The position numbers and the translations under genes were made by a program. Source: Candidatus Hydrogenedens sp. (lineage in GTDB: Bacteria; Hydrogenedentota; Hydrogenedentia; Hydrogenedentales; Hydrogenedentaceae). From it: 64,000 bases of DNA. Numbering within the stretch: position 1 is the first letter of the stretch; each line of letters opens with the position of its first letter. Where the stretch lies: contig JBMFRC010000003.1 in the NCBI GenBank assembly GCA_049968235.1, forward strand, positions 192,001-256,000, written 5' to 3'. The notes beneath the pieces are model-generated. The model worked only from the letters and a program-made list of their open reading frames with translations, made no database searches and had not been told where the DNA came from. Positions 1 through 64,000 of this stretch are shown here, one piece after another.

Positions 1-52
1 ATTACAAATGTAGATGCGAAATATTTTTTGCCCCGGATGTAACCCAGGCATT

Positions 53-121
53 CCTGTCTGTGTTCTCTGTGGTTGATTATATTTTTTTTACCACTGAGGA
101 TACGGAGGTATTTGTTCTATG
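53..121 (+). repeat. Short copy (~65 bp core) of the CTCTGTGG...CACGGAGG palindromic repeat that also occurs at 29707-29770 and, inverted, at about 60740-60800
   Basis: Direct alignment: ttctctgtggttgattatRtttttttMCCACnnGGAnACGGAGG is shared with 29712-29760. It is intergenic and upstream of the DUF89 gene. Confidence 0.5.
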
Positions 122-270
122 ATTTAAATTTTTCTTTCCTTTATATTTGAAAACAATAAGCACGGAGTAAGAGAACTGCGGTACAGAAGAGCATGAAAGA
201 AGACCTTCCTTGTTTAGCCTTTTTTAATCCAGCAAATTACATTTTCTCGAGACCTGACAAAATTTTAATG

Positions 271-1137
271 TTATTTTGTTGCTAATTTTGTAGAAATGAA
301 TCCTATTTCGCCTTCGTTTACACCCATATGTTTCGCTACTACAGGGCATTTGGCTTTTAGAAGTAGATAAACATTACCGGGATAATCGTCTAAGGTCTCA
401 TAATTCCCCTGACCTTTACCTAATATAATATCTGCATTGTCCATTTTGTTTCGCAGAGGTTGTTCCAATTGTCTCCATGGAGCCCCAATCCAACCTTTTT
501 CCATACTTATAACATCGCATACATCATTTAGTTTCACTTTATAGACATCTTCCATACATGCATCATTGATAATAGGAGAGCCTTTTGCAACAGCAATTAC
601 TTTTGTATGTTTTTGTAATTCTTCGATTAGAATTTTATCGAAAACAATTTCACCTGCATTGTCCAGGAAGAAGAGCAACTCTTTACAGTGTTGCAGGTCC
701 TTTACAAACTGCTCAAAGTGATTTACCGCAAAACTTATCGTGATTGCATGTTTAATTGCTGAATGGACATCTATTTCATCTGATTTCAAAATTCCCAAAT
801 CAATAATGTTCCCTGCTGCGGAAAGTTGAAGTGCTGTTAGTAAAGGGTATTGACTTTGAGTTCGGATTTGTCGCAATTCATTTTCAATGCTGAGTGCCAA
901 ATCATTTTGCATCTTTTTTTGTTCCGCATAAGGGTCGGGATTTCTGGATAGTTGATTGGTTATTTGATAAATAATGAGGGAAAGTTCTGCGGGGGAATGT
1001 GATAAATCCATTTTTCCCAATTCTTCACCCACTTTTACTAAAATTTGTCTACGAATTTCTATATCATTGGTGGCTAATACCGCAGAACGATAGGCTTGTC
1101 TCATGAAACATTCTAAACACTCAACAGTAGATTTCAT
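271..1137 (-). CDS. DUF89/ARMT1-like damage-control phosphatase family protein
   Basis: 288 aa. The length and the C-terminal ILGKGQGNYE...VYLLLKAKC region fit the DUF89 metal-dependent phosphatase family. The call is by motif recall only. Confidence 0.55.
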   Translation of the reverse strand: MKSTVECLECFMRQAYRSAVLATNDIEIRRQILVKVGEELGKMDLSHSPAELSLIIYQITNQLSRNPDPYAEQKKMQNDLALSIENELRQIRTQSQYPLLTALQLSAAGNIIDLGILKSDEIDVHSAIKHAITISFAVNHFEQFVKDLQHCKELLFFLDNAGEIVFDKILIEELQKHTKVIAVAKGSPIINDACMEDVYKVKLNDVCDVISMEKGWIGAPWRQLEQPLRNKMDNADIILGKGQGNYETLDDYPGNVYLLLKAKCPVVAKHMGVNEGEIGFISTKLATK

Positions 1138-1578
1138 TGGTTGCTCCTTATATCCTTTGAAAAACTGTAGTAATCCTTATATATATCACAATATACTTGT
1201 TCATAGAAATGAAAGCATTAAAAATGGGAAGGTAGGAAGTCTTCGATGGTGGTCCATGAATCCAAGTATGATTCGCTTCCTTCCTTCTTAAAACCTATAT
1301 GCAATAGGGATTATATCATAATTTTATAATTATTGTATAGTAAAATAGGTACATATTTCTGAATGTCCTTTTGTTTTATGTCCCTAAAGATACCTGCATG
1401 TAATTTAAGAATAGTAAGAAATTGGCGTTGTTATAAATGAATTAGTGAACTATTTTTTATGTGGTGGTATTTTAAAAAAGACGGGATTTTTGTTCCTGTT
1501 GTATTTGGATTGGGATATTATTTATCGGTATAGTTAAAATATAGTAAGATATTGTAAATCATTAGATTAGGATAGAAA

Positions 1579-4401
1579 GTGTCAAGTATCTCAGGAGACA
1601 TACCTTCGTATATTGGTGCGTATCGCATAGATGAGCGAATCGCTGAAGGTGGTTTTGGTGTTGTGTATCGTGGTTTTGACCCGCGTTTGAAGCGGGAAGT
1701 TGCTATTAAGGTGCTTCATCCTCAGCATTCCTCTGAACCGGGGCGTGTATCTCGCTTCCTTCGTGAAGCACAAAGTGCGGCGCGACTGAACTATCCGGGT
1801 ATTGTCCAGATTTATGATATTGTTGAGGAAAATCAGCGATTGGCATTGGTGATGGAGTATGTTCATGGAAAAAATTTAGACCGATTTATTCGGGATAATC
1901 CGAGCCTATCCCTTGTCGAACGAATTGATATTGGAGTGCAGATAGCAGAAGCGTTATATTTAGCCCATCAGGCAGAGATTGTTCATCGGGATGTGAAGCC
2001 AGCGAATATACTTGTAGATGAGAATGGAGTTGTTAAGCTAACGGATTTCAATCTTGCTCGACTGAGAGATACATCATTAACCCCGCTAACAGGTGAACAT
2101 AATGTGTTGGGGACACCTGCGTATATGTCCCCGGAACAATGTTTGGGAAAGGAAGCATCTCCACAATCGGATATCTATTCTTTAGGTGTTGTCTTGTATT
2201 TTCTATTTACAGGAACATTACCTTTTGAGGCGGAAAATTATCTCGCCTTAATGAGGCAACATACCGATACTCCACCGACACCTGTCCGATTAATTAATCC
2301 TGACCTGCCTGTATCTCTTGAAAAACTTATTTCGCAATGTCTTTTAAAAAATCCGGAAGGAAGACCTGCTTCAGCCAAAGAAGTAGCAGAGCGTCTTCGC
2401 GAAATCAAAAATGAGTTGATAAAAAAAGAATCCGGTGAAATGCCTATTCTGGAACAAAAGACAATGATATTGTCGGACACACCGACACCTATAACACCGG
2501 AATATACCCTTCAAACCAAAGAGACAGCACAGGGATACCCTATAACGCCTACGGACAGTCAAAAAATACAATATCAATCACCCAGTCCAATACCATCACC
2601 ATCAACTCCCCAGGATTTTAGAACCCCCACAGGAACAATTCCGTCCCCGCTCTCTTCAGGAGCACATATTCCGTATGAAGTTAGTGGTGGAACTGTAAAC
2701 ACTACTCCTATGGGAATGCCGATGCAATTATCTCCTTCTGCCTCCACAAGCACGCCTATTCCCACCAATCCGACGAACATAGGAACTCCTTATACACCTA
2801 TACCGACCCCTTTCCCATATGAAATAGCACCAATTCCTTCGCAACATTCAAATTTTAAAATAAATTTCTTTATCCTGATACTTCTTCTCATTTCGCTAAT
2901 TTCTCTATGTTTAAGTGGATTCATCGTATATACCTATTACCATAATGGAGCCCTTCCGGGAAAAGGAACTACTTTAACATCAGAAACACATCAAGTTGTG
3001 CCCAAAACGGAGCCTGTGGACTATTCGAGGGTATTGTCGAATTTTATAAAAGAATATGATAATAATTACAAGTTTGAAGTAATTGAAGAAAAACAGGGCA
3101 ATGGCTATAAAGCATATATTCTTGATTTTACCTCGCAGAGTTGGCATCCCGAAAAGACAGCCCCCCCTGTATGGAGGCATTGGCTAACTGTAATTGTGCC
3201 CCAACAACGGGTAAAAGATGTCGGGATGCTTATCCTCACAAATGGTTTTTCGACATTAGAAACGCCTATGAGTGAAATCCCCCCCTATTTCATTTCGCTT
3301 GCAGTATCCTCAAAGTCTGTGGTATCCGTTCTGGAAGGTTTTCCACGGGATAATGTAGGAATTTACAAAACTCCAACACAAATCGTTCATTTAGAACCTG
3401 CTGAATTTGCCAGTTGGAGTTTCAAGCAATATTTTGAAACACACGAGACCAGTTGGATTGTTTTTTGTCCATTGGTCAAATCAATTGTTCGAGCCATGGA
3501 CGCTGTTCAGGAGTTATTGTTGAAAAATTTGCGTTCAGAAATACCCTTAAAAGAGTTTGTTCTATGTTCCGAAACACCTTTCTTCGTATCATGGTTGGTT
3601 CCACCGGTAGACAATCGTGTAATTGGGCTGGTTTCCATAAATACGACAGGTTTTCATCTGGAACAACAAATCAAACGTATGTTCATGGATGAAGTAGAAC
3701 TTCCGAAATTCTTTGCGGAGATAGATGATGCCGGGTTATTTCCCTTATTAGAAACGGAAGACGGAGAAAATTTATTAAAGATAATAGACCCGTATTATTA
3801 TCGAGAAGTATTAAAGATTCCGAAACTCATCATTTCTATGAACAATAATCAATGGCAGGATATGATTTTTCTTTCGGAGCAGGTTCTCTCCGAAATACCG
3901 GAACCTGTTAACTGGTTGGTTTGCCCGCAATTGCAATTATCACGCGAATATGCTTTCTTACCTCAGCAAACATTTTATAACTTCACAACATCATCCAATA
4001 CCAATCTCCGTGTATATGATTTTAAGGATACAATACAGGTATTTTATCAGCGGTTATTAGGACAAAAAAATATGCCTATTTTCCAATGGGATTTTTCCGC
4101 GAAGGGAGATTGTTATATTCGAGTGAGTGAAGAAATTATAGAGTGCCGTTTATGGTATTGTAGTAGCGATAGAAGAGGAACTCTACTTCAGTCCCAGAAC
4201 AAAAACTGGAAATATAAAATACTTTCTGAATCCGCAGAAGGGATTTATCGGTTCACAATACCTATCCAGCCCCAGCAATATACTGCGGTATTTGCAGAAG
4301 TCATTTTTCCCAGTTTAATGGGTATTCATTTCCCACTAACTACCGATATTCATATTATCCCACCTCAAAAAACGGAGGAAACTAACAGTATAAATCCATA
4401 A
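1579..4401 (+). CDS. Transmembrane Ser/Thr protein kinase with an extracytoplasmic PqaA-like (PhoPQ-activated pathogenicity-related family) domain that appears degenerate
   Basis: The N-terminus has Hanks kinase motifs: GGFGVVY, AIK, HRDVKPANIL, DFNLA and GTPAYMSPE. A Pro/Thr/Ser-rich linker follows, then one TM helix (FFILILLLISLISLCLSGFIVY). The ~470-aa C-terminal domain aligns to the 35037-36518 protein (TSQSW..W.HWLT..VP, K.[IV]VRAMD.VQE), but the GASKRGW segment is replaced by CSETPFF. GTG start. Confidence 0.85.
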   Translation: MSSISGDIPSYIGAYRIDERIAEGGFGVVYRGFDPRLKREVAIKVLHPQHSSEPGRVSRFLREAQSAARLNYPGIVQIYDIVEENQRLALVMEYVHGKNLDRFIRDNPSLSLVERIDIGVQIAEALYLAHQAEIVHRDVKPANILVDENGVVKLTDFNLARLRDTSLTPLTGEHNVLGTPAYMSPEQCLGKEASPQSDIYSLGVVLYFLFTGTLPFEAENYLALMRQHTDTPPTPVRLINPDLPVSLEKLISQCLLKNPEGRPASAKEVAERLREIKNELIKKESGEMPILEQKTMILSDTPTPITPEYTLQTKETAQGYPITPTDSQKIQYQSPSPIPSPSTPQDFRTPTGTIPSPLSSGAHIPYEVSGGTVNTTPMGMPMQLSPSASTSTPIPTNPTNIGTPYTPIPTPFPYEIAPIPSQHSNFKINFFILILLLISLISLCLSGFIVYTYYHNGALPGKGTTLTSETHQVVPKTEPVDYSRVLSNFIKEYDNNYKFEVIEEKQGNGYKAYILDFTSQSWHPEKTAPPVWRHWLTVIVPQQRVKDVGMLILTNGFSTLETPMSEIPPYFISLAVSSKSVVSVLEGFPRDNVGIYKTPTQIVHLEPAEFASWSFKQYFETHETSWIVFCPLVKSIVRAMDAVQELLLKNLRSEIPLKEFVLCSETPFFVSWLVPPVDNRVIGLVSINTTGFHLEQQIKRMFMDEVELPKFFAEIDDAGLFPLLETEDGENLLKIIDPYYYREVLKIPKLIISMNNNQWQDMIFLSEQVLSEIPEPVNWLVCPQLQLSREYAFLPQQTFYNFTTSSNTNLRVYDFKDTIQVFYQRLLGQKNMPIFQWDFSAKGDCYIRVSEEIIECRLWYCSSDRRGTLLQSQNKNWKYKILSESAEGIYRFTIPIQPQQYTAVFAEVIFPSLMGIHFPLTTDIHIIPPQKTEETNSINP

Positions 4402-4552
4402 CAAACAACAATCATCGGGTCTATCTCTTCTTACTTTTCTTTTACTCATAATTTGTATGTCCATATTCACAATAATGATAGCATTAACCTCTGTGTGAAA
4501 AGGATTCGTGTCCGTATTACCGATAATGAAATAAGAAAGAGGCTGGTTTATA

Positions 4553-7500
4553 TCAAGTATATTTAGCTTCGGGATGGAAAGAAATAACCGCAGCAGTAGT
4601 GCAAGTAGGATGAAATTGTCCGGATTCCAGTAAAGAAACACCGATGGGATCCCCTCCACCGAGTATATTCAGGATTGTTTCATTCATCATTATATTGGTC
4701 ATACCGGGATAGCCTGGCGACCAGCGTCTCCCATGTTCATGGGGTATATGGAGTAAGTCCTGTAGATGTCGATGGATATATTCCGCAGTATCTTCCGCAA
4801 TACGGTCTCCTAAACCTTGAAGAAATAAGGAGGATTCGCTGTTTCCCTGTTCTTTGAAATATGCAAGTCCCTGTTCTATCGATGGTCCTGCGGTGCAAAC
4901 CTGAATACCGATTACATCCCATTCATTATCACGAATAGAGCGGAAGTATTGAGAGCCCGAAACGAGGTCTTTTTCTCCGGCCCCAATGACCGTTGTAAAT
5001 TCAATCTTTCCTAATATTTCATCTAAATTCTCTGGATCATAAACAAGCACCCAATTATCATCGGATTTTGCGGGGAGTAGTCCATATATCGCCTGAGGTT
5101 CTATCCATTTTTTTTGTTCAGTAAGCGATGTCCATTTATTAAAGAGTAGTTCCAATTCTTCAATTATATGTCCCGCCTTCTCCTGACTGGTTTTCCCTCC
5201 AAATTTCCAGTTCAGTGAGAATAATGTCTGTTTATCTATATATTGCACGAATTTAGATAGAGGTATACGGAAAATACGGTGGCGGAATCGTGGAGATTTT
5301 GGGTATTGAGGGAAAGGAGTTGAAATGATACGACGGGGTAAGTTTAACAATTTCTGCTCTTCTTCTTGAAGACGCTTCGTTGCTTGAAGGTATCGCTGTT
5401 TTAAGGCTTCTCTATTTTGCTGGTATAGTTTATCGCGTGTTTCTGATGAAGTGGTTATCTGATTCATAATATTAACGCCGTCCATTGCTGTTCGGCAATA
5501 GAACACATCCGCCCGTATTTTACCTATATTGTCCTGACCCATCATTGCCACAAAGGCAGTATGCCGTGGCGTTACCGCAGCACCTCCTGTAAGGATAGGA
5601 ATATCCAGTCCTTGTTCTTTGCACATGCGTGCAACGGTTATCATATGATTTGCCGTTTGTACTAAAAGTGCAGACATACCAATGGCAGTGGCATTATGTT
5701 TTTTTGCCTGGTCAATAAATTCCTGTAAGGGCACCATAACTCCCAAATCAATGACTCTGTATCCGTAATTTTCAAGCAGTGTTTTGGTCAGGTCTTTACC
5801 TATGGAATGCACATCTTGATAGACCGTTCCTAAGACAATGGTTCCGCGGACGGTATCTTCCGATTGTTCTCGTTTTTCTCGTTTTGCTTTATAACGCAGG
5901 TAGCCCTCAATAAAGCCCATGGCTTGCTTCATGACATCTGCAGAACGGAGAAGATGGGGCAAGGACACTTCGCCTTTACCGAACAAATCGCCCAATTCTT
6001 GCATGGCGGACATCAAGTAGTCGCTGACAAAGTTTAGTGGCTCATGTTTTTCCAATGCTTTTGCGACTTGTGGGACAATTAAGTCCTGATATTCATATAT
6101 AAATCCTTGAAATTCAACTTGTCCTTTTGCATGTTGTTTTAAACCATCTTTTATCTTTTCGCAGATAGCCATCTCCAGAGGTAGTTCATCGTAGTTACTT
6201 TTTTTGACCGTCTCTTTTTGTTTTAGCGATAATGAGCGTTCCTCTAATATTGCGAAAGATTCCATATCTCGCTCAAAAATAATTTTTTTTGCGAGCCGGT
6301 AATCCTCTGGGTCAAGGTTTTCAACAAACACATAATGTTGTGGATTTAATATTGCGGAGTGGAGACCGCGTTTTCGTGCTTCATCTAAGAAAACCGATGT
6401 AAGTACCTTTCGCATGTGAGGCTTTTGGGCTAAGCCATTGGTTAGGTTTCCGACACCTATAATTGTGAAAGCATCCGGTAGTTCTTTTCGTACTTGTTCT
6501 ATTCCCTGTAAGGTTTCCAGAGCATAGTTTTGTGTTTCATTGGGCTCTGCTCCGATAGGAAAGACATTCACGTCAATAAACAAGCGGTGTGTCGGGACAC
6601 CGTAGTCTCTTGCTTTTTCAACAATTTGTTTTGCAAGTGTAATTTTTCGTTCTACTGTATCCGCAGGACCTTTGGAATCTGTGCAAAGAGCCACATAAAA
6701 ACAACCGAAATCCTTTGTAGGTGGTAAAAGGATGTCTAATTTGGTTTTTCCTGCTTCCACTTCTTCCAGAGATATGGAATTCAAAATAGGCACACCGGCG
6801 TAATGATGAACCGCTTCTATTAAAGCATCCGGCTGAAAAGAATCAATACACATTGCCCCTTTAATATCTGCACTAATCTGGTGGACCACTCGGGATAGGG
6901 TTTTAACAGTGTTTACATGGTTGGAATCCATGCAAACATCAATAATCTCGCATCCTAAATCGTTAATTTGTTCTCGTGCTACTTCTTCGAGAGCATCCAT
7001 ATCTATTCCATTATCTATTTCGACTGCTTCTCGGACTTTTTTAGAACCACGAACATTCAAACGTTCCCCTATACGAATAAGGGAGCGTTCTGCATCGAGA
7101 GGTACTGCATTTTGCACACCTGCAATGAAAATTGTATCAGAAGGTTTTCGGGGAGCAGGTTTTTTGTCTCTTAATCGTTCTACCAATTCTGCAATATGCT
7201 CCGGTCTTGTACCACAGCAACCGCCAACGATATTTAGTCCATACTCTAATGCGAGAGAACTTAAAATCTCCGCAAAAGGTTTCGGCTCAAACCGAAACAC
7301 TGTTTTCCCTCCTTCCGATTGGGGTAACCCCGCATTCGGTATCGTGCTTAAAGGGACATGTGCATAACGGGACATTTTCTCCACAGCGGTTTGCATCAGG
7401 TCAGGACCTATGGAACAATTAATACCAAAAACATCAACACCTAATGCTTCCATACTAACGATAGCGGAATGGATGTCTGTGTTAAAGATTTGCATACGGG

Positions 7501-8179
7501 CAAAGGGGTCTACTGTAACCTGTGCTATTACAGGGACATGTTTTCCGCACTCTCGCATGGCGTCCCGTGCCCCAAAAATACCTGCTTTCAGTTCCAGAAT
7601 ATCCTGTTGGGTTTCAAATAATATTACATCCACGCCCCCATCTAATAAGCCTTTTATCTGAATACGGAAATTTTCTCGTATCTCTCCAAAAGTTGATGGA
7701 GTTAATCCTGCACGCGAAAAAGTCAATACACGATTGGATGGTCCTACGGAACCTAAAATGAAAAGCGGTCTGCCGTCATATTTCTTTGAGTTCCGATATT
7801 CTTCGCGTGCTTCACAGGCAATTTCAGCCCCACGACGGCTGAGGTAATAACTCCATTCCTTATGGGTAATTTTCTGGAGGGTTATATTATAAGGATTGGC
7901 GGGAAAGATTTTTGTGTCCAGTTCTGTAAAATCGTATTCCGAGAGACGTAGATAGGATGCTCCGAAGGTATTGGTCTCCACAGCACTACTACCCGATTCA
8001 AAATAGGTTCGATGAATAGATTTCATTGCTTCTGGTGTGGAGAAATTTATTAAATCTGTAAGCATTCGATAAGGCTCACCACCGTAATACTCAGCACCTA
8101 AATTCAGGTCTTGCACCATTGTGCCTGTGGCACCATCAATAATTAAAATTTGTTGTTTGATATAATCCAGAAATTGCAT
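4553..8179 (-). CDS. metH: Cobalamin-dependent methionine synthase
   Basis: 1208 aa. The domains run homocysteine-binding, pterin-binding, B12-cap/B12-binding (DVHSIGKDL), then the AdoMet activation domain. Confidence 0.9.
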   Translation of the reverse strand: MQFLDYIKQQILIIDGATGTMVQDLNLGAEYYGGEPYRMLTDLINFSTPEAMKSIHRTYFESGSSAVETNTFGASYLRLSEYDFTELDTKIFPANPYNITLQKITHKEWSYYLSRRGAEIACEAREEYRNSKKYDGRPLFILGSVGPSNRVLTFSRAGLTPSTFGEIRENFRIQIKGLLDGGVDVILFETQQDILELKAGIFGARDAMRECGKHVPVIAQVTVDPFARMQIFNTDIHSAIVSMEALGVDVFGINCSIGPDLMQTAVEKMSRYAHVPLSTIPNAGLPQSEGGKTVFRFEPKPFAEILSSLALEYGLNIVGGCCGTRPEHIAELVERLRDKKPAPRKPSDTIFIAGVQNAVPLDAERSLIRIGERLNVRGSKKVREAVEIDNGIDMDALEEVAREQINDLGCEIIDVCMDSNHVNTVKTLSRVVHQISADIKGAMCIDSFQPDALIEAVHHYAGVPILNSISLEEVEAGKTKLDILLPPTKDFGCFYVALCTDSKGPADTVERKITLAKQIVEKARDYGVPTHRLFIDVNVFPIGAEPNETQNYALETLQGIEQVRKELPDAFTIIGVGNLTNGLAQKPHMRKVLTSVFLDEARKRGLHSAILNPQHYVFVENLDPEDYRLAKKIIFERDMESFAILEERSLSLKQKETVKKSNYDELPLEMAICEKIKDGLKQHAKGQVEFQGFIYEYQDLIVPQVAKALEKHEPLNFVSDYLMSAMQELGDLFGKGEVSLPHLLRSADVMKQAMGFIEGYLRYKAKREKREQSEDTVRGTIVLGTVYQDVHSIGKDLTKTLLENYGYRVIDLGVMVPLQEFIDQAKKHNATAIGMSALLVQTANHMITVARMCKEQGLDIPILTGGAAVTPRHTAFVAMMGQDNIGKIRADVFYCRTAMDGVNIMNQITTSSETRDKLYQQNREALKQRYLQATKRLQEEEQKLLNLPRRIISTPFPQYPKSPRFRHRIFRIPLSKFVQYIDKQTLFSLNWKFGGKTSQEKAGHIIEELELLFNKWTSLTEQKKWIEPQAIYGLLPAKSDDNWVLVYDPENLDEILGKIEFTTVIGAGEKDLVSGSQYFRSIRDNEWDVIGIQVCTAGPSIEQGLAYFKEQGNSESSLFLQGLGDRIAEDTAEYIHRHLQDLLHIPHEHGRRWSPGYPGMTNIMMNETILNILGGGDPIGVSLLESGQFHPTCTTAAVISFHPEAKYT

Positions 8180-8312
8180 AGATACTTTCCCGGGAACACA
8201 AGAAAAAAATTGGAGGTTTAAATAATATCATAATAAGGGGTTATGATTGTCTAATCTGTCCGGCGGGTCCGACGAGTTAAATGAGTTGGACAGGTCAAAC
8301 AGGTCCGATGGG

Positions 8313-9479
8313 TCAGACTAAAGGCAAAGCATTAAAATGCTCCGGTAATAGAACAAGATGAATTTCTTCGTAACCGAAGCGGGATGTATTAAAAACGATT
8401 CCTGAATTGTCCGTTAAAAATGATGCATGCGGATGCACTTTAATGTTATTTCCTATTTTGCCAGAGACAAGTAATCTCCGTTCCTTTTTGTCCGGGTCTA
8501 TCAACCAGATATTTCTGTCAAAATCATCACCCAGAACCCACTTAAAATCATGACTACCGTGAGTATGCCATGCAGGGTATTGAGATAATACATTCATCAT
8601 ACTTTTGCTCCCTTTTTCTCTATCTGTCTCTGCTACACCGTGAGGTAATTTTTTATGAACTTCATCATAAGGCCAGATGGTAAATAAAGCCCGCTCCTTG
8701 CCCCACCATACCTCATGAGTTATCCAGAGATTGTCATGTTCTACAAAGAAGGGTTCTGCCTTACGAGTTTGTTCTGACCAGCACCATGTGCGTTGAGGAC
8801 CATCTCCGCCTGTTTCCCAACAAAACATAACCAGGTCTGTGTTCCAAAAGTTGGGCTGAACATGTCCTATTTTGAAGGGCATCTGTGCACATTCTTCCCA
8901 TGTGCCTTCCGGAATACTCATCCGACGTAGGACACTTTGTTCTTTTCCTTCTTTGTGTGTAGCACAATATAACCATTTCTCATCTGCTGAAATTCCAATT
9001 CCCCCTATCTGTGTTCCAAATTCATCGGGATAAGTTCCTATTTCCGTTCTGCTCCCATCCATCTCTTGTTTGCATACTTTATTCCCGTTAAAGAAATAAA
9101 CCCTTTCTGTATCCCATGATAATGAAAAATTCCCTATATTTGTTTCTAACACAGGAACAATTTTTTTTGTGGTTCTTTCTAAACGATGTAATTGTAATTT
9201 GCCTTCAGAGCGATCTGAAAAAAAGTAAAAATGTTCACAGGATTTTCCCCACATAGGATGGGTTTGATATATAGTTGTATTTTTCGAAGGACCGTTAACA
9301 ATTCTGTATATCCTGGCTCCTGTTGTTTCATCTTCATACGACTCGAATTCGTCCCATACATTGTGAGGCTTCGTTGAAGTTACCGGATTTTGTGTATAAG
9401 CCACGTTTACAACAGGTAATATAAGGGTAGATGCAAGAAAACTACGACGGGTAAGATGTATTTTATTTTCTCTGAACAT
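8313..9479 (-). CDS. TAT-secreted oligogalacturonide lyase (Ogl/PL22)-like beta-propeller protein
   Basis: TAT motif RRSFLAS. It is 388 aa like Yersinia Ogl. The C-terminal VHPHASFLTDNSGIVFNTS resembles Ogl THPHPSFTPDNKQVLFTS. Confidence 0.5.
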   Translation of the reverse strand: MFRENKIHLTRRSFLASTLILPVVNVAYTQNPVTSTKPHNVWDEFESYEDETTGARIYRIVNGPSKNTTIYQTHPMWGKSCEHFYFFSDRSEGKLQLHRLERTTKKIVPVLETNIGNFSLSWDTERVYFFNGNKVCKQEMDGSRTEIGTYPDEFGTQIGGIGISADEKWLYCATHKEGKEQSVLRRMSIPEGTWEECAQMPFKIGHVQPNFWNTDLVMFCWETGGDGPQRTWCWSEQTRKAEPFFVEHDNLWITHEVWWGKERALFTIWPYDEVHKKLPHGVAETDREKGSKSMMNVLSQYPAWHTHGSHDFKWVLGDDFDRNIWLIDPDKKERRLLVSGKIGNNIKVHPHASFLTDNSGIVFNTSRFGYEEIHLVLLPEHFNALPLV

Positions 9480-9500
9480 ATAAACTTCCTGTCAGTTAGG

Positions 9501-10673
9501 TTATGGGGTGAAATCTATGGATGGGGTCAATGAAAGTATCCAATTTTTTATTAATTTTATAGCATTTTCTACATCTGTCAATGAGACAATTTCTACGGGT
9601 GTATGCATATAACGATTGGGAATACCAATAAGTCCTGTGGCAACGCCTTTACGACTTAATTGAATTGCATTTGCATCGGTTCCTGTGGCTCGCGGTGCAG
9701 GCATAAGTTGATAAGGGATTTTCTGATTTTGGGCTATTTTTATTAAACCTTCAAGCACTTTTGGATTGATATTAGGTCCTTTATCAAGAATAGGACCTTT
9801 TCCCAATTTAATTTCAGCATATCGGGCTTTGTCAATTCCCGGATGGTCAGTTGCCCAGCCGACATCAACTGCTATGGCGGTATGGGGTTCGCATGCAAAT
9901 GCACTTGTAATAGCGCCTCGTAAGCCAATTTCCTCTTGAACCGTAGTAACGCAATACACAGCTACTTTCAGTTTATTTTTTGGCAGACTGCGTATGGCTT
10001 CAAGACAGACGAAAGCACCAATACGGTCGTCCAATCCACGCGCAGAAATCAAGTTGTTTTTGAGTTCGCGAACAGAAACATCTAAAGTAATCGGGTCGGC
10101 TACAGATACTATTTTTTCTGCCTCTTTCTTGCTCGTAACTCCAATGTCAATCCATAATTCATATAGTTCGGGAGTTTTTTCTCGTTCTTTCTCCGGCGTT
10201 AGATGAATGGGCTTTCTGCCAATAACACCATATACAGGACCTTTTGCTGAGTGTACTACTACTCTTTGTCCAGGAAGCACAGCGGTATCTACACCGCCGA
10301 TAGATACTCCATGAATAAAACCATTATCATCGATTGAATTAACCATCAGTCCAATCTCATCTACATGTCCACAAAGCATAACTCGCAAAGGTGCGTTTTT
10401 ATTGATTACAAAAAATTGGTTTCCATGAACATCTTTATAGATGTAATCGGCATAGCCGGTCATATATTCTTTACATTTTTCCTGAATTTTGACTTCAAAT
10501 CCCGAAGGACTTGGAGTACTAAGTAAATCATAGAGAAAAGATTTTGATGCAGTTGATAACATGGCAGTAATCCTTTGTTCTTTGCTATAAACTAACATAC
10601 AGGGAACAAGCAGAACAAGTGAAAAGGATACAATGAAGGCTAAAAAGCAGATATAAAAAATTTCTATTAACAA
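9501..10673 (-). CDS. M42 family peptidase (FrvX/TET aminopeptidase-like) with an N-terminal TM anchor
   Basis: HVDEIGLMV and QEEIGLRGA metal-binding motifs are present. There is an N-terminal hydrophobic helix. Confidence 0.7.
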   Translation of the reverse strand: MLIEIFYICFLAFIVSFSLVLLVPCMLVYSKEQRITAMLSTASKSFLYDLLSTPSPSGFEVKIQEKCKEYMTGYADYIYKDVHGNQFFVINKNAPLRVMLCGHVDEIGLMVNSIDDNGFIHGVSIGGVDTAVLPGQRVVVHSAKGPVYGVIGRKPIHLTPEKEREKTPELYELWIDIGVTSKKEAEKIVSVADPITLDVSVRELKNNLISARGLDDRIGAFVCLEAIRSLPKNKLKVAVYCVTTVQEEIGLRGAITSAFACEPHTAIAVDVGWATDHPGIDKARYAEIKLGKGPILDKGPNINPKVLEGLIKIAQNQKIPYQLMPAPRATGTDANAIQLSRKGVATGLIGIPNRYMHTPVEIVSLTDVENAIKLIKNWILSLTPSIDFTP

Positions 10674-10925
10674 TTAATTGTTGACAAAAATATAAAATAA
10701 ACAAAATACTACCCCTATTCTTAAATAACAAGGACCTGCAGAACAAAAATGTTTTATATCTAACAATCTATAATTTTTTTATCACCTCGTAATTTATTAT
10801 ACCTCAATTCTCAAAATTTTGCTTGAAAATTTAACTTTTTCTGTAAAATAAATCCTTATATTCCATAGATATATACAAATAGACGAAAATTTTGTTACAA
10901 AAATTTAAATTTTTTAAAATTTTAT

Positions 10926-10954
10926 TTGACAAAACGGGTTAATTCGTGTTAAAT
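10926..10954 (+). promoter_or_regulatory. Sigma-70-like promoter candidate TTGACA-N17-TTAAAT upstream of the M23 peptidase/bactofilin pair
   Basis: ttgaca at 10926-10931, a 17-nt spacer, and ttaaat at 10949-10954. It lies ~90 nt upstream of the GTG start at 11046, in an AT-rich intergenic region. Confidence 0.3.
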
Positions 10955-11045
10955 TTGAATTTACCTTAAAATTGAAAATTGAATTAATAGATATATATAA
11001 ATTGAGGAAAGGGAATAAACCTTTTTCTATAAGGAGCCGAATCGC

Positions 11046-12059
11046 GTGAAATCGTGGACAATAATCAGGCTTCCTAAAAAGGAAGGTGAGAAAATCCATG
11101 TAAGGTTATCGCCGGGCGTATTTGGTTTTATTTTATTTTTAATTGCGGTGCTTACATTCTTTACTTCCTTTTTATATACCCGCCAGCATATTATTTCTAC
11201 ACATCTGTCGGAATTAAAGCAAATAAACCGCAATTTGGAATATGCAACGGGTAATGGAAATACTGGTCAGGCAGTTGCAAATGGCGTTTCTGAAGAGGAA
11301 TTGCGACGCATAGAGAATCAACTTCGTTCAGAATATGAATCCACAATAGCGGTGATTACATCACAATTGAATGAATTGCTGGAAATAGAGACCAAAGCAC
11401 GGCAGGCAACGGGTCTAACTCCGAAATACAAGACGCCGGCGGTGGATACTACAAACAGGAACGAGGGGGGAAAAGGAGGTCCAGCAGGGAAACCTTTTAA
11501 CACGGAGTTTCAAGTAAATCGTAACACCATAAGCGTTCCCACCTTTTTACATAGATCCAATCGACTTTCGGCAGACTTAATATTACAGGAAATTGCGTTA
11601 CGTAAAATAGGACTGCAGGATTTGCTCAAAGGGGTAGAGGCAAAAAATGTTAAGATTGAGCGTACACCAAATAGTTGGCCTCTTGCGAGACGGATGGGTA
11701 AGTTGACGTCCTATTTTGGATATCGTATAGACCCATTCACGCGGAGAATAAAACATCATGATGGATTGGACATTTCAGCACCTTACGGCACGCAGGTAAT
11801 ATCCGCTGGTAAAGGGACGGTAAGTTTTGCGGGGCGTGAAGGGGATTATGGGAAGATGGTTATTATTGACCATGGCGATGGTATGCAGACTGCATATGCT
11901 CATCTATCACAGATTCATGTTACTGTGGGTCAAAAAGTGGAAAAAGGACAGGTTATCGGTGCAGTAGGGAGCACAGGTAGAAGTACAGGTCCGCATTTAC
12001 ATTTTGAAGTCCGAATTGGAAAGCAATCCGTAAATCCGTTAAAATACTTGAGTAGATAA
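11046..12059 (+). CDS. LytM/M23 family metallopeptidase with an N-terminal TM and coiled-coil region
   Basis: HHDGLDISAP...GDYGKMVIIDHGDGMQTAYAHL...GSTGRSTGPHLHFEV. GTG start with an AAGGAG Shine-Dalgarno 9 nt upstream. Confidence 0.8.
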   Translation: MKSWTIIRLPKKEGEKIHVRLSPGVFGFILFLIAVLTFFTSFLYTRQHIISTHLSELKQINRNLEYATGNGNTGQAVANGVSEEELRRIENQLRSEYESTIAVITSQLNELLEIETKARQATGLTPKYKTPAVDTTNRNEGGKGGPAGKPFNTEFQVNRNTISVPTFLHRSNRLSADLILQEIALRKIGLQDLLKGVEAKNVKIERTPNSWPLARRMGKLTSYFGYRIDPFTRRIKHHDGLDISAPYGTQVISAGKGTVSFAGREGDYGKMVIIDHGDGMQTAYAHLSQIHVTVGQKVEKGQVIGAVGSTGRSTGPHLHFEVRIGKQSVNPLKYLSR

Positions 12060-12127
12060 CAATTGTTGGCTTTTTAATAAATCGGTCTTTTATAAAAACC
12101 AAGTGAATTAAAGAGTAGGAAAGTATT

Positions 12128-12505
12128 ATGTTAGATGTAAGAAAGAAAGGTCCTGGTGAAATGGATGTAAAGAGTGTAATTGGTCCGGGCACAGTAGTAA
12201 ATGGTGATATAACATCAGAAGGCTCACTCCGAATAGAAGGAGAGGTCATCGGTAAGATCACCAGTAAAGATACTGTTGTAATTCATGATAACGGAAAAGT
12301 TAAAGCAGAGATTCGGGGACAGCAGGTTATCGTAAGCGGTGAAGTCCAAGGAAATATCTTTGCAACGGAGCGATTGGAAATTACCGCTTCCGGTAGAGTT
12401 ATTGGGGATATTACTGCTCCCCGCGTTAGTATTGCAGAAGGAGTCGTGTTTGAAGGAAAATGTACCATGAAACCCCCTTCATCTCCGAAATCTCAGCAGA
12501 AGTAA
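12128..12505 (+). CDS. Bactofilin (DUF583 polymer-forming cytoskeletal protein)
   Basis: 125 aa of beta-helical repeats: VNGDITSEGSLRIEGEVIGKITS...VSGEVQGNIFA...ASGRVIGDITAP. Confidence 0.8.
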   Translation: MLDVRKKGPGEMDVKSVIGPGTVVNGDITSEGSLRIEGEVIGKITSKDTVVIHDNGKVKAEIRGQQVIVSGEVQGNIFATERLEITASGRVIGDITAPRVSIAEGVVFEGKCTMKPPSSPKSQQK

Positions 12506-12538
12506 AAGAGAGTATTCAAGTCTGATAGGTCGGATGTA

Positions 12539-13015
12539 TCAGGTACTATTATCTTTCAATTTCATTTTTTTTAGTTTCCTCCAGAGTGTGTTTCTGCCAA
12601 TACCTAATCTGCGTGCTGTTTCTGAACGATTAAAATGACATTCTGCCAGAGTTTTTAGTATGGTTTCGGTTTCCAGTTCCATGAGCGTTACGGATTTTTT
12701 TTCGAGCATAGTTTTACCCGTTTTCCATTGTCCAAGGGCTCTTTGTATCATCATGGCTACTTCATCCGGCTGGAAAGGAATAAAAATATATCCATATACT
12801 CCTTGTCTCATTAATTCTACCGCCTGAGGTATTTGTTGTGCTGAAGCAAGAACGAGCGTGGGTTGATTTTCTGCATGTCGCAATGCAAACGAATAATCAT
12901 CGGTAATCAATACATCAGCGGAATCGTTTACAATAACGTATCCATATGCCTCAATGAGCATTTTCAGAGTAAACTCGTTGATAGGTTGTTGAATAACTAA
13001 TTTTATACGAGCCAT
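12539..13015 (-). CDS. Small regulator with a receiver-like (apparently non-phosphorylatable) domain and a Fis-type HTH
   Basis: The C-terminus ETILKTLAECHFNRSETARRLGIGRNTLWRKLKK is an HTH_8/Fis fold. The N-terminal receiver fold has QQ in place of the acidic pair and no AAA+ domain. Confidence 0.45.
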   Translation of the reverse strand: MARIKLVIQQPINEFTLKMLIEAYGYVIVNDSADVLITDDYSFALRHAENQPTLVLASAQQIPQAVELMRQGVYGYIFIPFQPDEVAMMIQRALGQWKTGKTMLEKKSVTLMELETETILKTLAECHFNRSETARRLGIGRNTLWRKLKKMKLKDNST

Positions 13016-13102
13016 GTAAACAATCCTTTTACTTTCCTTTTTTTATACATAGTATAATACATTCCAAAAAGAATTAATATAGAAGGGAACTATCGGAAAT
13101 TT

Positions 13103-14503
13103 ATGTCTCAATCCGTTTATGAAAATACTACTGCCAAACATTTACTATGGGTAGAAGCCATTCGTGAAGTGTTCTATATGTCCTGGCCTATTGTGTTAGG
13201 TTCCCTTTCCTATACGGTTATGGAATTCTGTGATAAATGGATGGTCGCTCAATTAGGAACGGTATCTCTGGCGGCGGTCGGTTCTGCAGGAATATGGTCC
13301 TATACGATGAGCACATTACTGTTGGGTATTGTCGGTTGCACAGGGACATTCGTGGCACAGTCGTATGGTAAAGAAGTGTGGAAAGATTGTTCGAGGTATA
13401 CATGGCAGGGAATTTATCTGGCATTGTTCTCTATCCTGTTGGCAGGGGTATTGTTCGTTTTTTCAGAGTTGTTGTTTTCATGGATGAAGCACAGTCCCGA
13501 AGTAACCCGCCAAGAACTAATTTATTTCCGTATCCGATTACTGGGCTATTTCCCGATGGCTATGGGTTCCGCTTTAGCATCATTTTTCCCTTCTATCAAC
13601 AAACCTCGTGTTCCCATGTATTCTGCCATTATAGGAAATATCTTAAATTTAATATTAAACTATATTCTGATTTTTGGTAAATTAGGATTTCCACGGCTGG
13701 AAATAGCTGGCGCCAGTTATGCTACTGTAATCTCGCAATGGACGCAGACATTAATTCTATTCTTTCTCTTTCTGAAACCGAAATTACATCAAAAATTTGG
13801 GACACGGACATATCATCATTTTGATTTACGACGGATGAAGGAATTAATACGAATTGGGATACCTGCGGGTCTATCTATGTTTTTAGATATTTGTAATTGG
13901 AGTATATTTACCAGTTTCATCGTAGGTAGGTTTGGAGATGTTTCCCTTGCATCCCACAATGTAGCCATCAGTTTTATGCACTTGTGTTTTATGCCTGCAG
14001 TTGCTGTGAGTATTGGTATATCTGCCATTGTAGGGCAGTGGTTGGGAAGGCGTGAAGTGCAGATAGCCAAACAACGGGTTTATGTAGCACTGGCGCTTTG
14101 TATGGGGTATATGGTAACAATGGGTATTATTCTTGCCGTTTTTGGGGGTAAACTTATTTACCATATATTTAGTAAAGACCCGGAGGTTGTCCGTTTTGGA
14201 CATCGACTATTAATTTTGGCTGCTTTATTTCAAGCATTTGATGCCGTTAATATTATTTGTTTAGGTGCCTTGCGGGGTGCTGGCGATACCCGCTGGGTTA
14301 TGTGGGCAATGGTTATCAATGCATATTGCCTTTTCCTCCCTCTGGCAATTATTATGGGCTTCATTTTGGGTTGGGGTGCTTTTGGTTCCTGGATTTCTGC
14401 TACTATTTACATTGCTGTTTTAAGTATGACACTCATATATCGTTTCCTTTCTGAAAAGTGGACGAAAATTATTATTTTTTCGGAACAAGTGCCAACTCAA
14501 TAA
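13103..14503 (+). CDS. MATE family efflux transporter
   Basis: 466 aa with ~12 TM helices and a duplicated 6-TM architecture typical of NorM/MurJ-like MATE proteins. Confidence 0.75.
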   Translation: MSQSVYENTTAKHLLWVEAIREVFYMSWPIVLGSLSYTVMEFCDKWMVAQLGTVSLAAVGSAGIWSYTMSTLLLGIVGCTGTFVAQSYGKEVWKDCSRYTWQGIYLALFSILLAGVLFVFSELLFSWMKHSPEVTRQELIYFRIRLLGYFPMAMGSALASFFPSINKPRVPMYSAIIGNILNLILNYILIFGKLGFPRLEIAGASYATVISQWTQTLILFFLFLKPKLHQKFGTRTYHHFDLRRMKELIRIGIPAGLSMFLDICNWSIFTSFIVGRFGDVSLASHNVAISFMHLCFMPAVAVSIGISAIVGQWLGRREVQIAKQRVYVALALCMGYMVTMGIILAVFGGKLIYHIFSKDPEVVRFGHRLLILAALFQAFDAVNIICLGALRGAGDTRWVMWAMVINAYCLFLPLAIIMGFILGWGAFGSWISATIYIAVLSMTLIYRFLSEKWTKIIIFSEQVPTQ

Positions 14504-14633
14504 AACTTCTATTTAAGATTTGCTTTTTATTTTATTGTCGGTTTTCAAATCTATGTTAAATGTGGTATTATGAAATTTAATGCAAATGTGGAATGTTCAG
14601 AAAAGATAAAACCATTATTAGAAGGAGCAATAT

Positions 14634-15320
14634 ATGAATTACAAAAGGACACTGTCAATAATGTTCACAATGATTATTTTTGTGTTCTCAATTATGATGT
14701 TTCTTAAAGCAGAGGACTCAAAATCTGCAGAGAAAGGCGATTGGATTTCATTATTTGATGGGAAATCATTACAGGGTTGGGTTCAATTTATTCCTGACCC
14801 CAATGCAGACCCTTCAAAAACATGGATGATAAAAGACGGAGTTATTCTTTGTACCGGGAAGCCAGCCGGTTATATTCGCACAGACAAAAAATTTGGGAAT
14901 TATCAGTTACAATTGGAATGGCGTTGGGCAGGCTCTCCCGGAAATAGTGGCGTCCTGCTTCATGTTCAGGATAAAGATGAAGTCTGGCCTAAATCTATCG
15001 AGGCACAACTCATGCATAAGAATGCGGGAGATTTCTGGGTAATTGGGGGTACAGATTTTGAGGAGCATCAGAAACACGCAAGCAAAGATGATGACCGTCG
15101 TGTGCCAAAGCGGGAGAAATGTAGTGAAAAGAAGCCTGGCGAGTGGAATCAATATGATATTTGGTGCGATGGGGATACCATTCGTGTTTTTGTAAATGGT
15201 GTATTACAAAATGAAGCACATAAATGCACCGTAACAGAGGGTTATATTGGATTACAAAGCGAAGGGGCCCCTATTGAATTTCGTAATATCAAATTAAGAA
15301 AGTTAGAACCCAAAAAGTAA
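14634..15320 (+). CDS. DUF1080 (3-keto-disaccharide hydrolase-like, concanavalin-like fold) secreted protein
   Basis: It has a signal peptide and the motifs WISLFDGKSLQGW, GYIRTDKKFGNYQLQLEWRW and GYIGLQSEGAPIEFRNIKL. Confidence 0.7.
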   Translation: MNYKRTLSIMFTMIIFVFSIMMFLKAEDSKSAEKGDWISLFDGKSLQGWVQFIPDPNADPSKTWMIKDGVILCTGKPAGYIRTDKKFGNYQLQLEWRWAGSPGNSGVLLHVQDKDEVWPKSIEAQLMHKNAGDFWVIGGTDFEEHQKHASKDDDRRVPKREKCSEKKPGEWNQYDIWCDGDTIRVFVNGVLQNEAHKCTVTEGYIGLQSEGAPIEFRNIKLRKLEPKK

Positions 15321-15503
15321 CCATTCAGAAAGTAATTTTTATCAATTTTGTTTTGTTGTATAATTCTAAAAGTAAAGATATAACTCATTTCTAATAAGCA
15401 AGTTGTGTAAGTTAAAATGGATGAAAATAATTTTTAACTTAAAAAAGAGAAACGAAATGAGTATTCAATGTAATATACTTATAGGAGTAAAAAATAACAT
15501 ATA

Positions 15504-15908
15504 TTGAAGGAAAACACAATGAAAACTTTCTTTTCTTTCCATTGGATATTTACTTCCCTGTTATTACTATGTATTATGGTATTTTTAACAGGATGCCCCA
15601 AACCGGATTTGCAGGTATCCGCATTATCACATCATTTTGGCGGGGATATATATACCGGTACTATAGAGACGGACTGGGAGTTTCAAATTTGGAACGCCGG
15701 TGACAAAAACTCTACCCTATTCTATAAAGTGGAACCTACAAGAAATTGGATTCTTGTAAATCCAGATTCCGGAAAAATTGCTCAATCTGATAAACCGGTA
15801 AATATTTCTGTTCATATCAACCGTAGTAACAATCAAAAGGGATTGCCTTCTTTTGCCACAGGATATATTAAAGTTTCAGGAGGTGGGAAAAAAAAACAAT
15901 TACAGTAA
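15504..15908 (+). CDS. Lipoprotein, N-terminal segment (lipobox LTGC); it ends in an A9 homopolymer and is probably the 5' part of a longer gene
   Basis: Signal peptide plus a Cys lipobox. The stop falls 3 codons after a run of 9 A at 15888-15896. The -1 frame is open from 15872 into the next ORF. Confidence 0.45.
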   Translation: MKENTMKTFFSFHWIFTSLLLLCIMVFLTGCPKPDLQVSALSHHFGGDIYTGTIETDWEFQIWNAGDKNSTLFYKVEPTRNWILVNPDSGKIAQSDKPVNISVHINRSNNQKGLPSFATGYIKVSGGGKKKQLQ

Positions 15909-15967
15909 CAACAGTTCCTAATTTCTATACTGAAGTATTTGGTGGATTTTATAATCGACCTTTTGAT

Positions 15968-16573
15968 TTGTCCAATACCACATTGGTGTTTATACCGGAC
16001 AGTAATAGCCTTCATTTCTATAAGCAGGGAATAAAGAAAAATGTCCAACAATTTCCTCAACAAACACCAGATATAGGACAACCTGCCTTTTTTTCAATTA
16101 GGGACCCATTTTATATAAAATCCACAATAGCCCCGATACCTTTTTATGGAGTTAAATATGATGATATTTACATTTCCAGTAAAGGATTTATCTCTTTCGG
16201 AGCAGAGGGATTGGAACCTACAAGTGTGGGCAGACATTTTGCATATCCACAAATTTCCCTTTTACCTCTGGATGTATTGAAAGCAGATGAAGATGGCGGT
16301 GTTATTTACACTATTCTACCTCAAAAGTTAGTTATTTCATGGATAAACATTCCTCTTGCACAAAATCCGACAATCGGTGAAGATGGTAAGGCATATAAAA
16401 ACAATATTCAGGTTGAGTTGTTCTATGATGGGAAGATTCAGATAACTTATCTTAGCATTGATCCGAAACAATTTGTCGCTGTTGTTGGTTTATCTTGTGG
16501 TGGGGGTGATGGAACAAACCCTCCTGTGCAGGATTTTGTTATCAGTGATTTATCAAGTGCTCCGGAAATATAA
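15968..16573 (+). CDS. Hypothetical protein, probably the C-terminal part of the preceding lipoprotein gene (frameshift at the A9 run)
   Basis: The frame is open upstream to 15872 and overlaps the end of 15504-15908. The track shows a TTG start only. A hairpin terminator follows. Confidence 0.4.
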   Translation: MSNTTLVFIPDSNSLHFYKQGIKKNVQQFPQQTPDIGQPAFFSIRDPFYIKSTIAPIPFYGVKYDDIYISSKGFISFGAEGLEPTSVGRHFAYPQISLLPLDVLKADEDGGVIYTILPQKLVISWINIPLAQNPTIGEDGKAYKNNIQVELFYDGKIQITYLSIDPKQFVAVVGLSCGGGDGTNPPVQDFVISDLSSAPEI

Positions 16574-16586
16574 ATTTTCTAAAATA

Positions 16587-16625
16587 AAACGCTCCGAACA
16601 CCTGAGTTGGGAGCGTTTTGTTTTC
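16587..16625. terminator. Bidirectional rho-independent terminator between convergent genes
   Basis: aaacgctcc-gaacacctgagttg-ggagcgttt followed by tgtttt on the + strand. On the - strand it is followed by ttttatttt, which would terminate rpsU. Confidence 0.55.
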
Positions 16626-16662
16626 GATTATCTCTTGTGCTTGTACTAAATGGAACAAATTT

Positions 16663-16866
16663 CTATTGAACTGTTTCGGATTCCATAATAGAACGGGATA
16701 CCGCTTTGATTAGCCTTCTACGGCGGCGTTCCGATGGTTTTTCATAATGGCGGAGTTCACGAAGTCTCTGCATAATACCATCTTTATTGCACTTTTTCTT
16801 AAAACGCCTCATAGCCTTATCAAAAGACTCTTCCGGCTTAATTCGAACCTTTGTCAAAGAAATCAA
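16663..16866 (-). CDS. rpsU: 30S ribosomal protein S21
   Basis: 67 aa, MISLTKVRIKPEESFDKAMRRFKKKCNKDGI...RRRR, typical of bS21. Confidence 0.9.
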   Translation of the reverse strand: MISLTKVRIKPEESFDKAMRRFKKKCNKDGIMQRLRELRHYEKPSERRRRRLIKAVSRSIMESETVQ

Positions 16867-17090
16867 CCTCCTTTCAATATAAATTTATGAGTTGAAAAGG
16901 ATTTTTATTATATAACAAATAGGGGTAATATTTCAATAGATAATCTATTTTTATTTTTACTTCTATTTATGCTAAAATAATAAATCAATGTAGTGGAGAT
17001 GGGGTTCTCCTAAATCGCCGATGTGGCTGATGACTCCTACCTGAAATATCCTCAATGTAACTCTCTTTATTTTTATGAAAGGAATATGAC

Positions 17091-18284
17091 ATGGAACATC
17101 TATATCTATCTGCATCAATCTGGTTATTTCTCGCCCTAACCTCCGCTATCATTGCATATTACTTGAAGGTTTCTATTGCTTTGATAGAGATTTGTGTAGG
17201 TATTATCGCAGGATATATAGCGACCCATTTTCTACAGACCGATTTGCTTAATAATAATGAAGAATGGTTAAAATTTCTTGCAGGTAGTGGAGCCATTTTT
17301 CTTACTTTCCTTGCAGGTGCTGAATTAGAGCCTACTGTGATTAAAAATAAATGGAAGGAGGTTCTTCTTATCGGCTTGATTGGATTTTTTTCTCCATTTG
17401 TCGGTTGTTCATTGATTGCTCATTTTTTGTTAGGGTGGGACCCGAGAGCCAGTTTGCTATGTGGTGTAGCCCTATCAACTACTTCAATGGCTGTGGTTTA
17501 TGCGGTGATGATTGACACAGGATTAAATGTTACAGAATTTGGGAAGGGCATATTAGGTTCTTGTTTTATCAATGATATCGGGACCGTTCTCGCTTTAGGA
17601 ATCATCTTTGCACCGTTTACCTACAAGACCTTTATCTTTATTACTATAACAATTATTTATCTTGTTCTTTTCCCGTTTTTTACCAACCATCTGACGAAGG
17701 TATATGGGAATCGAACTGCTGCAATTCGAACCAAATGGATTTCATTCACACTGTTCGGATTAGGTGCATTAGCACTATGGTCGGGCAATGAAGCAGTCTT
17801 GCCTGCCTATATAGCGGGTATGGTCCTTGCAGAATTCAGTCAAAGAAATCCTATATGGTTACGAAGATTACGAACTTTGACCATCGGATTTCTTACCCCA
17901 TTTTATTTTTTAAGGGCAGGCACACTTGTATCCGTTCCTGCATTAATTTCTGCACCATTTCTTATCGTTGCCCTATTAGGGGCAAAAGTAGTTTCCAAGA
18001 TATTTGGACTATACCCTTTTATCATACAATTTCGGAAAGAAAAAAATGAACGATGGTATTACACCTTGATGATGTCCACAGGACTCACCTTCGGAACTAT
18101 CTCTGCTCTATTTGGATATTCTCATAATATTATCAATACAGAACAATATTCCTATATAGTAATTGCTGTTATTGCAAGTGCTGTAATTCCAACTATGTTT
18201 GCATCCTACCTCTTCACACCGAGACATCTTTTATCTCAGAAAATTCATGTCTCAAAATCTATACATGAATTATCTGAGGAATAG
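17091..18284 (+). CDS. Cation:proton antiporter (Na+/H+ exchanger family, CPA1/CPA2)
   Basis: 397 aa, polytopic, with a GVALSTTSMAVVYAVMIDTG-type motif. Confidence 0.65.
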   Translation: MEHLYLSASIWLFLALTSAIIAYYLKVSIALIEICVGIIAGYIATHFLQTDLLNNNEEWLKFLAGSGAIFLTFLAGAELEPTVIKNKWKEVLLIGLIGFFSPFVGCSLIAHFLLGWDPRASLLCGVALSTTSMAVVYAVMIDTGLNVTEFGKGILGSCFINDIGTVLALGIIFAPFTYKTFIFITITIIYLVLFPFFTNHLTKVYGNRTAAIRTKWISFTLFGLGALALWSGNEAVLPAYIAGMVLAEFSQRNPIWLRRLRTLTIGFLTPFYFLRAGTLVSVPALISAPFLIVALLGAKVVSKIFGLYPFIIQFRKEKNERWYYTLMMSTGLTFGTISALFGYSHNIINTEQYSYIVIAVIASAVIPTMFASYLFTPRHLLSQKIHVSKSIHELSEE

Positions 18285-18519
18285 TAACCCCGTTACAATG
18301 TAAATAAATTGAATATTCCCTTTAATTTATGCGATAATATAGTCCCCGATAAGTAAAGAGAGCGGTGAGGGGGAAATAATCAGGAAAAAATGCTTCCGTT
18401 CTAAAAGACGGATTGTTAATTGTTAATATACATTTGCAAAATAAAATCACTATATAGCAAACAAGTATTCGTATAAATAAAAACCAAACAAATAACTTTT
18501 AACAAGAAAGGGTTCAGTT

Positions 18520-19518
18520 ATGGCAATCAAGGTTGGTATTAATGGTTTTGGTCGTATTGGTCGCACGGTATTTAAACTTTTGGTAAAAAGCGCTGATTTT
18601 GAGGTTGTTGGCGTTAATGATATTACCGATGCGAAAACTCTGGCTCACTTGCTCAAATACGACAGTGTATTTGGTGTTCTCGATGCAGAAGTAAAGGCAA
18701 CGGAAAATTCAATTATTGTTAATGGGAAAGAATACAAAGTAACTGCAATAAAAGACCCGGCACAACTTCCCTGGAAAGATTTAGGTGCGGAAATTGTAGT
18801 TGAATCAACAGGGATTTTTACCAAGAAGGATGATTGCTTAAAGCATGTTTCTGCGGGTGCTAAAAAAGTTTTGTTAACAGTCCCACCGAAGGATGAAGTG
18901 GATGCTATTATCGTTATGGGTGTAAATGATGAAACATTGAAACCTACGGATGTCGTCGTTTCTAATGCCAGTTGCACTACGAATTGTCTTGCTCCTGTTG
19001 CCAAAGTCCTTCACAAGAATTTTGGAATTATTCGTGGCTTTATGACTACGGTTCATGCTTATACAAATGACCAGCGTGTGCTTGATATGCCTCATAAAGA
19101 CCTTCGTCGTGCCCGTGCTGCTGCGAATTCCATTATTCCTACTACAACCGGTGCAGCAAGAGCGGTTGGTAAAGTATTACCTGAATTAAAAGGGAAATTA
19201 GATGGTTTTGCCATGCGTGTTCCGGTTATTGATGGTTCTGTGGTTGATCTTGTTGCGGAATTGGAAAAGAAAGCGACGAAAGAAGATATTAACAAGGCAA
19301 TTAAAGAGGCATCCGAAACCTTACTTAAAGGCATCCTTGCATACACGGAAGACCCGATAGTCTCCTGTGATGTAATCGGCAACTCACATTCCAGTATTTT
19401 CGATGCACAAAGCACTATGGTAATGGGCGATAACTTTGTAAAAGTAGTATCCTGGTATGATAACGAATTTGGTTATTCCAACCGTTGTGTCGATTTGCTT
19501 AAATTGATGGCAAAATAA
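18520..19518 (+). CDS. gap: Glyceraldehyde-3-phosphate dehydrogenase
   Basis: GINGFGRIGR and SNASCTTNCLAP active-site motifs. Confidence 0.95.
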   Translation: MAIKVGINGFGRIGRTVFKLLVKSADFEVVGVNDITDAKTLAHLLKYDSVFGVLDAEVKATENSIIVNGKEYKVTAIKDPAQLPWKDLGAEIVVESTGIFTKKDDCLKHVSAGAKKVLLTVPPKDEVDAIIVMGVNDETLKPTDVVVSNASCTTNCLAPVAKVLHKNFGIIRGFMTTVHAYTNDQRVLDMPHKDLRRARAAANSIIPTTTGAARAVGKVLPELKGKLDGFAMRVPVIDGSVVDLVAELEKKATKEDINKAIKEASETLLKGILAYTEDPIVSCDVIGNSHSSIFDAQSTMVMGDNFVKVVSWYDNEFGYSNRCVDLLKLMAK

Positions 19519-19566
19519 CCTGTTTAACATATAGAAATAAAAAACAACACACCTTATTGAAAGGAT

Positions 19567-20820
19567 GTGGATATGAATAAATTAACATTAAAAGATATTG
19601 ATGTCCGTGGTAAGCGTGTTCTTATGCGGGTAGATTTCAATGTTCCGCAGAATGAAGACGGCTCTGTCCGTGATGATACCCGTATTCGCGCCGCTTTACC
19701 CAGCATTCAGTATGTTCGTGAGAACGGTGGAAAATTAATCCTGATGTCACATTTAGGAAGACCGAAGGACTATATTAAAGCAGGAGATACCGAAGGCTTA
19801 AAGAAATTGAAGTTAGATCCCGTTGCAGACCGTTTGCGTGAGTTAATAGGTGGTAATGTGAAGAAGGTTGACCAGGTAGTCGGTCCCGAGGTTGAGAAAG
19901 CAGTAGCGGAAATGCAACCGGGTGATATTGTATTACTTGAAAACACACGATTTGAAAAAGGTGAAGAGAAAAACGACCCGGAACTTTCCCAGCAATTGGC
20001 GAAGTTAGGGGATGTTTATGTAAGCGATGCCTTTGGTACCGTGCACCGTGCTCATGCTTCTACCGAAGGTGTAACGAAGTTTATGCCTGTAAGTGTTGCA
20101 GGTTTTCTGGTAGCCAAAGAAATTGAATACTTTGAAAAAGTATTAAAGAATCCGGAACATCCTCTGGTGGCGATATTAGGTGGCAAGAAGGTAAATGACA
20201 AGATTAAGGTCATTGAGAACCTGCTCAACCTGGTAGATGTTCTGATTATTGGTGGTGGTATGTCTTATACCTTCTTGAAAGCCATGGGCTATGAAATTGG
20301 CGATTCGCTTTTAGATAAGGAAGGAATTGAATTTGCTAAAAATGCAATGGAAAAAGCCAGAGAACGCAATATTCCTTTATTATTACCGGAAGACATTGTC
20401 GTTGCTAACCGTTTTGCCGTAGATGCAGATACGAAGGTTGTTCCCGCAGATGGAATAGAACCCGGCTGGATGGGTATGGACATTGGTCCGAAGACAATCG
20501 AAAATTTCTGCGATGAAATTCGTAAGGCAAAGATGGTGGTTTGGAACGGACCCGTCGGTGTTTTTGAAATGGAGCCTTTTGCAAAGGGTTCTCGGGCGAT
20601 TGCAGAATGCCTTGCCAATAGCGATGCGATTAGTGTTATCGGTGGTGGTGATACCGCAGCAGCCATTGAAGCCTTTGGTTTAACAGATAAGATGTCCCAT
20701 GTATCCACCGGTGGCGGTGCATCTCTCGAAATGTTAGAAGGGAAACAATTACCCGGTGTAGTTGCCCTTACAGATATTGATGCAGTCTCCGGATGTGGTT
20801 GTGGATGCACTTGCTGTTAA
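19567..20820 (+). CDS. pgk: Phosphoglycerate kinase with an unusual Cys-rich C-terminal tail (SGCGCGCTCC)
   Basis: PGK-like over its full length; it follows gap with a 48-bp gap. The last 10 codons encode GCGCGCTCC. Confidence 0.9.
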   Translation: MDMNKLTLKDIDVRGKRVLMRVDFNVPQNEDGSVRDDTRIRAALPSIQYVRENGGKLILMSHLGRPKDYIKAGDTEGLKKLKLDPVADRLRELIGGNVKKVDQVVGPEVEKAVAEMQPGDIVLLENTRFEKGEEKNDPELSQQLAKLGDVYVSDAFGTVHRAHASTEGVTKFMPVSVAGFLVAKEIEYFEKVLKNPEHPLVAILGGKKVNDKIKVIENLLNLVDVLIIGGGMSYTFLKAMGYEIGDSLLDKEGIEFAKNAMEKARERNIPLLLPEDIVVANRFAVDADTKVVPADGIEPGWMGMDIGPKTIENFCDEIRKAKMVVWNGPVGVFEMEPFAKGSRAIAECLANSDAISVIGGGDTAAAIEAFGLTDKMSHVSTGGGASLEMLEGKQLPGVVALTDIDAVSGCGCGCTCC

Positions 20821-20888
20821 ATCGCTTTTTGAGATAGGACAACTTTTAAGTTTATAATAGAAATGTAAATTTAACTACCCAGCACCTG

Positions 20889-20913
20889 GAGAGGGGAGAT
20901 GTGAACCCCTCTC
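20889..20913 (+). promoter_or_regulatory. 8-bp stem hairpin in the rpsO leader, a candidate S15 autoregulatory or terminator structure
   Basis: gagagggg-agatgtgaa-cccctctc, ~30 nt upstream of the rpsO start and downstream of pgk. Confidence 0.25.
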
Positions 20914-20941
20914 TAAGGTTGGGCGAATGAAAGGAAAAAAT

Positions 20942-21211
20942 ATGGCTTTAACAAAGGAGAAAAAGCAAGAACTTATTCAGGAATTTGCACGAACCAATGA
21001 AGATACGGGTTCTCCTGAAGTGCAGGTAGCAATTCTCACGGAAAGAATTCGCGAGCTCACAGAACACTTGAAAAAGCATAAGAAGGATTTTGCAAGCCGT
21101 CGTGGTTTACTGCAAATGGTAGGGAAACGGCGTTCTTTATTAGCATACCTTCGCAAGAGTGATTTTGAACGCTATCAGGCTCTCATTGATAAACTTAATC
21201 TTAGAAAATAA
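20942..21211 (+). CDS. rpsO: 30S ribosomal protein S15
   Basis: [15 protein letters not shown]...[16 protein letters not shown]. The start was taken at the internal ATG of the tracked ORF. Confidence 0.9.
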
Positions 21212-21249
21212 CAATCATAATTCACGCCTAAATGTAAAGAAAATTAAAT

Positions 21250-23493
21250 ATGGTAGAAAGAATTTCAGTAACAATCGGTACCAAAGAAGTTTCATTTGAA
21301 ACGGGGAAAATAGCAAAGCAGGCACAGGGGGCTGTAATATGCCAATGTGGTGATACGATGGTGCTATCCACTGCTTGTGTGGACCTGAACACGAAATTGG
21401 ATGTGGACTTTTTCCCGCTGACTGTTGATTATCGCGAAAAATTTTATTCCGTCGGTCAAATTCCCGGCAACTTTTTCCGTCGGGAGTCCAAACCTTCGGA
21501 GCGTGAAGTTCTCGTATCGCGATTGACAGACCGTCCTTTAAGACCTTTATTCCCCAAGTCTTTCAAGAACGAAGTTCAGGTATGTCAAACGGTCCTGTCC
21601 GCAGATAATGTTCATGACCCGGATGTATTGTCCATTAACGCTGCTTCTGCGGCACTCCATATTTCGCCTATACCATTTTTAGAGCCTATTGGTGCGGTTC
21701 GTATCGGTTATATTGATGACAATTTTGTTGTAAATCCCACCATTGCGGAAATGAAAAACAGTCTAATTGATATTGTAGTTGCAGGGACAGAAAGCGCCAT
21801 TTGCATGGTGGAAGGTATGGCGAAGGAAGTTTCAGAACAATTAATGATAGAAGCCCTTGAATTTGGTCATATCTGGATAAAAAAACTGGTTTCCGCTATT
21901 GAAGAGTTACGAAGTAAATGTGGTAAGGAAAAATTACATGTTGAAGAGCCTGTTAAGAACGAAGCGTTAGAACAAGAAATTCAGCAATGGCTTTCCGGAA
22001 AAATGGAAGGTGTCTTATTCCAGACTGTAAAGCAGGAACGTAGGGAAGGGATTAGCAAACTTAAAGAAGAATTGCTTGCTTTTTTAAAAGAAAAATATGG
22101 GGAAGAACAATATCCTGAAATAGAAATACAAGCAAAAGAAATTTATGAAGAAATGGTTCGTAATACATTGCGGGGACGGGTTATTAAAGAAAATCTTCGT
22201 GTAGATGGTCGTAAACTGGACGAGATTCGTCCTATCAGTATAGAAGTGGGGGTTCTCCCGCGTGCTCATGGTTCCGCATTGTTTACAAGAGGCGAAACTC
22301 AGGCTTTAGTAACAACGACATTGGGAACCAGTCAAGATGAACAGCGGTTGGATGAACTAACCGGTGATTCGATGAGTCGTTTCTTCTTGCATTACAATTT
22401 CCCGCCATGGTCTGTAGGGGAAGTGGGACGATTAGGTGCACCTGGAAGACGCGAAGTCGGGCATGGAAAATTAGCGGAACGTGCTCTAACATGTGTTCTT
22501 CCATTCGACCCGAACGATTCCACCGTTGTAACGGACCCGACAACATGTTTCCCTTATGTCGTTCGTGTAGTATCCGACATAACCGAAAGCAATGGTTCGA
22601 GTTCAATGGCATCTGTTTGTGGTGGGTCATTAAGTTTAATGGATGCAGGTGTCCCCATTAAGTCTCATGTGGCAGGAATTGCTATGGGCTTAATCAAAGA
22701 AGGGGAAGAATTTCGTGTCCTGACGGATATCTTAGGAGATGAAGACCATCTCGGAGATATGGATTTTAAAGTCTGTGGTACCCGTAAAGGAATTACTGCG
22801 TTCCAGATGGATACAAAGATTAAAGGTGTTCCTCGTTCTGTTATGGAGCAAGCCCTTGAACAGGCACGACAGGGACGCTTGTTTATATTAGATAAAATGG
22901 AAGCAGTTCTACCTCAACCACGCCCAGAAATTTCTCCGTATGCTCCACGAATATATACCATCAAAATTGACCCGGATAAAATCCGTGAGGTTATTGGTCC
23001 CGGAGGAAAAGTTATTCGTGATATACAGATGAAAACAGGGACAGAGATTACTATCCAGAACGATGGGACAGTATTGATTGCTGCGGTTGATAGCGAGAGT
23101 GCGGCCAAAGCAACCGCGATGGTATCGGGTATTACCGCAGAAGTTGAGGTTGGAAAAATCTATCATGGAAAAGTTACACGAGTTATGAACTTCGGTGCCT
23201 TTGTCAGCATACTGGGAAATCGAGAAGGTCTCGTGCATGTATCCGAATTGGCTCCCCACCGTGTCCAGGAAGTTACAGATGAAGTGAATATAGGTGATGA
23301 GATAGATGTGAAAGTAATTGAAGTAGATAAATTTGGTCGTATCAATCTTTCCAAAGTTCAGGCGGATATGGAAATGGGAAAAATTCCCAATGCACCGAGG
23401 AATAAAAGTAATCATTCCCAACCGCATTATGAAAGAAAGGACCGGGGGGGAAGGAATTTCAATCGTAACGACTCCAATAGACATCGGCGTTAA
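21250..23493 (+). CDS. pnp: Polynucleotide phosphorylase
   Basis: Two RNase PH domains followed by KH and S1 domains. The rpsO-pnp synteny is conserved. Confidence 0.95.
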
Positions 23494-23534
23494 TTCATAT
23501 AGCAGAAATATCTTATCATCAATAAAATAGTTCC

Positions 23535-24845
23535 ATGAAACATTTTAAAAGGGCAAAGCATCCCATAACCCCTTCATTAGAGGAAAATATCAATTCCTAT
23601 TCATTACCCAATGGTATCCGGGTATTTACGAAAAGTATTCCGTACTTATTTTCCGTAAATTTAGGTGTATGGGTGCCTGTGGGTTCCGCATCAGAACCCG
23701 AAGGTAAAGAGGGATTGGCTCATTTTTTAGAACATCTTTTCTTTAAAGGCACAAAAACAAGAAGCACTCGCGATATTATGGAAGCAATTGAATGTAAAGG
23801 AGGACAGATTAACGCCTTTACAACACAGGAATATACCTGCTTCTACATTAAAACGCTGACAGAATATTTATCGCTCGCCATTGAAATTTTATCGGATATC
23901 TTAAAGAATTCAACTTTCAAAGAGATAGACAAAGAACGGAATGTTATCCTTGAAGAAATATCTTTATTGGAAGACACACCGGAAGATATAATTTTAGACC
24001 TATTTCACCAATTTGTATGGCAAAAGCATCCCCTTTCACGACCCATATTAGGAACCATTTGTTCTATAAAACACCTGACACGACAGGATATTATCTCGTT
24101 TTATAGAAAAGTTTACTCCGCACAGAATATAATAATCACAGCGGTTGGAAATTTTAAAGAGCAAGAACTTCTCCATACTTTCCAATACTGGTTTCAGGAC
24201 TTTCCAAAAAAGAACCTGAGAAAGGAAATAGAACACAAGCCAATATTTCATACCGGTGTAAAACATCATTCACGCGATATATCACAAATGCATTTCTGTT
24301 TGGGTTATCCTGCATCATCGATAACGGATCAAGAGCGATTTGTCTGTGAATTAGCAAGTAATATATTAGGAGGGGGCTCTACTTCTCGACTTTTTTATCG
24401 TATTCGCGAGCAGGAAGGGCTTGCATACAATATATTTTCTTTCCACGACCTATTCCGGCAGGCAGGGACTTTCGGTGTATATGCAGGTGTGGCACCGGAG
24501 AATTTCAGGGATGTAGTCCATATTATCCTGAATGAGATAAAAAAATTGCATGATACACCTATTACAGAAGCAGAACTTGATTTATATCGTCAGGAGCTCA
24601 AAGGTGAATTGCTCATGGCTCATGAACATGCGGAAACACACATGACGCGTATTGGTAAAAGCATCATTTATCATAATCGTATTCTCTCCATCAAAGAAAT
24701 CCTTTCTGCCCTTGACCTGATTACTCCCTTACAGATTTGTCAATTCTTCCGTAAGTATTGCACATTCAATAATATTGCTCTGGTGTCATTAGGTCCTGCA
24801 AAATATAAGCTATCTGTTAAAGATATTCGAAGAGAATTACTCTGA
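23535..24845 (+). CDS. M16 family zinc peptidase (insulinase-like)
   Basis: HFLEHLFFKGT (inverted HxxEH zinc motif). The pnp-M16 peptidase arrangement is a conserved neighbourhood. Confidence 0.8.
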   Translation: MKHFKRAKHPITPSLEENINSYSLPNGIRVFTKSIPYLFSVNLGVWVPVGSASEPEGKEGLAHFLEHLFFKGTKTRSTRDIMEAIECKGGQINAFTTQEYTCFYIKTLTEYLSLAIEILSDILKNSTFKEIDKERNVILEEISLLEDTPEDIILDLFHQFVWQKHPLSRPILGTICSIKHLTRQDIISFYRKVYSAQNIIITAVGNFKEQELLHTFQYWFQDFPKKNLRKEIEHKPIFHTGVKHHSRDISQMHFCLGYPASSITDQERFVCELASNILGGGSTSRLFYRIREQEGLAYNIFSFHDLFRQAGTFGVYAGVAPENFRDVVHIILNEIKKLHDTPITEAELDLYRQELKGELLMAHEHAETHMTRIGKSIIYHNRILSIKEILSALDLITPLQICQFFRKYCTFNNIALVSLGPAKYKLSVKDIRRELL

Positions 24846-25096
24846 TAAATATCTATTCTAAAAACTGTCTGGGTAAGGCTTTCTATTTATTTTTTTATAG
24901 GAGCGATGAGGGTAAGGCAGACCTGTCTGATATGTGTATTCCTCTTTTTTAGTTACTATCATCGGTCTCTTCAGTTCGTCTGGGTTAATATGAAAAGTTG
25001 AAAGGTTACTTCTCCTATAAAATAAAAGAGTGTATAATTATGTTAAAAGAAAAAAAGGTATGAAACGGATAATCTGAATTGGAGGATTAAGAACAT

Positions 25097-25753
25097 TTGA
25101 GAATACATCAGCATGTAAACCCGCTGAATAAAAAATATCTTGTTGTTCCACCGATGCCCCAATGGTCGAATGTTTATAAGGAACCTTTTCTTCCCCTTCA
25201 TCTTGATTTAGGTTCTGCGAGTGGTAAATTCTTGCTCCAAATGGCACAAAAGAATAGGGATTGGAATTATTTAGGATTGGAGATACGTGAACCGTTGGTA
25301 GAACGAGCCAATCGCTGGAAAGATGAGTTAAGACTTACCAATCTTTACTTCTTTTTTGGGCATACGCATGTTGTTTTACATCCTCTTCTTGAAAGTTTAC
25401 CTGTTGGCGTATTGCACTATGTAAGTATTAACTTTCCAGACCCGTGGTTCAAGAGACGCCACCATAAACGGAGATTGGTTACGCCAGAACTGGTTCAGAT
25501 ATTGGCAAAATATTTACAGCCTGAGGGAAAGGTATTTATTCAAACCGATGTTGAAGAGTTAAGTAAGAATATTTGTGATGCCTTTGTAAATAGTTCTCAT
25601 TTCCGAATTGTAAATACACCGACAGAACAAAATCCTTTTGGTATCCCGACAGAACGAGAAATGTCTGTGGCACGATTAGGTCGTTATATATATAGAACTG
25701 TATTGGAACGGAAAATTGAAATTTTGAAAGAAATCAATCCAAACAACAATTAG
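25097..25753 (+). CDS. trmB: tRNA (guanine46-N7)-methyltransferase
   Basis: LDLGSASGKFLL SAM-binding motif plus VSINFPDPWFKRRHHKRRL. TTG start. Confidence 0.8.
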   Translation: MRIHQHVNPLNKKYLVVPPMPQWSNVYKEPFLPLHLDLGSASGKFLLQMAQKNRDWNYLGLEIREPLVERANRWKDELRLTNLYFFFGHTHVVLHPLLESLPVGVLHYVSINFPDPWFKRRHHKRRLVTPELVQILAKYLQPEGKVFIQTDVEELSKNICDAFVNSSHFRIVNTPTEQNPFGIPTEREMSVARLGRYIYRTVLERKIEILKEINPNNN

Positions 25754-25762
25754 GACATAAAT

Positions 25763-28063
25763 ATGACCATGCGAGGATATTTTATCCCTTTAATTTTTCT
25801 CTTATCCTTTACAGCAATTCTTCCTTCTTTTGCAGGCGAGAAAATTAAATATCAATTAACAATTAAGAGAGTTGGTGATGAAGGGATTGTAAATCCTGGA
25901 ATTGGGACTTTCTACTATGATGCAGGGACCACTGTTTTTCTCAACGCTATTCCGACTGCAGACTGGGCATTTGACCACTGGGAAGGTGCTGTTTCAGGGA
26001 CAGACTTATTTACTCAAGTGCTGATGGACAAACCAAGGACAGTTACCGCTGTTTTTGTACCAGCACAATGGAGGCTGACCATTGAGCATAGTGGGAATGC
26101 TACCGGTACAACTTTCCCTGCTCCCGGGGTCTATGGATTTTTAGATGGTAGAACGGTAGGAGTTAGCTCTGGCACTTCGCCGGGTGTATATTTTGGAGGC
26201 TGGAGGGGTGATGTGATAAGTAATGAAGAATTTGTACAGGTGGTTATGAATTCTGACAAATATATAAATGCACGATTCACGGATACAGGGTATACCCTTA
26301 GTATAAGTGTAATTGGTCCGGGAGGAACAACCCCCTGGCAAGGGACAGTGCATCGGTATTCAGAAGGATTATCTATATCTGTTGTATCTTATTCAACAAA
26401 TCCTTTATGGCGGTTTGACCATTGGGAAGGTGATATAGGCGATAACGAATCACGATATTATATCCTGTTGCAACTAACTATGGACCAGGACCGAAATATC
26501 ACCGCGGTATTCATTGAGAAGCCATATTATAACCTTACATTGGAAATCGTTGGCGAAGGAGGTGTTTCTTTTCAACAGGGCTTTGATGACCCCGTAACTC
26601 TATCCACAGGTATCCATGAATTTAGCATTATTGAGTGGACCTATATTCGATGTGAAAAAATAATCACTTCACCCACATGGAAATTTCTCCACTGGGAAGG
26701 AGATTTTGGTGATACATTGCCTACCTATTATCGATGTGCTTTCTCTATGGACAAAAACCGTTATGTCCGTTGCATTTTTACCAATTTGACACAGGTCCCT
26801 GATGTTATAGGAACACCTCAAAATATCGCAGAAACGACCATTATAAATGGAGATTTGATAGTCGGTAACATTACAGAAATATGTAATGATAATTATGTAT
26901 CAGGATATGTAATAGACCAATATCCACCTGCAGGGACTACTGTAGAAATAGGAAATTCTGTATCACTCTGGGTTTCCACAGGACCTTGTCCTGTATCAGT
27001 GCCAAATCTTATCGGATTAACCATAGAAGAGGCAGAGAATGCAATAAATAGTGCCGGCTTAACGCTGGGTAATGTGATGAACTCGTGTAATGATGAAATT
27101 GGGATGGGAATAGTATTTGGTCAAAATCCATTAGCGGGAGAGCAATTATTCCCCGGTAGTTCTGTAAATATTGAGGTATCTTCAGGACCCTGCCCGGCGG
27201 AAGGGATTATAGAAGGTGAAGGGATGGAGGAAGGTATGCCCGAAGGAGAAGGGACACCCGAAGGAGAGGTATGCGTCTGGATGGGAGCTTGTCCTAACTT
27301 TAGTTATGAAGGAATAAAAATGGGATATTTTGTCGGACAATTATGGAATAACTGCGATATTAATCAATCCGAAATCCCCGATGCATGGGAGATAGAAATT
27401 GTTAAGTATTTGCTGTGCAATCCTCAGGGAATATGGGAGGATAAATTTATTTGTAAATTTATTGAAAATTATAATATTCTGGCAACGGAGTCTTTATTCC
27501 ATACAACTTATTATTCCTTCCGGCATATTTTAACAGGACTTCTTACTATAGGAACCAATATGGATATTTTAAGAAACACTTTCTTTCTAACCAAAAACTA
27601 TTATCCATTTGAATATCCATCGGATAATTTCCCGTTATTGCCGGATGCGGATATTGATAATGATGAATTAACTAATTATGAGGAATACCTCAGGGTAGTC
27701 GAACTTAACGGAAGTAACAATGCATTTATTCGGAACATTTTCAATCCTTCGCCTGTTCCTCCCATTCACTCCGCAGATATAAATCAGAACCATAGAATAG
27801 AGTTGACAGAACTACTTCGCATTATTCAATTCTTTAATTCTTCAGGATTCCACTGTGAAAATGGGACAGAAGATGGTTATGCGCCGGGTTATGACGAGAG
27901 TTTCGATTTTTCATGTGAACAACACACGGCGGATTATTTGCCCCACGATTGGCATATTAGCCTTGAAGAAATTCTAAGGATGGTTCAGTTTTTCAACGCA
28001 GATGGCTATCAGATGTGTCCCTTTATTTCTGAAGATAGTTACTGTCCTATTTTCTCTGAGTAA
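25763..28063 (+). CDS. Secreted multi-repeat protein: four InlB B-repeat-like domains, two PASTA-like domains, an acidic Gly/Glu/Pro linker and a degenerate dockerin-like C-terminus
   Basis: Signal peptide. Repeats of Y.LT....G.G...P..G...Y..G..V.L.A.P...W.F.HWEGD...AVF. Two V.N.IG.T..EA...G...G.....S..P.AG domains each end in SxGPCP. DINQNHRIELTELLRIIQFFN resembles a dockerin. Confidence 0.55.
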   Translation: MTMRGYFIPLIFLLSFTAILPSFAGEKIKYQLTIKRVGDEGIVNPGIGTFYYDAGTTVFLNAIPTADWAFDHWEGAVSGTDLFTQVLMDKPRTVTAVFVPAQWRLTIEHSGNATGTTFPAPGVYGFLDGRTVGVSSGTSPGVYFGGWRGDVISNEEFVQVVMNSDKYINARFTDTGYTLSISVIGPGGTTPWQGTVHRYSEGLSISVVSYSTNPLWRFDHWEGDIGDNESRYYILLQLTMDQDRNITAVFIEKPYYNLTLEIVGEGGVSFQQGFDDPVTLSTGIHEFSIIEWTYIRCEKIITSPTWKFLHWEGDFGDTLPTYYRCAFSMDKNRYVRCIFTNLTQVPDVIGTPQNIAETTIINGDLIVGNITEICNDNYVSGYVIDQYPPAGTTVEIGNSVSLWVSTGPCPVSVPNLIGLTIEEAENAINSAGLTLGNVMNSCNDEIGMGIVFGQNPLAGEQLFPGSSVNIEVSSGPCPAEGIIEGEGMEEGMPEGEGTPEGEVCVWMGACPNFSYEGIKMGYFVGQLWNNCDINQSEIPDAWEIEIVKYLLCNPQGIWEDKFICKFIENYNILATESLFHTTYYSFRHILTGLLTIGTNMDILRNTFFLTKNYYPFEYPSDNFPLLPDADIDNDELTNYEEYLRVVELNGSNNAFIRNIFNPSPVPPIHSADINQNHRIELTELLRIIQFFNSSGFHCENGTEDGYAPGYDESFDFSCEQHTADYLPHDWHISLEEILRMVQFFNADGYQMCPFISEDSYCPIFSE

Positions 28064-28159
28064 TTTTACAAATTGTGAAATAAACGGTTCTTCTTCTACA
28101 ATATCTCATACACATAAGAAAGTAATTCACTTATAACATATCCGTAGAGAACCTTTTTT

Positions 28160-29320
28160 ATGAAGAATAAACTGCTTTTTTTATGCTTATTTATTTCCCT
28201 GATAAATATGCAGTCCGCTATTCACGCGGAAGTGATTTTTGAAAAAGATTTCAAAACAAGTAGTATTCCTGAAACAAAAATTATCCGTTACAGAGTACTA
28301 AGTCATAATGACGAAAAAAAGGGCTATACTTTTTCATTTCTGGGGAAAGTTCTGAAAGGACAGGTTACTATTCAGATTGAAGATACTGAGAAAAACATTA
28401 TTGAAAAAAGGGAAATTCCCGCTTTTTCTTTACTACACTGGCATTTTACATTGTCCGAAGAAAAAGGACTGGATAATATTTATATATCCTTACACCTAAA
28501 GGATATGGTTGGAAATATTTACTCCGTAGTTGTTCCCACTATACAAAGCCAGCAGGTTTACATTGTTCAGGGGATAGTCGTATCTATGAACCTCCTTTTA
28601 TTTTTCGCATGTATATATATCATCAGAAGAAAATCCCTTTATCTCTCATGGTGGGGTTGGGGAATACTGCTTGGGATTTCTGCAAAGGTTCTCTTTTATA
28701 TTGTTGATTATATTGACTTTTTACCCACCACACTATTAATCAATTCTACAACCCTTGAAGATGACCTTTCGGATTATCTTTTCTCTATCTATATCTCTTT
28801 ACGGGAAACGGCTATCCTTTTCTTGATATTAGGCTTCTTCTCAAGCAGGTTATTATCGTTAGAACATAAAAAACAAATGGCTATAAGCATTTCTCTGGGT
28901 ATTGCTCTTATATTCTTAACTTTCACCATTTTTGAGGGAGTATTACGAACATTTCAAATTATGCCATCATTAAATATATCTCCCTATTCCCTGGCTCTCT
29001 TTTCTGTGCAGATAGCACGAACACCCTTTTATTACTTCCTCATTCCATTAAAAAATATAATTCTATTGATATTATGGTTTAGTGCTTTTTATCTAGCACT
29101 ATCCGGTGCAATACAGGCAGAAAGAAGAACGGTAATTCGCGGAATATTAATATTTATCTTCACAGAAGCAGTGCTCGTCTATTTTGAAAATTCCTATTTC
29201 ATCTATCATAACTCCAGTTGGTGGGTTGTAGTTTCGGTATTAGTAATTAGTTTTTTCCCTGTGTTCATTTACAAATTCAAAACGTTTATATACGCCGAAC
29301 CATCTCCCATCAAAAAATAA
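28160..29320 (+). CDS. Membrane protein with an N-terminal periplasmic domain followed by 7-8 TM helices (7TM-DISM-like) and no recognisable output domain
   Basis: Signal peptide, a ~140-aa soluble domain, then multiple hydrophobic helices. Confidence 0.4.
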   Translation: MKNKLLFLCLFISLINMQSAIHAEVIFEKDFKTSSIPETKIIRYRVLSHNDEKKGYTFSFLGKVLKGQVTIQIEDTEKNIIEKREIPAFSLLHWHFTLSEEKGLDNIYISLHLKDMVGNIYSVVVPTIQSQQVYIVQGIVVSMNLLLFFACIYIIRRKSLYLSWWGWGILLGISAKVLFYIVDYIDFLPTTLLINSTTLEDDLSDYLFSIYISLRETAILFLILGFFSSRLLSLEHKKQMAISISLGIALIFLTFTIFEGVLRTFQIMPSLNISPYSLALFSVQIARTPFYYFLIPLKNIILLILWFSAFYLALSGAIQAERRTVIRGILIFIFTEAVLVYFENSYFIYHNSSWWVVVSVLVISFFPVFIYKFKTFIYAEPSPIKK

Positions 29321-29464
29321 ATCATCTTATACCCGACAAATTTCATATGAGACCTCTGAATAAGTCATCCGAGTTAGGTAGTATATAAGAAGGGGATGAG
29401 AGGAAAGATGAAACGAGAAGAGAAACTATTGAGGGTTGAATAACAAAGGAAGGAAAAACTAAAA

Positions 29465-29698
29465 ATGAAGAAAGGTCTACACAGTATGGTAAAAAAGATA
29501 GAGCAAACAAGTTTTATAGATTACAAGATATCCCATCAAAGACAGCCCCGTCGTAGATGCTTTTTGAAACAGATGCAAGAGGTGATACGATGGATGGAAT
29601 TTGAGCAGAGCTGCATAGAGAAAGGAGTATATAAATCGAATGGGCTAGAGCGAAGGCTTCCGTCTTTACTATTTTGTGCATTGTTGAGCAGTGAGTGA
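29465..29698 (+). pseudogene. IS5-family (InsH-like, DUF772) transposase N-terminal fragment, truncated after ~77 codons
   Basis: SFIDYKISHQRQPRRRCFLKQMQEVIRWMEFEQSCIEKGVYKSNGLERRLPS aligns with E. coli InsH [51 protein letters not shown]. There is no DDE domain downstream in any frame. Confidence 0.6.
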
Positions 29699-29699
29699 T

Positions 29700-30047
29700 G
29701 ATTTCTCTGTATTCTCTGTGGTTGATTATGTTTTTTTCCCACCACGGAGGACACGGAGGGTACGGAGAGGCACAGAGAGGCACAGAAAGGCACAGAGAGA
29801 GGAACCTATCATTTCTTGTTAATGACTGCATATAATTTGAAGTGGATGTATGGGGAATTAAGGTTAAAAAGGATCAATATGCATGGATAACCAAAAGATA
29901 GAAAAATTGACATAAAACAGCACATAAAATAGTAAAAGTAGATTTATAGACTTTTGTATTTTAATTTCTTATCAGGATTTTATCTCATAAAAACATATAT
30001 AAGTTATACCCTAACCTCTTACACTAATTGTTAAGAGGTCTCATATG
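29700..30047 (+). repeat. ~350-bp repeat module (right half of the element), present again inverted at 60420-60810
   Basis: By-eye alignment of 29700-30047 against the reverse complement of 60420-60810 gives long runs of identity. The 29.7k copy has about three extra GGCACAGAGA units. Confidence 0.6.
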
Positions 30048-30352
30048 TATTTTATTTCTTCACTCTGCCCTATTATTCAGTACATTGCATATATTGTATC
30101 TGGCTCATTTTTATTCCCTGTTAGTGAGACACTACCAATACTTTTCCATTACAAGCAGAATACCTCTTCGGTACTCCATTTTTCTTGTATGATTGTGGCA
30201 AAGAAGTTCTCTTTTTTGCCTGTGCTGATTGTTAGTTGGCGGTAATAGGGTGGCTATTTTTACTTTTCTTTATTAACTGTAATAAACTATCTTATTATCT
30301 GTGCTTCAATAGAGTAAACAATAACAATAACTTACAAGAAGGAAAGATAACA

Positions 30353-31768
30353 ATGAAAAAGAATGAATGGTCAAAAATGACACGAAGGGCATTTTTAGCC
30401 ACATCCACAACAGTAGTAACAGCGGGTGCTTTTGCACAGACCCCGTCCACCCAGAATACGGCACAGGTTGTTCCCCGTAAGATTTCTCCGAACGAGAAAT
30501 TGAATGTAGCTGCGATTGGTGCTGGTGGGAAAGGACTTTCTGATATTATGAGTTGCTTTAAGTTGGGACACAATGTTGTTGCTCTTTGCGATGTAGATTG
30601 GAAACGGGCTGAAGAGGCATTTTATCGTTTGCCGAAAGCGAAAAAGTATAAAGATTATCGTAATATGTTAGAAGAGATGAAGGAAATTGATGCGGTTACG
30701 ATTTCTACTCCCGACCATTCTCATGCCCCTGCTGCATATATGGCAATGAAGATGGGGAAACATGTATATGTTCAGAAGCCGTTAACGCATACGATTGCAG
30801 AGGCGAGATTGCTTACCCTCACGGCACGCGAGACAGGTGTCGCAACACAAATGGGGAATCAGGGGCATTGTGGTAATGGAGTGCGTCAATTGTGCGAAAT
30901 GATTTGGAGTGGTGCTATCGGTAATGTGAAAGAAGTTCATATATGGACACATCGTCCGGTATGGGATAATCAGGGAATGACAGAGCCATTACCGCCGGAA
31001 GTAACACCCGAAGATATGGACTGGGACCGCTGGATTAACTGTGCACCATGGCGTCCCTATAACCATAAATTGGCTCCGCATGATTGGCGAGCCTGGCAGG
31101 ATTTCGGTTCCGGTTCTCTGGGCGATATGGCTTGCCATATTATGGACCCGGCATACTGGGCGTTGAAATTGTATGAGGCACCGGAATTTTCTGTTGAAGT
31201 GGTCTTTCAGAAGGGACAAAATAGACAAACATTTCCGATTGCAACCACAGTAAAGTATTCCTTTGTGGCACGTGGCGATATGGGACCTGTTGATGTTTAT
31301 TGGTATGATGGACACTGGAAGGATGAAGCCACCGGTCAGGAAATCTATAATCGTCCCAAACGACCCGAAGGAGTGCCGGAGGATGAAGTATTGGGCGATG
31401 ATAATATGAATGGTTCCATGTTTATTGGTGATAAAGGCATTCTTACAGCAGGGGAATATGGTGGAGAACCGCGATTGGTTCCTTCTTCTTTGATGAAGGA
31501 TTATACCCTACCACCGCAAACGATTGAGCGTATCCCGATGGAAAGTCCATATTTTGACTGGCTTCGTGCTTGCAAGGAAGATAAGCCCGCCTGTTCGAAT
31601 TTTAATTACTCCGGTCCCTTCACAGAAATGGTGCAGTTTGGCAATGTCGTCGTCAAATCAGGTCAAAAGTTAATCTGGGACAATATTAACGGTGTTGTTA
31701 AAAATGTATCCGACCCGAAATCAATTATAAGTAAAGAATATCGTAAAGGCTGGGAACTTCCCTGCTAA
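30353..31768 (+). CDS. TAT-secreted Gfo/Idh/MocA family oxidoreductase
   Basis: TAT motif MTRRAFLATS. Rossmann GxGxxG (AAIGAGGKG) with the typical Gfo/Idh/MocA N-terminal NAD domain. The start was taken at the internal ATG (codon 40 of the tracked ORF). Confidence 0.75.
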   Translation: MKKNEWSKMTRRAFLATSTTVVTAGAFAQTPSTQNTAQVVPRKISPNEKLNVAAIGAGGKGLSDIMSCFKLGHNVVALCDVDWKRAEEAFYRLPKAKKYKDYRNMLEEMKEIDAVTISTPDHSHAPAAYMAMKMGKHVYVQKPLTHTIAEARLLTLTARETGVATQMGNQGHCGNGVRQLCEMIWSGAIGNVKEVHIWTHRPVWDNQGMTEPLPPEVTPEDMDWDRWINCAPWRPYNHKLAPHDWRAWQDFGSGSLGDMACHIMDPAYWALKLYEAPEFSVEVVFQKGQNRQTFPIATTVKYSFVARGDMGPVDVYWYDGHWKDEATGQEIYNRPKRPEGVPEDEVLGDDNMNGSMFIGDKGILTAGEYGGEPRLVPSSLMKDYTLPPQTIERIPMESPYFDWLRACKEDKPACSNFNYSGPFTEMVQFGNVVVKSGQKLIWDNINGVVKNVSDPKSIISKEYRKGWELPC

Positions 31769-31793
31769 CAGAAGATTTATTGATTATTTAACG

Positions 31794-31833
31794 ACAGGAC
31801 CCGATGTTGAACAGCATTGGGTCCTGTTTTGTG
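31794..31833 (+). terminator. Rho-independent terminator (9-bp GC-rich stem plus T-run) after the oxidoreductase gene
   Basis: acaggaccc-gatgttgaacagcatt-gggtcctgt followed by tttgtgtt. Confidence 0.6.
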
Positions 31834-31844
31834 TTCGGGGTAGA

Positions 31845-33050
31845 TTATTCATAGCGCAGGGCTTCAACGGGGTCAACACTTGCCGCTTTCAAAGCAGGAT
31901 ATACACCGGAGATAACACCGACAGCAGAACTGAAAAGGAAAGCAGTCATTACAGACCATAAGGATAGACCTATAGGTAAGTTGGGGTAAAGGGCACGGAT
32001 AATGGCGGAACCCATAAAACCGAGAAAGATACCGGTCATCCCACCGAGAACACTAAGGGTGATGGATTCAACGAGAAATTGCAAACCAATATCGGTACGG
32101 GTGGCTCCTACTGCCATACGAATACCCACTTCACGTGTGCGTTCCCGCACGGATACTAACATAATATTCATAATTCCAATGCCACCTACCAGTAGCGATA
32201 TGCATGCGATACCTACTAACATAAGTCGAAGCATACTGAAAATTCGTGAGAAAGCGGAAAGCATACTATCTTGATTTGTAATGGTAAAATCTTCTTCGTT
32301 ATCGTGAGCAGAACGGACGATTTTTCGTGCTGATTCTGTAGCACGGGGAATATCTTCCTGTGTGCGTGCACCTATAAGAATTTCCATGACTTCTTCGACA
32401 TTAAAAATGCGTTGTGCACTGGGTAGAGGGATAATAACAATATCTCCGAGGTCAATCCCCAATGCCATTCCGCGTTCTTCTAAGATGCCCACAACGGTAT
32501 GTTTTGAACCGTTGATTGAAATTTTTTCATACAAAGCACGGTGTGTTCCGAACAATTCTTTTTTTACAGTTGTTCCGATGATGCAGACACGGCTATTGCG
32601 TTCAATATCTTCTTCCGTGAGGAAACGACCTATTTGTGTGTATAATTGGCGAACTTTCTCAAAGTCCGGGGTTGTGCCGATAAGTAAAACATTCCGCTGA
32701 CGATTTTTATATCGGATATTGGCTAATCCTAATGTGTTGGAAGCCACACCGATGATACCGGGGACTTTCCGTTTTACCTGTCGGGCAATTTCATAAGTAA
32801 GTTTTTTGTGACTTCCCGCACTGATGGGAAACATACCTGTTGTTTCTTGTTTACCGGGGGTAATAATGATGACATTGCTACCCATAATGGCGAATTCCCG
32901 TTCTACATAGGCTTGTGCAGACTCTCCTAAGGCAATTAACAATATTACAGACATAACCCCAATGATTACCCCTAATGCGGTCAATGCGGCACGCATTTTG
33001 TTCTGATTCAGTGCAATGATAGCGGATCGTATAAGTTCCCAGAAAGACAT
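31845..33050 (-). CDS. ABC transporter permease, MacB/FtsX family
   Basis: N-terminal TM, a MacB-like periplasmic domain, then 3 C-terminal FtsX helices. Confidence 0.85.
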   Translation of the reverse strand: MSFWELIRSAIIALNQNKMRAALTALGVIIGVMSVILLIALGESAQAYVEREFAIMGSNVIIITPGKQETTGMFPISAGSHKKLTYEIARQVKRKVPGIIGVASNTLGLANIRYKNRQRNVLLIGTTPDFEKVRQLYTQIGRFLTEEDIERNSRVCIIGTTVKKELFGTHRALYEKISINGSKHTVVGILEERGMALGIDLGDIVIIPLPSAQRIFNVEEVMEILIGARTQEDIPRATESARKIVRSAHDNEEDFTITNQDSMLSAFSRIFSMLRLMLVGIACISLLVGGIGIMNIMLVSVRERTREVGIRMAVGATRTDIGLQFLVESITLSVLGGMTGIFLGFMGSAIIRALYPNLPIGLSLWSVMTAFLFSSAVGVISGVYPALKAASVDPVEALRYE

Positions 33051-33055
33051 TACGA

Positions 33056-34303
33056 TTACTCTCCAAGTGAGGGAACGATTTTGATTCTAACTCCGTCTGT
33101 CAATCCTTTAATTCCAACGGAAGTAATTATGGTATCGCCTTCTTTCAATCCTTCCACAATTTCACGTGTTTCCCAGTTCCCGATACCTAAAGTTACCGGT
33201 TTACGAACAGCACGGTCTCCTACTACCACATAAGCAAATTCATCGCGGATAAGGCTTTCACTTGGGACATAAAGGACATTATCTTTTTCAGATACGATTA
33301 CCGTTACATCCGCAGACATTCCTGCAAGGAAATTGCCCTGTTCCAGAAATCGAACCTTTACTGTAAAGGTTCGAGTAAATTCCTTTGTAATGGTAATTAC
33401 TGGGGATATTTCAAATATTTCACCCATAAAAACCTGTCCCGGGAAGGCGTCTAATTCAATCCTTGTCTTTTGGTTCAATGAGATTTGTCCTGCATTGGCT
33501 TCGTCAAAAGGTGCTTCAATGTATAGGTCAGAATTGTCAAGCAGATACATTAGAGGCACGCCGATAGCAATACCTTCTCCTTCATGCACATTGATGGTGG
33601 CAACAACCCCATCGAAGGGTGCTTTAATAATGGCTTTATCTCTAATGGCTCTGGCTGAATTTAAAGCAGATTCCGCCTGTATGATGGCGGTTTCTCCCGC
33701 TTTTACTTCTTGTTCACGAACTTGTAGTTCTTTTACACTCGTGAGGGCAGATTGGTATGCCTCTTTTGCCACCTTGTAAGCCAGTTCCACTTTTTCCTGT
33801 TCTCCTGGTGAGAGAATTCCCTGTTCACGAAGTTTTTTAGCACGTTCTAAATCCGATTCCGCTTGCTTTAATTGTGCTTGCGTTTGATTGATTTGTGATT
33901 CAGAAAGATTTTTAGCCACCTCATAACCGACGCGTGCTTGTTCCAGTCGTGTCTTTGCAACGAGCAGGTTTGCTTCAGAAAGGGCTACCTGTGCGTCAAG
34001 GTCTTCATGGCTTAATTCAATAAGAATTTCATCTCTGGCAACATGTTGTCCTTCCTTTACATGAACCTTAGAGATGATACCCATCATTCCGCTTGCAATC
34101 ATCGAGCGACGATGTGCCATAATTGTTCCGGAAGCGAAAGCGGAAACCGTTTGCTGGACCTTCCCCTTCTTTACAGTATCTACGGTAACCTGTATTGGCG
34201 ATGTGTAGAAAAAGAAATAATGAACTATACCTGCTACGATTAAAGCGAGAATGAATAAGAAGATTAATCGGATTAGGTAATTTTTGTAATTTACTTTTGC
34301 CAT
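33056..34303 (-). CDS. HlyD/MacA-type periplasmic adaptor (membrane fusion protein)
   Basis: N-terminal TM, biotinyl-lipoyl-like domain, long coiled coil and a beta-barrel domain. Its start overlaps the upstream ATPase gene. Confidence 0.8.
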   Translation of the reverse strand: MAKVNYKNYLIRLIFLFILALIVAGIVHYFFFYTSPIQVTVDTVKKGKVQQTVSAFASGTIMAHRRSMIASGMMGIISKVHVKEGQHVARDEILIELSHEDLDAQVALSEANLLVAKTRLEQARVGYEVAKNLSESQINQTQAQLKQAESDLERAKKLREQGILSPGEQEKVELAYKVAKEAYQSALTSVKELQVREQEVKAGETAIIQAESALNSARAIRDKAIIKAPFDGVVATINVHEGEGIAIGVPLMYLLDNSDLYIEAPFDEANAGQISLNQKTRIELDAFPGQVFMGEIFEISPVITITKEFTRTFTVKVRFLEQGNFLAGMSADVTVIVSEKDNVLYVPSESLIRDEFAYVVVGDRAVRKPVTLGIGNWETREIVEGLKEGDTIITSVGIKGLTDGVRIKIVPSLGE

Positions 34304-34989
34304 TCGTCTGATATTACCTTTCCATCTCTGAAGTGAATAATTCGTTGGGCACGAGACGCTACATCTTTTTCATGTGTAACCATGACAATAGTATGTCCTT
34401 TGCTATGTAATTCATCAAATAATTCAAGGATACTTTCCCCGCTTGCTGTGTCCAGATTTCCTGTGGGTTCATCTGCTAATATTGTGGAAGGATTGTTTAT
34501 CAGTGCCCGTGCAATAGCCACGCGTTGTCGCTGACCTCCGGAAAGTTCGTTGGGTCTGTGATACATACGGTCTCCAAGCCCAACGGCGATTAATGCCTCT
34601 TGAGCCCGTTGCCTTCGTTCTTTTCGTGGAACACGGTCATATATGAGAGGTAATTCCACATTTTCTAACGCAGTAGCACGACTTAATAGGTTAAAATTTT
34701 GAAAAACAAAACCTATCTCATGATTTCGCAGTTCTGCAAGTCGCATTTCAGAAAATTTATGAACCTCTTCACCTTTATACCAATAGGAGCCTGCGGTAGG
34801 TCTGCTAAGACATCCTAAAATATCAAGGAAAGTTGTTTTCCCTGAGCCGGAAGGACCCATAATTGCAACATAAGACCCCGCATCAATTGTCAAATCAACA
34901 CAGTTTAAGGCTATAACTCTATTGTCACCGACTTCATAAACCTTTTCAAGATTTTGCACATAAATTAATCGAGACAAACTTTCGCTCAC
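34291..34989 (-). CDS. ABC transporter ATP-binding protein (MacB/LolD type)
   Basis: Walker A GPSGSGKTT, signature LSGGQRQRVAIARAL, Walker B ILADEPTGNLD. Confidence 0.9.
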   Translation of the reverse strand: MSESLSRLIYVQNLEKVYEVGDNRVIALNCVDLTIDAGSYVAIMGPSGSGKTTFLDILGCLSRPTAGSYWYKGEEVHKFSEMRLAELRNHEIGFVFQNFNLLSRATALENVELPLIYDRVPRKERRQRAQEALIAVGLGDRMYHRPNELSGGQRQRVAIARALINNPSTILADEPTGNLDTASGESILELFDELHSKGHTIVMVTHEKDVASRAQRIIHFRDGKVISDEWQK

Positions 34990-35036
34990 AAAACCCTCCT
35001 ATTGAGGATTCGTAGTTTTTTCTTAAAATGTATATA

Positions 35037-36518
35037 TTATTTGTTTAAAAATCCTTTGGGTAACTCAGCAGGTGGCTCATATTTATAAGGTTCAATATCG
35101 GGAACTATGCGAACAGGTGTTGTAAAGGTGAAAGTGGTATTATCCGGTCCGGGAAAACTCATTTCAATAAGGTATGCTTTCCATCCTTTTTCCGGAGGAT
35201 TTACTTTCCCAACATAGACGCCTTTTTCTTGCTCCGTTAGTTCCTTTGCCTGATAGGCTTTGCCAAGAACATTTAAACGGAAGTCCCGTGCTTCTGGATT
35301 GGTGGCTTCCCATAAAGTAACTTTACCGGGTTTATCTTTTGTCCTGACTACAATAGTACAATCATCTGGAAATTCCCAGGAATATTGCGGAAGAGGTTTT
35401 TTCATAACAATAGCCTTGTAGAATGCAGATACACTGCTGACAACTTCTGGTTTAAGTCCATGACCTGTATTCGGCACATATCGGATATATGTAGGTGCAG
35501 GTAGGTCTGCAAGATAAAATTTCCATGAATCTGGCAGGAAAAATTCATCACCTGCGGAATTAATGATGAATTTGGGCATGGTTAGTCTATTAAGGTAACT
35601 ATACGGGTCAACAATCTTCAACATGGCTGAAAATTCAGGAGTGGTTAACCAGTCCATAATATTCATTTCTACATAATCATCTATTGCGGGAGCCCAACCT
35701 CCATATACCGCATAGTGATGTTTAAATGAGGGGACTAAATTTAGTAAATCAATAACCATGGGTACACATGCCACTACTCGTTTATCTACGATAGTAGTTG
35801 TCCATGTGGTCCAGCCGCGTTTGGAAGCACCTGCTACTACAAATTCATTTACTTTCACTTTTCCGCCTTCTTTACTTGCACAAAATTCCTGCACGGTATC
35901 CATAGCCCGAACGACCGCTTTTGTCATCGGCATACGTGTTAACCATTCCGCTTCTCCTGTTTTCAAATATTTATCCCAATTATATGCGATAATAGCGTCT
36001 TCGCTACGCTTTCTGTCGTTATCATTTGCAAAGACCAGAGGTTGATTCGGTATTTGCTTTATTTCCGCCACTACAGTTTGCACATCTTTGGCTATTGTTC
36101 GTAATAAGGGACTAGAAGATGTCGGCGGTTCATCACTATTTCCCCCACCGGAAATAATAAGTAATGCGGATGAATACTTCACCTTTTTAGGAACAACAAT
36201 TGTTAGCCAGTGTGTCCAGATGGGACGGTCAACTTCTTCAGGAGAACGCCAACTCTGGGAAGTGAGATGAATGTAATAAATAGTGAATTTGTCCGCTTGT
36301 TCTGTTTTTACAAGTTTATAACTGTAATTGGGGTCAGGTTTATAAACATAGGTATCCAGGGGGCCCGGATTTTTTGTTTCTCGGGCATTTGTAGAAGCAA
36401 TAACCTTTTGTGATTCTGATATAGGTGCTTTTGTCGCACAGCCAATAACAGAAGTAACAAGCAAGATAGACAGTAATATGGACAATAATTTCTTACTATT
36501 TAAAATCCGTTGTATCAT
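35037..36518 (-). CDS. PqaA-family (PhoPQ-activated pathogenicity-related protein, PF10142-like) lipoprotein; paralogue of the kinase ectodomain
   Basis: Lipobox VIGC. Conserved LTSQSWRSPEEVDRPIWTHWLTIVVP, GASKRGW (G-x-S-x-x-G nucleophile-elbow-like) and KAVVRAMDTVQE. It aligns along its length with residues ~490-900 of the 1579-4401 product. Confidence 0.6.
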   Translation of the reverse strand: MIQRILNSKKLLSILLSILLVTSVIGCATKAPISESQKVIASTNARETKNPGPLDTYVYKPDPNYSYKLVKTEQADKFTIYYIHLTSQSWRSPEEVDRPIWTHWLTIVVPKKVKYSSALLIISGGGNSDEPPTSSSPLLRTIAKDVQTVVAEIKQIPNQPLVFANDNDRKRSEDAIIAYNWDKYLKTGEAEWLTRMPMTKAVVRAMDTVQEFCASKEGGKVKVNEFVVAGASKRGWTTWTTTIVDKRVVACVPMVIDLLNLVPSFKHHYAVYGGWAPAIDDYVEMNIMDWLTTPEFSAMLKIVDPYSYLNRLTMPKFIINSAGDEFFLPDSWKFYLADLPAPTYIRYVPNTGHGLKPEVVSSVSAFYKAIVMKKPLPQYSWEFPDDCTIVVRTKDKPGKVTLWEATNPEARDFRLNVLGKAYQAKELTEQEKGVYVGKVNPPEKGWKAYLIEMSFPGPDNTTFTFTTPVRIVPDIEPYKYEPPAELPKGFLNK

Positions 36519-36617
36519 AGGAAAACCCTTTCTTTTGTTTAATGAAGAAAATAGACTGCGTAAAAATGAACTTTAAATTGACTAAAAGATAATACAATTT
36601 GTTTCAGTCTAAAAGCA

Positions 36618-36649
36618 ATATAGCCGATACAATTTTGTATCGGCTATAT
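36618..36649 (-). terminator. Perfect 13-bp palindrome hairpin downstream of the DUF1573 gene
   Basis: atatagccgatacaa-tt-ttgtatcggctatat. On the minus strand it is followed by tgcttttag. Confidence 0.4.
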
Positions 36650-36675
36650 GTATTATTAAAAGATTCTGTTCGTAA

Positions 36676-38046
36676 TTATTTTTGTGTTTGAGCCGGTTCT
36701 TGCTGAGGAGGTGTAGTTGGTTTGGGTAACTGGTCTTTGGGTGGAATTTTAATAGAGGTTGGGGGCAGTTTGTGTGGCATGTTGGGTCCCTGTTGCGGAT
36801 TCGGTTTTATCTCGCCACCCATAACATTCCGGGGTCTTGTGCTAAAATTCGGAATATCAATTACACGGAAAGGAATTTTAACTTCAGGTTTTGTTGTAGA
36901 TGTTGTCTTTACAATAATTTCTTTGTCTTTCAAAGAATTGTCCATAGGGATATTCTTAACAAGTAACAGATAGTCACCGGCACTGCGTTCTGTTACTTCG
37001 ACCTGAATATCGGGGGTGGGAGGAATAACTTCGACAATCTTTAATCCTTTCTCTTTACCTTCTTTGATACGTAAATATTGTTGCGTTTTGGCTTGAGGGT
37101 CTTCCTTATTTACTCGATAACTAATGACTTCTGGCGATACATCTATGGCACCGAGAAATCTACCATACATGGAAACATTGATATTCCTTAACGATGTTAT
37201 CGATGGGTCATTTACATCTTTACCGGGAATTGTAGCATCTGTCTGGATAGTGAAAGTTTTGGATAATGTAATGCCGGGTTCCACTTTCTCTATCTGTTTA
37301 ATTCTTATTTTGTAATATTTACCGGGTTCTACGGTTTCTACTTCTGCCTTGAATTGAGGCAAATTACTCATATCCACATTTGTAATGTTGAAAGTCAAAT
37401 CGGGGAGATTGGATTTCACTTCCACAATTTTTTCTTCTACAAAATCCTCTATAATGGAATAACCCAAATTGACGGTCCGTGGTTCTATAATAATGGGTGC
37501 CGAAGCAATACCTTTCAGGGTTAATGTTAATACAGGAGTTTCCGGGTCATTGGATTCAACGGTTATATTTTTTGTCTGGGGTCCCTGGCGATTTGCAAGA
37601 GTAAGGGTTGCTTTAATCTTTGTAGATTCTCCGGGTTGAAGTTCTTTCTTTTCTGGTTGGGCGACGGTGCACCCGCAGGTCGTTTTTACTTTGTCAATTA
37701 GCAGTAATCCATCACCTGCATTTTTAACGACGAATTCGTGTTCCACCTTTTCATCGTTCCTTTTTTCACCGAAATCAAATTCTGGTTCATCGCATACGAT
37801 TTTAGGTTTTCCCCCTGCTGTAGCGGAAGGGACCGCTTTTTGTTCTGCAGGTTGAGCAAGTGCCTTTTCTGCAGGAGGCGGTGTCGATGGTTTCTCTACT
37901 TTCTCTGTATCGGTTGCGGTTTTCCCTGCCTGCTGAGCAGGTGCCGGAGTAGATGGCTCTGACTTTTGTCCACCACAGGAATTGAGAATCACAATTAATG
38001 TTAGTACGAATACAAGACCCAGAAAAACTTTCATACCCTTACTCAT
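36676..38046 (-). CDS. DUF1573 domain protein with Pro/Ala-rich N- and C-terminal low-complexity regions
   Basis: Signal peptide. The conserved DUF1573 core ...FDFGEKRNDEKVEHEFVVKNAGDGLLLIDKVKTTCGCTVAQ... contains the TCGCT motif. Confidence 0.65.
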   Translation of the reverse strand: MSKGMKVFLGLVFVLTLIVILNSCGGQKSEPSTPAPAQQAGKTATDTEKVEKPSTPPPAEKALAQPAEQKAVPSATAGGKPKIVCDEPEFDFGEKRNDEKVEHEFVVKNAGDGLLLIDKVKTTCGCTVAQPEKKELQPGESTKIKATLTLANRQGPQTKNITVESNDPETPVLTLTLKGIASAPIIIEPRTVNLGYSIIEDFVEEKIVEVKSNLPDLTFNITNVDMSNLPQFKAEVETVEPGKYYKIRIKQIEKVEPGITLSKTFTIQTDATIPGKDVNDPSITSLRNINVSMYGRFLGAIDVSPEVISYRVNKEDPQAKTQQYLRIKEGKEKGLKIVEVIPPTPDIQVEVTERSAGDYLLLVKNIPMDNSLKDKEIIVKTTSTTKPEVKIPFRVIDIPNFSTRPRNVMGGEIKPNPQQGPNMPHKLPPTSIKIPPKDQLPKPTTPPQQEPAQTQK

Positions 38047-38228
38047 AAAACTTACCCTTTCTATTTTATTTTTTGAAATGTTTGGTTATCTATAAGAGTA
38101 AAATTTTCACAATAATAACAAAAAACTCATTTATACTAAAAATGAATATAGGACTTTATAAAAACGAAAATGGTATATAATAATGTTGACATAAAATAGA
38201 ATACTCTAAGAATTAAGGAAGATTATGA

Positions 38229-39512
38229 ATGAATATAGTAAATTTTTTAATGTGTTTGTTTTTTGTTTCTTTGGCAGGAAATGAGCCAGATAAAGTAGAT
38301 TTTATTTTAAGTAAACATACAACGATATCCCCTTCAGGTGCTTTTTGCTGGTTTCAAGATCCACGGGCTATTTATTTAGCAGGACAGCATCGACGAACTT
38401 ATGTTGGCTGGATTTCCTCTCAGGGTAAGTTGGAAATAGGCTATTATGACCATGACACAGATGAAGTTAATACAAAAACAATAAAAGAATTCTGGGATAT
38501 CGATGACCATAATGTCCTATCTTTGCTTGTATTACCTGATTTGCGTCTTATGATTTTCTATGCCCGGCATAATAAAGAAAATCTTTATGCACGCCAGAGC
38601 CTCAAACCCGAAGACATAACGACATGGGGAGATGAGATTGTGGTGGCGAAAATGGCGAAAGTAACATATAGTCATCCTGTATTTCTGCATAGCGAAAATT
38701 GTTTCTATGTTTTTTGGCGGGGAGAAACATGGAAACCTACTTTTGCTGTTTCTGAAGATAGTGTCCATTGGTCAGAACCTAAGGTCCTCTTTCAGGATAA
38801 AGGGAAGGAATCGGAGAATGTGCGTCCTTACTTGAAAGTGGTATCGGATGGTAAAAGAAGAATTGACTTTGCGTTTACAGATGGACATCCGAGAAATGAG
38901 CCGTTTAATTCGGTATATTATGCCCGTTATGAATCGGGAAAATTTTATCGTGCAGATGGGACAGTAATAGGTTCTATGGATACCCTTCCCATATTGCATT
39001 CTAATTGTGATAAGGTATATGACGCAAAAGTAACAGGTGTGCGGGCATGGGTCTGGGATATTGCCTTGACCACGGAAGGGAACCCTGTAATTGCTTATAC
39101 ACGATTACCGGAAGAAGACACACATTTTTATCATTATGCCTTATGGGACGGGAAGCAATGGATTGACCATGAAATTACCTTCGCTGGTCCCTGGTTTCCC
39201 GAAACACCCAAAGGTAAACAAGAGCCGGAACCTCATTATTCTGCGGGTATTTGTATCAACCATGCAAATACCGCAGAAGTTTATTTATCTCGACGGGTAA
39301 ATGCTACTTTTGAGATTGAACGATGGATAACTTCGGATAAGGGCAAATCATGGAACTATATCTCTATTACAAAGAATTCGACAGTTATTAATGTTCGTCC
39401 TATCGTCCCATGGGGGTATAATAAAGAGAAGGGGCATGTCATCTGGATGCGTGGGCATTATACCCATTACACTCAGTTTCAGACATCTGTTCAATGCTGG
39501 ATTGAACAATAA
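38229..39512 (+). CDS. BNR/Asp-box repeat protein, a putative secreted glycoside hydrolase (BNR_4-like)
   Basis: Asp-box motifs VSEDSVHW and TSDKGKSW. Signal peptide. Beta-propeller-like repeat pattern. Confidence 0.45.
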   Translation: MNIVNFLMCLFFVSLAGNEPDKVDFILSKHTTISPSGAFCWFQDPRAIYLAGQHRRTYVGWISSQGKLEIGYYDHDTDEVNTKTIKEFWDIDDHNVLSLLVLPDLRLMIFYARHNKENLYARQSLKPEDITTWGDEIVVAKMAKVTYSHPVFLHSENCFYVFWRGETWKPTFAVSEDSVHWSEPKVLFQDKGKESENVRPYLKVVSDGKRRIDFAFTDGHPRNEPFNSVYYARYESGKFYRADGTVIGSMDTLPILHSNCDKVYDAKVTGVRAWVWDIALTTEGNPVIAYTRLPEEDTHFYHYALWDGKQWIDHEITFAGPWFPETPKGKQEPEPHYSAGICINHANTAEVYLSRRVNATFEIERWITSDKGKSWNYISITKNSTVINVRPIVPWGYNKEKGHVIWMRGHYTHYTQFQTSVQCWIEQ

Positions 39513-39599
39513 ATTGTAAGTTTAAAATGTCGAGATAGTATTGATATACTCTTTATTTTTACGTGAAAAATAATGGACTACTAATCGGAAGATGGATAC

Positions 39600-41012
39600 A
39601 TGATTGCTTGTGGGATAGATTACGGGACAACTAACACCAGTGTTGCGATTGCAAAAGAGAATGGGCAGATTCAGGTTATAGAACTGGACGAGGAAAATGT
39701 TCCCTCGACCTCACTACCTTCTCTTGTTTATATCGGGTCTGATGGCTCTATTTTTACGGGGCGAAAAGCAGCCAATGTGTTTATTCAGAACAATGTTGGA
39801 CGAGAAGTTATCATGCAATCGGAAGAAACGGGGCTGGAAATATCATCTATTAGCAGGGCAGAGCCGGATAAAAGCGAATTTTATAATCCGAATTTAACAG
39901 ACCCAGATATTCTGGAAAAAATATCTATAAAGACGCTTGTAGATGTGAACATGCCTGGACGATTGTTTCAATCCCTTAAAACAAAGTTAAAATATGTGGA
40001 CTTCAAAGGAACCGATGTTTTCGGAAAGCATTACCAGATAGAGGAATTGGTCTCCCTTATTTTGAAACGATGTAAAGAAAAAGCGGAGCAATATGTTTCT
40101 GATACGATTGATATTGCGGTAATAGGTAGACCCGTCCTTTTCTCTCATAGCGAATTTGAGGACCAGATAGCAGAACGAAGATTGCGAAATGCGGGAATGA
40201 TTGCTGGATTTAAGGATGTAATTTTTTTCTATGAGCCCGTATCCGCTTCAATTGAATATATAAGCACAACATCCACGGAAGACCAGTTGGTAATGGTTGT
40301 GGATATTGGTGGAGGAACCTGTGATATTTGTATTATGAAATTTGAAAAGGCAGAGACGATAGAGGAGAAACTCAAACGAAGTGCGGTGCTATCTATTTCC
40401 GGAGATACTGTCGCCGGGGATATGATTGATAAAGAGATTATTCGCAAACGATTGTTCCATTATTTCGGTAGTACGGCAAGATATGGTCAGAATCATCTTC
40501 CCATGCCTAAAAACATCTTAAATGTTGTATTGGATTGGCAAAATTTGTATCGACTAAATACAGAAGAAACCATTAACTGGTTGATAGCGGTAGAAACTTT
40601 TAGTGACCAGCCGGAAGCCATAAGGGCTTTACGATTATTAATCCAGAAGAACTGTGGCTATCCTCTGGCTTTAGCCGTTGAAAAGGCAAAGAAAGAATTA
40701 AGTTTTCAAGAACAGGCAACAGTTCATTTCCAATTTGAAGGGTTGGACATAGAGGAAACAATTAATCGGGATGAATTCAGCAAAATTATCGAGGATATTT
40801 TAGAGCAGATTCATTCTTTAATTGTGGAAGCGGAACAGAAAGCAGGAGTGAAACCTGGCGATATTAACCTGGTTCTAACTACCGGTGGCACCTGTCTTAT
40901 CCCGGCAATACAAAAGATGCTACAAGAACGATATGGTTCATATCGAATTATTTCACGCGATACATTTACCAGTGTTGCCCGTGGTTTAGCGGTGGTCAGC
41001 CGTTTTCTATAA
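39600..41012 (+). CDS. Hsp70-family actin-like ATPase lacking a substrate-binding domain (YegD-like)
   Basis: GIDYGTTNTSVA, VIGRPV.F, AGF.DV.F.YEPVSAS, VVDIGGGTCD and VLTTGG motifs. The 470-aa length matches YegD-type proteins. Confidence 0.65.
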   Translation: MIACGIDYGTTNTSVAIAKENGQIQVIELDEENVPSTSLPSLVYIGSDGSIFTGRKAANVFIQNNVGREVIMQSEETGLEISSISRAEPDKSEFYNPNLTDPDILEKISIKTLVDVNMPGRLFQSLKTKLKYVDFKGTDVFGKHYQIEELVSLILKRCKEKAEQYVSDTIDIAVIGRPVLFSHSEFEDQIAERRLRNAGMIAGFKDVIFFYEPVSASIEYISTTSTEDQLVMVVDIGGGTCDICIMKFEKAETIEEKLKRSAVLSISGDTVAGDMIDKEIIRKRLFHYFGSTARYGQNHLPMPKNILNVVLDWQNLYRLNTEETINWLIAVETFSDQPEAIRALRLLIQKNCGYPLALAVEKAKKELSFQEQATVHFQFEGLDIEETINRDEFSKIIEDILEQIHSLIVEAEQKAGVKPGDINLVLTTGGTCLIPAIQKMLQERYGSYRIISRDTFTSVARGLAVVSRFL

Positions 41013-41062
41013 TTTTTTCGATTCACATACCGTTTTTTTTATCAACGATAAGGTATCCGTTT

Positions 41063-42433
41063 ATGAGCATGAACTTTTCAGGAAACACATCAAAAGTCCC
41101 GATGATTCAAACAACGGCCGGAGACTGGGAATCTGAACGCTTTTCACGAAGACAAAATTTTATAGAAGCAATGGTGGTTATGCTTATTATTCTTTGTGCC
41201 TTATGGCTGGTAGCCTATCCTTTCGGTGTGGTGATGAAAATACAAGCGGTCAACTTCATCGTAAATTTACTGCTGGTATTAGGTGGGGCATATCTCCTCT
41301 TTGTAGCACCCTTTTTACATAAAGATACAGCCCAATCATGGGGACTGGGAAATCCGGTTCAATATTGGCATTTGATTACAAACGGTCCAATGATAAAAAG
41401 AGCAGTAATTCTCATATCCTCTGTTACCGTTTTTATAGGGCTGAATATTGTTAATTATCGACAATGGCATTATGTTGCTCGTTTTTTCCAGATGCAGGCA
41501 TTGGCACGCACTTTCGGATTGTCTGTAGATGTTTATCAATTACCACACCATTTCCCCGGTGTGCTTTTTGTATTCCTTTTTGGTGTCATTATATCCGCCC
41601 TGATTACCTTTTGTGCTATCCGTTATGATAATTTTCACACAGCATTTCGAACTGCAATGATTATCGCATTGCCTTTGCTGATAGTAATTTTTATTTCTGC
41701 CTATATTCAACGGGGAATGGATGCTTTTCAGCATCTCAGTTTTTCTCGCTGGGCATTGGGGGTATTTGGCTATATTTTCTGGGGTTTCGTTCAACAACTA
41801 TTATTCAGTTCCTATTTTGGCACGCGATTTCGTAAAGCATTTGCACCCTCCAATCATCCTTCCAACAAAGTAACCGGAGAAGAACAAATAAAGAAATCTC
41901 TTATGTTTGGTATTTGGGGTGCTTTGGGAGCAATTGTCTTTACCTGCCTTAGTATTTCCATTGCTTATGGGACAAAGGCGATACCCTCTATAACGGTTTG
42001 GATTCAAATTATTCTCTGGTTAACGGTTTTCTTCTTCCCTATGGGTTTTATTTATGGCTATTTTTACTGTAAAGATAAAAAAAGGATGCTGGTCGCAACT
42101 TTAAGTGCTTCCTGCTTTGGTATGATACACATTGATTCGTATGGATTGGTAGCAGTCACCTGGATGTTAGGAATCATGCTGGTATATGTTTTTATGGAAG
42201 AGAAAAATCGCAATTTAGTAGCCTTAGGATTTATCCATGGATTGTTAGGGAGCACTTTTGGAGAAATGTTCTCAAAAAGTTCTGCGGGTGTCTTAAATGT
42301 AGATTATTCTGTTGGTCCCTGGAATGTAGAAGAACCAACATGGGGGGTACTCATTATACCTGTAATTGTTATCGTTATATATGTCTTTATATTTATAACT
42401 TATCTAAACAAAGCACCCGAGGCAAAAAGTTAG
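41063..42433 (+). CDS. Polytopic membrane protein, possibly a degenerate CPBP/Abi-family intramembrane protease
   Basis: ~10 TM helices. Candidate CPBP motifs are VQQLLFSSYFGTR (QQ where EE is expected), SCFGMIH (FxxxH) and GFIHGLL. The assignment is weak. Confidence 0.35.
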   Translation: MSMNFSGNTSKVPMIQTTAGDWESERFSRRQNFIEAMVVMLIILCALWLVAYPFGVVMKIQAVNFIVNLLLVLGGAYLLFVAPFLHKDTAQSWGLGNPVQYWHLITNGPMIKRAVILISSVTVFIGLNIVNYRQWHYVARFFQMQALARTFGLSVDVYQLPHHFPGVLFVFLFGVIISALITFCAIRYDNFHTAFRTAMIIALPLLIVIFISAYIQRGMDAFQHLSFSRWALGVFGYIFWGFVQQLLFSSYFGTRFRKAFAPSNHPSNKVTGEEQIKKSLMFGIWGALGAIVFTCLSISIAYGTKAIPSITVWIQIILWLTVFFFPMGFIYGYFYCKDKKRMLVATLSASCFGMIHIDSYGLVAVTWMLGIMLVYVFMEEKNRNLVALGFIHGLLGSTFGEMFSKSSAGVLNVDYSVGPWNVEEPTWGVLIIPVIVIVIYVFIFITYLNKAPEAKS

Positions 42434-42780
42434 GTTCTACGGGTGTTTTGAAATCATTGGTTCTCATCCGATAGTCATGAACGGTCAGACAGCATTTTCT
42501 CATCCGTCTTATGTTTTCTATCAGTCCATTTTGTTAATGGAGATATGAAATACCTTCATTCGGCGAGTTCAACTTATTTTTTTATGAGAAGCAACAAATC
42601 TCTAACTTCAAAAATTGACTTTTATACCTGTTGTAACAACAGGTCCTTCTATATCTTGTTTATGTTCTCTCTCAAAACTTTTCACATCAAAGCCGAATAA
42701 GTATCCAATTCCCAAAAAGACATCCATTCGTCGAGTTGCCGGAAAGTCTAAAGAAACAAAGGGAATAACAGATATAATAT

Positions 42781-43548
42781 CTATTTTTTCTTCCTTGTAT
42801 ATTTTATTGGGAAATTGAAAATTCCAATTTTTGCGTCGCCTGATGCTTCAAAACGGGAGTAATTAATATTTAATGAGAGATAAGGTTTTGTATCGAATAG
42901 AGTTCTTTTCAAACGGTTTAAGAAAGTTTCATTTTTAACAGGACGATACTCTGTTTTCCCGAAAGGGAAATAATCCATTCCTGCTTCAAGGAGGAATTCC
43001 TCTCCTGTTAGGTCTAAACGGATTTTTAATGGACCGTATCGATTGTTATTATTAATTTTCCATATTCCACCACCCATGCCACTCCAGAAAGAAAGATATT
43101 TCCCACAATGCAAACCGATTCCTGCCCAAATATCCCCAAAAAGACCGATTTTCCGCATATCTTTAAATGTAATAAGGTTTTTCCAGCCCGGCACCATCCC
43201 TCTACCTATTTCATTGACTATATATACCGGCTTTTCCGAATTCAATTCAGGGAAATATGCGTAATGTCCCATTATAAAATATAATCCCTTTGTCTTATCT
43301 ATTCCTTTATCCTCTTCCTGAGAGTGGCTACAAAGTGTTGTATTCCCTTGTAGAGCAAGTTTTTCTTTTCCACTATTATATAATGGTGAAATTTGTTCGT
43401 CTGTCCGTTCTGTAAGAAAAATTTGTTTTTCATCCGCATGTATAGAAAATGGAGTTATTATCAGGAATACAATAAAAAACCTTCTTACTTTTATGTAGTG
43501 ATATGTAATATTTTGTATGATATTCAGAGACATTCTATTCCTCAACAA
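42781..43548 (-). CDS. Secreted beta-rich protein, probably an outer-membrane beta-barrel whose last ~50 codons lie in another frame (42610-42780)
   Basis: Signal peptide with alternating hydrophobic strands. An overlapping -1 frame encodes ...FLGIGYLFGFDVKSFEREHKQDIEGPVVTTGIKVNF*, which ends in a C-terminal Phe typical of OMPs. Confidence 0.4.
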   Translation of the reverse strand: MLRNRMSLNIIQNITYHYIKVRRFFIVFLIITPFSIHADEKQIFLTERTDEQISPLYNSGKEKLALQGNTTLCSHSQEEDKGIDKTKGLYFIMGHYAYFPELNSEKPVYIVNEIGRGMVPGWKNLITFKDMRKIGLFGDIWAGIGLHCGKYLSFWSGMGGGIWKINNNNRYGPLKIRLDLTGEEFLLEAGMDYFPFGKTEYRPVKNETFLNRLKRTLFDTKPYLSLNINYSRFEASGDAKIGIFNFPIKYTRKKK

Positions 43549-43763
43549 ACTTCTCTCTCTTTTATATTTATATTTTCTCTGCTCTTTATTTATTTTATAG
43601 ATTTCATGTCAAATAATTCCATATCAGGGCGATATTGTTAAATGTTATAAAACAATTTGCAAATGAAAATATAAAATATTCATACTACTTTAATGTCTAT
43701 AAAAATTAGACCTTAAAAGATATATAAAAAAGTTTAACTCCATAAATAGAAGGAGATTGTTCT

Positions 43764-45008
43764 ATGAGTGAAAAGTTTCGTTTAACACGGAGACAATTTA
43801 ACAAAGCGGCAGCGCTTGCAACCTTTGCAGTGATTTCCAGGAACATGGATGCAGCAGAAACGAACAGCGGGACCTTGAAAATTGGTTTAATCGGTTGTGG
43901 GGGGCGAGGTTTTGGTGCCGTAAAGGATTGCATGGAAGGGAATGACAATATAAAAATCGTGGCACTGGCAGATGTTTTTGAAGACCGACTTAAAGAATGC
44001 AGGAAAAAATTGGAATCTATGCAGGGCAGGATGTATAAAGGGAAAGTGGAAATTGATGATGGACATTGCTTTGTTGGTCTGGATGCGTATAAAAAGATTT
44101 TGGAGACCGATATTAATGTCGTTATTCATGCAACACCGCCTTATGCCCGTCCTATGCATATTGAAGCGGTAATTGATGCGGGAAAACATGTATTCACAGA
44201 AAAACCTTTAGCGGTTGACCCTGCGGGTATCCGTCGATTTATCAAAACTGCTCAAAAGGCAAAAGAAAAGAATCTGTGTCTGCATACAGGCACACAAAGA
44301 CGCTCCAGCAATGCATACCGTGAGACGGTTAAGAAGATACAGGATGGTGCTATTGGTGATATTATTGCAGCGCGTGTCTATTGGAATGGTGACCTACCGT
44401 TCTCTCATGACCGTAAACCCGGCTGGAACGATTTGGAATATCGCCTGCGTAACTGGTATAACCAGATATGGACCTGTGGAGATAATATCGTGGAACAACA
44501 TATACATAATATCGATATTATCAACTGGATAATGGGTACCCATCCCGTGAAGGTAGTGGGGTCTGGAGGCAGAGCATGGAAACCGCGTGAAGAGAAATAT
44601 GGAGACCTTTGGGACCATTTCGAATGCGATTATGAATATCCAAATGGTGTGCATATGTTCAGTTTCTCACGCCATTGGAATAATTCGAAGAACGATGTCT
44701 TCGAACAAGTATTTGGCACAAAAGGAAAGAGCATGTGCAATGATATGGGTAAAGATACCATAAATCCGTATGTTCAGGAGCATATTGACCTTATTAAAGC
44801 CATTCGTGGGGAAGCCCCTTATGTGAATACAGGTATTGAATGTGCAGAAAGCACAATGACTGCTATCATGGGTCGTATGTCTGCCTACACAGGACAGGAA
44901 TTAACATGGGATGATGCATTAAACGCAGATTTAAGTATTGTTCCGGAAGATTTAGACTGGAGCAAATCTTACCCGATAGGTCCTATCCCTGTTCCTGGTA
45001 AAGCATAA
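43764..45008 (+). CDS. TAT-secreted Gfo/Idh/MocA family oxidoreductase
   Basis: TAT motif LTRRQFNKAAALA. GLIGCGGRG Rossmann motif. It is a paralogue of the 30353-31768 gene. Confidence 0.8.
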   Translation: MSEKFRLTRRQFNKAAALATFAVISRNMDAAETNSGTLKIGLIGCGGRGFGAVKDCMEGNDNIKIVALADVFEDRLKECRKKLESMQGRMYKGKVEIDDGHCFVGLDAYKKILETDINVVIHATPPYARPMHIEAVIDAGKHVFTEKPLAVDPAGIRRFIKTAQKAKEKNLCLHTGTQRRSSNAYRETVKKIQDGAIGDIIAARVYWNGDLPFSHDRKPGWNDLEYRLRNWYNQIWTCGDNIVEQHIHNIDIINWIMGTHPVKVVGSGGRAWKPREEKYGDLWDHFECDYEYPNGVHMFSFSRHWNNSKNDVFEQVFGTKGKSMCNDMGKDTINPYVQEHIDLIKAIRGEAPYVNTGIECAESTMTAIMGRMSAYTGQELTWDDALNADLSIVPEDLDWSKSYPIGPIPVPGKA

Positions 45009-45019
45009 TTGTAGATAAT

Positions 45020-45053
45020 ATGGGCGGGTTAGATGTTTTATCTGCCCGCCCAT
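45020..45053. terminator. Imperfect 14-bp hairpin between convergent genes
   Basis: atgggcgggttagat-gtttt-atctgcccgcccat. There is no strong U-tract. Confidence 0.3.
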
Positions 45054-45093
45054 GTCAATATATACCGCTCGTTATTACTCCTATGTATTTTCA

Positions 45094-46755
45094 TTAAATG
45101 CGGTCAAAGATTTTTTCGATGACTTCAATAATATGAGTTGGGCAGGCGTAAACACCTTTTACAGGTAGGGTAAGGATTCTTTCTACTTCTTGTAATAAAT
45201 AAGTATTATCCGGTTCCGTTGTTGATAGTAAAACTTGAGTTGTGTCGTTGATTCGTAAGGGGAGTAATAGATATTTCATACAAAAAGTGTAATCAAGTAA
45301 ATATGCTTGTTCGATGTTTACATGCTTTTCATTTATAAATAATAAGGGGATATTTTTTTGTAGGGACAACGTCTGAAATAGAACAATTTCATCAATCCAT
45401 CCCTGTTCTAATAATAAGGTTCCTAATCGGCAATATCGTTTATCTTTCTGTAAAATAAGCATTTCTTCCAATTGGGTATTTGTAATGAAGTTTGCTTTAA
45501 CGAGCAATTCTCCTAATTTTAAATAAGGTTTTTCTGCCTCTTGAAGTGCCATAACCAAACGGATGTAAGTTTCTTCATATTTTCTTTTTCCTTCATAATT
45601 CTGTTCGTCTCCCAACAGCATCAATTGCTCCTGCAATGTTTCTACCTGATATTGCCAGTATTTCACGGATTCAGATAGTTCTTCATTGCGTTTCATAGAA
45701 ACTCTGTATTCCTGCTGGAAACGCTCTTTTTCTTTTTTCAGTCCTTCGATTGTTCGCAAGAGTTCCTTACATTGTTCAATAATTTCTTGATGTTTTTGCT
45801 CCAATTTTTGCTGTTGTTCTTCCTGTTTCTTTTGTCCCAATATTGCCTTTGCCATCTCTGTGGATAATTTTTGATTTTCTTTGAGAAGTACTTCTTTTTC
45901 TTTTATCAATTTATCTAATAATTGCTGTTGCGTATCAATGTAAGTTTTTAATGTTGTGATATTCGCCTGTAATTGTGCAATTTGCGTGTTAAGTTGGTTG
46001 TTTTCAAATTGAGATTTTTTAATTTCATCTTCTTTGTCTTTCAATAGCAACTTTTGTTTTGACAATGTATCTTCTAACATCTGTTCTGTACTTTCTAATT
46101 CTGCTATCCGAACTAGGGCATTGCTTAAATCTACAGTTGTAGTCTGTATTTTTTTTATAAGGTTGGAAATTATTTCCTCCGATTCAGCATGACGGGTTGC
46201 TATTTCTATATTTTCCTGTTCCTTTTGATGAAGTTTTTCCTGTAATTCCCTTACCTTTGTTTTTTCTGCATGGTGGTCCACCTGGGTAGAATATAATTGC
46301 TGTTCCAATGCCTTTGAGGATAGTTCCGTTTCCTGCAATTGTTTTTTAAGGAGTTGTATTTCTTCATTTAATAAACTTTTTTGCTGTTCAAATCTTTTTT
46401 TATCCTCTTGAAGGTTCTGTATTACCTGCTGTAATTGCTCGTTTTGTTTTTGTTCCTGCAGTAGTTCCGATTTTAATTCCATTAAATCCAGAAGAAAATT
46501 ATTCAATTGTTCGCTAAGGAAAGAAAGTGTTGATGAAGATGTGTCTTTTTCTTGTTTATCAGCAGGTATTGTTGGATATGTATGATAAATCTTCGATTTT
46601 TTCTTTTCTTCTCCATAACCACTTCCGCCTAACGGTGAGTAAATAATATGAAACTTCGGAGTAAAGATGGATTGCAAAAGGAAGGTGAGGTCTTTTTTTA
46701 GATAAGGAAGATATGTCTGGCTTCTTCTAACGAAATATTTAGTAAATGAGTTCAT
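45094..46755 (-). CDS. Long coiled-coil protein with a C-terminal GspE-N/MshEN-type domain (putative c-di-GMP receptor)
   Basis: Residues ~75-420 are a Q/E/K-rich heptad coiled coil. The C-terminal ~130 aa has the duplicated MshEN motif: KLGELLVKANFITNTQLEEMLILQ and RLGTLLLEQGWIDEIVLFQTLSLQ (RLGxxLLxxGWIxxxxLxxxLxxQ). Confidence 0.65.
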   Translation of the reverse strand: MNSFTKYFVRRSQTYLPYLKKDLTFLLQSIFTPKFHIIYSPLGGSGYGEEKKKSKIYHTYPTIPADKQEKDTSSSTLSFLSEQLNNFLLDLMELKSELLQEQKQNEQLQQVIQNLQEDKKRFEQQKSLLNEEIQLLKKQLQETELSSKALEQQLYSTQVDHHAEKTKVRELQEKLHQKEQENIEIATRHAESEEIISNLIKKIQTTTVDLSNALVRIAELESTEQMLEDTLSKQKLLLKDKEDEIKKSQFENNQLNTQIAQLQANITTLKTYIDTQQQLLDKLIKEKEVLLKENQKLSTEMAKAILGQKKQEEQQQKLEQKHQEIIEQCKELLRTIEGLKKEKERFQQEYRVSMKRNEELSESVKYWQYQVETLQEQLMLLGDEQNYEGKRKYEETYIRLVMALQEAEKPYLKLGELLVKANFITNTQLEEMLILQKDKRYCRLGTLLLEQGWIDEIVLFQTLSLQKNIPLLFINEKHVNIEQAYLLDYTFCMKYLLLPLRINDTTQVLLSTTEPDNTYLLQEVERILTLPVKGVYACPTHIIEVIEKIFDRI

Positions 46756-47693
46756 GGTTTTACAGGATTTATAAGTGCCTCTATCAGACTGTTTTCAAAT
46801 TGTTCTCTATTTTTCCATGTTAAGGCACAACGCACGGGTCTTCCGTTATCATCCGGATAGGTCTTTCCTTCTTTATCAATGGACAGGTTCAAGGTTTTAA
46901 TTTCTACAGCCTCTTCGGACCATGTGCAATAACCTGCTAATGTATCATATAACACACTACTTTCATCTTTAGGATAATGTTTGCGATTTGTCCAGATGTT
47001 ATAGTTTTCAATGACTACTTTTGCGAATGGGGATTGTGATTCCTCAATCTTTCGATAGTTATCTCCTTTTAGAATGATAGTCCCGCAGGTATCTAATGGG
47101 ATAATGGTAATCTCCCAAGGTGCGGAAAAGACCTTTCGGGCGCTTTCCACATCTCTACAAATATTGTATTCGCAATCTCTACTGTTCTTCCCGCCATATC
47201 CGATATAAACACTTCCTGCCATAGAAACAATTCGTGCTTTTTGAGCAATATCCGGTGCCATTTCTAAAGCCTTAGCAATATTCATCATAGGACCTATAAC
47301 ACAAAGTATGGTGGGTTCCTGAGCACTCCGTATCATTTCAATCATAGTTTTTACACCCTCTTCATGGATTTTCCCTTTATAATTGTCCAATGAATATTTT
47401 TCTATCCATGATAACTGATTAATATCTTTATTACTTGTTTTTACCCCTTTACCTATGGGAATATCTGTCCTTTCGACAGTTTCCAGCATTCGTGCCACCA
47501 GTTTTACCTTAGTTTCTGTGTTATCGCATGCAGTTACAATAAGTTTCAGATCTACTTTCCCCGCACCTAAAAGATGCATCAATGCCCATGTATCGTCAAT
47601 ATCGTCACCAATGTCCGTATCGAGAATAATTTGAGGCAGAGACATTGCACTGCATGAAAATAGCCATAGTAGGAGAAATAGATATTTATTCAT
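46752..47693 (-). CDS. Secreted nucleoside hydrolase (IUNH family)
   Basis: Signal peptide followed by ILDTDIGDDIDDTWAL (DxDxxxDD Ca2+/ribose-binding motif). It overlaps the downstream coiled-coil gene by 4 nt. Confidence 0.8.
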   Translation of the reverse strand: MNKYLFLLLWLFSCSAMSLPQIILDTDIGDDIDDTWALMHLLGAGKVDLKLIVTACDNTETKVKLVARMLETVERTDIPIGKGVKTSNKDINQLSWIEKYSLDNYKGKIHEEGVKTMIEMIRSAQEPTILCVIGPMMNIAKALEMAPDIAQKARIVSMAGSVYIGYGGKNSRDCEYNICRDVESARKVFSAPWEITIIPLDTCGTIILKGDNYRKIEESQSPFAKVVIENYNIWTNRKHYPKDESSVLYDTLAGYCTWSEEAVEIKTLNLSIDKEGKTYPDDNGRPVRCALTWKNREQFENSLIEALINPVKP

Positions 47694-47709
47694 ACGAAAT
47701 CCCTTATAG

Positions 47710-48666
47710 TTATGGGGTTATTAATTTTCCAGCCAGTAATAACGCACCTACAAGAACCACCTGTTCCCCTAATTCACAAGGAGATATTTCATACTGGTTG
47801 CGAAATGGAGTAAATACTAATCGGTCAACGACCGCACGAATTCGGTTTAAAAGCACATCCCCCATTAATGATACTCCCCCTCCTAACGCAATTTTTTCAG
47901 GATGGAATAATGTAATAACATTGGAGATAGCAATACCAACCGATTGAGCAATACGGTCTAATTCTTCACAGGCAAAAGAGTCTTCCTCCTCCGCACACTT
48001 ACCTAAAAGGACACAGGTCATAAGGTTGAGATTCCCTCCTGTTTTTGCCCACAAAGAACTTTTTTGTGGCACATAATTTTCCGTTTGTAATCTTCGTTCA
48101 ATGCTCCAGCCCGAACAGATATTTTCCAGTTTATTGTAGGCACCCCGTTCTTCTTGTGTCCAATCGGGAACATAAGTATGACCTATTTCTCCAGCGCCCA
48201 ATCCCTGTCCATCATGCAATTTCCCATCTATAATAAGGGCTCCGCCAATGCCACTGCCAATATTCATATAAAAAAAGTTTCGTGTCCCTTTACCTCTGCC
48301 ACAAACAAATTCAGCCCAGCCTGCAGAATTTGCATCATTTGCAAGAACTGTCGGAATGGAAAAGGTATCTTCGAACCATTGTCGGAGAGGGAAACCTTGC
48401 CAGCCCGTGATTTGATGTGAAATCAGAACTTTCCCCTCAACACTATCAACAGGTCCACCAAAGCCTATTCCAATACTTTGCACTCGTTGTCCTTCTTGCT
48501 CCGCTTTTTGAATTTGATTTTTTGTCGTTTCTGTTACCCAATCTAAAATCTCGCGGGACTGCCAATCTTTTTGAACCGTTCCACGCTCTAAATGATAAAT
48601 ATTCCCTTTTTCATCACCTAAAACAACCTGCAATTTTGTTCCACCAATTTCAATCCCTATCAACAT
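47710..48666 (-). CDS. ROK family sugar kinase (glucokinase/NagK-like)
   Basis: MLIGIEIGGTKLQVVLGD N-terminal ATP motif. ROK signature GIGGGVS-like (GIGFGGPVD...GSGIGGALIIDG). Confidence 0.8.
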   Translation of the reverse strand: MLIGIEIGGTKLQVVLGDEKGNIYHLERGTVQKDWQSREILDWVTETTKNQIQKAEQEGQRVQSIGIGFGGPVDSVEGKVLISHQITGWQGFPLRQWFEDTFSIPTVLANDANSAGWAEFVCGRGKGTRNFFYMNIGSGIGGALIIDGKLHDGQGLGAGEIGHTYVPDWTQEERGAYNKLENICSGWSIERRLQTENYVPQKSSLWAKTGGNLNLMTCVLLGKCAEEEDSFACEELDRIAQSVGIAISNVITLFHPEKIALGGGVSLMGDVLLNRIRAVVDRLVFTPFRNQYEISPCELGEQVVLVGALLLAGKLITP

Positions 48667-48684
48667 TATGACTTCCTCTTTTCT

Positions 48685-49728
48685 TTATGAACTCCGGTGT
48701 TTGTCTTGTGAAGAACAATGCAGTTTATTATTTAAAGTATCCGTGGACCTCTTCTTCGCACAAAGAGACGGAATGGATTGTTCCACCTGTGGATTTTTAC
48801 CTTTCTTCTCAAAATATTCGCGTATTACCTTTTGAGAAAAACTGGGCTCATATTTATTATAAATTTCAAATCGTTTTTGCACTTCGGGTAGATAAAATTT
48901 GTTGCAATATTTCTTTTCCAGGATATTCAATACAATATGTTTTCGCATTGCCCAGAAATGGGAATTATTATATGACTCGTCAAATCCGGGGGTTATATAA
49001 TTTCTCAAATCTATCTGCCGAACCAATTTCCATTTTCCATCTATCCGCTCAATATAGGGAGGTTTCCCTCCACATAGGTCTCGTGCTAAGCAAAATCCTT
49101 GAAAATTTGCCTCCAAATCACCATGAGAGAATATCCCATCAACCAATTTTCCGACGAGATTATCTTCATGCACAATTCCCCACATTACAACTTTTTTCAT
49201 GGCTTCCTCCTCAGTGTATCCTTCCCGCAAATGACGGCAATATCTCTGGTAGTATCTTCTGCCAAAGCCCAAAAAGTGGCACATTTTATCTATACCGAAA
49301 TATACATCTCCTACGCGTATCGTTCGAGCCATAGGTAAAAAGAAATAGGGAAAAGCAAATCCCCGGTGTATACTCATTTTCAAATAAGTTTGCTTGCCTA
49401 TACTAAGGTCGGGGAATTTTTCAATCTGTGGGTCATGGCGTATGAATGTGCGTAAACGCGACCAGCCGAGGAATTGAAAGAAATGGTAATAAATGGCAAT
49501 GGTTAATTCCTCCGGGTCTTCAATTGGCTTTGTCCGTTTATTGACCTCATCAAGATATTTCGATAAAGTCTCATTAAAATAGCAATTCAGTTCATCTGCA
49601 GAATCTTTCAATTCAATACCCCAGGTTAGATATTGGTCTGTTTCTGCACTATAAGAAACTGATAAAATAAACAAGTTTAGAATGGCAATAGAGGAAATAA
49701 AAACAGATTTTTTCATAACACCACCCAA
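48685..49728 (-). CDS. Secreted hypothetical protein
   Basis: Signal peptide. No family was recognised. His- and Asp-rich segments (CHFLGFG...HEDN...SHGDLEAN) could indicate a metal hydrolase. Confidence 0.35.
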   Translation of the reverse strand: MGGVMKKSVFISSIAILNLFILSVSYSAETDQYLTWGIELKDSADELNCYFNETLSKYLDEVNKRTKPIEDPEELTIAIYYHFFQFLGWSRLRTFIRHDPQIEKFPDLSIGKQTYLKMSIHRGFAFPYFFLPMARTIRVGDVYFGIDKMCHFLGFGRRYYQRYCRHLREGYTEEEAMKKVVMWGIVHEDNLVGKLVDGIFSHGDLEANFQGFCLARDLCGGKPPYIERIDGKWKLVRQIDLRNYITPGFDESYNNSHFWAMRKHIVLNILEKKYCNKFYLPEVQKRFEIYNKYEPSFSQKVIREYFEKKGKNPQVEQSIPSLCAKKRSTDTLNNKLHCSSQDKHRSS

Positions 49729-50006
49729 AATCTTCCATATAAATTAAATTTTTTCAAGTAAAATATTTTAACAAAATAAAAGCAGATTAACAATTTGTTA
49801 AATTACCCGTTATAAATCACATAAAAAATGTGCCGAAGTGATGGTCCCCGAAAAAGTTCCCACAGATTATTTTATAGGTATTGTAGTTTTTTGTAAATCA
49901 GCATTGGATAAACTTATAGAACTATGTCCGTATACATGTAGAAATAAATTAGAAAAAATGGTTACAAATAAGCCTTCACACTTTTTATTTTGAGAGGTAG
50001 GGACAA

Positions 50007-50453
50007 ATGATTTCATATATATCCAATTGCAATGTTTTTGAAAGTTGTGCAGATGCCCTAGTTAATCCTGAAAATTGTAAGGGCGTAATGGGTAAAGGGA
50101 TTGCCCTCGAATTTAAGAAACGTTTCCCTGAAATTATGCAGATTTATAAGGAAGTTTATAATAATAAAAAACTGGCTCCGGGGATTCTTCTATTCTTTCG
50201 TGTTGAATTTCAACTCGATTTGTGTGAGGTGAAGAAACCTGCTTTGATTCTTTTCCTAACGAAAAACCGTTGGAGAGATAAATCAAAAATGGAATGGATA
50301 GAAAAGGGGCTTATTTTCTTAAAAGAACATTATAAAGAATGGGAATTAAATTCTGTCACAATGCCTCAAATTGGTTGCGGTTTAGGCGGATTATCTGGGA
50401 GGCAAGTAAAAGTTGTATCGAAAAATATTTTGCAGAGTAACCTTTACAGATAG
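50007..50453 (+). CDS. Standalone macro domain protein, Macro_2 (DarG/TARG1-like ADP-ribosyl glycohydrolase) type
   Basis: ADALVNPENCKGVMGKGIALEFKKRFP matches the ALVN.VNC.GVMGKGIA..FK..FP signature of DarG-type macro domains. It is 148 aa. Confidence 0.5.
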   Translation: MISYISNCNVFESCADALVNPENCKGVMGKGIALEFKKRFPEIMQIYKEVYNNKKLAPGILLFFRVEFQLDLCEVKKPALILFLTKNRWRDKSKMEWIEKGLIFLKEHYKEWELNSVTMPQIGCGLGGLSGRQVKVVSKNILQSNLYR

Positions 50454-50526
50454 AAGTATACATCAAGAACGCGATTCCCAGAGATGGTAAGTAAGACTAA
50501 ATATTAATTCTCTGATGTAAAAAGAG

Positions 50527-50610
50527 TGCCGGAGAGGGGACTTGAACCCCTATGCCCTTGCGGGCACATGGACCTGAACCATGCGTGTCTGCCAATTCCA
50601 CCACTCCGGC
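50527..50610 (-). tRNA. tRNA-Leu (anticodon CAG)
   Basis: Cloverleaf read by hand: acceptor GCCGGAG/CTCCGGC, anticodon stem CATGG/CCATG with loop TTCAGGT, long variable arm, T-loop TTCAAGT, discriminator A. CCA is not encoded. Confidence 0.85.
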
Positions 50611-50777
50611 AGATGAATAGCATGTTGAATATTTTAACGGATAAACTCGTTTTATGTCAAAGACCATGTATAGGTTTTGTAAAAATTTGTAAAAATGTGA
50701 AAAGGGAGGTTATCCTCAGCTATGATGTGTTTTGAGATTTTCATGTATTTTTGATATAATATTATCTCTTTTATGGC

Positions 50778-50853
50778 GGACGGGTAGCTCAGGTGGAAGA
50801 GCATCGGACTTTTAATCCGGTGGCCGCGGGTTCGAGTCCCGCCCCGTCTACCA
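50778..50853 (+). tRNA. tRNA-Lys (anticodon UUU)
   Basis: Acceptor GGACGGG/CCCGTCT with a G-U at position 1, D-stem GCTC/GAGC, anticodon stem TCGGA/TCCGG with loop CTTTTAA, T-loop TTCGAGT, discriminator A. CCA is encoded. Confidence 0.85.
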
Positions 50854-50897
50854 TTATGTAAAAATAGTAGGTAAATAAAAAATTAAAAAAGGAGGAT

Positions 50898-51608
50898 TTG
50901 ATTATATGTCGTTTATTAGGTGTAATTGCTAACAAAAGTGTAAGTTTTGGATTTTCATTCAGAAAATTTAAGGAATTCGGTGAAAAGAATCCGCATGGTT
51001 GGGGTGTCGGTTGGTATGACAGTTCCGGCAAAGCAAATATAAGAAAAGAAGGTTGCTTCTCAAAGAAAAGTAAAATCTATGACGATATATCTGATGTCCA
51101 TTCTCATTTAATTATCGAACATGTGCAATATCGCACAACTGGCTCTGTGTGTGAAGAAAATGCTCATCCTTTTATATTCGCCAACTGGATATTTGCACAC
51201 AATGGTTTTATAGACCATGATTCTTTATATGAAGAAATTGAACCTGATTATAGAACTGGATTAAGAAAAGATTGCACGGATTCAGAGGTATATTTCCGTT
51301 TCCTTTTGCAAAATATAAACAAGCAAAATGGTGATACCATTTTAGGTATTCGCAATGGATTAAAAGAAATTATTGGTAGCAACAATTATGGAAGTTTAAA
51401 TTTCCTTCTTTCAAACGGACAATACTTATACGCCTATCGCAATGGAATGGAACTCTCCATGCTTAAACGGTTCTATGTTAATCCCCATGGCAATAAAGAA
51501 TTTCAGGCACTCTCAAAGGAAACGCAGTTCCTTATAAAGAGCAAATCTCTAAACCGAGAAAAGGCGGTAGTAATTTGTTCTGAATCTATATCGGACGAAG
51601 CTAATTGA
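50898..51608 (+). CDS. Class II (Ntn) glutamine amidotransferase, YafJ-like (GATase_4); the real start is probably ATT (50901) or ATA (50904)
   Basis: ..ICRLLGVIANKSVSFGFSF aligns with YafJ MCELLGMSANVPTDICFSF. The catalytic Cys codon is 50907-50909. An in-frame stop lies at 50868 and GGAGG at 50891-50895. No in-frame ATG exists upstream of the Cys. Confidence 0.65.
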   Translation: MIICRLLGVIANKSVSFGFSFRKFKEFGEKNPHGWGVGWYDSSGKANIRKEGCFSKKSKIYDDISDVHSHLIIEHVQYRTTGSVCEENAHPFIFANWIFAHNGFIDHDSLYEEIEPDYRTGLRKDCTDSEVYFRFLLQNINKQNGDTILGIRNGLKEIIGSNNYGSLNFLLSNGQYLYAYRNGMELSMLKRFYVNPHGNKEFQALSKETQFLIKSKSLNREKAVVICSESISDEAN

Positions 51609-51753
51609 GAAGGAATAGGCCAGGGAGAATTAATCGTTATTGGTAACAATCTTAATATCACCAGAGAACAGATATACTAAAATTTACATAAAAAGTTTAT
51701 ATACACTTTTATTATTTAGTTTAAACAGCAGGGCCGGATTGTCAAAATAATAG

Positions 51754-51783
51754 AACAGGGACAAATGGATATTTGTCCCTGTT
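51754..51783 (-). terminator. Perfect 12-13-bp palindrome hairpin downstream of the ilvB-like gene
   Basis: aacagggacaaat-gga-tatttgtccctgtt. On the minus strand it is followed by ctattatttt. Confidence 0.45.
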
Positions 51784-51810
51784 GAATAAGGGTTCTTGTT
51801 TCAGATATAA

Positions 51811-53640
51811 CTAAAATGCTTCTGCAAATGCATCTGATGGTTCTGGCGGTTCTTCTTCTACTTTGGGTACCTCACGGGTTTTAATGAAAGGACCTGTTAC
51901 CATGTCTTTGTATCCCATACCGGGACCCACCATTGGGAAAACGAGAGCTTTTTTATCAACCACAACCTCAAGAAAAGCGGGACCGTTATCGAATTTAATG
52001 AACTCCTCAAGTGTTTTATGAAGTTCTTCACGATGTGTAACACGCTTTGAGAACTTAAACCCATCCGCTTCCGCAGATTTGACAAAATCCTTTTTATGAA
52101 GGGATTTATCCGTGCCGGAAAATCGTCCTTCAAAGTAGAGTGTTTGCCATTGAACGACCATACCATCACCGTGATTGTTCAACAACAATATTTTAACGGG
52201 TATATTGTAATTCGTGCATGTTTCCATTTCACCAAAGTTCATTCGCAGACTTCCATCTCCATCAATATCAATTACAATTTTATTAGGTTTTGCCAGTTTA
52301 GCACCTATTGCCGAAGGTAGCCCAAATCCCATCGTTCCCATACTACCTGAGGTAATATAGGTTCGTGGATGTTTGATATGGAGATACTGTGCGGCGAATA
52401 TCTGATGTTGACCGACGCCTGTGGTGAAGATGGCTTCTCCTTTTACAATATCATTTAACGCTTCTATGACTTCTGCGGGCTGTATTTTTTGAGCGTTACG
52501 GTCGTAGTTTAATGGGAATTCTTTTTTCAATTGTTGAACATGTTTAAGCCATGCATCATGCTTTAAGGTTATATTTTTCCCATATTGCATGAGCGATTTC
52601 AATGCCTTGCCCGCATCGCAGACATGCGACCAGACCACAGGTTTGACTTTACCTATTTCCGCTGCATCAATATCGATATGTAAAACTTTTGCGTTCGGAG
52701 CAAACTCACTGGCTAATCCTGCTACACGGTCATCAAACCGTGTTCCCACAGCAATAAGCAGGTCACAATCTAAAACGGCATAATTCGCATAGGCTGTTCC
52801 ATGCATACCTAACATGTGCAGACAAAGGGGGTCATGTGTATTCATTGCTCCGATACCCATCACTGTGGTTACAACTGGGATACGGAACATTTTCACGAAT
52901 TCTTGTAATATGTGTGAAGCATTACTGGATATAATTCCGCCGCCAACATAAAGCAGAGGTCGTTTCGATGCTTTCAAAAGGGCAAAAAATTCTTTTGCCT
53001 CATCGGGAGTAATCTCGTTCTCGTTAATTTTTTGCATACGACTTTGATACCCATGAAGAGGGAGTAAACCTTTCCCTTTAAACACACATTCGTAATTCTG
53101 AACATCTTTTGGAACATCGATAACTACGGGACCGGGTCTGCCCGTTCGTGCAATGTAAAAGGCTGTTCTAACAATCTCCTCTAATTGTTCTGGCTCTTCC
53201 ACTAAAAATACATGTTTGGCGCAGGAGGACATTAAATTAAATACAGGTGCTTCTTGAAAGGCGTCTGTGCCCACAGCGGAGCGAGCCACCTGACCACTAA
53301 TCATAACCAGTGGTATAGAATCTGCCATCGCATCTCGTATTGGCGTAGTTGCATTGGTAGCACCGGGACCTGAAGTAACTAATAACACACCAACCTCTCC
53401 CGATGCGCGGGCATAACCGGATGCCATAAAACCGGCTCCTTGTTCATTTGCCGGTACAATCAAATTTATGGGATGTCCTTTATGTTCACGATTCCAGCGA
53501 AAAATGGCATCATAAGTTGGTAATATCGCACCCCCACTATAACTGAAAATAACCTTTACCCCTTCATCAGCAAGCACCTGTAAAATTATCTCTGCCCCTT
53601 TCATTTTCGTACCTGCCAATTCATGCTTTTTTGTAACCAT
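51811..53640 (-). CDS. ilvB: Acetolactate synthase large subunit-like thiamine diphosphate enzyme, with an acidic Pro-rich C-terminal tail
   Basis: 609 aa with TPP enzyme N, central and C domains (GDGSLRMNFGE...NN TPP-binding motif). No adjacent small-subunit gene. Confidence 0.8.
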   Translation of the reverse strand: MVTKKHELAGTKMKGAEIILQVLADEGVKVIFSYSGGAILPTYDAIFRWNREHKGHPINLIVPANEQGAGFMASGYARASGEVGVLLVTSGPGATNATTPIRDAMADSIPLVMISGQVARSAVGTDAFQEAPVFNLMSSCAKHVFLVEEPEQLEEIVRTAFYIARTGRPGPVVIDVPKDVQNYECVFKGKGLLPLHGYQSRMQKINENEITPDEAKEFFALLKASKRPLLYVGGGIISSNASHILQEFVKMFRIPVVTTVMGIGAMNTHDPLCLHMLGMHGTAYANYAVLDCDLLIAVGTRFDDRVAGLASEFAPNAKVLHIDIDAAEIGKVKPVVWSHVCDAGKALKSLMQYGKNITLKHDAWLKHVQQLKKEFPLNYDRNAQKIQPAEVIEALNDIVKGEAIFTTGVGQHQIFAAQYLHIKHPRTYITSGSMGTMGFGLPSAIGAKLAKPNKIVIDIDGDGSLRMNFGEMETCTNYNIPVKILLLNNHGDGMVVQWQTLYFEGRFSGTDKSLHKKDFVKSAEADGFKFSKRVTHREELHKTLEEFIKFDNGPAFLEVVVDKKALVFPMVGPGMGYKDMVTGPFIKTREVPKVEEEPPEPSDAFAEAF

Positions 53641-53729
53641 TGTGAAACTCCTTCTGTATAGGGTTGATATTTATAACAATTGAAAGTTATTTTTTATTTG
53701 AAACAATAGATAGATAATTTTAAAGTTAA

Positions 53730-53760
53730 GGCGCCGCAGAACAGGAATGTCTGCAGCGCC
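53730..53760 (-). terminator. Hairpin downstream of rpsA
   Basis: ggcgccgcag-aacaggaatgt-ctgcagcgcc with one mismatch. On the minus strand it is followed by ttaactttaaaatt. Confidence 0.35.
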
Positions 53761-53794
53761 GAAATTTTCAATCTCCGCACTTTTCTGTGGGAAT

Positions 53795-55663
53795 TTATTC
53801 AGCAGGCGGAGGTTCTTCCGCTGGCGCCGCAGGTTCCGGCGCCTCACCTACACCTACCTCTGGGTTCTCCTTTGTATGAATTAATTCTTCCGCTACTTCT
53901 TCAATAGATTTTCCTTGTTGAAGAAGTTCTGTCGGCAAAACATCTTTTAACATAGAACCGACATCCACAGGTTCACCTGCGGTATGTGTTTGCATAATTT
54001 CACCTTCAAGGTCTTTCTGATATTCGCGAATGCTCAGTCCGACTTTCCGTTCCACAGGGCTTATGCTAATAATTTTCGCCATAGCCCTCTGTCCAATATG
54101 AAGGAGATCTTCTGGACGCTGGACTTTCTCTAAGGACATTTCGCTTAGATGAATAAGTCCTTCGATTCCATTGTCCAACTTGGCAAAAGCACCGAAGCTA
54201 ACCAATTTTGTTATCTCTACTTCGACATGTTTACCGATGGGCATTTCTTCGACCAGTTCCTGCCATGGGTCGGGTTCTAATTGTTTCAAACCGACACTGA
54301 TTTTTTCCATTTCGGGGTCAATACTTAGTATCTTAACTTCCAATTCCTGGTCTTTGGTTAATACTTCTGCCGGATTGGTAATTTTCTTTGTCCATGAAAT
54401 ATCGCCTACATGCAGAAGTCCATCAATACCTTCTTCAATCTCAATAAATGCACCATAATCCATTAAAGCACGAACATGACCTTTCACCACAGACCCTTCC
54501 GGATATTTTTCCGCCATTAGTTTCCATGGATTGGGTTGTGTTTGTTTCAATCCTAAGGATATTTTTTGTTCTTCGGGGTCTACATGAAGCACCATAACAT
54601 GGACTTCATCGCCAATATTCAATATTTCAGATGGATGCCTGACTCTGCGTGTCCAACTCATTTCACTAATATGTATCATTCCTTCAAGTCCATCGTCCAT
54701 CTGAATGAATGCACCATAATCTGCAAGGCTTATCACGGTACCTGTAACAATAGAACCTACAGGATATTTCTCCTGGGCTGTTAACCACGGATTAGGCGTC
54801 TTCTGTTTCAAACCGAGACTTACCCGATGTGTATCAGGGTCATAGGTAAGTACCACCACATCAATCTTTTGCCCAATCTTTAACATCTGATGTGGATTTT
54901 TCGGTCTTCCCCATGTCATATCGGAAACATGGAGTAAACCATCTAAACCACCTAAATCAATAAAGGCACCGAAATCGGTGATGTTTTTCACTTCGCCCTG
55001 AACAATAGCACCTACCTTAATAGTTTCTAACAATTGTTTACGCTCTTCTTCTCTACGTTCTTCTAAAAGTTTCCGATGACTTACCACCACATTACGCCGC
55101 TTCGGATTAAGGCTCAAAATGCGTAATTCTAACCGCTTTCCAACAAACTCGTCAAGGTCAGCAATGGGTCTTGTGCTAACCTGACTTCCCGGTATAAAAG
55201 CATCAACACCAATATCCACTTTTAGACCGCCTTTGACCTTTCGAATAACGGTTCCCTCAATCACACCCTCTTCTTCAAATACTTTCTGGACATATTCCCA
55301 GTTCTTGATACGGTCTGCCTTCGTTTTGGATAACACAGGCATTCCTTCTTCGTTTTCCGGAACCTCAATGTAAAAGTCGTATGTGGCTCCCTCTTTCAAT
55401 TCGGAACGGTCGGGAAAATCCGTTATTCTGACAACACCTTCACTTTTATAACCAATGTCTACCAGAACACGGTCGTCCAGTATTGCAACTACTTGTCCTT
55501 TTATTACCTCACCTTCCTGAAAATGTAACATTCCCTCCTGGAGAAATTGGTCCACATCGGGTGCTGTCAAAAAAGAATTTAACTCTTCTTTTAATGACTG
55601 TGACAACGCCTGTGTTGCCATTTCATCCACTTTTGCATTAAGTTCTGAATACTTATAACCCAT
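53795..55663 (-). CDS. rpsA: 30S ribosomal protein S1 (six S1 domains) with a Pro/Ala/Glu-rich C-terminal tail
   Basis: Repeated S1 domains (G.V.G.V..I.DFGAF..L....GL.H.SE.S). Confidence 0.9.
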   Translation of the reverse strand: MGYKYSELNAKVDEMATQALSQSLKEELNSFLTAPDVDQFLQEGMLHFQEGEVIKGQVVAILDDRVLVDIGYKSEGVVRITDFPDRSELKEGATYDFYIEVPENEEGMPVLSKTKADRIKNWEYVQKVFEEEGVIEGTVIRKVKGGLKVDIGVDAFIPGSQVSTRPIADLDEFVGKRLELRILSLNPKRRNVVVSHRKLLEERREEERKQLLETIKVGAIVQGEVKNITDFGAFIDLGGLDGLLHVSDMTWGRPKNPHQMLKIGQKIDVVVLTYDPDTHRVSLGLKQKTPNPWLTAQEKYPVGSIVTGTVISLADYGAFIQMDDGLEGMIHISEMSWTRRVRHPSEILNIGDEVHVMVLHVDPEEQKISLGLKQTQPNPWKLMAEKYPEGSVVKGHVRALMDYGAFIEIEEGIDGLLHVGDISWTKKITNPAEVLTKDQELEVKILSIDPEMEKISVGLKQLEPDPWQELVEEMPIGKHVEVEITKLVSFGAFAKLDNGIEGLIHLSEMSLEKVQRPEDLLHIGQRAMAKIISISPVERKVGLSIREYQKDLEGEIMQTHTAGEPVDVGSMLKDVLPTELLQQGKSIEEVAEELIHTKENPEVGVGEAPEPAAPAEEPPPAE

Positions 55664-55892
55664 GATTTAAAAAACTCCTTTCGGAAAAAAATATCCTGTT
55701 GTAAAAACAGGTAATTAATTATACTATTTTTATATAATTAAACTCAAATATTGTAAACAATAGTTTTTCATAATAAAAACAGATGATTTTTTATCGCGTT
55801 ATCCTTGTCTGTTCCTATGGAACTTCTTTATACCAGAAGTATTATAGTAATAAAGAAATTATGTGTTAAATTAAAAATTAAAATAAAAGGGA

Positions 55893-56114
55893 ATGAAAAT
55901 GAACAAAAACTTACTCTTGAAAATTGTAAACTCAATCCTATTACTTTTATTTATAAGTCAGGCATGTTCAGGTCTTTTTCATCACGCACTCTCTCATAAA
56001 ATGTTTGAAGTTATCCATGAGGGAGGAGGAATTGTTTTGGTTATAATGTCCTCTATACACCTTATTCTCAATTGGAACTGGATTCGTAACAACTTTTTGA
56101 GGATAAAACAATAA
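55893..56114 (+). CDS. Small two-TM membrane protein (DUF4405-like)
   Basis: 73 aa with two hydrophobic segments and an LNWNW motif. Weak. Confidence 0.25.
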   Translation: MKMNKNLLLKIVNSILLLLFISQACSGLFHHALSHKMFEVIHEGGGIVLVIMSSIHLILNWNWIRNNFLRIKQ

Positions 56115-56143
56115 GAAAAAAAGACTTTTTTACCGAGTATTTT

Positions 56144-56821
56144 TTACAGCACGCGTTCAAGGTAGATTTGGCGTAATAATTCCGCTTTTTGACGGACGCC
56201 TTTCTGGAGAATTTCGTTAGCACGGGGACAATTTGGATTTTTACGCAGTGCTGTTTGTGCGGATTCAAGTTCGCGGTCAATTATGGAGACAGACCGCAAT
56301 TGGCGAGAAAAATAACCTGTATTGTTCCTAAATATAGGGGATAAGGCAGACCCTAACAATTCTATCTCATGCCAGATATCTTTTTCTGGATTTTTTTCAA
56401 CAGGAGTCTGAACTTTGGGTGTTGCCATTTGAACGGGGAAACCTGTTTTTCCCGTGGTATCGTCGAACAAAGAAGGATTGTAAGAAACCCCGAAAAGAAT
56501 ATACCCAACCATAAGCCAGATGGATAAACAAACTGCAACCAGGACCCGCGAATGTTTCTTTACGGGTATTGTGTTTTGTTCCATTTTTTGCTTCTGTTCT
56601 CGAGCCCGTTTCAGGATTTCTATTGTTAATTCTTTGGGTGGGTCAACTTTGGGGGCGGAGTTTAAAAACCGTAACGATGAACAGATAGCATCCACTTCAG
56701 CAGAGCATTGGGGACATTGTGTTAAATGTCGGGCTATGCCGGAAAAGATAGGTCCACTTCCGTCTACTAAAGATTCAGCGTAAGTAATTAATTGCGTTCT
56801 TGTTGGATGTTTTAGCAACAT
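56144..56821 (-). CDS. Anti-sigma factor (zf-HC2-like N-terminal domain, single TM, periplasmic C-terminal domain)
   Basis: ARHLTQCPQCSAEVDAICSS H-x3-C-x2-C motif, a TM helix (VLVAVCLSIWLMVGYILFGV), and position immediately downstream of an ECF sigma gene. Confidence 0.5.
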   Translation of the reverse strand: MLLKHPTRTQLITYAESLVDGSGPIFSGIARHLTQCPQCSAEVDAICSSLRFLNSAPKVDPPKELTIEILKRAREQKQKMEQNTIPVKKHSRVLVAVCLSIWLMVGYILFGVSYNPSLFDDTTGKTGFPVQMATPKVQTPVEKNPEKDIWHEIELLGSALSPIFRNNTGYFSRQLRSVSIIDRELESAQTALRKNPNCPRANEILQKGVRQKAELLRQIYLERVL

Positions 56822-56912
56822 GATATTTTTCGTATATTTTACTTCATATCCAAAATTATTTTATCGTCACTATAATTAATCCGAAACCTGCGCCCAAAGT
56901 TTCGTAAAAAAA

Positions 56913-57617
56913 CTATTGTTCCGTCAAATATTCACGAAAATGTTCTAAATAAGGTCTCAAGGCTCTTTCTGCACGAAGGACCCGCGTTTTTGCTGTCCCC
57001 AATGGCACATCCAGAATATTTGCAATTTCCTCATAAGACAATTCCAGGAAACGGCGTAAAACAAAGGCTTCCCTTTGCCGTTCGGGAATCTTTTTCAATG
57101 CATTATTAATCGCTTCTGAAATTTCTGTGCATTTTGTATCCCGCCATACATTCAGATGAGGGTCAGCATGATGTTCTACGGGATTCCAATTAGTGTCATC
57201 TTTAGAACTGTCCAGAGAATGCCACCATTGGGAAAGGCTAAAAAAGCGGGGTTTCCGATTTTGTTTGCTCCATTCCTTTGAGACAATATTACTGGCAATG
57301 GTATATAAATAAGTACTGAATTTCGCCGTTGGCTGGTAGCGTTCCGCACTGGATACTATTGCCATAAAAACCTCCTGAGTGAGTTCTTCTGCAATGTGCC
57401 AGTTATGGACCATGCGGAACATATAATTAAATATACTCCGTTCATATCGACGAACCAATTCCCCAAAAGCCTCTTCGTTCCCTTCGCCAAAAATAAGCAT
57501 CAAATCCTCATCGCTCCAATCCGTGAGCGGGACAGCCCTCTCCTTCAGCCGAAGAACGTTTTTTTGCTCTGGCGTTACTATCTTAAAAGGAACAATATTT
57601 TCACGATGACTGTTCAT
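56913..57617 (-). CDS. ECF-subfamily RNA polymerase sigma-70 factor
   Basis: Sigma-70 region 2 (FGELVRRYERSIFNYMFRMVHNWHIAEELTQEVF) and region 4 (REAFVLRRFLELSYEEIANILDVPLGTAKTRVLRA). Confidence 0.85.
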   Translation of the reverse strand: MNSHRENIVPFKIVTPEQKNVLRLKERAVPLTDWSDEDLMLIFGEGNEEAFGELVRRYERSIFNYMFRMVHNWHIAEELTQEVFMAIVSSAERYQPTAKFSTYLYTIASNIVSKEWSKQNRKPRFFSLSQWWHSLDSSKDDTNWNPVEHHADPHLNVWRDTKCTEISEAINNALKKIPERQREAFVLRRFLELSYEEIANILDVPLGTAKTRVLRAERALRPYLEHFREYLTEQ

Positions 57618-57842
57618 GTAGCCGTATCTTTTTTGTTTTATTATATCATTCCATCAAATTTCATTTCTAACAAAATAAGAAAATGCCTTTATAATCCATT
57701 ATATTATAACGATTAAAAACAATCTCTTATTTAATTTAATGTATTAAGGTTGTAAATTAGTTTCATAATTTGTATAATAGAAAGTCTCTCTATATTTTTT
57801 TACAATTTGTGCGGATAATTATTACAGTTTAACGGAAGGTTT

Positions 57843-58502
57843 TTGTTCATGTATATAGGAAGAATTGTTTCTGTGGCACAAACAGAAGATGGTAGGCTTT
57901 GTGCTATGTATCGAGTATCCAGTCGCTCTTTTCCGAACCGTCAAGCGGTTTTGAATAACAACAAAGTATCCATTATTCCGATGGCAGGGTATGAAACAGA
58001 TGTTCAAAAAAATCCATACATTTCATACAATTGTCTAAGAAACATTTTAGAAGGTGAAGTGGCTGTATTAAGTAATGGAAGCCATACAGACCCGATTGCA
58101 GAAAAGATTATAAATGGCATGCCTACAAGAGATGCTATCGCTTTGACCTTAATGGCACTTGATTTTGAAAAAGATGATTATGCGACACCTCGCATTGTTG
58201 CAGTCGTTGATAAAGCGGAAGGTTCAGGCTGGTTAGGTGTAGTTCGTTCCGATGGACTGGAAGTCCGTCGTATGGATTTGAAACCGGGTCGGTTCTTTTA
58301 TGTCGCAACCTACGAGGAAAACTTTATCAGTTCCTGCCATAGTGGCGTTTTCCCTGCCATGTCAGCAGAAGAAGCCTGTGCCTTTATTTTAGGTGGAGGT
58401 GTCTTCTCAGAACGGACACATCCAATTACTGCTGTTACTGCAATGGCAACGGAGGATGGCTTTGACATTGTAATTCAAAATAGTCCTATTTTTGCTAAGT
58501 AA
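57843..58502 (+). CDS. purO: IMP cyclohydrolase, archaeal type (PurO)
   Basis: MYIGRIVSV...YRVSSRSFPNR...NPYISYNC...AVLSNGSHTDPIAEKI...TPRIVAVVD closely parallels Methanocaldococcus PurO MYLGRI...YRVSSRSFPNR...NPYIAYNC...VVSNGSHTD...TPRIAA. Confidence 0.8.
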   Translation: MFMYIGRIVSVAQTEDGRLCAMYRVSSRSFPNRQAVLNNNKVSIIPMAGYETDVQKNPYISYNCLRNILEGEVAVLSNGSHTDPIAEKIINGMPTRDAIALTLMALDFEKDDYATPRIVAVVDKAEGSGWLGVVRSDGLEVRRMDLKPGRFFYVATYEENFISSCHSGVFPAMSAEEACAFILGGGVFSERTHPITAVTAMATEDGFDIVIQNSPIFAK

Positions 58503-58554
58503 TTAAAATATACATCTATTGTACATAAATGCTTAAAACCAGAGGGGTCTGAGC

Positions 58555-59991
58555 ATGAAAGATTATAACCAGTATATAAGTCCATTTGTTGAGCGATTTG
58601 CCACAAAAGAAATGATTGCTCTCTGGAGTCCACAAAAAAAATTTTCCACATGGAGAAGGTGCTGGCTTGCTCTGGCAGAAGCAGAAAAAGAGTTGGGGCT
58701 TGAAATTACAGATGAACAAATTGAAGAGTTGAAGAATCACCTTGATGATATTGACTTTGAACAGGCTCGGAAATATGAAGAGAAAACAAGGCATGATGTG
58801 ATGGCACACATCCTTACCTATGGAGATGTGGCACCTAAGGCAAAACCCATTATTCATTTAGGGGCTACCAGTTGCTTCGTTACGGATAATACAGACCTTA
58901 TTTTATGTCGTGAAGCCCTTGTTCTCATTAGAAACAAAATTGTAGCAGTATTGAAAAGATTAAGAGATTTTGCCATTACATATAAAGACATGCCCGCTTT
59001 AGGTTTTACCCATTTTCAGCCGGCACAATTAGTAACTGTCGGTAAACGTGCATGTCTCTGGGCTCAGGACCTTGTCCTTGATTTCCAGCAAATAGAACAT
59101 TTCCTTTCCACAATTAAATGCAGAGGAGTGAAAGGGGCAACAGGAACACAGGCATCTTTCCTGGTTCTGTTCAATGGAGACCATGATAAGGTGAAACAAT
59201 TAGACCAGCGTGTGGCAGAAAAATTAGGTTTTGTAGAAACAATCCCTGTTACAGGGCAGACTTACACTCGAAAAATAGATACACAAATCCTCCAAATCTT
59301 AGCAGGTATTGGTGAATCTGTCCATAAATTTGGAACGGACCTTAGGCTGCTTCAAAACATGAAAGAAATGGAAGAACCCTTTGAAAAATCGCAGGTGGGT
59401 AGTTCTGCCATGCCCTATAAACGTAATCCCATGCGTGCAGAACGAGCATGTTCCTTAGCACGCTTTGTAATGGGCATCCCGATATATAGTGAATTTACAA
59501 CGGCTGTCCAATGGATGGAACGCACCTTAGATGATTCTGCTATTCGCCGAATTATCATACCTGAATCTTTTATGGCAACAGACGGCATACTTAATCTGTA
59601 TTTGAACATTATGGAAAATCCTGTTGTTTACCCAAAGGTAATTGAAAAACATGTCCGCGAAGAATTACCCTTTATGGCAACAGAAACACTTCTAATGGCA
59701 GGTGTAAAAAAAGGTGGAGACCGTCAAAAACTCCATGAAATTATTCGTAAACATGCACAATCTGCCGGTGAAAGAGTTAAAATGGAAGGAAAAGAGAATA
59801 ACTTGTTGCAAGAACTTGCCCGGGACCCCGAGTTCCCGTTAAACGAGGAGGAAATCAACGCATGTCTTGATGAAAAAGACTTTGTTGGAAGAGCACCGCA
59901 ACAAGTAGCAGAATTCATAAATGAGGTGATAGAACCAATTTTACAAAAGTATTCCTCCGCGATTGAAATTTCTTCTTCTATTTCCGTTTAA
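58555..59991 (+). CDS. purB: Adenylosuccinate lyase
   Basis: 478 aa, fumarate-lyase superfamily with a PurB-specific N-terminus (YISPFVERFATKEMIALWSPQKKF) and an adenylosuccinate lyase C-terminal domain. Confidence 0.9.
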   Translation: MKDYNQYISPFVERFATKEMIALWSPQKKFSTWRRCWLALAEAEKELGLEITDEQIEELKNHLDDIDFEQARKYEEKTRHDVMAHILTYGDVAPKAKPIIHLGATSCFVTDNTDLILCREALVLIRNKIVAVLKRLRDFAITYKDMPALGFTHFQPAQLVTVGKRACLWAQDLVLDFQQIEHFLSTIKCRGVKGATGTQASFLVLFNGDHDKVKQLDQRVAEKLGFVETIPVTGQTYTRKIDTQILQILAGIGESVHKFGTDLRLLQNMKEMEEPFEKSQVGSSAMPYKRNPMRAERACSLARFVMGIPIYSEFTTAVQWMERTLDDSAIRRIIIPESFMATDGILNLYLNIMENPVVYPKVIEKHVREELPFMATETLLMAGVKKGGDRQKLHEIIRKHAQSAGERVKMEGKENNLLQELARDPEFPLNEEEINACLDEKDFVGRAPQQVAEFINEVIEPILQKYSSAIEISSSISV

Positions 59992-60419
59992 AAAGGCATT
60001 TAATTATCTATTTCCACATCCTTTTTCTACTCAATTTATGAGGTCTATAAATACTTTTCCACAACTTATTCACATACTATTCCAACAGAATATCCTCAAA
60101 AGATTTCAAATGCTATTTTATTATTTATCAATGACTTATACTTGATTTTAGAATATTATTGACAAAATTTCGTGTTTTATTTCTTGACAATTCACCAGTT
60201 TATTCACATCATTAAAAATACCTGTTTTTCGATATTTTCAATCCGATAAACCAAGAACAGAAAAAGTTAAAAATGAGTGTATAAAGTAGGAGAAAAGCTT
60301 AGAACAACCAGGCAAATACGACAGGTTTTTTGTAAATTATTGATAGCATATATAAACAATTTTTATATGCTTTTATCAATTTTCTGTTTCCTCCTGTGTA
60401 AAAAACTCACTTGTTATTT

Positions 60420-60810
60420 ATCTGTGACCTTTGAACAAGTGGTGTAAGAGGTAATAAGGTAATAGTATAAATTATACAGGAGACCTCTGAACAATTCATG
60501 TAAGAAATTATGGTATAAACTACATATGTTTTTATGAGATAAAATCCCGATGAGAAATTAAAATACAAGAGCCTATATCTCTACATTTACCTATTTTATT
60601 TGTTATTTTCTGTCAGTTCTTCTATTTTCTTATTACCTATGCATACCTCCCCCCTTACTTCCTTAATTCCCATACATCCGATTCAAATTATATGCTGTTA
60701 TTAACAAGAAATGATAGGCTCCTCTCTCTGTGTCTGTCCGTGTCCTCCGTGGTGGGAAAAATGTATTTCGCCACAGAGAACACAGAGACACACGGAGAAA
60801 AGGGAGAAGA
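60420..60810 (-). repeat. Inverted ~350-390-bp copy of the 29700-30047 repeat module, with an extra ~30-bp tandem duplication at the TIR-like end
   Basis: The reverse complement of 60480-60810 aligns with 29700-30047. Motifs gagacctctgaacaattcatgtaag and gtgacctttgaacaagtggtgtaagagg were read directly. Confidence 0.55.
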
Positions 60811-60905
60811 AATCGTTCTACCGCTACCATTCAAATTACATGCGAAGGGAACACAAAGGTTTTTGAAAGAAAGATATAAGTGGAAAATTTAGGTATTGTT
60901 ATGTT

Positions 60906-61616
60906 TTAGATATTTTCCGGGATACAAGCTACTTTTTGTAGTCGTTGAATAAGTATATTTAGGGCATCTTCAACTTCTTTTCGGGTATTTTCAACCTGAT
61001 GTTCGTCTTCTGATGAAGGGGGAGGAATTATAGGTCCAAAACCGACATAAATTTTAGAAAAAGGTTTCGGAACAGGAAAACGGTCCCATGATTTTAGATG
61101 CCAGCACTTATTAACTATAGCCCCCATAGGAACAATGGGTGTTTTTGTTCTTGCAGAAAGAACTGCAATACCGGGTTTTGCAATTCGACGCGGACCTTTG
61201 GGTCCGTCCAATGTCCAGCCTACACACCCCTGATGTTCCAGTGCTTTTTGTAGCCCTTTCAATGCCTCGCTCCCACCGCTGGAACTTGACCCGCGAACAG
61301 CCTCCAATCCGAAACGATGAACAATACGCGAAGCCAATTCTCCATCATAACTATAACTTGTAAGGGTATGGAAATGTGTTGCCTGGAATAAGTAGGCTCC
61401 AAAAGCCATGTGTTCATGCCAGAAAGCGATTAATACTCGTCCTTCCGTTTCCATCGTGTGGTCAACATATTCCTCTTTATCAAATACAGTCCATTCACAG
61501 AGGGTAAAAAGATTTTTTAGAAGAAACGAAATAACAGGAGGAAGAATTGTTAATGCAATTTTTTGTCTTCGTGAAAAAATATAAGGACTGTCGTATGGTA
61601 TTTCAGGCAATCTCAC
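60906..61616 (-). CDS. DUF374 family protein (lysophospholipid acyltransferase-like)
   Basis: GWTLDGPKGPRRIAKPGIAVLSARTKTPIVP (the DGPRGP motif of DUF374). It overlaps panE by 14 nt. Confidence 0.55.
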   Translation of the reverse strand: MRLPEIPYDSPYIFSRRQKIALTILPPVISFLLKNLFTLCEWTVFDKEEYVDHTMETEGRVLIAFWHEHMAFGAYLFQATHFHTLTSYSYDGELASRIVHRFGLEAVRGSSSSGGSEALKGLQKALEHQGCVGWTLDGPKGPRRIAKPGIAVLSARTKTPIVPMGAIVNKCWHLKSWDRFPVPKPFSKIYVGFGPIIPPPSSEDEHQVENTRKEVEDALNILIQRLQKVACIPENI

Positions 61617-62499
61617 GCTGTTCTAAACTCCGAACCAACTGATAAACCGTCTTCGTTCGTGGTGTTGTGAGAAATGCAGATGTTCCACGCCGGACGATTT
61701 CGCCACTTATGGCATCTATTTCGGTCCGTTTCCCGGCGCGTATATCCTGCAACATAGAGGAGATATTGTTTGCTGTTTGCTCACATACTTCTTCTGCCAC
61801 TTCTACCAAACTTCGTGAGAAACGATAGCCCTCTGTCCCGGCTACCTTTGATGCTTCTATTACAAGTTCACGAAGTAATTCCCGTGCTTCTCGAATTTTT
61901 AACAGCATTCCGTTGGGGAGATTAAGGATAGCGGTTAGAGGATTAATGCCCGCATTAATAGCGGTTTTCTCCCAGATAACCTGACTGGGGCTTCCGGTAA
62001 TTTCCACGCGGAACCCTGCTCTTTCTAAAATTTCCATAGGCTCTTTTACGGATGCGGTAGTCCAGCTTCCGAAGGTTGTTAGTCCTGATGCTGTATGTCG
62101 AACTTTCCCCTCTTCTATTAATGTGCATGCTTCTGTAGTTATTCCTGCAAGAATATTCTCTACCCCTGTTTTTTTACAAAGGGTTTCGACATTTCCCAAT
62201 CCATTTTGTAATGTGAGAACAGGCGTGTCCGGAGGCAGGGTTAAATTGCCTGTTGAATAAGATTTCACTAAAACAATAATCAGGTTTTGTGTGGTGGGGA
62301 TATGTCCGGTTACATGTACATAATATTTCTCGCTCTGGTCGTTTTCTATGATTTCTATCCCATTTTTCAATAATCGATTAATTCGTTCCTGCTGATAGTC
62401 AATTAAATGGACACGAAATCCCGCTTTTGCAAGTTTTCCTGCAAAAAGACATCCTAAAGCACCTGGTCCGACCACACTCACAGCATATACATTATTCAT
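61603..62499 (-). CDS. panE: 2-dehydropantoate 2-reductase
   Basis: N-terminal VVGPGALGCLFAGKLAKAG Rossmann motif, the ApbA/PanE fold, and a conserved K..N...E region. Confidence 0.75.
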   Translation of the reverse strand: MNNVYAVSVVGPGALGCLFAGKLAKAGFRVHLIDYQQERINRLLKNGIEIIENDQSEKYYVHVTGHIPTTQNLIIVLVKSYSTGNLTLPPDTPVLTLQNGLGNVETLCKKTGVENILAGITTEACTLIEEGKVRHTASGLTTFGSWTTASVKEPMEILERAGFRVEITGSPSQVIWEKTAINAGINPLTAILNLPNGMLLKIREARELLRELVIEASKVAGTEGYRFSRSLVEVAEEVCEQTANNISSMLQDIRAGKRTEIDAISGEIVRRGTSAFLTTPRTKTVYQLVRSLEQREIA

Positions 62500-62573
62500 T
62501 TGTTTTGCCTCCTTTGGCTCTCATTGGCAATTTGTTTTTTATATTATAGACGAAGATATAATCTGTAAAAAAA

Positions 62574-63410
62574 CTATTTCTGCGGTTTAACAATAAATGC
62601 CTTTTTGAAATCGGGTTCTTGTGAAAGAATCTTCAACGATTCTCTCGCTGTCTTTTCGTCAGGGATATTTGTAACGATAATTTTATAAAACTTTCCATCT
62701 GGCTGAATTTTGAATACGAAATGGCTCCCGTATTTTTTCTGCAATTTATCCACCATACTTCGGGCTCTTTTTTCTGCATCATCACCTGTTAAAGCAGATA
62801 ACTGGATACTGTATGTTTTCGGTTTTTGTTTTATATTAACACTGGCAGTTACATCCTTTGGAGATGCAGTTTGTTTTGGGGCAGGAGATGTAATCATATC
62901 CTGGTCAATGGGCGGAGTTATTGGTGTTAACTCAACTTGGTTTGCAGGTTGTGAGTTATTGTTTATAGGGCTTGGGGTTGAGGTATCCGAAACAGGTGTT
63001 GTTGGTTTTTCATCTGTTTTCGGGGCTTCTGCATTGCTTTCCTTATTGGAAGGAGAAACGGTATTATTCCCTGTTTGTTCGGAAGTAGTTTTCTCAGAAG
63101 GAGAAGTAGTTTCTTCTTTTTCTGTTGTTCCTTCTGTGGAGGTTATATTTGTATCTCCGGTTGCAGGAATTTCATTTTTGGGTAATTCCGTTTTCTCTAT
63201 ATTTTTTGTTTCATCTGCCGTTTCTGTTTGTTTTGGGGGTTGTGCCAATTGCGTTGCAAATTCTTTTTTGCCTATGTAAACTCCGAACAGAAATACAAAA
63301 ACGAAGAAGAAAATCAAACCGACCAAAATAAATAAGAATTTTTTTAGAGAGATATAAATCCCCCACGGTTCTTTCTTATTCGTCATCGGTGAATGAAAAT
63401 CATTATACAT
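62574..63410 (-). CDS. SPOR domain protein with an N-terminal TM and a Thr/Ser/Pro-rich linker
   Basis: The C-terminal ~75 aa is SPOR-like: YSIQLSALTGDDAEKRARSMVDKLQKKYGSHFVFKIQPDGKFYKIIVTNIPDEKTARESL. Confidence 0.55.
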   Translation of the reverse strand: MYNDFHSPMTNKKEPWGIYISLKKFLFILVGLIFFFVFVFLFGVYIGKKEFATQLAQPPKQTETADETKNIEKTELPKNEIPATGDTNITSTEGTTEKEETTSPSEKTTSEQTGNNTVSPSNKESNAEAPKTDEKPTTPVSDTSTPSPINNNSQPANQVELTPITPPIDQDMITSPAPKQTASPKDVTASVNIKQKPKTYSIQLSALTGDDAEKRARSMVDKLQKKYGSHFVFKIQPDGKFYKIIVTNIPDEKTARESLKILSQEPDFKKAFIVKPQK

Positions 63411-63945
63411 GGGAAATACTATCTTGCGGGTTTGGGTTTTCCTTTTCGGGGTTACCTTCGAGTCGCTCTAAAACAATTTTTTTGGCTTCTTCCATTTCAG
63501 AGAAAGAAAAATTGGGGTCTCTTACCTCAATAACACGGTCGTCTATACGGTCAATATACATGATTATATAACCATCTCTCTGGGAGATTGCTATTTCTTT
63601 TATCTTTTTAAATATTTTTTCCCTTCTTAATAATTGGGAAGTAAGAAAAGCGATAGCAAGTTCCATACGCGAGTGTTCTTTTTCTGCAGATTCATAAAAA
63701 AGTTTTCGGAGAGGAGAATCTATGGTTTCTTGTTCTTTTCTTTGGACTTTTATATCAATATAGCGATGTCGCCATTGTGATAACGACTCTTGCTTGCCCT
63801 GCTGTTCCCAGCACGAAAGACAAAAGTCTTGCCGTAACCATTCTTTGTTTTTTTCAAGAATCCGTGACCAAATCCATTCTTCGTGTATAAACGGTTTCTC
63901 ACAGGAAAGACATTTTATTCCATTCCGAGATATCTTTATTTCCAT
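63403..63945 (-). CDS. Hypothetical protein with an N-terminal CxxC...CxxC zinc-ribbon-like motif
   Basis: CLSCEKP...CLSCWEQ. No family recognised. Confidence 0.3.
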   Translation of the reverse strand: MEIKISRNGIKCLSCEKPFIHEEWIWSRILEKNKEWLRQDFCLSCWEQQGKQESLSQWRHRYIDIKVQRKEQETIDSPLRKLFYESAEKEHSRMELAIAFLTSQLLRREKIFKKIKEIAISQRDGYIIMYIDRIDDRVIEVRDPNFSFSEMEEAKKIVLERLEGNPEKENPNPQDSISHV

Positions 63946-64000
63946 GTCAACATCACCTCCATTTCACAAACAATTATCGCAAATTGTGGAGATATACTTC

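Follow-up and report, generated by a model that had tools for sequence, protein, structure and literature searches.

Results

Organisation of the receptor kinase gene and the pqaA locus

The stretch of DNA analysed here (64,000 nt, hereafter the window) carries two genes whose products match the PqaA/AprA family, and their coordinates are collected in Table 1. The product of the first gene is composed of five parts: a Hanks kinase domain, a Pro/Thr/Ser-rich linker, one transmembrane helix, a PF10142 ectodomain and a C-terminal beta-sandwich that is common to this ectodomain and to the standalone PqaA protein. Pro, Thr and Ser together make up 47% of residues 281–425, and the transmembrane segment is the sole hydrophobic segment of the protein to exceed the threshold in a Kyte-Doolittle scan. 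The linker and the single membrane helix described in the first-pass annotation were thus confirmed by composition and by hydropathy.

The second gene encodes the standalone PqaA, whose N-terminus (MIQRILNSKKLLSILLSILLVTSVIGC) reads as a signal peptide followed by a lipobox-like VIGC. The hydrophobic segment spans residues 8–33 and V-I-G-C26 was read from the sequence against the lipobox pattern [LVI][ASTVI][GAS]C. The adjoining genes fit the set of a MacAB-type tripartite ABC exporter, namely an ATPase, a HlyD-type membrane-fusion protein (MFP) and a permease with the MacB periplasmic core and FtsX domains, and these domain matches support the earlier placement of pqaA next to such an exporter. 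We found no terminator-like site in the gap between pqaA and the ABC ATPase gene, and pqaA appears, from this gene arrangement, to be co-transcribed with the ATPase, MFP and permease genes. A TolC-family gene was not found among the annotated ORFs of the window. A MacB-type neighbour was present at only one of three other informative standalone PqaA loci (P0006, with MacB-type and ABC genes), the P0003 locus being left out because its contigs are short; we therefore rejected PqaA–MacAB linkage as a family-wide rule.

Table 1. Features of the receptor kinase gene and of the pqaA–exporter region in the window.
Feature	Coordinates	Strand	Details
Receptor Ser/Thr kinase gene, PqaA-type ectodomain predicted to be dead	1579..4401	+	940 aa, GTG start, NCBI MGC8737706.1, MAG Candidatus Hydrogenedens sp.
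Hanks-type kinase domain, residues 15–268	1621..2382	+	Pfam PF00069, E 1.2e-53
Pro/Thr/Ser-rich linker, low complexity, cytoplasmic side, residues 281–422	2419..2844	+	19% P, 16% T, 12% S
Transmembrane segment, residues 423–454	2845..2940	+	Kyte-Doolittle scan, peak 2.94
PF10142 (PhoPQ_related / MEROPS S82) alpha/beta-hydrolase-fold ectodomain, residues 486–864, catalytically degenerate	3034..4170	+	Pfam E 2.9e-43
Degenerate oxyanion-hole motif T-N-G-F, residues 554–557	3241..3252	+	Family motif G-G-G-x; alignment column table
Degenerate nucleophile elbow L-C-S-E-T-P-F-F, residues 662–669	3562..3585	+	Replaces V-A-G-A-S-K-R-G-W; Ser to Thr666, one residue deleted
Clade-specific segment P-Q-L-Q-L-S-R-E-Y-A-F-L-P-Q-Q..., residues 783–812	3925..4014	+	In place of the catalytic His loop (PNxxH); low-confidence loop in model
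C-terminal all-beta (sandwich-like) subdomain, residues about 835–927	4081..4359	+	DSSP strands in both AF2 models; aligned in BLASTP
MacB-type permease (MacB_PCD + FtsX)	31845..33050	-	PF12704, PF02687
HlyD-family membrane-fusion protein	33056..34303	-	PF16576/PF13437
ABC ATPase	34291..34989	-	PF00005; 47 bp downstream of pqaA, same strand
Standalone PqaA-family protein, 493 aa, intact G-A-S231-K-R-G, D323, H352	35037..36518	-	Pfam PF10142, E 4e-131
Hairpin, 16-bp stem	31793..31828		End of pqaA-ABC-MFP-permease unit
Perfect hairpin, 14-bp stem	36618..36649		Upstream of pqaA, between pqaA and DUF1573 gene

Homology and fold of the ectodomain

The first-pass annotation had placed both proteins in the PqaA family, and matches to the PF10142 profile bear this out: at a cut-off of 20.3 bits, the kinase ectodomain scored 148.4 bits and the standalone PqaA 437.5. 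As the first-pass annotation had held, the ectodomain can be aligned with the standalone protein; BLASTP extended over 466 columns at 25% identity (E 2e-43), confirming at the level of sequence a homology far in excess of chance. The blocks said to be shared (TSQSW..W.HWLT..VP, K..VRAMD.VQE and IDPY.Y) are indeed present and lie at columns at least 90% conserved across the family. The 37 family-conserved positions kept in the kinase clade described below are mostly structural and include TSQSW, W.HWL, K..VRAMD, DPY.YR and PK. This clade has also gained 17 near-invariant positions of its own, among them H523, E586-G587 and D591, the last of which sits where the family has an invariant Gln.

A sequence search of the PDB detected no solved PF10142 structure (best E-value 0.11), and the fold was analysed in AF2 models of the kinase ectodomain (pLDDT 82, pTM 0.85) and of the standalone PqaA (pLDDT 93). 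CE7 acetyl xylan esterases were the top Foldseek matches of the ectodomain model (E 5e-11) and likewise of the standalone model (E 1e-12). The models thereby confirm a predicted alpha/beta-hydrolase fold for both proteins. The closest solved folds are those of CE7 acetyl xylan esterases and cephalosporin C deacetylases (TM0077, PDB 3m83), and this likeness is at the level of fold only, with 11–15% identity and TM scores of 0.4–0.45 on the query.

Kinase–PqaA fusions form a single clade

The survey for this domain architecture proposed in the first-pass annotation was run as a profile search, in which we identified 24 clusters of full-length kinase–PqaA proteins, nearly all named Hydrogenedens or Hydrogenedentes; the record P0291 is labelled Nitrospiraceae, which may reflect an error of binning. 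The profile scores were separated by a gap, with fused proteins at 564 bits or more and standalone proteins at 335 bits or less. In a neighbour-joining tree all 25 fused sequences formed a single clade apart from 100 standalone sequences. The fused proteins, with at least 24 members, are shown by these sequence comparisons to be monophyletic. A full-length phmmer search against 1.84 billion representatives was dominated by multi-kinase proteins, with P0110, P0111, P0113 and P0067 as the informative matches. The two species found in a scan of GTDB genomes are an underestimate, since the patterns used were specific to the subgroup of the window. We dropped a description of the architecture as nearly unique, which had come from a single-sequence, word-indexed search that returned three fragmentary fused relatives; that search missed the database entry of the query itself and the profile search found more, which identifies the earlier result as an artefact of sensitivity.

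The ectodomain of about 480 aa is strongly conserved over homologues that are 35–87% identical. Between the window protein and its 77%-identical orthologue in L001, dN was 0.046 for the kinase, 0.079 for the hydrolase-fold part, 0.115 for the whole ectodomain and 0.32 for the linker. By this measure constraint is strongest in the kinase domain, and the linker evolves fastest. Because dS was saturated (pS about 0.7), dN/dS is only a rough guide and we relied on the relative dN values; the ectodomain is evidently kept by purifying selection.

Catalytic residues of the ectodomain

We compared the catalytic site of the kinase copy with that of 97 standalone homologues, the triad being judged by alignment alone. 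Among these homologues G229, S231, K232 and H352 are conserved in 100%, and R233, G234 and D323 in 99%. The kinase copy shows S664, T666, P667, F668, a gap and N757 at these columns, with no His; N757 occupies the column of the Asp that the family carries in G-D-x-[FY]. The alignment agrees with the earlier remark that CSETPFF stands where the standalone protein has G-A-S-K-R-G: the elbow reads S-E-T-P-F plus a gap. A His was sought in residues 750–837 of the kinase copy, which cover the region of the PNxxH loop, and none was found. The oxyanion motif, which follows the third core strand, is TNGF as opposed to SGGG in the standalone protein, with N555 in place of a Gly found in 95% of the family. 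Replacement also extends to the family invariants that surround the catalytic site, namely Q158, E172-D173, Y281, D329 and Y334. In the orthologue P0001 the triad columns hold A for Ser, P for Asp and V for His, and among the full-length fused proteins the His loop is absent from 24 of 24 and the Ser from 23 of 24.

Since the catalytic residues of the ectodomain are lost throughout the clade, whereas those of the kinase are kept and the ectodomain is under purifying selection, we consider that the ectodomain is probably a conserved pseudoenzyme sensor. The core of the first-pass reading, in which a receptor kinase carries a catalytically dead sensor module taken from a family of enzymes, is upheld by the PF10142 matches, the catalytic losses and the fold.

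The kinase domain

The kinase domain scored 182.6 bits against PF00069 (cut-off 31.7). Its best NCBIfam match, at 312 bits, was the Stk1/PknB family, which fell under the family cut-off because the protein contains no PASTA domain. The window kinase has K44 (VAIK Lys), E63 (alphaC Glu), D138 of the HRD motif, N143 of the catalytic loop and D156 (DFG Asp), and none of these varies among the 24 clade members (motif table); the same holds for GGFGVVY in the Gly-rich loop and for the SPE motif. The domain had been described as an intact Hanks catalytic domain; this stands for the catalytic residues and fails for the DFG motif, which reads DFN (N158) in the window protein. In 23 of the 24 members N or S stands in place of this glycine, and only P0288 keeps DFG. 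In this motif the Asp is the catalytic residue and the Gly is not. From the retained catalytic residues we predict that the kinase of the fused proteins is active, with some doubt left by the unusual N or S.

Relationship to the standalone PqaA and gene neighbourhoods

Ranked by similarity to the kinase ectodomain, the standalone protein of the window comes 19th among 100 standalone sequences. This rank and the separate fused clade show the ectodomain and the standalone protein to be distant members of one family and not recent paralogues; the paralogy with the putative lipoprotein 31 kb away that had been proposed falls if special kinship was meant. At the loci compared in other genomes we found no synteny of kinase and pqaA. 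No gene was conserved beside the kinase when neighbourhoods were compared across the fused clade, and so the context yields no functional hint. A PP2C phosphatase gene lies 3.7–4 kb downstream of the kinase in the SKW61/P0286 lineage only, and the 49 ORFs of the window include no PP2C or FHA gene.

Discussion

A receptor kinase with a candidate pseudoenzyme sensor

The reading we favour, and hold to be likely, is that of a single-pass receptor kinase whose dead periplasmic PqaA domain senses a ligand or partner. The Hanks kinase lies in the cytoplasm, tethered through the long, disordered Pro/Thr/Ser-rich linker and one transmembrane helix to the periplasmic pseudoenzyme. The dead hydrolase domain would bind a periplasmic ligand or partner with no turnover, the ligand being most plausibly peptide-like and related to the ancestral substrate. 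Occupancy may then alter how the receptor oligomerises or is oriented, promoting trans-autophosphorylation and phosphorylation of cytoplasmic substrates. Other receptor kinases of bacteria, PknB and PknD among them, are known to be activated in this way. The narrower proposal that the dead S82 domain still recognises, as a periplasmic receptor, the peptide-like natural substrate of the active PqaA/AprA hydrolases is one that we put forward only tentatively, as rather unlikely.

Instead of sensing a ligand, the dead domain could play a structural part in constitutive dimerisation, localisation or scaffolding, for instance by keeping the kinase at one envelope site or by lasting attachment to another periplasmic protein. 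The clade motifs EGFPRD and LSRE..FLPQQ lie partly in a low-confidence loop, which fits a protein–protein interface, and the family-conserved residues that were retained are mostly structural. Large folded ectodomains of receptor kinases, as in PknB and PknD, generally serve signal input, however, and the conservation of about 480 aa over such a range of identity argues for specific binding, yet fits both readings; we give the structural role a small but appreciable chance. An improbable alternative would join the kinase ectodomain and the PqaA–MacAB operon as a functional pair with one envelope-active ligand in common, in which the kinase senses what the enzyme and exporter remove. The two loci share a genome and a protein family, pqaA is apparently co-transcribed with the exporter genes, and P0006 repeats the arrangement. 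Yet 18 other family members are no more distant from the ectodomain than the standalone protein of the window, the residues lining the catalytic site are not kept in the kinase copy, the kinase and pqaA loci are not syntenic elsewhere, and two of the three other standalone loci have no MacB-type neighbour. The suggestion that the pair senses and answers the same ligand is for these reasons not sustained.

Residual activity on either side of the membrane has also to be weighed. Non-canonical catalysis in the ectodomain, with Thr666 as nucleophile or with a new site formed by H523, E586 and D591, might be read from the Thr that the window protein and L001 carry at the Ser position, from D759, two residues off the Asp column, and from the invariant polar residues specific to the clade. 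However, P0110 (86–87% identical) and most of the clade have Ala in place of Thr666, D759 varies among orthologues and is lost in P0279–P0286, and residues 750–837 contain no His; with the elbow deletion, the bulky Pro-Phe-Phe and the degraded oxyanion motif, we regard such catalysis as very improbable. The replaced DFG glycine could conversely mark the kinase domain as a pseudokinase (DFN/DFS) and the whole protein as a non-catalytic scaffold. Set against the clade-wide invariance of the catalytic residues, the Gly-rich loop and SPE, the strongest constraint in the protein, and the catalytic role of the DFG Asp rather than the Gly, this seems highly unlikely.

Relation to known systems

The little-characterised PqaA/AprA family ranges from PqaA of Salmonella to AprA, a chalone of Dictyostelium with a signalling role in amoebae. 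The kinase ectodomain resembles this family in its profile match, alpha/beta-hydrolase core, C-terminal beta-sandwich and 37 conserved positions. It differs in the absence of the Ser, Asp, His and GGG residues and of the surrounding invariants, in the elbow deletion and in an insertion that replaces the His loop; moreover, family members are secreted or lipoproteins, whereas the ectodomain is fused to a kinase. Among the Hanks-type receptor kinases of bacteria, PknB/Stk1 carries PASTA domains, PknD a beta-propeller and others an FGE-sulfatase ectodomain. With these kinases the window protein shares the N-terminal cytoplasmic kinase, Pro/Thr-rich juxtamembrane linker, single transmembrane helix and C-terminal ectodomain, and it departs from them in its S82 pseudo-hydrolase ectodomain and in DFN or DFS for DFG. 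Neuroligins and plant GID1 are alpha/beta-hydrolase folds that have lost part of the triad and are reused as binding modules in signalling or adhesion. The principle is the same, but these proteins are eukaryotic, cholinesterase-like or hormone-sensitive-lipase-like, and carry no kinase fusion.

The fusion had been presented as undescribed. Our literature search found no paper on a kinase–PqaA fusion, the PqaA literature being very thin, and to that extent the claim stands; the architecture is, however, not unique to this genome, and the JGI automatic annotation already names it [quoted passage not shown]. To our knowledge, bacterial receptor Ser/Thr kinases are numerous and ligands are known for very few of their ectodomain types; we likewise know of no cultured genetics in the candidate phylum of Hydrogenedens. 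The clade adds a clearly defined ectodomain type to these receptors, a PqaA/AprA (S82) pseudo-hydrolase.

S82 is counted among the peptidase families (PMC11878206), and DPPIV-like protease activity has been reported for AprA (PMC8326840). Given the peptidase-like activity reported for intact homologues, the dead, kinase-tethered copy would be a natural binding-only version that could help to identify the ligand of the family. If the substrate-recognition reading were true, the kinase clade would constitute a substrate trap for finding what the family acts on, and this would be the first bacterial S82-family protein in signalling rather than catalysis, paralleling AprA in amoebae. The clade would offer a clean example of enzyme-to-receptor conversion in bacteria. 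No concept is overturned: dead alpha/beta-hydrolases that act as receptors are already known, and so are kinase ectodomains derived from enzymes. Another enzyme-type ectodomain on a kinase was observed in P0125, which combines Pkinase, PEGA and FGE-sulfatase domains.

Architecture of the fused kinase and its standalone homologue

The fused kinase, in which a protein kinase is joined to a PqaA-like ectodomain, corresponds to NCBI entry MGC8737706.1 on a 267-kb Candidatus Hydrogenedens MAG contig; the G+C content of the window is 38.9%. Pfam assigned residues 15–268 to the protein kinase domain (PF00069, E 1.2e-53) and residues 486–864 to PhoPQ_related (PF10142, E 2.9e-43, 148 bits; gathering score 20.3). 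The protein belongs to the Hanks kinase family, and its ectodomain to PF10142/S82 by sequence and fold. A hydropathy scan identified a single TM-like segment (residues 423–454), preceded by 145 residues comprising 19% Pro, 16% Thr and 12% Ser. Because the kinase domain must be cytoplasmic, residues 455–940 are periplasmic.

At its N-terminus the standalone PqaA has a signal peptide whose end, V-I-G-C, resembles a lipobox. BLASTP aligned it with the kinase ectodomain across 466 columns (25% identity, E 2e-43), confirming the homology proposed in the first-pass annotation. Three genes follow pqaA 3' on the same strand and encode an ABC ATPase, an HlyD-type membrane-fusion protein and a MacB_PCD/FtsX permease, the MacAB-type exporter of that annotation, whose factual elements (ORF, both domains, standalone homologue, exporter neighbours) are all correct.

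Coordinates of features in the window
Feature	Position	Strand	Description
Fused kinase gene	1579–4401	+	940-codon ORF, start codon GTG
DFN motif of the kinase	2044–2052	+	codons 156–158
PASTA protein	25763–28063	+	766 aa; two PASTA domains and an InlB B-repeat (Flg_new_2) domain
Strong hairpin flanking the four-gene pqaA block	31793–31828		16-bp stem, perfect
Standalone PqaA	35037–36518	-	493 aa; PF10142 end to end (Pfam, E 4e-131)
Strong hairpin flanking the four-gene pqaA block	36618–36649		14-bp stem, perfect
DUF1573/HYDIN-like Ig-domain protein	36676–38046	-	long Pro-rich tail
BNR_4 repeat protein gene	38229–39512	+	divergent from the DUF1573/HYDIN-like gene

Catalytic residues of the ectodomain

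The MEROPS counterpart of PF10142 is peptidase family S82, which has been called barely characterised (PMC11878206); DPPIV-like protease activity was reported for AprA, a eukaryotic member (PMC8326840). In a conservation table from an alignment of 97 standalone homologues (numbered as the window standalone PqaA), the elbow G229-x-S231-K232-R233-G234 is conserved at 99–100%, D323 at 99% and H352 at 100%. The kinase copy instead carries S664-E-T666-P667-F668, with a one-residue deletion, and N757, and has no His at all in place of H352. No histidine was found anywhere in residues 750–837, and its loss is therefore independent of how the loop is aligned. D759, which BLASTP paired with D323, lies two residues off the Asp column and is missing in orthologues P0279–P0286. 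The oxyanion-type motif G-G-G of the family is T-N-G in the ectodomain, the family-invariant Q158-P159 and E172-D173 are D-N and P-A, and Y281, D329, Y334 and D411-F-R413 are likewise replaced; the standalone PqaA retains all of these. As the ectodomain departs from PF10142/S82 on every catalytic count, it is classified as a non-peptidase homologue. The residue replacements support the earlier proposal that it is catalytically dead and the standalone protein intact.

The AlphaFold2 models of the ectodomain (pLDDT 82.3, pTM 0.85) and of the standalone PqaA (pLDDT 93.2, pTM 0.88) share the same order of secondary-structure elements, and the best PDB matches of both are CE7 acetyl xylan esterases (E 5e-11 and 1e-12, respectively). 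Termini aside, the sole low-confidence stretch of the ectodomain model (model residues 329–356, protein residues 783–810) coincides exactly with the segment substituting for the His loop.

Phylogeny and constraint of the fused clade

A profile search with five kinase-linked ectodomains, clustered at 90% identity, identified 24 clusters of full-length Pkinase-PF10142 proteins (861–959 aa); the near-uniqueness suggested by a first single-sequence search was rejected as a sensitivity artefact. These fused proteins all scored 564 bits or more and were separated by a gap from standalone PqaA, whose best score was 335 bits. An exhaustive search contributed P0111 (918 aa) and P0113 (1199 aa). The sources are named Candidatus Hydrogenedens or Hydrogenedentes, apart from one "bacterium" and one "Nitrospiraceae bacterium" (P0291), and the fusion is mainly limited to Hydrogenedentota; the label of P0291 could reflect a binning error or horizontal transfer. 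In the MAG SKW61 the orthologue is split over two contig ends (L002 1–1296, JAOAHN010000039; L003 6603–8201, JAOAHN010000090), hence the NCBI names "protein kinase, partial" and [quoted passage not shown]; the N-terminal (P0067) and C-terminal (P0001) products have 47 identical residues in common where they overlap.

A neighbour-joining tree of 125 sequences groups the 25 fused ectodomains in a single clade without any standalone member, and its midpoint root falls between them and the 100 standalone proteins. Ranked by closeness to the kinase ectodomain, the window standalone PqaA comes only 19th among these 100. The fusion is therefore old and does not derive from a recently duplicated neighbouring gene, and the special paralogy suggested for the pair is not borne out.

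Comparison with the 77%-identical orthologue at L001 gave dN values, meaningful only relative to one another since synonymous sites are saturated, of 0.046 for the kinase domain, 0.079 for the hydrolase-fold part, 0.115 for the whole ectodomain and 0.32 for the linker; by this measure the dead domain is clearly under constraint. The fused clade keeps 37 family-conserved positions, and 17 are near-invariant in this clade only, including H523, P529-P530, E586-G587, an L-S-R-E..F-L-P-Q-Q segment and D591, which stands where the family has an invariant Gln. These retained and newly fixed positions suggest that the domain took on a new function instead of decaying.

Proposed signalling and alternatives

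Other bacterial receptor kinases are understood to work by changes in receptor association and trans-autophosphorylation. Most likely, the periplasmic pseudo-hydrolase would bind a ligand or partner without turnover, and occupancy would be transmitted through the single TM helix by altered receptor association, leading, by analogy, to trans-autophosphorylation. The main rival is that the dead PqaA domain is a constitutive scaffold or localisation module. Residual non-canonical catalysis by the ectodomain is unlikely: the His loop is missing and the one-residue elbow deletion is present in all 24 full-length fused proteins, and Ser is lost in 23, P0295 (G-S-S-T-G) being the exception. The elbow reads C-[SGA]-[DE]-[TA]-P-F-F in the window's subgroup and T-G-E-A-N-G-W in a second, less degenerate one. 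It is also unlikely that the kinase domain is a pseudokinase. At the glycine position of DFG, 23/24 fused proteins have N or S (DFN in the window; DFG only in P0288), and none of the 24 departs from K44, E63, D138 (HRD), N143, D156 or the SPE motif; we infer that the kinase is active. Its top NCBIfam match, Stk1/PknB, falls below cut-off because the PASTA domains of that family are missing.

Dead alpha/beta-hydrolases serving as receptors, like the ectodomain proposed here, are already known from neuroligins and GID1, and so are enzyme-type ectodomains on bacterial kinases, such as the FGE-sulfatase domain of P0125. The novelty claimed for it holds in part: our literature search found no published description of a kinase-PqaA (S82) fusion, but two fused proteins already carry the JGI label [quoted passage not shown].

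Gene neighbourhoods

On either side of the fused kinase gene lie an ARMT1-like phosphatase gene, divergently oriented, and metH, oriented convergently. None of the other 47 window ORFs has a counterpart beside the kinase in L001 or SKW61, and the genes flanking the window kinase were not seen in three further genomes. A MacB-type neighbour occurs at one of three other informative standalone PqaA loci. With no shared synteny, the suggestion that kinase and pqaA-macAB operon handle the same ligand is thus unsupported beyond common family membership.

The hairpins flanking the pqaA block are likely terminators of neighbouring genes and, with no strong hairpin found in the 47-bp gap after pqaA, appear to delimit pqaA-ABC-MFP-permease as one transcription unit. 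The DUF1573/HYDIN-like gene lies directly upstream of this operon.

A PP2C phosphatase gene lies 3.7–4 kb downstream of the fused kinase only in the SKW61/P0286 lineage (L002 5036–5974; L009 14896–15837), where it plausibly encodes the cognate phosphatase. This lineage also has a 713-aa Glug-motif protein upstream of the kinase and a DUF6600 protein downstream. The arrangement is missing from the window and L001, and the window ORFs include no PP2C or FHA gene.

PASTA domains usually accompany PknB-type kinases or PBPs. No kinase or penicillin-binding domain was found in the 766-aa PASTA protein, and it is curious that such a standalone protein shares the window with an unusual receptor kinase.

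Follow-up and report, generated by a model that had tools for sequence, protein, structure and literature searches.

A probable recent frameshift allele of a conserved lipoprotein gene, with a newly formed A9 tract, in Candidatus Hydrogenedens

Two neighboring open reading frames (ORFs) in the 64-kb stretch of DNA analyzed here (the window) are the halves of a single conserved lipoprotein gene, and this gene probably carries a recent 1-nt deletion that shifts its frame and leaves a null or strongly hypomorphic allele (probability of ca. 0.65). The whole ancestral gene, a BACON plus putative NIDO-like lipoprotein gene, spans positions 15519 to 16573 of the forward strand and would encode 351 amino acids (aa) if intact. 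The window sequence differs from its orthologues by a 1-nt indel, both halves align to one protein, an intact conspecific allele differs at the site by the indel alone, and the resulting run of nine A (A9) is found in an independent assembly. A real and recent frameshift segregating in the population is the simplest reading of the locus, and it was absent from the options offered by the initial annotation.

The frame changes at positions 15888 to 15896 of the forward strand (codons 124 to 126 of 351), where the nine A, a homopolymer of hypermutable length within a coding region, are read in ...TCA GGA GGT GGG AAA AAA AAA CAA TTA CAG TAA.... The upstream frame, ORF1 (15519 to 15908, forward strand), encodes a truncated product of 129 aa ending in ...GGGKKKQLQ*, which is identical to the NCBI proteins MGC8737715.1 and MGC8846980.1 ("BACON domain-containing protein"). 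Although the ORF list gives TTG 15504 as its start, we took ATG 15519 as the true start, because the 129-aa MGC8737715.1 and all orthologues begin there. The premature TAA of ORF1 (15906 to 15908, forward strand) lies three sense codons past the A9. In the -1 frame, a TAA at 15869 to 15871 closes the 5' side, and the frame then stays open from 15872 to the TAA at 16571 to 16573. Its first start-like codons are TTG 15968 and TTG 15983, and a search for a Shine-Dalgarno (SD)-like motif 5' of these two codons found none at either. Judged from the sequence, both are nominal starts only, and the downstream frame lacks a credible start. From 15896 to 16573 (forward strand), this frame continues the ancestral protein with residues T127 to I351, that is, the last BACON strand (TITVTTV), the linker, and the putative NIDO-like domain.

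Direct reading of the sequence thus agrees with the initial annotation on the A9 itself, on the stop three codons after it, and on a -1 frame open from 15872 without a canonical start. It had also proposed that one added A, or a -1 slip, would produce a single lipoprotein of ~355 aa, and the tract-length series that we computed gives such a product at 351 aa with A10; A7 gives 350 aa, while A6, A8, A9, A11, and A12 give 128 to 134 aa. The A_AAA_AAA heptamer (15890 to 15896, forward strand) is, as had been stated, in phase for a -1 slip when the phase is computed from ATG 15519, and we regard it as a potential ribosomal slip site but not an evolved one. Within the Ser-Gly-Gly codons 5 nt 5' of the heptamer there is an SD-like AGGAGGT (15878 to 15884, forward strand). 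On sequence grounds, this motif, which encodes Gly-Gly, is a by-product of the coding sequence, since GGAGG-type sequence is also present in the unshifted orthologues.

A homologue search with the repaired protein as the query returned 16 proteins. Ten of them had 59 to 82% identity and lengths of 346 to 359 aa, five had 52 to 54% identity (including P0016, a 266-aa fragment at a contig end), and the remaining one was the 196-aa downstream half itself, deposited at NCBI under "Candidatus Hydrogenedens sp." The 15 orthologues (52 to 82% identity), from Ca. Hydrogenedens and relatives, are all single proteins of 345 to 359 aa except for the contig-end fragment, and all full-length homologues read through the junction in the alignment as GGGKEKVITVTTVPNFYTE. 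The question of fused orthologues, raised in the initial annotation, is therefore answered for this family: 15 of 15 are single ORFs, and none is split. At the DNA level, the junction of the 15 orthologous loci reads AAG GAA AAA GTA or near variants, with a longest A run of 3 to 5, and the A_AAA_AAA heptamer was absent from the site in all of them. A lipoprotein of this type at a size of ~350 aa is restricted to Hydrogenedentota.

Further evidence for a single gene comes from the segment at 15896 to 15967, located 5' of any start codon of the downstream frame. These 72 nt encode TITVTTVPNFYTEVFGG.YNRPFDL, nearly invariant in the family, and their 24 residues are among the most conserved of the protein; T131, T132, V133, P134, N135, T138, E139, F141, R147, F149, D150, and L151 are invariant or nearly so in the family alignment. 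The -1 frame between 15896 and 16024 would also yield the predicted tryptic peptide TITVTTVPNFYTEVFGGFYNRPFDLSNTTLVFIPDSNSLHFYK, whose first 24 residues lie 5' of any start codon of the downstream ORF. The gene order, with MatE, a 3-keto-disaccharide hydrolase, the lipoprotein gene, rpsU on the opposite strand, and a Na-H exchanger, is the same in the 82%-identical JGI contig L001, the one locus at which synteny among the orthologues was checked, and in the sister metagenome-assembled genome (MAG) contig L016 described below. ORF1 and the downstream ORF are one gene by ancestry, not two, and the high conservation of the -1-frame residues at 15896 to 15967 rules out an independent second gene. 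The NCBI pipeline did annotate two proteins, in two MAGs, as would be expected if a small BACON lipoprotein were followed by a separate protein of 196 to 201 aa starting from a TTG. However, the latter would be devoid of a signal peptide, no SD-like motif precedes either TTG, the 72 nt before the first of them encode nearly invariant family residues, and the split is found in no orthologue. We consider two independent genes scarcely credible and rejected them on the grounds of this conservation 5' of the TTG and of the intact allele in L016.

The architecture of the repaired protein can be described in some detail. A predicted lipoprotein signal peptide with the lipobox F-L-T-G-C covers 15519 to 15596 (forward strand), the codon of Cys26 being 15594 to 15596; the context ...MVFLTGC fits the pattern [LVI][ASTVI][GAS]C, and Cys26 is invariant in 15 family members. 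By sequence, the product is thus predicted to be a bacterial lipoprotein. For the BACON domain, we considered the Pfam entries PF19190 and PF13004. The only match above the cutoff was BACON_2 (29.4 bits versus a cutoff of 25), at residues 64 to 133, so that the match crosses the frameshift site, while the classic BACON (PF13004) scored 14.9 versus a cutoff of 25. The N-terminal domain, which resembles BACON-domain lipoproteins in passing BACON_2, is modeled with an Ig/PapD-like fold. The AlphaFold model of the intact allele (mean pLDDT of 73.5) has a helix at residues 2 to 23, corresponding to the signal peptide, followed by an Ig-like sandwich whose last hairpin is formed by strands 113 to 121 and 124 to 132 with a turn at 122 and 123. 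Given that the frameshift falls at codons 124 to 126, ORF1 loses the final Ig strand.

For the C-terminal domain, the model of the domain alone was too weak for a fold assignment, and Pfam NIDO (PF06119) gave no match to the window protein at an E value of ≤1. The family profile collected 1,151 representatives at an E value of ≤1e-10, many of them two-domain proteins of ~320 to 350 aa and many others giants of 1,000 to 7,000 aa, and single profile matches often span both domains. Among these relatives, P0023, P0040, P0045, P0069, and P0113 match the profile with E values of 1e-37 to 1e-86 and pass Pfam NIDO (28.5 to 64 bits versus 25) in the part that aligns with the C-terminal domain. This transitive link suggests a divergent NIDO-like extracellular domain, with distant relatives that pass PF06119 as NIDO-domain surface proteins do. 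The literature search on Hydrogenedentes lipoproteins found nothing relevant, and one for the accessions of the assemblies gave no hits. Downstream of the gene, between it and the convergent rpsU, there is a strong hairpin with a flanking A run and U run (16581 to 16624, unstranded), detected by folding (-24.2 kcal/mol; z = -6.6; matched by 0 of 200 shuffles) and missed by a simple terminator scan, which found nothing in the locus. It is likely a bidirectional intrinsic terminator closing a single transcription unit.

The origin of the A9 was revealed by a near-identical genome. By exact-sequence look-up, the 90% cluster of the product holds four NCBI proteins, that is, the 129-aa ORF1 product (in two MAGs), the 196-aa downstream product, a 184-aa partial downstream product, and an intact 351-aa "BACON domain-containing protein," MGC9052361.1 (P0019). 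The last one differs from the A10 reconstruction of the window gene by a single residue (KEK versus KKK). Its contig, L016 (JBMFLO010000007.1, from the conspecific MAG GCA_049971155.1), is 99.92% identical to the window over positions 5519 to 17838, with 12,321 aligned nt, 9 mismatches, and a single gap. This gap is a G at the junction (window position 15891), where L016 reads GGGAAAGAAAAAACAATT and the window GGGAAAAAAAAACAATT. The intact allele thus reads GGG AAA GAA AAA ACA (A3-G-A6), and the longest A run at the site in the sister strain is 6. Glu125 is conserved in ≥90% of the family, and therefore the G is ancestral; since the sole gap is this ancestral G, the window allele is a 1-nt deletion that created the A9 and not a change in tract length. 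The initial annotation had offered slipped-strand variation of the tract as one candidate, which does not fit an intact allele of A3-G-A6 instead of A10.

We propose that the window lineage lost the G from codon Glu125 (AAA GAA AAA ACA to AAA AAA AAA CA), an event that would have changed the reading frame and incidentally merged the A3 and A6 into the A9. This one-step deletion is favored, on simplicity alone, over a two-step route from G to A (giving A10) and then from A10 to A9; no A10 allele is on record in the exact-sequence look-up. The comparison covers three genomes of the species (A9 twice, A3-G-A6 once), with which either route would be compatible. No further inactivating mutations were observed downstream of the junction, an observation that at 99.9% identity is uninformative and would also be expected of a still-expressed gene.

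Given that indel errors are typical of purine stretches rich in homopolymers, we compared assemblies for signs that the true sequence might be A3-G-A6 (or A10), with the gene intact in the organism. The contig L017 (2,077 nt; GCA_049969095.1, a fragmented MAG) has the same A9, together with a T at 15770, as in the intact strain, and a private single nucleotide polymorphism (SNP) at 16507, both changes being synonymous. Because of this different SNP background, L017 represents an independent assembly and a third haplotype, the three being T15770 with the intact gene, T15770 with A9, and C15770 with A9. An indel census of the window against contigs of the sister MAGs, including two further contigs, gave 17 mismatches and one indel (the junction G) in 24,919 nt versus GCA_049971155.1 and 6 mismatches and no indels in 7,202 nt versus GCA_049969095.1. 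No other indel was thus found in the 32 kb compared, and all 58 homopolymers of ≥6 bases in these stretches (five of them of ≥8) had equal lengths between assemblies. The large ORFs of the window are all unbroken, for instance those of a 1,208-aa MetH-like protein and a 747-aa PNPase.

The three MAGs seem, from their accession ranges, to have been submitted together and may have gone through a common pipeline, a point in favor of an artefact. On the other hand, the third MAG resolves the G correctly, a missing G differs from a simple miscall of homopolymer length, and the high fragmentation of GCA_049969095.1 (contigs of 2 to 5 kb) suggests a short-read assembly. Judged from the assembled sequences, a sequencing, assembly, or polishing artefact is unlikely, because the A9 recurs on a different SNP background and the 58 homopolymers are concordant, and the sequencing error put forward by the initial annotation finds no support in the second assembly with the same A9 or in the 32 kb with no other indel. 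As far as assembled sequence can tell, the A9 allele is almost certainly real and recent, and the intact allele coexists with it in the same species-level population.

The other explanations put forward initially were a contingency locus and recoding. Homopolymer contingency loci of the type found in Neisseria, Haemophilus, Campylobacter, and Helicobacter show tract-length polymorphism both between and within strains, and the tract persists. Here, tract-length variants (n-1, n, and n+1) were sought among the three genomes, and only A9 (twice) and A3-G-A6 (once) were found; the tract was not retained in relatives, with 3 to 5 A in the 15 orthologous loci. Furthermore, the window holds one A9/T9 run, while dinucleotide-preserving shuffles gave 9.6 ± 4.2 and at least one in 100 of 100 shuffles. 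Such runs are therefore ca. 10-fold depleted in the 64 kb and not overrepresented; what exceeds chance is that the A9 falls exactly at the frame change of a conserved single gene. Such depletion has been attributed to selection against slippage-prone runs, for which nine nucleotides is a typical threshold (PMC1088944). An established contingency locus, one of the candidates of the initial annotation, was rejected, since the tract is not conserved (at most A5 in the orthologues), the sister allele is interrupted (A6), and A9/T9 runs are depleted. A nascent form of phase variation deserves separate consideration, in which the G changed to A first (A10, in frame, with E125K) and slipped-strand switching between A10 (ON) and A9 (OFF) then turned a surface lipoprotein on and off at the population level. 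The tract is of hypermutable length and A10 or A7 restores the full-length protein, the encoded surface-type lipoprotein belongs to the class in which phase variation is usually found, near-identical genomes carry both intact and broken alleles, and with three genomes a real A9/A10 switch could go undetected. We nevertheless find it rather unlikely: the sole ON allele seen is A3-G-A6 and not A10, a collection of 15 billion proteins contains no A10, A8, or A7 variant, the tract is missing from every orthologue, and a single A9/T9 run where 9.6 are expected indicates a genome that avoids such tracts rather than using them.

Evolved recoding, by a programmed -1 frameshift on A_AAA_AAA or by transcriptional slippage on the A9 at a fixed ratio of short to long product as in dnaX or tssM, could claim the correct phase of the heptamer, the AGGAGGT upstream, and a run of the length used by Thermus thermophilus dnaX and IS elements (PMC1088944). 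However, a stimulatory structure sought in the 94 nt downstream was not found (-15.6 kcal/mol; z = -0.52; matched by 63 of 200 shuffles), and an Rfam scan of 15000 to 17200 gave no match at the junction. The optimum SD spacing for -1 shifts of the dnaX type is ~10 to 14 nt, and here the SD-like motif, shared with unshifted orthologues, is just 5 nt from the heptamer. In addition, the 15 orthologues and the sister strain have single ORFs devoid of the tract, and the short product would lack a beta-strand of its only domain, which in the model makes an independent function unlikely. Evolved recoding is accordingly very improbable. The programmed -1 frameshift of the initial annotation was discarded because the two-frame arrangement is unique in the family and there is no stimulatory structure; programmed transcriptional slippage, for which the run length would by itself be sufficient (PMC1088944), was discarded because the run is strain specific and the short product is a truncated domain.

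Returning to the recent frameshift allele, its main effect would be loss of function, with a 129-aa product that lacks the final Ig strand and the entire NIDO-like domain. A minor amount of full-length protein with Lys125 may still arise from slippage of the RNA polymerase on the A9 or of the ribosome on A_AAA_AAA, and frame-restoring mutations of the A9, either back to A10 or by contraction to A7, could occur at an elevated rate. By analogy with known cases, low-level rescue by slippage or reversion to A10 is plausible. The A9 makes the allele potentially leaky and revertible, and there is no sign of its use. It is possible, if doubtful, that a slippery or contingency site is just arising here in a natural population, with a tract that is in part self-correcting and is reversible. 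In that case, what persists would not be a dead gene but a surface-protein allele with reduced or switchable output, yielding substoichiometric amounts of the E125K form.

Although the finding is ordinary in kind, it is of value as a correction of annotation and as a lesson in method. NCBI lists a 129-aa "BACON domain-containing protein" and a 196-aa "hypothetical protein"; each of these entries covers half of the same frameshifted gene, and they ought to be combined or marked as a pseudogene. As for the method, a homopolymer found beside a frame break is not necessarily an older switch; in this gene, the tract arose through the deletion itself. The distant orthologues alone would have suggested a change from A10 to A9, and only the near-identical genome showed that the tract had been created.

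Several known systems help to put this allele into perspective. It resembles contingency loci in having a homopolymer within the first third to half of a gene for a surface lipoprotein, with a length that sets ON or OFF, and is unlike them in that the alternative allele has an interrupted tract and the orthologues have none. With -1 frameshifting of the dnaX and IS3 types it shares an A_AAA_AAN-type heptamer in the 0 frame and an upstream SD-like sequence; unlike in those systems, neither a hairpin nor a pseudoknot follows the heptamer, the SD-like motif is wrongly spaced, conservation is lacking, and a shift would yield the ancestral full-length protein instead of an added isoform. A sense A run of ≥9 just 5' of a premature stop, with a conserved remainder in the downstream frame, is also found in tssM1 (A11), dnaX (A9), and disrupted ORFs with 9A or 9T (PMC1088944, PMC4256274). 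In these examples, nine A support ~50% slippage in T. thermophilus dnaX (PMC1088944), and A11 gives ~20% frame restoration in Citrobacter rodentium tssM1 (PMC4256274). Against this, slippage by the Escherichia coli RNA polymerase, which slips poorly on sense-strand A runs and prefers T runs, is undetectable below A8 (PMC6260861). Nevertheless, the tracts of tssM1, dnaX, and IS elements are retained and used, with both products functional or the tract conserved among IS copies, whereas the present tract is strain specific and missing from the sister strain, and the short product here amounts to a truncated domain. Another parallel is human DMD c.2281delG, in which A4GA5 becomes A9 and protein is rescued to ~15%, with A10 transcripts detected by direct RNA sequencing (PMC12946587). 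In both cases, a G lost from an A-rich stretch shifts the frame and makes a run in which one added A restores it, although in DMD the rescue was measured, while here the polymerase is bacterial and the allele is known from sequence alone. If slippage does rescue it, the allele would be a small natural example, from an uncultured phylum, of the mechanism known from tssM and DMD delG.

Across the lipoprotein gene (window 15519-16573, plus strand), three haplotypes could be told apart by the SNPs at 15770 and 16507, both of them synonymous, together with the junction at the poly-A tract (15888-15896). The window combines C15770 with the A9 run, the second metagenome-assembled genome (MAG) carrying A9 (contig L017) has T15770, A9 and A16507, and the conspecific MAG on contig L016 has T15770 with an intact gene. 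This pattern fits either an origin of the deletion on the T15770 background or recombination among the strains. Upstream of the tract, a perfect Shine-Dalgarno-like AGGAGGT lies within Ser-Gly-Gly codons (15878-15884) and ends 5 nt ahead of the slippery heptamer A_AAA_AAA; since a GGAGG-type sequence is found in the orthologues too, this motif is probably incidental.

The C-terminal domain of the lipoprotein (15920-16570) belongs to a large and mostly unannotated family (P0020-P0168 among the proteins cited), for which the family profile search gave 1,151 representatives at an E value of ≤1e-10. It also occurs within giant proteins of 1,000 to 7,000 aa, often beside BACON-like repeats. The tie of this family to Pfam NIDO is transitive only, and the Pfam model seems to miss the bacterial branch that carries the domain.

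The stretch that separates the lipoprotein gene from rpsU (16663-16866, minus strand) contains a hairpin of 44 nt (16581-16624; folding energy of -24.2 kcal/mol, z = -6.6), bordered by an A-run and, at its opposite flank, a U-run. This hairpin is a candidate bidirectional terminator; a consensus terminator scanner did not pick it up. Farther along, the Rfam scan placed a fluoride riboswitch (crcB motif, RF01734) at 16986-17046 on the plus strand, with a bit score of 57.1 that exceeds the gathering threshold of 34 (E = 1.2e-14). Its position ca. 45 nt upstream of a gene of the Na+/H+-exchanger family (17091-18284; 397 aa) suggests that this transporter is under fluoride regulation. As for the GFO/IDH/MocA-type oxidoreductase, the mechanical ORF at 30236-31768 (plus strand) gives 510 aa from a TTG, versus 471 aa for the gene called in a sister MAG (contig L018, 8176-9591), probably a mere difference in the choice of start codon.

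In the PNPase ORF (21250-23493), a G7 run close to the 3' end (23444-23450) reads GGGGTGG in the same sister MAG owing to a substitution at 23448, making this a second site with a pure run in one strain that is interrupted in another, here with the frame unchanged. Over the whole window, A or T runs of exactly 8 occur 10 times, and a single run of 9 was observed versus 9.6 ± 4.2 expected from dinucleotide-preserving shuffles, i.e., ca. 10-fold rarer. This abrupt drop at a length of 9 agrees with an earlier description of slippage-prone runs being avoided genome-wide (PMC1088944).

What the first reader, a model, noticed from the sequence alone, without database searches (positions are those of the whole stretch)
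29344..30047. TIR-bounded ~700-bp IS5-family remnant (MITE-like) carrying an InsH-type transposase N-terminal fragment
The sequence CATATGAGACCTCTGAA at 29344-29360 is the near-perfect reverse complement (16/17) of TTAAGAGGTCTCATATG at 30031-30047. This delimits a 704-bp unit. Inside, ORF 29465-29698 encodes ...SFIDYKISHQRQPRRRCFLKQMQEVIRWMEFEQSCIEKGVYKSNGLERRLPS. That sequence aligns residue for residue with the N-terminus of E. coli IS5 transposase InsH ([30 protein letters not shown]...[12 protein letters not shown]) and then stops, with no DDE domain. The rest of the unit is built from GGCACAGAGA tandem units and CTCCGTG/CACGGAG palindromes. This looks like an internally deleted, non-autonomous derivative of an IS5-like element that may still be mobilisable in trans. 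No clear target-site duplication flanks it (ttt | tat).
Basis: seen in the sequence. Interest (0 to 1): 0.6.

Follow-up and report, generated by a model that had tools for sequence, protein, structure and literature searches.

The report
Deleted IS5-type jumping gene remnant (MITE)
This is a 694-bp non-autonomous leftover of an IS5-family insertion sequence in a Candidatus Hydrogenedens genome, one of at least seven scattered copies that share the same internal deletion; it is an ordinary kind of bacterial mobile-element debris.

Summary
The core interpretation holds.

- **What it is.** The element proper is 29349-30042 (694 bp). Its ends are GAGACCTCTGAA...TTAAGAGGTCTC, flanked on both sides by ATAT.
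- **Origin.** It is an internal-deletion derivative of a ~1363-bp IS5-family insertion sequence. Full-length relatives exist in metagenome contigs and in other Hydrogenedens genomes.
- **What was kept and lost.** It keeps the left end, the 5' leader and the first 76 codons. It also keeps the last 28 codons, the 3' trailer and the right end. About 723 bp encoding the DUF772 and DDE domains were replaced by a 114-bp filler, which carries the CTCTGTGG/CCACGGAG hairpin and the 9-10-bp tandem repeats.
- **Copies.** At least six other copies with the same junction lie in unrelated genomic contexts. One is a truncated copy at 60480-60868 in this window. Copies are 75-84% identical to each other. So one deletion derivative was amplified by transposition long ago.

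- The ATAT included in the "TIR" is most likely the 4-bp target-site duplication.
- The 3' third of the unit is IS sequence, not repeats.

No autonomous partner was found in the same genome, so present-day mobility is unproven. This is a new member of a known kind, of low interest.

The parts
29345..29348 (.). Left copy of the probable 4-bp target-site duplication (ATAT)
   Evidence: The same 4 bp flank both ends here and in L002 (ATAT/ATAT), in the full-length IS in L043 (ATAT/ATAT), and in the full-length IS in L135 (ATTT/ATTT, non-palindromic). The L163 right end is flanked by AGAT, so ATAT is not element sequence.
29349..29365 (+). Left terminal inverted repeat, GAGACCTCTGAATAAGT
   Evidence: Conserved at the left ends of copies B and D and, with one change (GAGATC), in full-length IS L043/L008. 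It matches 10 of 12 positions of the IS5-family TIR GAGACCTTTGCA of ISPg1/ISNme1 (PMC4596501).
29366..29464 (+). 5' leader of the parent IS. It carries a 23-bp deletion relative to other copies.
   Evidence: Alignment A4 with L043, L135 and MITE copies.
29465..29698 (+). Remnant of the transposase N-terminus. The ORF is 77 codons; homology to the transposase runs through codon 76 (29692). The stop codon lies in the filler.
   Evidence: BLASTP to P0015: 45/76 identical, E = 4e-28. tblastn: P0015 aa 13-76 = 29501-29692. The fragment ends about where DUF772 (aa 65-138 of P0015) begins, which explains the absence of a Pfam hit. The same frame carries in-frame stops or frameshifts in copies B, D and E.
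29693..29806 (+). 114-bp junction filler replacing about 723 bp of the parent (codons ~77-315). It holds an imperfect hairpin, CTCTGTGG (29714-29721) / CCACGGAG (29742-29749), and 9-10-bp tandem repeats (29743-29799).
   Evidence: No counterpart in full-length IS L043/L008. Present at the same position in every MITE copy, and once alone at window 57-115. TRF result. The fold is not significant, z = -1.44.
29801..29884 (+). Remnant of the last 28 transposase codons (GTYHFLLMTAYNLKWMYGELRLKRINMH)
   Evidence: tblastn: P0015 aa 316-336 = 29801-29863, 81% identity. Translation, compared with the P0015 C-terminus GAYHFLLMAAYNLKRMYGELKREVETYA.
29885..30025 (+). 3' trailer of the parent IS
   Evidence: blastn of the element, numbered from window 29344: positions 464-563 and 608-703 match L043 723-623 and 555-461.
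30026..30042 (-). Right terminal inverted repeat (reverse complement GAGACCTCTTAACAATT)
   Evidence: The right-end family consensus is GAGACCTCTGAACAAGT; this copy has two changes from it.
30043..30046 (.). Right copy of the probable 4-bp target-site duplication (ATAT)
   Evidence: As for 29345-29348.
60480..60868 (-). Second, 5'-truncated copy of the same family. It contains only the long version of the filler, the 3' half and the right TIR.
   Evidence: blastn gives 81.8% identity over 269 bp, E = 2e-68, plus a match to the filler. tblastn matches P0015 aa 316-334. Sequence.
60424..60475 (-). Solo ~52-bp right-end remnant of a third copy, abutting the truncated copy
   Evidence: TIR-core scan and blastn, with 88.9% identity over 36 bp to the L002 right end.

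Best explanation
Window 29349-30042 is a non-autonomous, MITE-like internal-deletion derivative of an IS5-family insertion sequence native to the Candidatus Hydrogenedens lineage.

The parent type is about 1363 bp long and encodes a 343-aa DUF772 + DDE_Tnp_1 transposase. One ancestral copy lost about 723 bp, covering codons ~77-315 and therefore the whole catalytic core. It gained or retained a 114-bp repeat-rich filler at the junction.

That derivative kept both terminal inverted repeats (GAGACCTCTGAAYAAGT). A transposase supplied in trans by a full-length relative could therefore recognise and move it. It inserted at AT-rich tetranucleotides (ATAT, ATTT) with a 4-bp duplication. This produced at least seven copies, which have since diverged to about 80% identity and partly eroded.

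Shown:
- the termini;
- homology of both retained gene ends to a full-length transposase gene;
- the identical junction in all copies;
- the different flanking genes at each copy;
- the equal 4-bp flanks.

Inferred:
- mobilisation in trans as the amplification mechanism;
- the 4-bp stagger;
- that the 77-codon ORF is a non-functional relic.
For: - **TIR.** The inverted repeat is real and non-random.
- **Transposase homology.** The ORF is 59% identical over 76 aa to P0015 (E = 4e-28). An HMM of the copies hits P0015 at 5.7e-29 among 1.84 billion proteins. P0015 has DUF772 (1.5e-22) and DDE_Tnp_1 (1.1e-26), scores 252 bits on NF033581 IS5 family, cutoff 140, and is 29% identical to InsH over 326 aa.
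- **Matching parent elements.** L008 and L043 start with GAGATCTCTGAATAAGT and end with TTCAGAGGTCTC. They align with the window element over IS positions 1-381 and 1105-1363 only.
- **C-terminal codons.** The last 28 codons are recognisable at 29801-29884.
- **Copies in different contexts.** L002 lies between an AhpC-type gene and a methyltransferase gene. L001 lies next to an ABC transporter. L129/L130, L131 and L132/L133 are further loci. Window 60480-60868 and 60424-60475 add two remnants. All copies that reach the junction share it.
- **Age.** All pairs are 75-84% identical, a star-like pattern consistent with one old burst.
- **TSD.** ATAT/ATAT in the window, L002 and L043; ATTT/ATTT in L135; an AGAT flank in L163.
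- **Assembly behaviour.** Contigs break inside the element in two other assemblies (L003, L001), as expected for a repeat.
Against: - No full-length partner was detected in the three assemblies that carry these copies. The named full-length relatives come from other Hydrogenedens MAGs or from unbinned metagenome contigs.
- The closest full-length relative found is only about 67% identical at the DNA level in the shared parts. It is a cousin, not the direct parent.
- ATAT is palindromic, so in three of the four cases with equal flanks it cannot be told apart from an extension of the inverted repeat.
- Flanks are unequal in L129 (ATAT/ATTT), L131, L137 and L059.
- No empty site was recovered.
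Confidence: 0.9

Rival explanations
1. A single IS5-type insertion decayed in place. On this view it is a pseudogenised IS, not a transposed non-autonomous element.
For: The ORF is truncated, the termini are slightly mutated, and no autonomous partner was found in the same assemblies.
Against: The same 5' breakpoint (after codon 76), the same filler and the same 3' breakpoint occur in at least six other loci with unrelated flanking genes. Independent in-place decay would not recreate one junction repeatedly.
Confidence: 0.03
2. The 77-aa ORF is a functional small protein. One possibility is a truncated transposase N-terminus that binds the ends and regulates or inhibits transposition, as shortened transposase products do in some other IS and transposons (comparison from my own knowledge).
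For: The ORF is intact in two copies: the window copy, and L001 as P0002, also 77 aa. Its first 30-40 residues are the best-conserved part of the element.
Against: Copies B, D and E have in-frame stops or frameshifts in the same frame. The fragment stops about where DUF772, the recognisable N-terminal domain, begins. The promoter scan found fewer sigma-70-like sites than in shuffled sequence. The DNA-level conservation there could equally reflect transposase-gene leader sequence.
Confidence: 0.05
3. The unit is a composite. The 114-bp hairpin and tandem-repeat module is an independent small repeat element that inserted into, or recombined with, an IS5-type copy and caused the deletion. The family would then be a chimera of two repeat families.
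For: The module occurs alone at window 57-115, without any flanking IS sequence. The truncated copy at 60480-60868 begins exactly at the module. The module varies in length between copies through insertions and deletions between its CTCTGTG units.
Against: Only one solo copy was seen, in about 64 kb of window plus about 70 kb of related loci. The hairpin is not thermodynamically significant. This rival modifies the origin of the deletion but does not change the identity of the element.
Confidence: 0.3

Closest known systems
E. coli IS5 (transposase InsH) and the IS5 group of the IS5 family (NCBIfam NF033581)
   Same: The parent-type transposase P0015 has DUF772 + DDE_Tnp_1 and scores 252 bits on NF033581, cutoff 140. 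It aligns with InsH over 326 aa. The 4-bp duplication matches the IS5 group; the 4-bp figure is from my own knowledge of ISfinder and was not checked here.
   Different: Identity to InsH is only 29%, and at most 37.5% to any plasmid-borne IS5-family transposase. The target appears to be AT-rich (ATAT/ATTT/AGAT), whereas I recall the IS5 target as YTAR/CTAG (from memory). The window element lacks the transposase core entirely.
BrickBuilt and other IS5-related MITEs of Porphyromonas gingivalis (with ISPg1/ISPg9), and the ISNme1/ATR pair in Neisseria (PMC4596501)
   Same: These are non-autonomous elements bounded by IS5-family-type TIRs. Their GAGACCTTTGCA matches GAGACCTCTGAA here at 10 of 12 positions. 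They carry an internal array of short tandem direct repeats, occur at roughly 10-20 copies per genome, and have short or inconsistent TSDs.
   Different: BrickBuilt keeps no transposase remnant, so it shares only its TIRs with an IS. The Hydrogenedens element retains 76 N-terminal and 28 C-terminal codons plus both untranslated ends, so it is a plain internal-deletion derivative. Its repeat array is tiny, about 6 units of 9-10 bp, against a 23-nt minisatellite in BrickBuilt.
Full-length IS of Candidatus Hydrogenedens genomes (P0015 type in L043/L163; P0032 type in L134/L135 and L136)
   Same: They have the same terminal motif G(A/G)GA(C/T)CTCTGAA, the same leader architecture and the same host lineage.
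   Different: They are autonomous, at about 1335-1363 bp with an intact 336-343-aa transposase. They share only about 67% DNA identity with the window element in the common parts.

Membership tests
IS5 family insertion sequence (autonomous member) | Encodes a DDE transposase with the DUF772 N-terminal domain and the DDE_Tnp_1 catalytic domain | tested here: not met
   The 77-aa ORF has no Pfam hit. Only codons 1-76 and the last 28 codons survive. The window holds no other match to P0015.
IS5 family (derivation from) | Retained coding remnants are homologous to a bona fide IS5-family transposase | tested here: met
   ORF versus P0015: 59% identity over 76 aa, E = 4e-28. HMM E = 5.7e-29. P0015 scores 252 bits on NF033581 against a cutoff of 140.
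IS5 family (derivation from) | Terminal inverted repeats shared with full-length family members | tested here: met
   GAGACCTCTGAATAAGT compared with GAGATCTCTGAATAAGT in L008/L043 and GGGATCTCTGAATAAA in L135. It also resembles the ISPg1/ISNme1 TIR.
IS5 group of the IS5 family | 4-bp target-site duplication | tested here: inconclusive
   Equal 4-bp flanks occur in four elements: ATAT three times and ATTT once. L163 has an AGAT flank. ATAT is palindromic, four other copies have unequal flanks, and no empty site was found.
Bacterial MITE / non-autonomous IS derivative | Short (50-1000 bp), bounded by TIRs, no functional transposase | tested here: met
   The element is 694 bp. TIRs. The catalytic core is absent. 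The size criterion is taken from PMC4596501.
Bacterial MITE / non-autonomous IS derivative | Multiple copies at unrelated loci that descend from one non-autonomous ancestor | tested here: met
   There are six loci (A-F) plus two remnants in the window. The deletion junction is identical and the flanking genes differ.
Bacterial MITE / non-autonomous IS derivative | Mobilised in trans by a transposase of a co-resident autonomous element | not testable with these tools
   The complete genome is not available to the tools. Full-length relatives were found only in other Hydrogenedens MAGs and in metagenome contigs.

The most novel reading that the evidence does not exclude
The 114-bp junction module consists of a CTCTGTGG...CCACGGAGG hairpin followed by 9-10-bp CACGGAGG/CACAGAGAGG tandem units. 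It may be an independent small repeat family of Hydrogenedens genomes. On this reading it promotes deletion or recombination inside IS copies, and MITE copies carrying it act as rearrangement hot spots. The window copy sits exactly where synteny with other Hydrogenedens genomes ends, which fits that idea.
Probability: 0.12. Interest if true: 0.35.

Novelty: new member of a known kind. Interest (0 to 1): 0.2.

Why it matters
The value is mainly practical.

- **Annotation.** It explains a 'hypothetical protein' call that recurs in Candidatus Hydrogenedens MAGs: 46-77-aa ORFs that are really transposase N-terminal relics.
- **Assembly.** It explains why contigs break at these loci.
- **Cataloguing.** It defines the ends, the target preference and a full-length relative of an uncatalogued IS5-type element in a candidate phylum with no cultured representatives.
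- **Genome evolution.** It marks a synteny breakpoint that could be used to study rearrangements in this lineage.

It does not change what is known about how IS5-family elements or MITEs work.

Tried and rejected
- **Direct family scans of the ORF.** Pfam and NCBIfam gave nothing useful. The fragment ends about where DUF772 begins.
- **Direct comparison with InsH.** BLASTP and hhalign were too weak to decide.
- **Plasmid collection.** blastn of the unit found no match.
- **GTDB genomes.** An exact 24-mer from the most conserved part found no match. This species is apparently not among the representatives.
- **Structured RNA.** The Rfam scan of 28800-30600 found nothing.
- **Promoters and terminators.** The scan showed nothing above shuffled expectation. 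No case can be made for an outward promoter.
- **Filler hairpin.** DNA folding was not significant (z = -1.44). I do not call it a functional palindrome.
- **Empty-site search.**
  - Orthologues of the upstream gene in other Hydrogenedens genomes (L004-L007) are followed by a different gene block, so they give no empty site.
  - The two other assemblies of the same population carry the insertion.
- **TA (2-bp) or 5-bp duplication.** I considered both. The non-palindromic ATTT/ATTT around the L135 IS fits only 4 bp. The 5-bp duplications seen around unrelated short elements in metagenomes do not fit this clade.

Full report
**Observation**

CATATGAGACCTCTGAA (29344-29360) and TTAAGAGGTCTCATATG (30031-30047) are 16/17 complementary. 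The repeat finder extends the arms to 29338-29363 and 30028-30053 (26 nt, 85%). The 17-mer with up to three mismatches occurs 3 times in the window against 0.29 expected, and no shuffle reached 3.

ORF 29465-29698 encodes exactly the quoted 77 residues. The tandem units are real but short: period 9 x 2.8 at 29743-29767 and period 10 x 3.5 at 29765-29799.

**Is the InsH similarity real?**

Taken alone it is marginal. hhalign probability is 9%. Pfam and NCBIfam give nothing.

A database search found three related small ORFs, all from Candidatus Hydrogenedens sp. MAGs. A profile of these, searched against 1.84 billion representative proteins, hit the 343-aa protein P0015 over profile positions 1-76 at E = 5.7e-29. 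The window ORF is 59% identical to it over 76 residues (E = 4e-28).

P0015 is a complete IS5-family transposase:
- DUF772 at residues 65-138 and DDE_Tnp_1 at residues 150-328.
- NCBIfam NF033581 'IS5 family transposase', 252 bits against a cutoff of 140.

The window ORF stops about where DUF772 begins. That explains the empty Pfam scan.

**Anatomy against a full-length element**

P0015 is encoded on a 1209-bp metagenome contig (L008) that begins ATGAGATCTCTGAATAAGT. A scan of the metagenome collection with the terminal motif recovered a contig carrying the whole element with both flanks (L043). That element is 1363 bp, GAGATCTCTGAATAAGT...TTGTTCAGAGGTCTC.

| Full-length IS (L043) | Window | Content |
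|---|---|---|
| 1-381 | 29349-29692 | left end, leader, codons 1-76 |
| 382-1104 (723 bp) | 29693-29806 (114 bp, unrelated) | codons ~77-315, i.e. essentially all of DUF772 and DDE, lost and replaced by filler |
| 1105-1363 | 29807-30042 | last codons, trailer, right end |

The region 29801-29884 still translates to GTYHFLLMTAYNLKWMYGELRLKRINMH, against GAYHFLLMAAYNLKRMYGELKREVETYA in P0015.

The unit is therefore an internal-deletion derivative that keeps both ends of the gene. It is not an N-terminal fragment followed by repeats.

**Copies**

The following loci carry the element:
- **A:** the window locus. It is also present in two other assemblies as L003 and L161/L162, and in one of them the contig breaks inside the element.
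- **B:** L002, between an AhpC-type gene and a methyltransferase gene.
- **C:** L001, next to an ABC transporter. The left end is degenerate and the contig ends inside the element.
- **D:** L129/L130.
- **E:** L131.
- **F:** L132/L133, 5'-truncated.
- **G:** window 60480-60868, minus strand. It holds only the filler and the 3' half (81.8% identity over 269 bp, E = 2e-68).
- **H:** window 60424-60475, a solo 52-bp right end abutting G.

Every copy that reaches the junction has the same 5' breakpoint, the same filler and the same 3' breakpoint. All pairs are 75-84% identical. A single deletion derivative was therefore amplified, and the copies then diverged independently. The transposase-derived frame is open in A and C. 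It is interrupted by stops or frameshifts in B, D and E, so it is not maintained as a gene.

**Ends and target duplication**

Several lines place the element end at GAGACC/GGTCTC and point to a 4-bp AT-rich duplication:
- In the window, L002 and the full-length L043, ATAT flanks both ends.
- A second full-length relative lies between cheX and cheW in a Hydrogenedens MAG (L134/L135, transposase P0032, 63% identical to P0015). It ends GGGATCTCTGAA...TTCAGAGGTTTC and is flanked by ATTT on both sides. That is a direct repeat and not an inverted one.
- A further copy of the P0015-type IS (L163) has AGAT after GGTCTC, so ATAT is not element sequence.
- The IS5-family TIRs of ISPg1/ISPg9/ISNme1 and of the BrickBuilt MITE also begin GAGACCTTTGCA (PMC4596501).

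The case is not closed. ATAT is palindromic, several old copies and two more distant relatives have unequal flanks, and I could not recover an empty site.

**Mechanism**

Shown:
- intact 12-bp terminal cores at both ends of the window copy;
- homology to an autonomous element with the same ends;
- multiple dispersed copies of one deletion derivative;
- short equal flanks.

Inferred: a full-length relative supplied transposase in trans, which recognised the ends and inserted the element at A(T/G)(A/T)T sites with a 4-bp stagger.

Whether this can still happen is open. No full-length homologue could be tied to the three assemblies that carry these copies. The named ones are from other Hydrogenedens MAGs, including Ca. 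H. terephthalaticus (L136 at 64% and L137 at 52% identity), or from unbinned contigs. About 20% divergence between copies and several degenerate ends suggest a mostly fossil family.

**The filler**

The 114-bp junction segment contains CTCTGTGG...CCACGGAG and the tandem units. Some copies (C, F, G) carry a longer version. A solo instance lies at window 57-115 with no IS sequence around it. Its predicted fold is no better than shuffled sequence (z = -1.44). It may be an independent small repeat that took part in the original deletion. I give that about 0.3, and it does not alter the identity of the element.

**Context**

The element begins 28 bp after the stop codon of gene 28160-29320. It ends about 310 bp before the likely start (ATG at 30354) of a Gfo/Idh/MocA oxidoreductase gene.

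In four related Hydrogenedens contigs, the upstream genes (methyltransferase, Flg_new/PASTA protein, the 386-aa membrane protein) are syntenic. They are then followed by a PilZ/NAD-kinase-like block that is absent from this window. Synteny therefore ends exactly at the element. This is compatible with a repeat-mediated rearrangement but does not prove one. Rfam and the promoter/terminator scans gave nothing.

**Verdict**

Non-autonomous IS5-family derivatives with internal tandem repeats are well known, for example in Porphyromonas gingivalis. This is a new member of a known kind in a poorly studied candidate phylum. Interest is low (0.2).

Noticed in passing
window 60480-60868 (- strand) and 60424-60475: A second, 5'-truncated copy of the same element family (filler plus 3' half, about 82% identical) lies directly against a solo ~52-bp right-end remnant of a third copy. 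This looks like nested or eroded insertions in the intergenic region after gene 60906-61616.
   Followed up: partly
window 57-115: A solo copy of the hairpin module, TCTGTGTTCTCTGTGGTTGATTATATTTTTTTTACCACTGAGGATACGGAGG. The same module forms the deletion junction in every MITE copy. Here it has no IS sequence on either side.
   Followed up: partly
loci L011, L012, L019, L034, L044, L048, L066, L078, L086, L089, L109, L111 (JGI metagenome contigs): Many unrelated 150-400-bp elements are bounded by GAGAYCTCTGAAAAAGT...ACTTTTTCAGAGRTCTC. One 172-bp element recurs on at least six contigs. At least twelve elements are flanked by perfect 5-bp direct repeats (AGTAT, ATACT, ATTGT, ATTCT, AAAAT, TTTAT, TGTAT). 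This looks like a widespread family of MITEs sharing this IS5-type terminus, but with a 5-bp duplication rather than 4 bp.
   Followed up: partly
window 25145-29320 versus L004-L007: Gene order (methyltransferase, Flg_new/PASTA protein, 386-aa membrane protein) is conserved with other Hydrogenedens genomes at 73-79% amino-acid identity. It stops exactly at the element. The PilZ, NAD-kinase-like, TPR and enoyl-CoA hydratase block that follows in the relatives is not in this window.
   Followed up: partly
L138 1219-1340 (Chloroflexota MAG, OY760183.1): Upstream of a distant IS5-type transposase gene there are four tandem 30-bp units, each beginning (G/C)AGACCT(C/T)TGCA. That is, the terminal motif is repeated in tandem next to the element end.
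   Followed up: no
L003, L001 (contig ends): Two independent short-read assemblies of the same population break their contigs inside copies of this element. The small 'hypothetical protein, partial' calls in these MAGs are artefacts of the repeat.
   Followed up: yes

Follow-up and report, generated by a model that had tools for sequence, protein, structure and literature searches.

Inverted repeats around a 30.4-kb housekeeping segment of Candidatus Hydrogenedens very probably belong to a non-autonomous IS5-family element

Introduction

Inverted repeats on both sides of a block of housekeeping genes raise two questions: what the repeats are, and whether the block between them can turn over. 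Such a pair is found in a Candidatus Hydrogenedens sp. contig (JBMFRC010000003.1), of which a stretch of 64,000 nucleotides, here called the window, was analysed; positions are counted from its first letter. The 30.4-kb segment between the repeats (copies A and B) contains, as a first-pass annotation had stated, a MacAB-like exporter, a PqaA paralogue, both tRNAs, rpsA, ilvB, an ECF sigma pair and purO-purB. The same annotation regarded the pair as a meaningful substrate for inversion of the segment.

The inverted repeat pair

The positions 29703-30042 (+) match 60480-60793 (-) in inverted orientation with about 80% identity (blastn E 5e-70), and the two copies are members of one family, as had been proposed. 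When 29330-30060 was used as the query within the window, two matches were obtained in this region, at 60747-60467 (81.2% identity, 282 bp, E 5e-70) and at 60788-60737 (83%, 54 bp). In a global alignment of the copies, 326 columns were aligned at 80.4% identity and 45 were gap columns; the longest exact runs were 24, 23 and 19 bp. The inverted similarity is real and far above chance, and all matching blocks noted earlier are seen in the alignments. The reverse complement of 60420-60810 had been said to align with 29700-30047 over its full length. The inverted match itself stands, at 80.4% and not below 70%, but 60424-60478 is a separate right-end fragment and not part of the same copy.

Judged by its homology, the repeat is not a new type of module but the 3' part of an IS5-family insertion sequence that has suffered an internal deletion. 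More specifically, it is very probably the 3' portion of a non-autonomous derivative that is dispersed in the Candidatus Hydrogenedens species.

The parent insertion sequence

A profile search with a 77-aa ORF of copy A retrieved a 343-aa protein, P0004 (E 5.7e-29). It contains the Pfam domains DUF772 (PF05598, 1.5e-22) and DDE_Tnp_1 (PF01609, 1.1e-26), scores 252 bits against the NCBIfam model NF033581 'IS5 family transposase' (cut-off 140), and is about 35% identical to annotated plasmid IS5-family transposases over more than 90% of its length. A complete IS with one transposase gene (343 aa) was found in metagenomes at locus L024 (1827 down to 465, 1363 bp). Its ends are GAGATCTCTGAATAAGT and GAGACCTCTGAACAAGA, with terminal repeats and ATAT flanks as in copy A. 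The parent type is characterised by 17-bp terminal inverted repeats (GAGAYCTCTGAAYAAGT) and a single 343-aa DDE transposase gene. Together, L024 and L013 show what is expected of the IS5 family, namely an IS5-type DDE transposase and short terminal repeats bounding a single-gene element of about 1-1.5 kb. Between the repeat module and the 3' non-coding end of the IS, the identity is 71-77% (L013, L024).

In a second insertion of the IS, L025, the right end also reads ...GGTCTC followed directly by ATAT. ATAT is thus present at both ends of copy A, of L024 and of a further derivative copy, L005, and at the right end of L025. The tetranucleotide may be a 4-bp target duplication; no empty target site was recovered, so that it could be element-end sequence instead.

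Copy A

Copy A (29349..30042, +; 694 bp) is a complete non-autonomous, MITE-like internal-deletion derivative of the IS5 family. It lies between a membrane-protein gene (28160-29320) and a Gfo/Idh/MocA oxidoreductase gene, and ATAT borders it on both sides (29345-29348 and 30043-30046). Terminal inverted repeats that match each other are present at both ends (GAGACCTCTGAATAAGT...), the left one (GAGACCTCTGAATAAGTCAT) at 29349..29368 (+) and the right one (...ACTAATTGTTAAGAGGTCTC) at 30023..30042 (+). The left end agrees with that of the full-length IS at 18/19 bases in L013 and 20/21 in L024, and the right ends of A and of its IS-family relatives align. The earlier description of this copy as an IS-like element's right half, with GAGACCTCT ends, is borne out.

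Of the transposase, copy A keeps only codons 1-76 and about 316-336. The N-terminal remnant is the 77-aa ORF at 29465..29698 (+), which is 59% identical to P0004 residues 1-76 (E 4e-28). The C-terminal remnant, corresponding to residues 316-336, lies at 29801..29863 (+; tblastn of P0004, 81% over 21 aa, E 6e-6), in a region whose DNA is 76% identical to L013:1109-1209. When P0004 was mapped to the window, only residues 1-76 (29465-29692), 316-336 (29801-29863) and, in copy B, 316-334 (60722-60666, 79%) were recovered; the catalytic core is absent from the window copies. Codons 77 to about 315, some 720 bp of the gene, have been lost from A, and a hairpin and 9/10-nt tandem repeats stand in their place. 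Selection on the transposase remnant is relaxed among the MITE copies, with a dN/dS of 0.52 between them vs 0.16-0.18 for a MITE copy and the full-length IS. Copy A thus shows two marks of a MITE, ends matching an autonomous IS and no functional transposase.

The ORFs at 29514-29831 (-) and 60692-60892 (+) had been called fortuitous, and they are: their common peptide is real, and it is an antisense reading of the C-terminal remnant.

Copy B and its surroundings

Copy B (60480..60858, -) is a 5'-truncated copy of the same element. It consists of the right terminal repeat (at 60480), the 3' non-coding end, the C-terminal transposase remnant and the hairpin, and it is without the left terminal repeat and the N-terminal remnant. 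An ORF at 60663-60830 (-) is 65% identical to P0004 308-333. An extra 65 bp are common to B and to another family member, L006, and absent from A. Family homology ends at about 60858, and this truncated outer end is about 48 bp from the stop of a DUF374 gene (60906). The right terminal repeat of B is directly abutted by a second isolated right-end fragment, B2 (60424..60478, -; about 55 bp), which aligns with the right ends of A, B and L005 (blastn against L005:3466-3501, 89% over 36 bp). The second copy had been placed against the 3' end of purB; in fact, some 430-490 bp separate its inner end from the purB stop (59991). With its left end lost, a second right-end fragment beside it and a position at a gene-order breakpoint relative to related species, copy B is an immobile relic.

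Spread within the species

A second full copy of the derivative was found at an unrelated locus (L005:2724-3508), with ends and ATAT flanks as in A, and a third, in L006, is cut by a contig end. The family is multi-copy, as had been supposed; one MAG of the species carries it at four or more loci. The hairpin occupies the same junction in A, B, L005 and L006, and these copies, as far as their sequences tell, descend from one deletion event. One MAG contig ends within copy A and another within the copy of L006, as a dispersed repeat would lead one to expect.

The 694-bp derivative is unable to encode a transposase, and both of its ends are kept. Since both ends remain, a full-length copy could in principle move it in trans, and such mobilisation may have occurred. 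Presence/absence polymorphism as a sign of mobility was not seen; A and B are at the same sites in 3/3 species assemblies. A search of the fragmentary MAGs of the species yielded no full-length transposase or IS of this family, which is weak evidence because of that fragmentation. Current mobility is unproven, because no full-length IS was found in the species and the nearest one, on JGI metagenome contigs, has a DNA identity of only about 67-77%.

The hairpin module

The hairpin of copy A (29701..29761, +; nhmmer) lies at the deletion junction and has a stem of 16-22 pairs and a U-rich loop. As RNA, it folds at -25.1 kcal/mol in the sense orientation (z -3.6) and at -17.1 in antisense. Its 3' arm is prolonged by tandem repeats at 29743..29799 (+; Tandem Repeats Finder), of a 9-nt unit (CACGGAGGA, 2.8 copies) and a 10-nt unit (GAGAGGCACA, 3.5 copies). 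The hairpin of copy B (60732..60793, -; nhmmer) folds at -31.3 kcal/mol in sense (z -5.9) and -25.7 in antisense.

A solo hairpin of 58 bp, copy C, is found in an intergenic position at 53..110 (+; nhmmer), or 57-108 by blastn (87% over 54 bp), and folds at -22.4 kcal/mol in sense and -9.4 in antisense. No other parts of the element were found around it, and L026 and L027, which represent the same locus, show no further similarity upstream of the window start. The short copy at the window start had been taken to show that the family is multi-copy. The copy is real, but it consists of the hairpin sub-module only, whose sequence does not derive from the IS, and says little about how many copies of the 350-bp module exist. 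IS homology does not explain the insert of hairpin and decamer repeats, which also stands alone at 53-110.

Gene order at the junctions

In related species, an FHA-GAF-HD gene precedes the oxidoreductase gene. After purB come a Zn-ribbon gene and a proprotein-convertase-domain gene, or else GH38, and the genes after the DUF374 gene are unrelated ones. No such arrangement corresponds to the order predicted by an inversion between A and B. Junctions A and B are both synteny breakpoints relative to these species, and an older IS-linked rearrangement is therefore plausible. The IS copies may have had a role in the rearrangements that created both breakpoints.

Alternative explanations

A more far-reaching history is unlikely. 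It holds that the hairpin with its 9/10-nt repeats is an independent element, either a structured RNA specific to one strand or a small palindrome able to move, which invaded the IS5-family element, gave rise to the deletion derivative and now also stands alone at 53-110. In that case, A and B would be the scars left when IS-mediated rearrangements brought the 30-kb housekeeping block into its present surroundings in this Hydrogenedens lineage.

It is very unlikely that A and B serve as arms for RecA-dependent homologous recombination, so that the 30.4-kb segment turns over repeatedly or occurs in both orientations in the population. IS copies are well-known inversion substrates, the two copies lie in inverted orientation with clear homology over about 340 bp, and the breakpoints at both junctions would fit. 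Against this, the arms are not long near-identical repeats: their identity is only 80.4% and their longest exact run 24 bp. RecA-dependent exchange is described as dropping log-linearly with divergence and as nearing the interspecies barrier once divergence exceeds about 15% (PMC4824099, 10.1101/2020.05.13.090589); the divergence between these arms is about 20%. A look for both orientations in assemblies of related strains had been suggested; only that of the window was seen in three consensus assemblies of the species, at the junctions that their contigs cover, and a minority inverted sub-population could be masked in such assemblies. Contig L003 spans junction A, and L001 and L002 span junction B, with 99.8-99.9% identity to the window. 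A GC-skew discontinuity at the repeats, suggested as a further sign, is missing, and related species have neither the present gene order nor the one inverted between A and B. Inversion of the 30-kb stretch is not supported, nor is the earlier view of the pair as a meaningful substrate for it, given the arm divergence, the short exact runs and the single orientation.

The proteins scanned, which adjoin the repeats or come from part of the segment, contain no recombinase domain, and none is listed in the matching contigs' domain tables; the segment genes at 31845-41012 and 51811-55663 were covered only through these tables, and of the flanking genes at 1-25 kb only a minority was scanned. A site-specific invertible switch of the invertase or integrase type is not supported, as no recombinase gene was found adjoining the repeats or among the segment genes scanned.

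It is highly improbable that the hairpin and decamer module is an independent REP-like palindromic element or sense-strand structured RNA, with the IS sequence as a mere carrier. The module does stand by itself at 53-110, without surrounding IS sequence, is retained in 5/5 copies, and folds better in sense than in antisense in 4/5 (copies A, B and C as given above, and a fourth at -20.0 against -17.6); 13 wobble pairs have U on the 5' and G on the 3' side, vs 3 of the opposite type. However, just three hairpins occur in 64 kb, none was found outside element copies in some 250 kb of related loci, and viral contigs gave no matches. RNAalifold returned no pair with both sides changed, there was no Rfam match (only microRNA-precursor models scored, far under their thresholds), and the orientation relative to neighbouring genes is inconsistent. 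The strand asymmetry is absent in L005 and may simply follow from a 5' arm rich in pyrimidines and a 3' arm rich in purines.

That the block is a present or former composite transposon, moved as a unit, is hardly credible: inverted IS copies do bracket it, gene order at the two outer junctions is unlike that of related species, and the inner order is conserved near both block ends (oxidoreductase to 41063-42433; ilvB to purB), but B lacks its outer (left) terminal repeat, with family homology ending at about 60858, the intact block-facing ends are both right ends and cannot define the block as a transposon because both tips point toward it, neither copy encodes a transposase, the cargo consists of housekeeping genes (rpsA, ilvB, purB, two tRNAs), and the closest related species have other neighbours at the two block halves and not an empty site.

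According to the preferred reading, A and B would be two old, diverged insertions of a dispersed repeat and not the arms of an invertible segment. Their inverted orientation is most likely incidental.

Significance

The A/B repeats are ordinary, worn-out IS5-family relics, and they give no reason to expect phase-variable inversion of housekeeping genes. Their value is mostly for annotation, and no new mechanism is revealed. The 77-aa and 49-aa "hypothetical proteins" at these sites in Hydrogenedens MAGs are transposon debris, and the element accounts for contig breaks in these MAGs. The IS and its derivative represent an undescribed IS5-family lineage in a poorly studied candidate phylum, in which gene order appears highly shuffled.

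Comparison with known systems

As in chromosomal inversions by homologous recombination between inverted IS copies, the segment has oppositely oriented copies of a single IS family on its two sides, and its junctions are both gene-order breaks relative to related species. Documented inversions of this kind involve near-identical, usually full-length copies. In contrast, the arms described here are 340 bp long and 80% identical, share at most 24 exact bases and were seen in one orientation.

The IS5 family (IS5 group), including E. coli IS5 and ISNme1/ISPg1, is a further match. IS5 generates a 4-bp flank repeat at its target, YTAR; the L024 relative likewise has a 4-bp flank repeat, but its sequence is ATAT and not YTAR. 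The L024 relative also has a single DDE transposase with DUF772 and DDE_Tnp_1 that scores above the NCBIfam IS5 cut-off. In contrast to these elements, the window copies are not full-length and encode no transposase, and L024 belongs to an unnamed lineage from uncultured Hydrogenedens-type bacteria. GAGACCT-type terminal repeats have been reported for the IS5-family elements ISNme1 and ISPg1 and for their MITEs, and the 17-bp terminal inverted repeats of L024 begin with GAGA(C/T)CT, as in ISNme1 and the ISPg elements (PMC4596501).

The Hydrogenedens derivative also resembles IS5-family MITEs and internal-deletion derivatives, for example BrickBuilt and MITE700 of Porphyromonas gingivalis and ATR of Neisseria (PMC4596501). 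Like them, it is non-autonomous with IS5-type terminal repeats, AT-rich, intergenic and multi-copy, and many copies are partial, with one end missing. Its length of 694 bp lies near the upper limit for bacterial MITEs. Its insert, unlike those of BrickBuilt, MITE700 and ATR, is a hairpin with only 3-6 units of 9-10 nt. BrickBuilt is without transposase remnants, whereas the Hydrogenedens derivative keeps codons 1-76 and about 316-336; the short tandem-repeat array inside the derivative nevertheless has its counterpart in the minisatellite inside BrickBuilt (PMC4596501).

Structure of the repeated element

The inverted similarity noticed in the first-pass annotation is real. Positions 29703-30042 align with the reverse complement of about 60480-60793 (blastn, 81.2% over 282 bp, E 5e-70), a further blastn match covers the hairpin part of the pair (83% over 54 bp), and every matching block quoted in that annotation was recovered in the alignments. 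Aligned globally, the first copy (copy A) and the second (copy B) are 80.4% identical over 326 columns, 45 of which are gap columns, with about 29 extra tandem-repeat bases in copy A. This similarity reflects neither chance nor low complexity. The third copy reported near the window start exists at 53-110 (blastn, 87% over 54 bp; also found by nhmmer), as far as its hairpin part only is concerned.

The aligned module in copy A is, as had been stated, the right part of a larger element, which measures 694 bp (29349-30042, plus strand). The left end reads GAGACCTCTGAATAAGTCAT, and the right end carries its complement, ...TTAAGAGGTCTC, as an inverted repeat; ATAT flanks the element on each side. 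Between the ends lie an ORF of 77 aa (29465-29698), a hairpin (29701-29761), tandem repeats of 9 and 10 nt (29743-29799), a short coding remnant (29801-29863), and an AT-rich non-coding stretch of about 180 bp terminating in the right repeat.

Copy A is adjoined by the gene of a 766-aa PASTA and InlB-B-repeat protein (25763-28063, plus strand). Three direct repeats of 30 nt (at 25964, 26408, and 26678) correspond to WxFDHWEG motifs in the repeat domains of this protein. Part of it matches (56% identity over 95 aa) the C-terminus of a proprotein-convertase-domain protein of 1797 aa located near purB in related species (L019:9708-9983, minus strand), and both may carry a common C-terminal domain of secreted proteins.

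Relationship to IS5-family insertion sequences

The 77-aa ORF alone had no match in a Pfam search, and a word-indexed protein search retrieved three short Hydrogenedens ORFs and nothing else. The full-length transposase was reached by exhaustive profile search only. In this search, a profile of the short ORFs matched the first 76 residues of P0004, a 343-aa transposase encoded on contig L013 (E 5.7e-29); pairwise, the 77-aa ORF and P0004 are 59% identical. P0004 contains DUF772 and DDE_Tnp_1 domains and scores 252 bits against the NCBIfam model NF033581 'IS5 family transposase' (cut-off 140). Annotated plasmid-borne IS5-family transposases are about 35% identical to it across >90% of its length. 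The best-conserved block of the repeat is a diverged coding counterpart of the last residues of P0004 (...GAYHFLLMAAYNLKRMYGE...), present at 29801-29863 (81%) and 60722-60666 (79%). Residues 77-315, catalytic core included, have no counterpart anywhere in the window.

The contig encoding P0004 begins exactly at the left end of the insertion sequence (IS), ATGAGATCTCTGAATAAGT. When metagenomes were scanned with a 33-nt pattern of the right end, there was no match; a second scan, with the conserved C-terminal coding block of the transposase, retrieved two contigs, one with a complete IS. The whole IS (L024) is 1363 bp long, has the ends GAGATCTCTGAATAAGT and GAGACCTCTGAACAAGA, and carries ATAT at both flanks. 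Another insertion (L025) likewise terminates in ...GGTCTC directly followed by ATAT. At its 3' non-coding end, the IS shares 71-77% identity with the repeat module. The module thus comprises the hairpin insert, the last 20 or so codons of an IS5-family transposase gene, the right non-coding end, and the terminal repeat. Both in how it works and by classification, the element is a non-autonomous IS5-family derivative.

Related deletion derivatives in the host species

The host is a Candidatus Hydrogenedens species, with identical proteins in the metagenome-assembled genomes (MAGs) GCA_049971155.1 and GCA_049969095.1. The suggestion that the repeat family is multi-copy holds, as at least four loci are present in GCA_049971155.1: those of copy A (L003) and copy B (L002), a complete copy of 785 bp between AhpC and a methylase gene (L005), and a copy interrupted by the contig end (L006). 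The L005 copy is 71% identical to copy A, and their ends and ATAT flanks are alike. The hairpin occupies an identical position in all copies, which hence stem from a single deletion derivative that was multiplied later. The N-terminal remnant has a dN/dS of 0.52 when copies are compared with each other and of 0.16-0.18 when a copy is compared with the full-length IS, a pattern that, in this small sample, fits relaxed constraint.

As expected of a dispersed repeat, contig breaks fall within element copies, namely inside copy A in GCA_049969095.1 (L004/L007) and inside the L006 copy in GCA_049971155.1. The 'hypothetical proteins' of 77, 73, 47, and 49 aa at the L004, L007, and L006 contig ends are transposase remnants or ORFs reading through the repeat. 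Scans for promoter and terminator consensus sequences around copies A and B yielded matches at or below shuffle expectation, and we assign the copies no outward promoter or terminator function.

Copy B and the region downstream of purB

Copy B (60480-60858, minus strand) retains the right terminal repeat, the non-coding end, the C-terminal remnant, and the hairpin. Upstream of the hairpin it extends by about 65 bp, which are common to the L006 copy and absent from copy A. The N-terminal remnant is missing, as is the left terminal repeat. Immediately beyond the right terminal repeat of copy B follows, in tandem, a second, isolated right-end fragment of 55 bp (60424-60478, minus strand), whose nearest relative is the end of the L005 copy. 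Its presence suggests that the site saw repeated insertions or abortive events. Given its lost parts and the abutting fragment, copy B is an immobile relic, and its site was struck or rearranged more than once. It was described as abutting purB but sits within the intergenic region between purB (stop at 59991) and a DUF374 gene (stop at 60906).

A cluster of DnaA-box-like motifs (TTWTNCACA) is found just 3' of purB, at 60013-60208 and 60395-60403. Of the 13 exact matches in the whole 64 kb, four fall in the approximately 400 bp after purB, and a one-mismatch site lies at about 60013. Together with a TTGACAA block, these motifs are about 72% conserved at the same position in other Hydrogenedens species (L019, L021, L023). 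The cluster is unlikely to be oriC, since the genes on either side point towards it and the skew passes from positive to negative. It may be a rearrangement leftover of the regulatory region for the gene that follows purB in relatives.

Origin of the present gene order

Gene order in the genus is highly shuffled, and rearrangement is frequent in this group. Hydrogenedens species at 80-93% protein identity keep the order of the 25-64 kb region only in blocks of about 5-15 kb (L008-L023), and the side of purB on which ilvB-rpsA lies differs between L019 and L023. On the A side, the 93%-identical oxidoreductase gene of L014 and L015 is preceded by an FHA-GAF-HD gene and followed by genes colinear with the window to 42.4 kb; in an 80% relative (L016-L018), the neighbours differ on both sides. 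On the B side, contigs with a 92%-identical purB (L019-L022) are colinear with the window from ilvB through purB and continue with a Zn-ribbon gene and the 1797-aa protein gene, and in an 85% relative (L023) purB is followed by GH38. In four species with DUF374 proteins 66-85% identical (L008-L011), the operon upstream is conserved, except in L010, a short contig that extends over no more than the neighbouring gene, and no match to any window gene, purB included, was found downstream of the DUF374 gene. Since the neighbours differ in relatives, both junctions are synteny breakpoints, unlike those that an inversion between copies A and B would leave. DNA homology to Ca. H. terephthalaticus stops at 60884, so some 25 bp separate this point from position 60858, where copy B is truncated. 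Homology to related species runs out near 60211 on the purB side, and on the A side, it restarts only at the oxidoreductase start codon. We infer that an involvement of IS copies in the rearrangements forming these junctions, with partner copies elsewhere, is plausible.

The first-pass annotation had proposed that the two copies serve as a substrate for inversion of the 30.4-kb segment between them. A simple inversion of this kind is rejected as the source of today's gene order, since related species do not have the neighbours it predicts. As a current substrate, the pair finds no support: the divergence of its arms amounts to 20%, and exact runs reach no more than 24, 23, and 19 bp. RecA-dependent exchange is reported to fall log-linearly with divergence, with the interspecies barrier reached past about 15% (PMC4824099; 10.1101/2020.05.13.090589). 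A look for both orientations in related assemblies had been suggested; the window and both MAGs of the species agree in a single orientation. L003 covers the membrane-protein gene, the element, the oxidoreductase gene, and MacB, and L001 and L002 cover the DUF374 gene, the relic, and purB; being 99.8-99.9% identical to the window, these contigs come from separate assemblies. A recombinase domain was found neither among the proteins scanned (repeat neighbours and part of the segment) nor in the domain tables for the matching contigs. The suggested GC-skew discontinuity is not apparent either, as 2-kb windows follow gene orientation with no step at either repeat (29.7 and 60.8 kb), a weak test in a 64-kb window.

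A composite transposon is dismissed, copy B having no outer end. The most fitting account of the inverted arrangement is that a dispersed repeat inserted twice, long ago.

The hairpin module and comparison with known elements

The hairpin has a stem of 15-24 pairs and a U-rich loop. CACRGAGRGG units form an array that extends its 3' arm, and two inverted units of this kind make up the 5' arm. Sense-strand RNA gives the better fold in four of the five copies, and U-G wobbles number 13 of one polarity versus 3 of the other. RNAalifold found no pair with both sides changed among the copies; in a gap-free alignment inspected by eye, the L005 hairpin has two such pairs, a weak indication. A pattern with fixed spacing had no match due to the variable loop lengths, and a regular expression and nhmmer returned exactly the three known hairpins. 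Around the solo hairpin at 53-110, no element sequence was found, also beyond the window start (L026). A scan of viral contigs for the hairpin gave no match.

At the gathering threshold, Rfam reported two tRNAs and a fluoride riboswitch and nothing more. The riboswitch (RF01734, 16986-17046, plus strand; 57 bits, gathering score 34) lies upstream of the ORF at 17091-18284. At E<=1, region A had no match, and the copy B hairpin matched animal and plant microRNA-precursor models only; at 17-26 bits, with thresholds of 66-100, these matches are generic hairpin noise.

The hairpin and decamer module is the sole loose end with some potential for novelty. The parent IS lineage and its derivative are undescribed, yet ordinary in kind. 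GAGACCT-type ends are listed for the IS5-family elements ISNme1 and ISPg1 and their MITEs, and BrickBuilt provides a precedent for an IS5-type MITE carrying an internal tandem-repeat array (PMC4596501).
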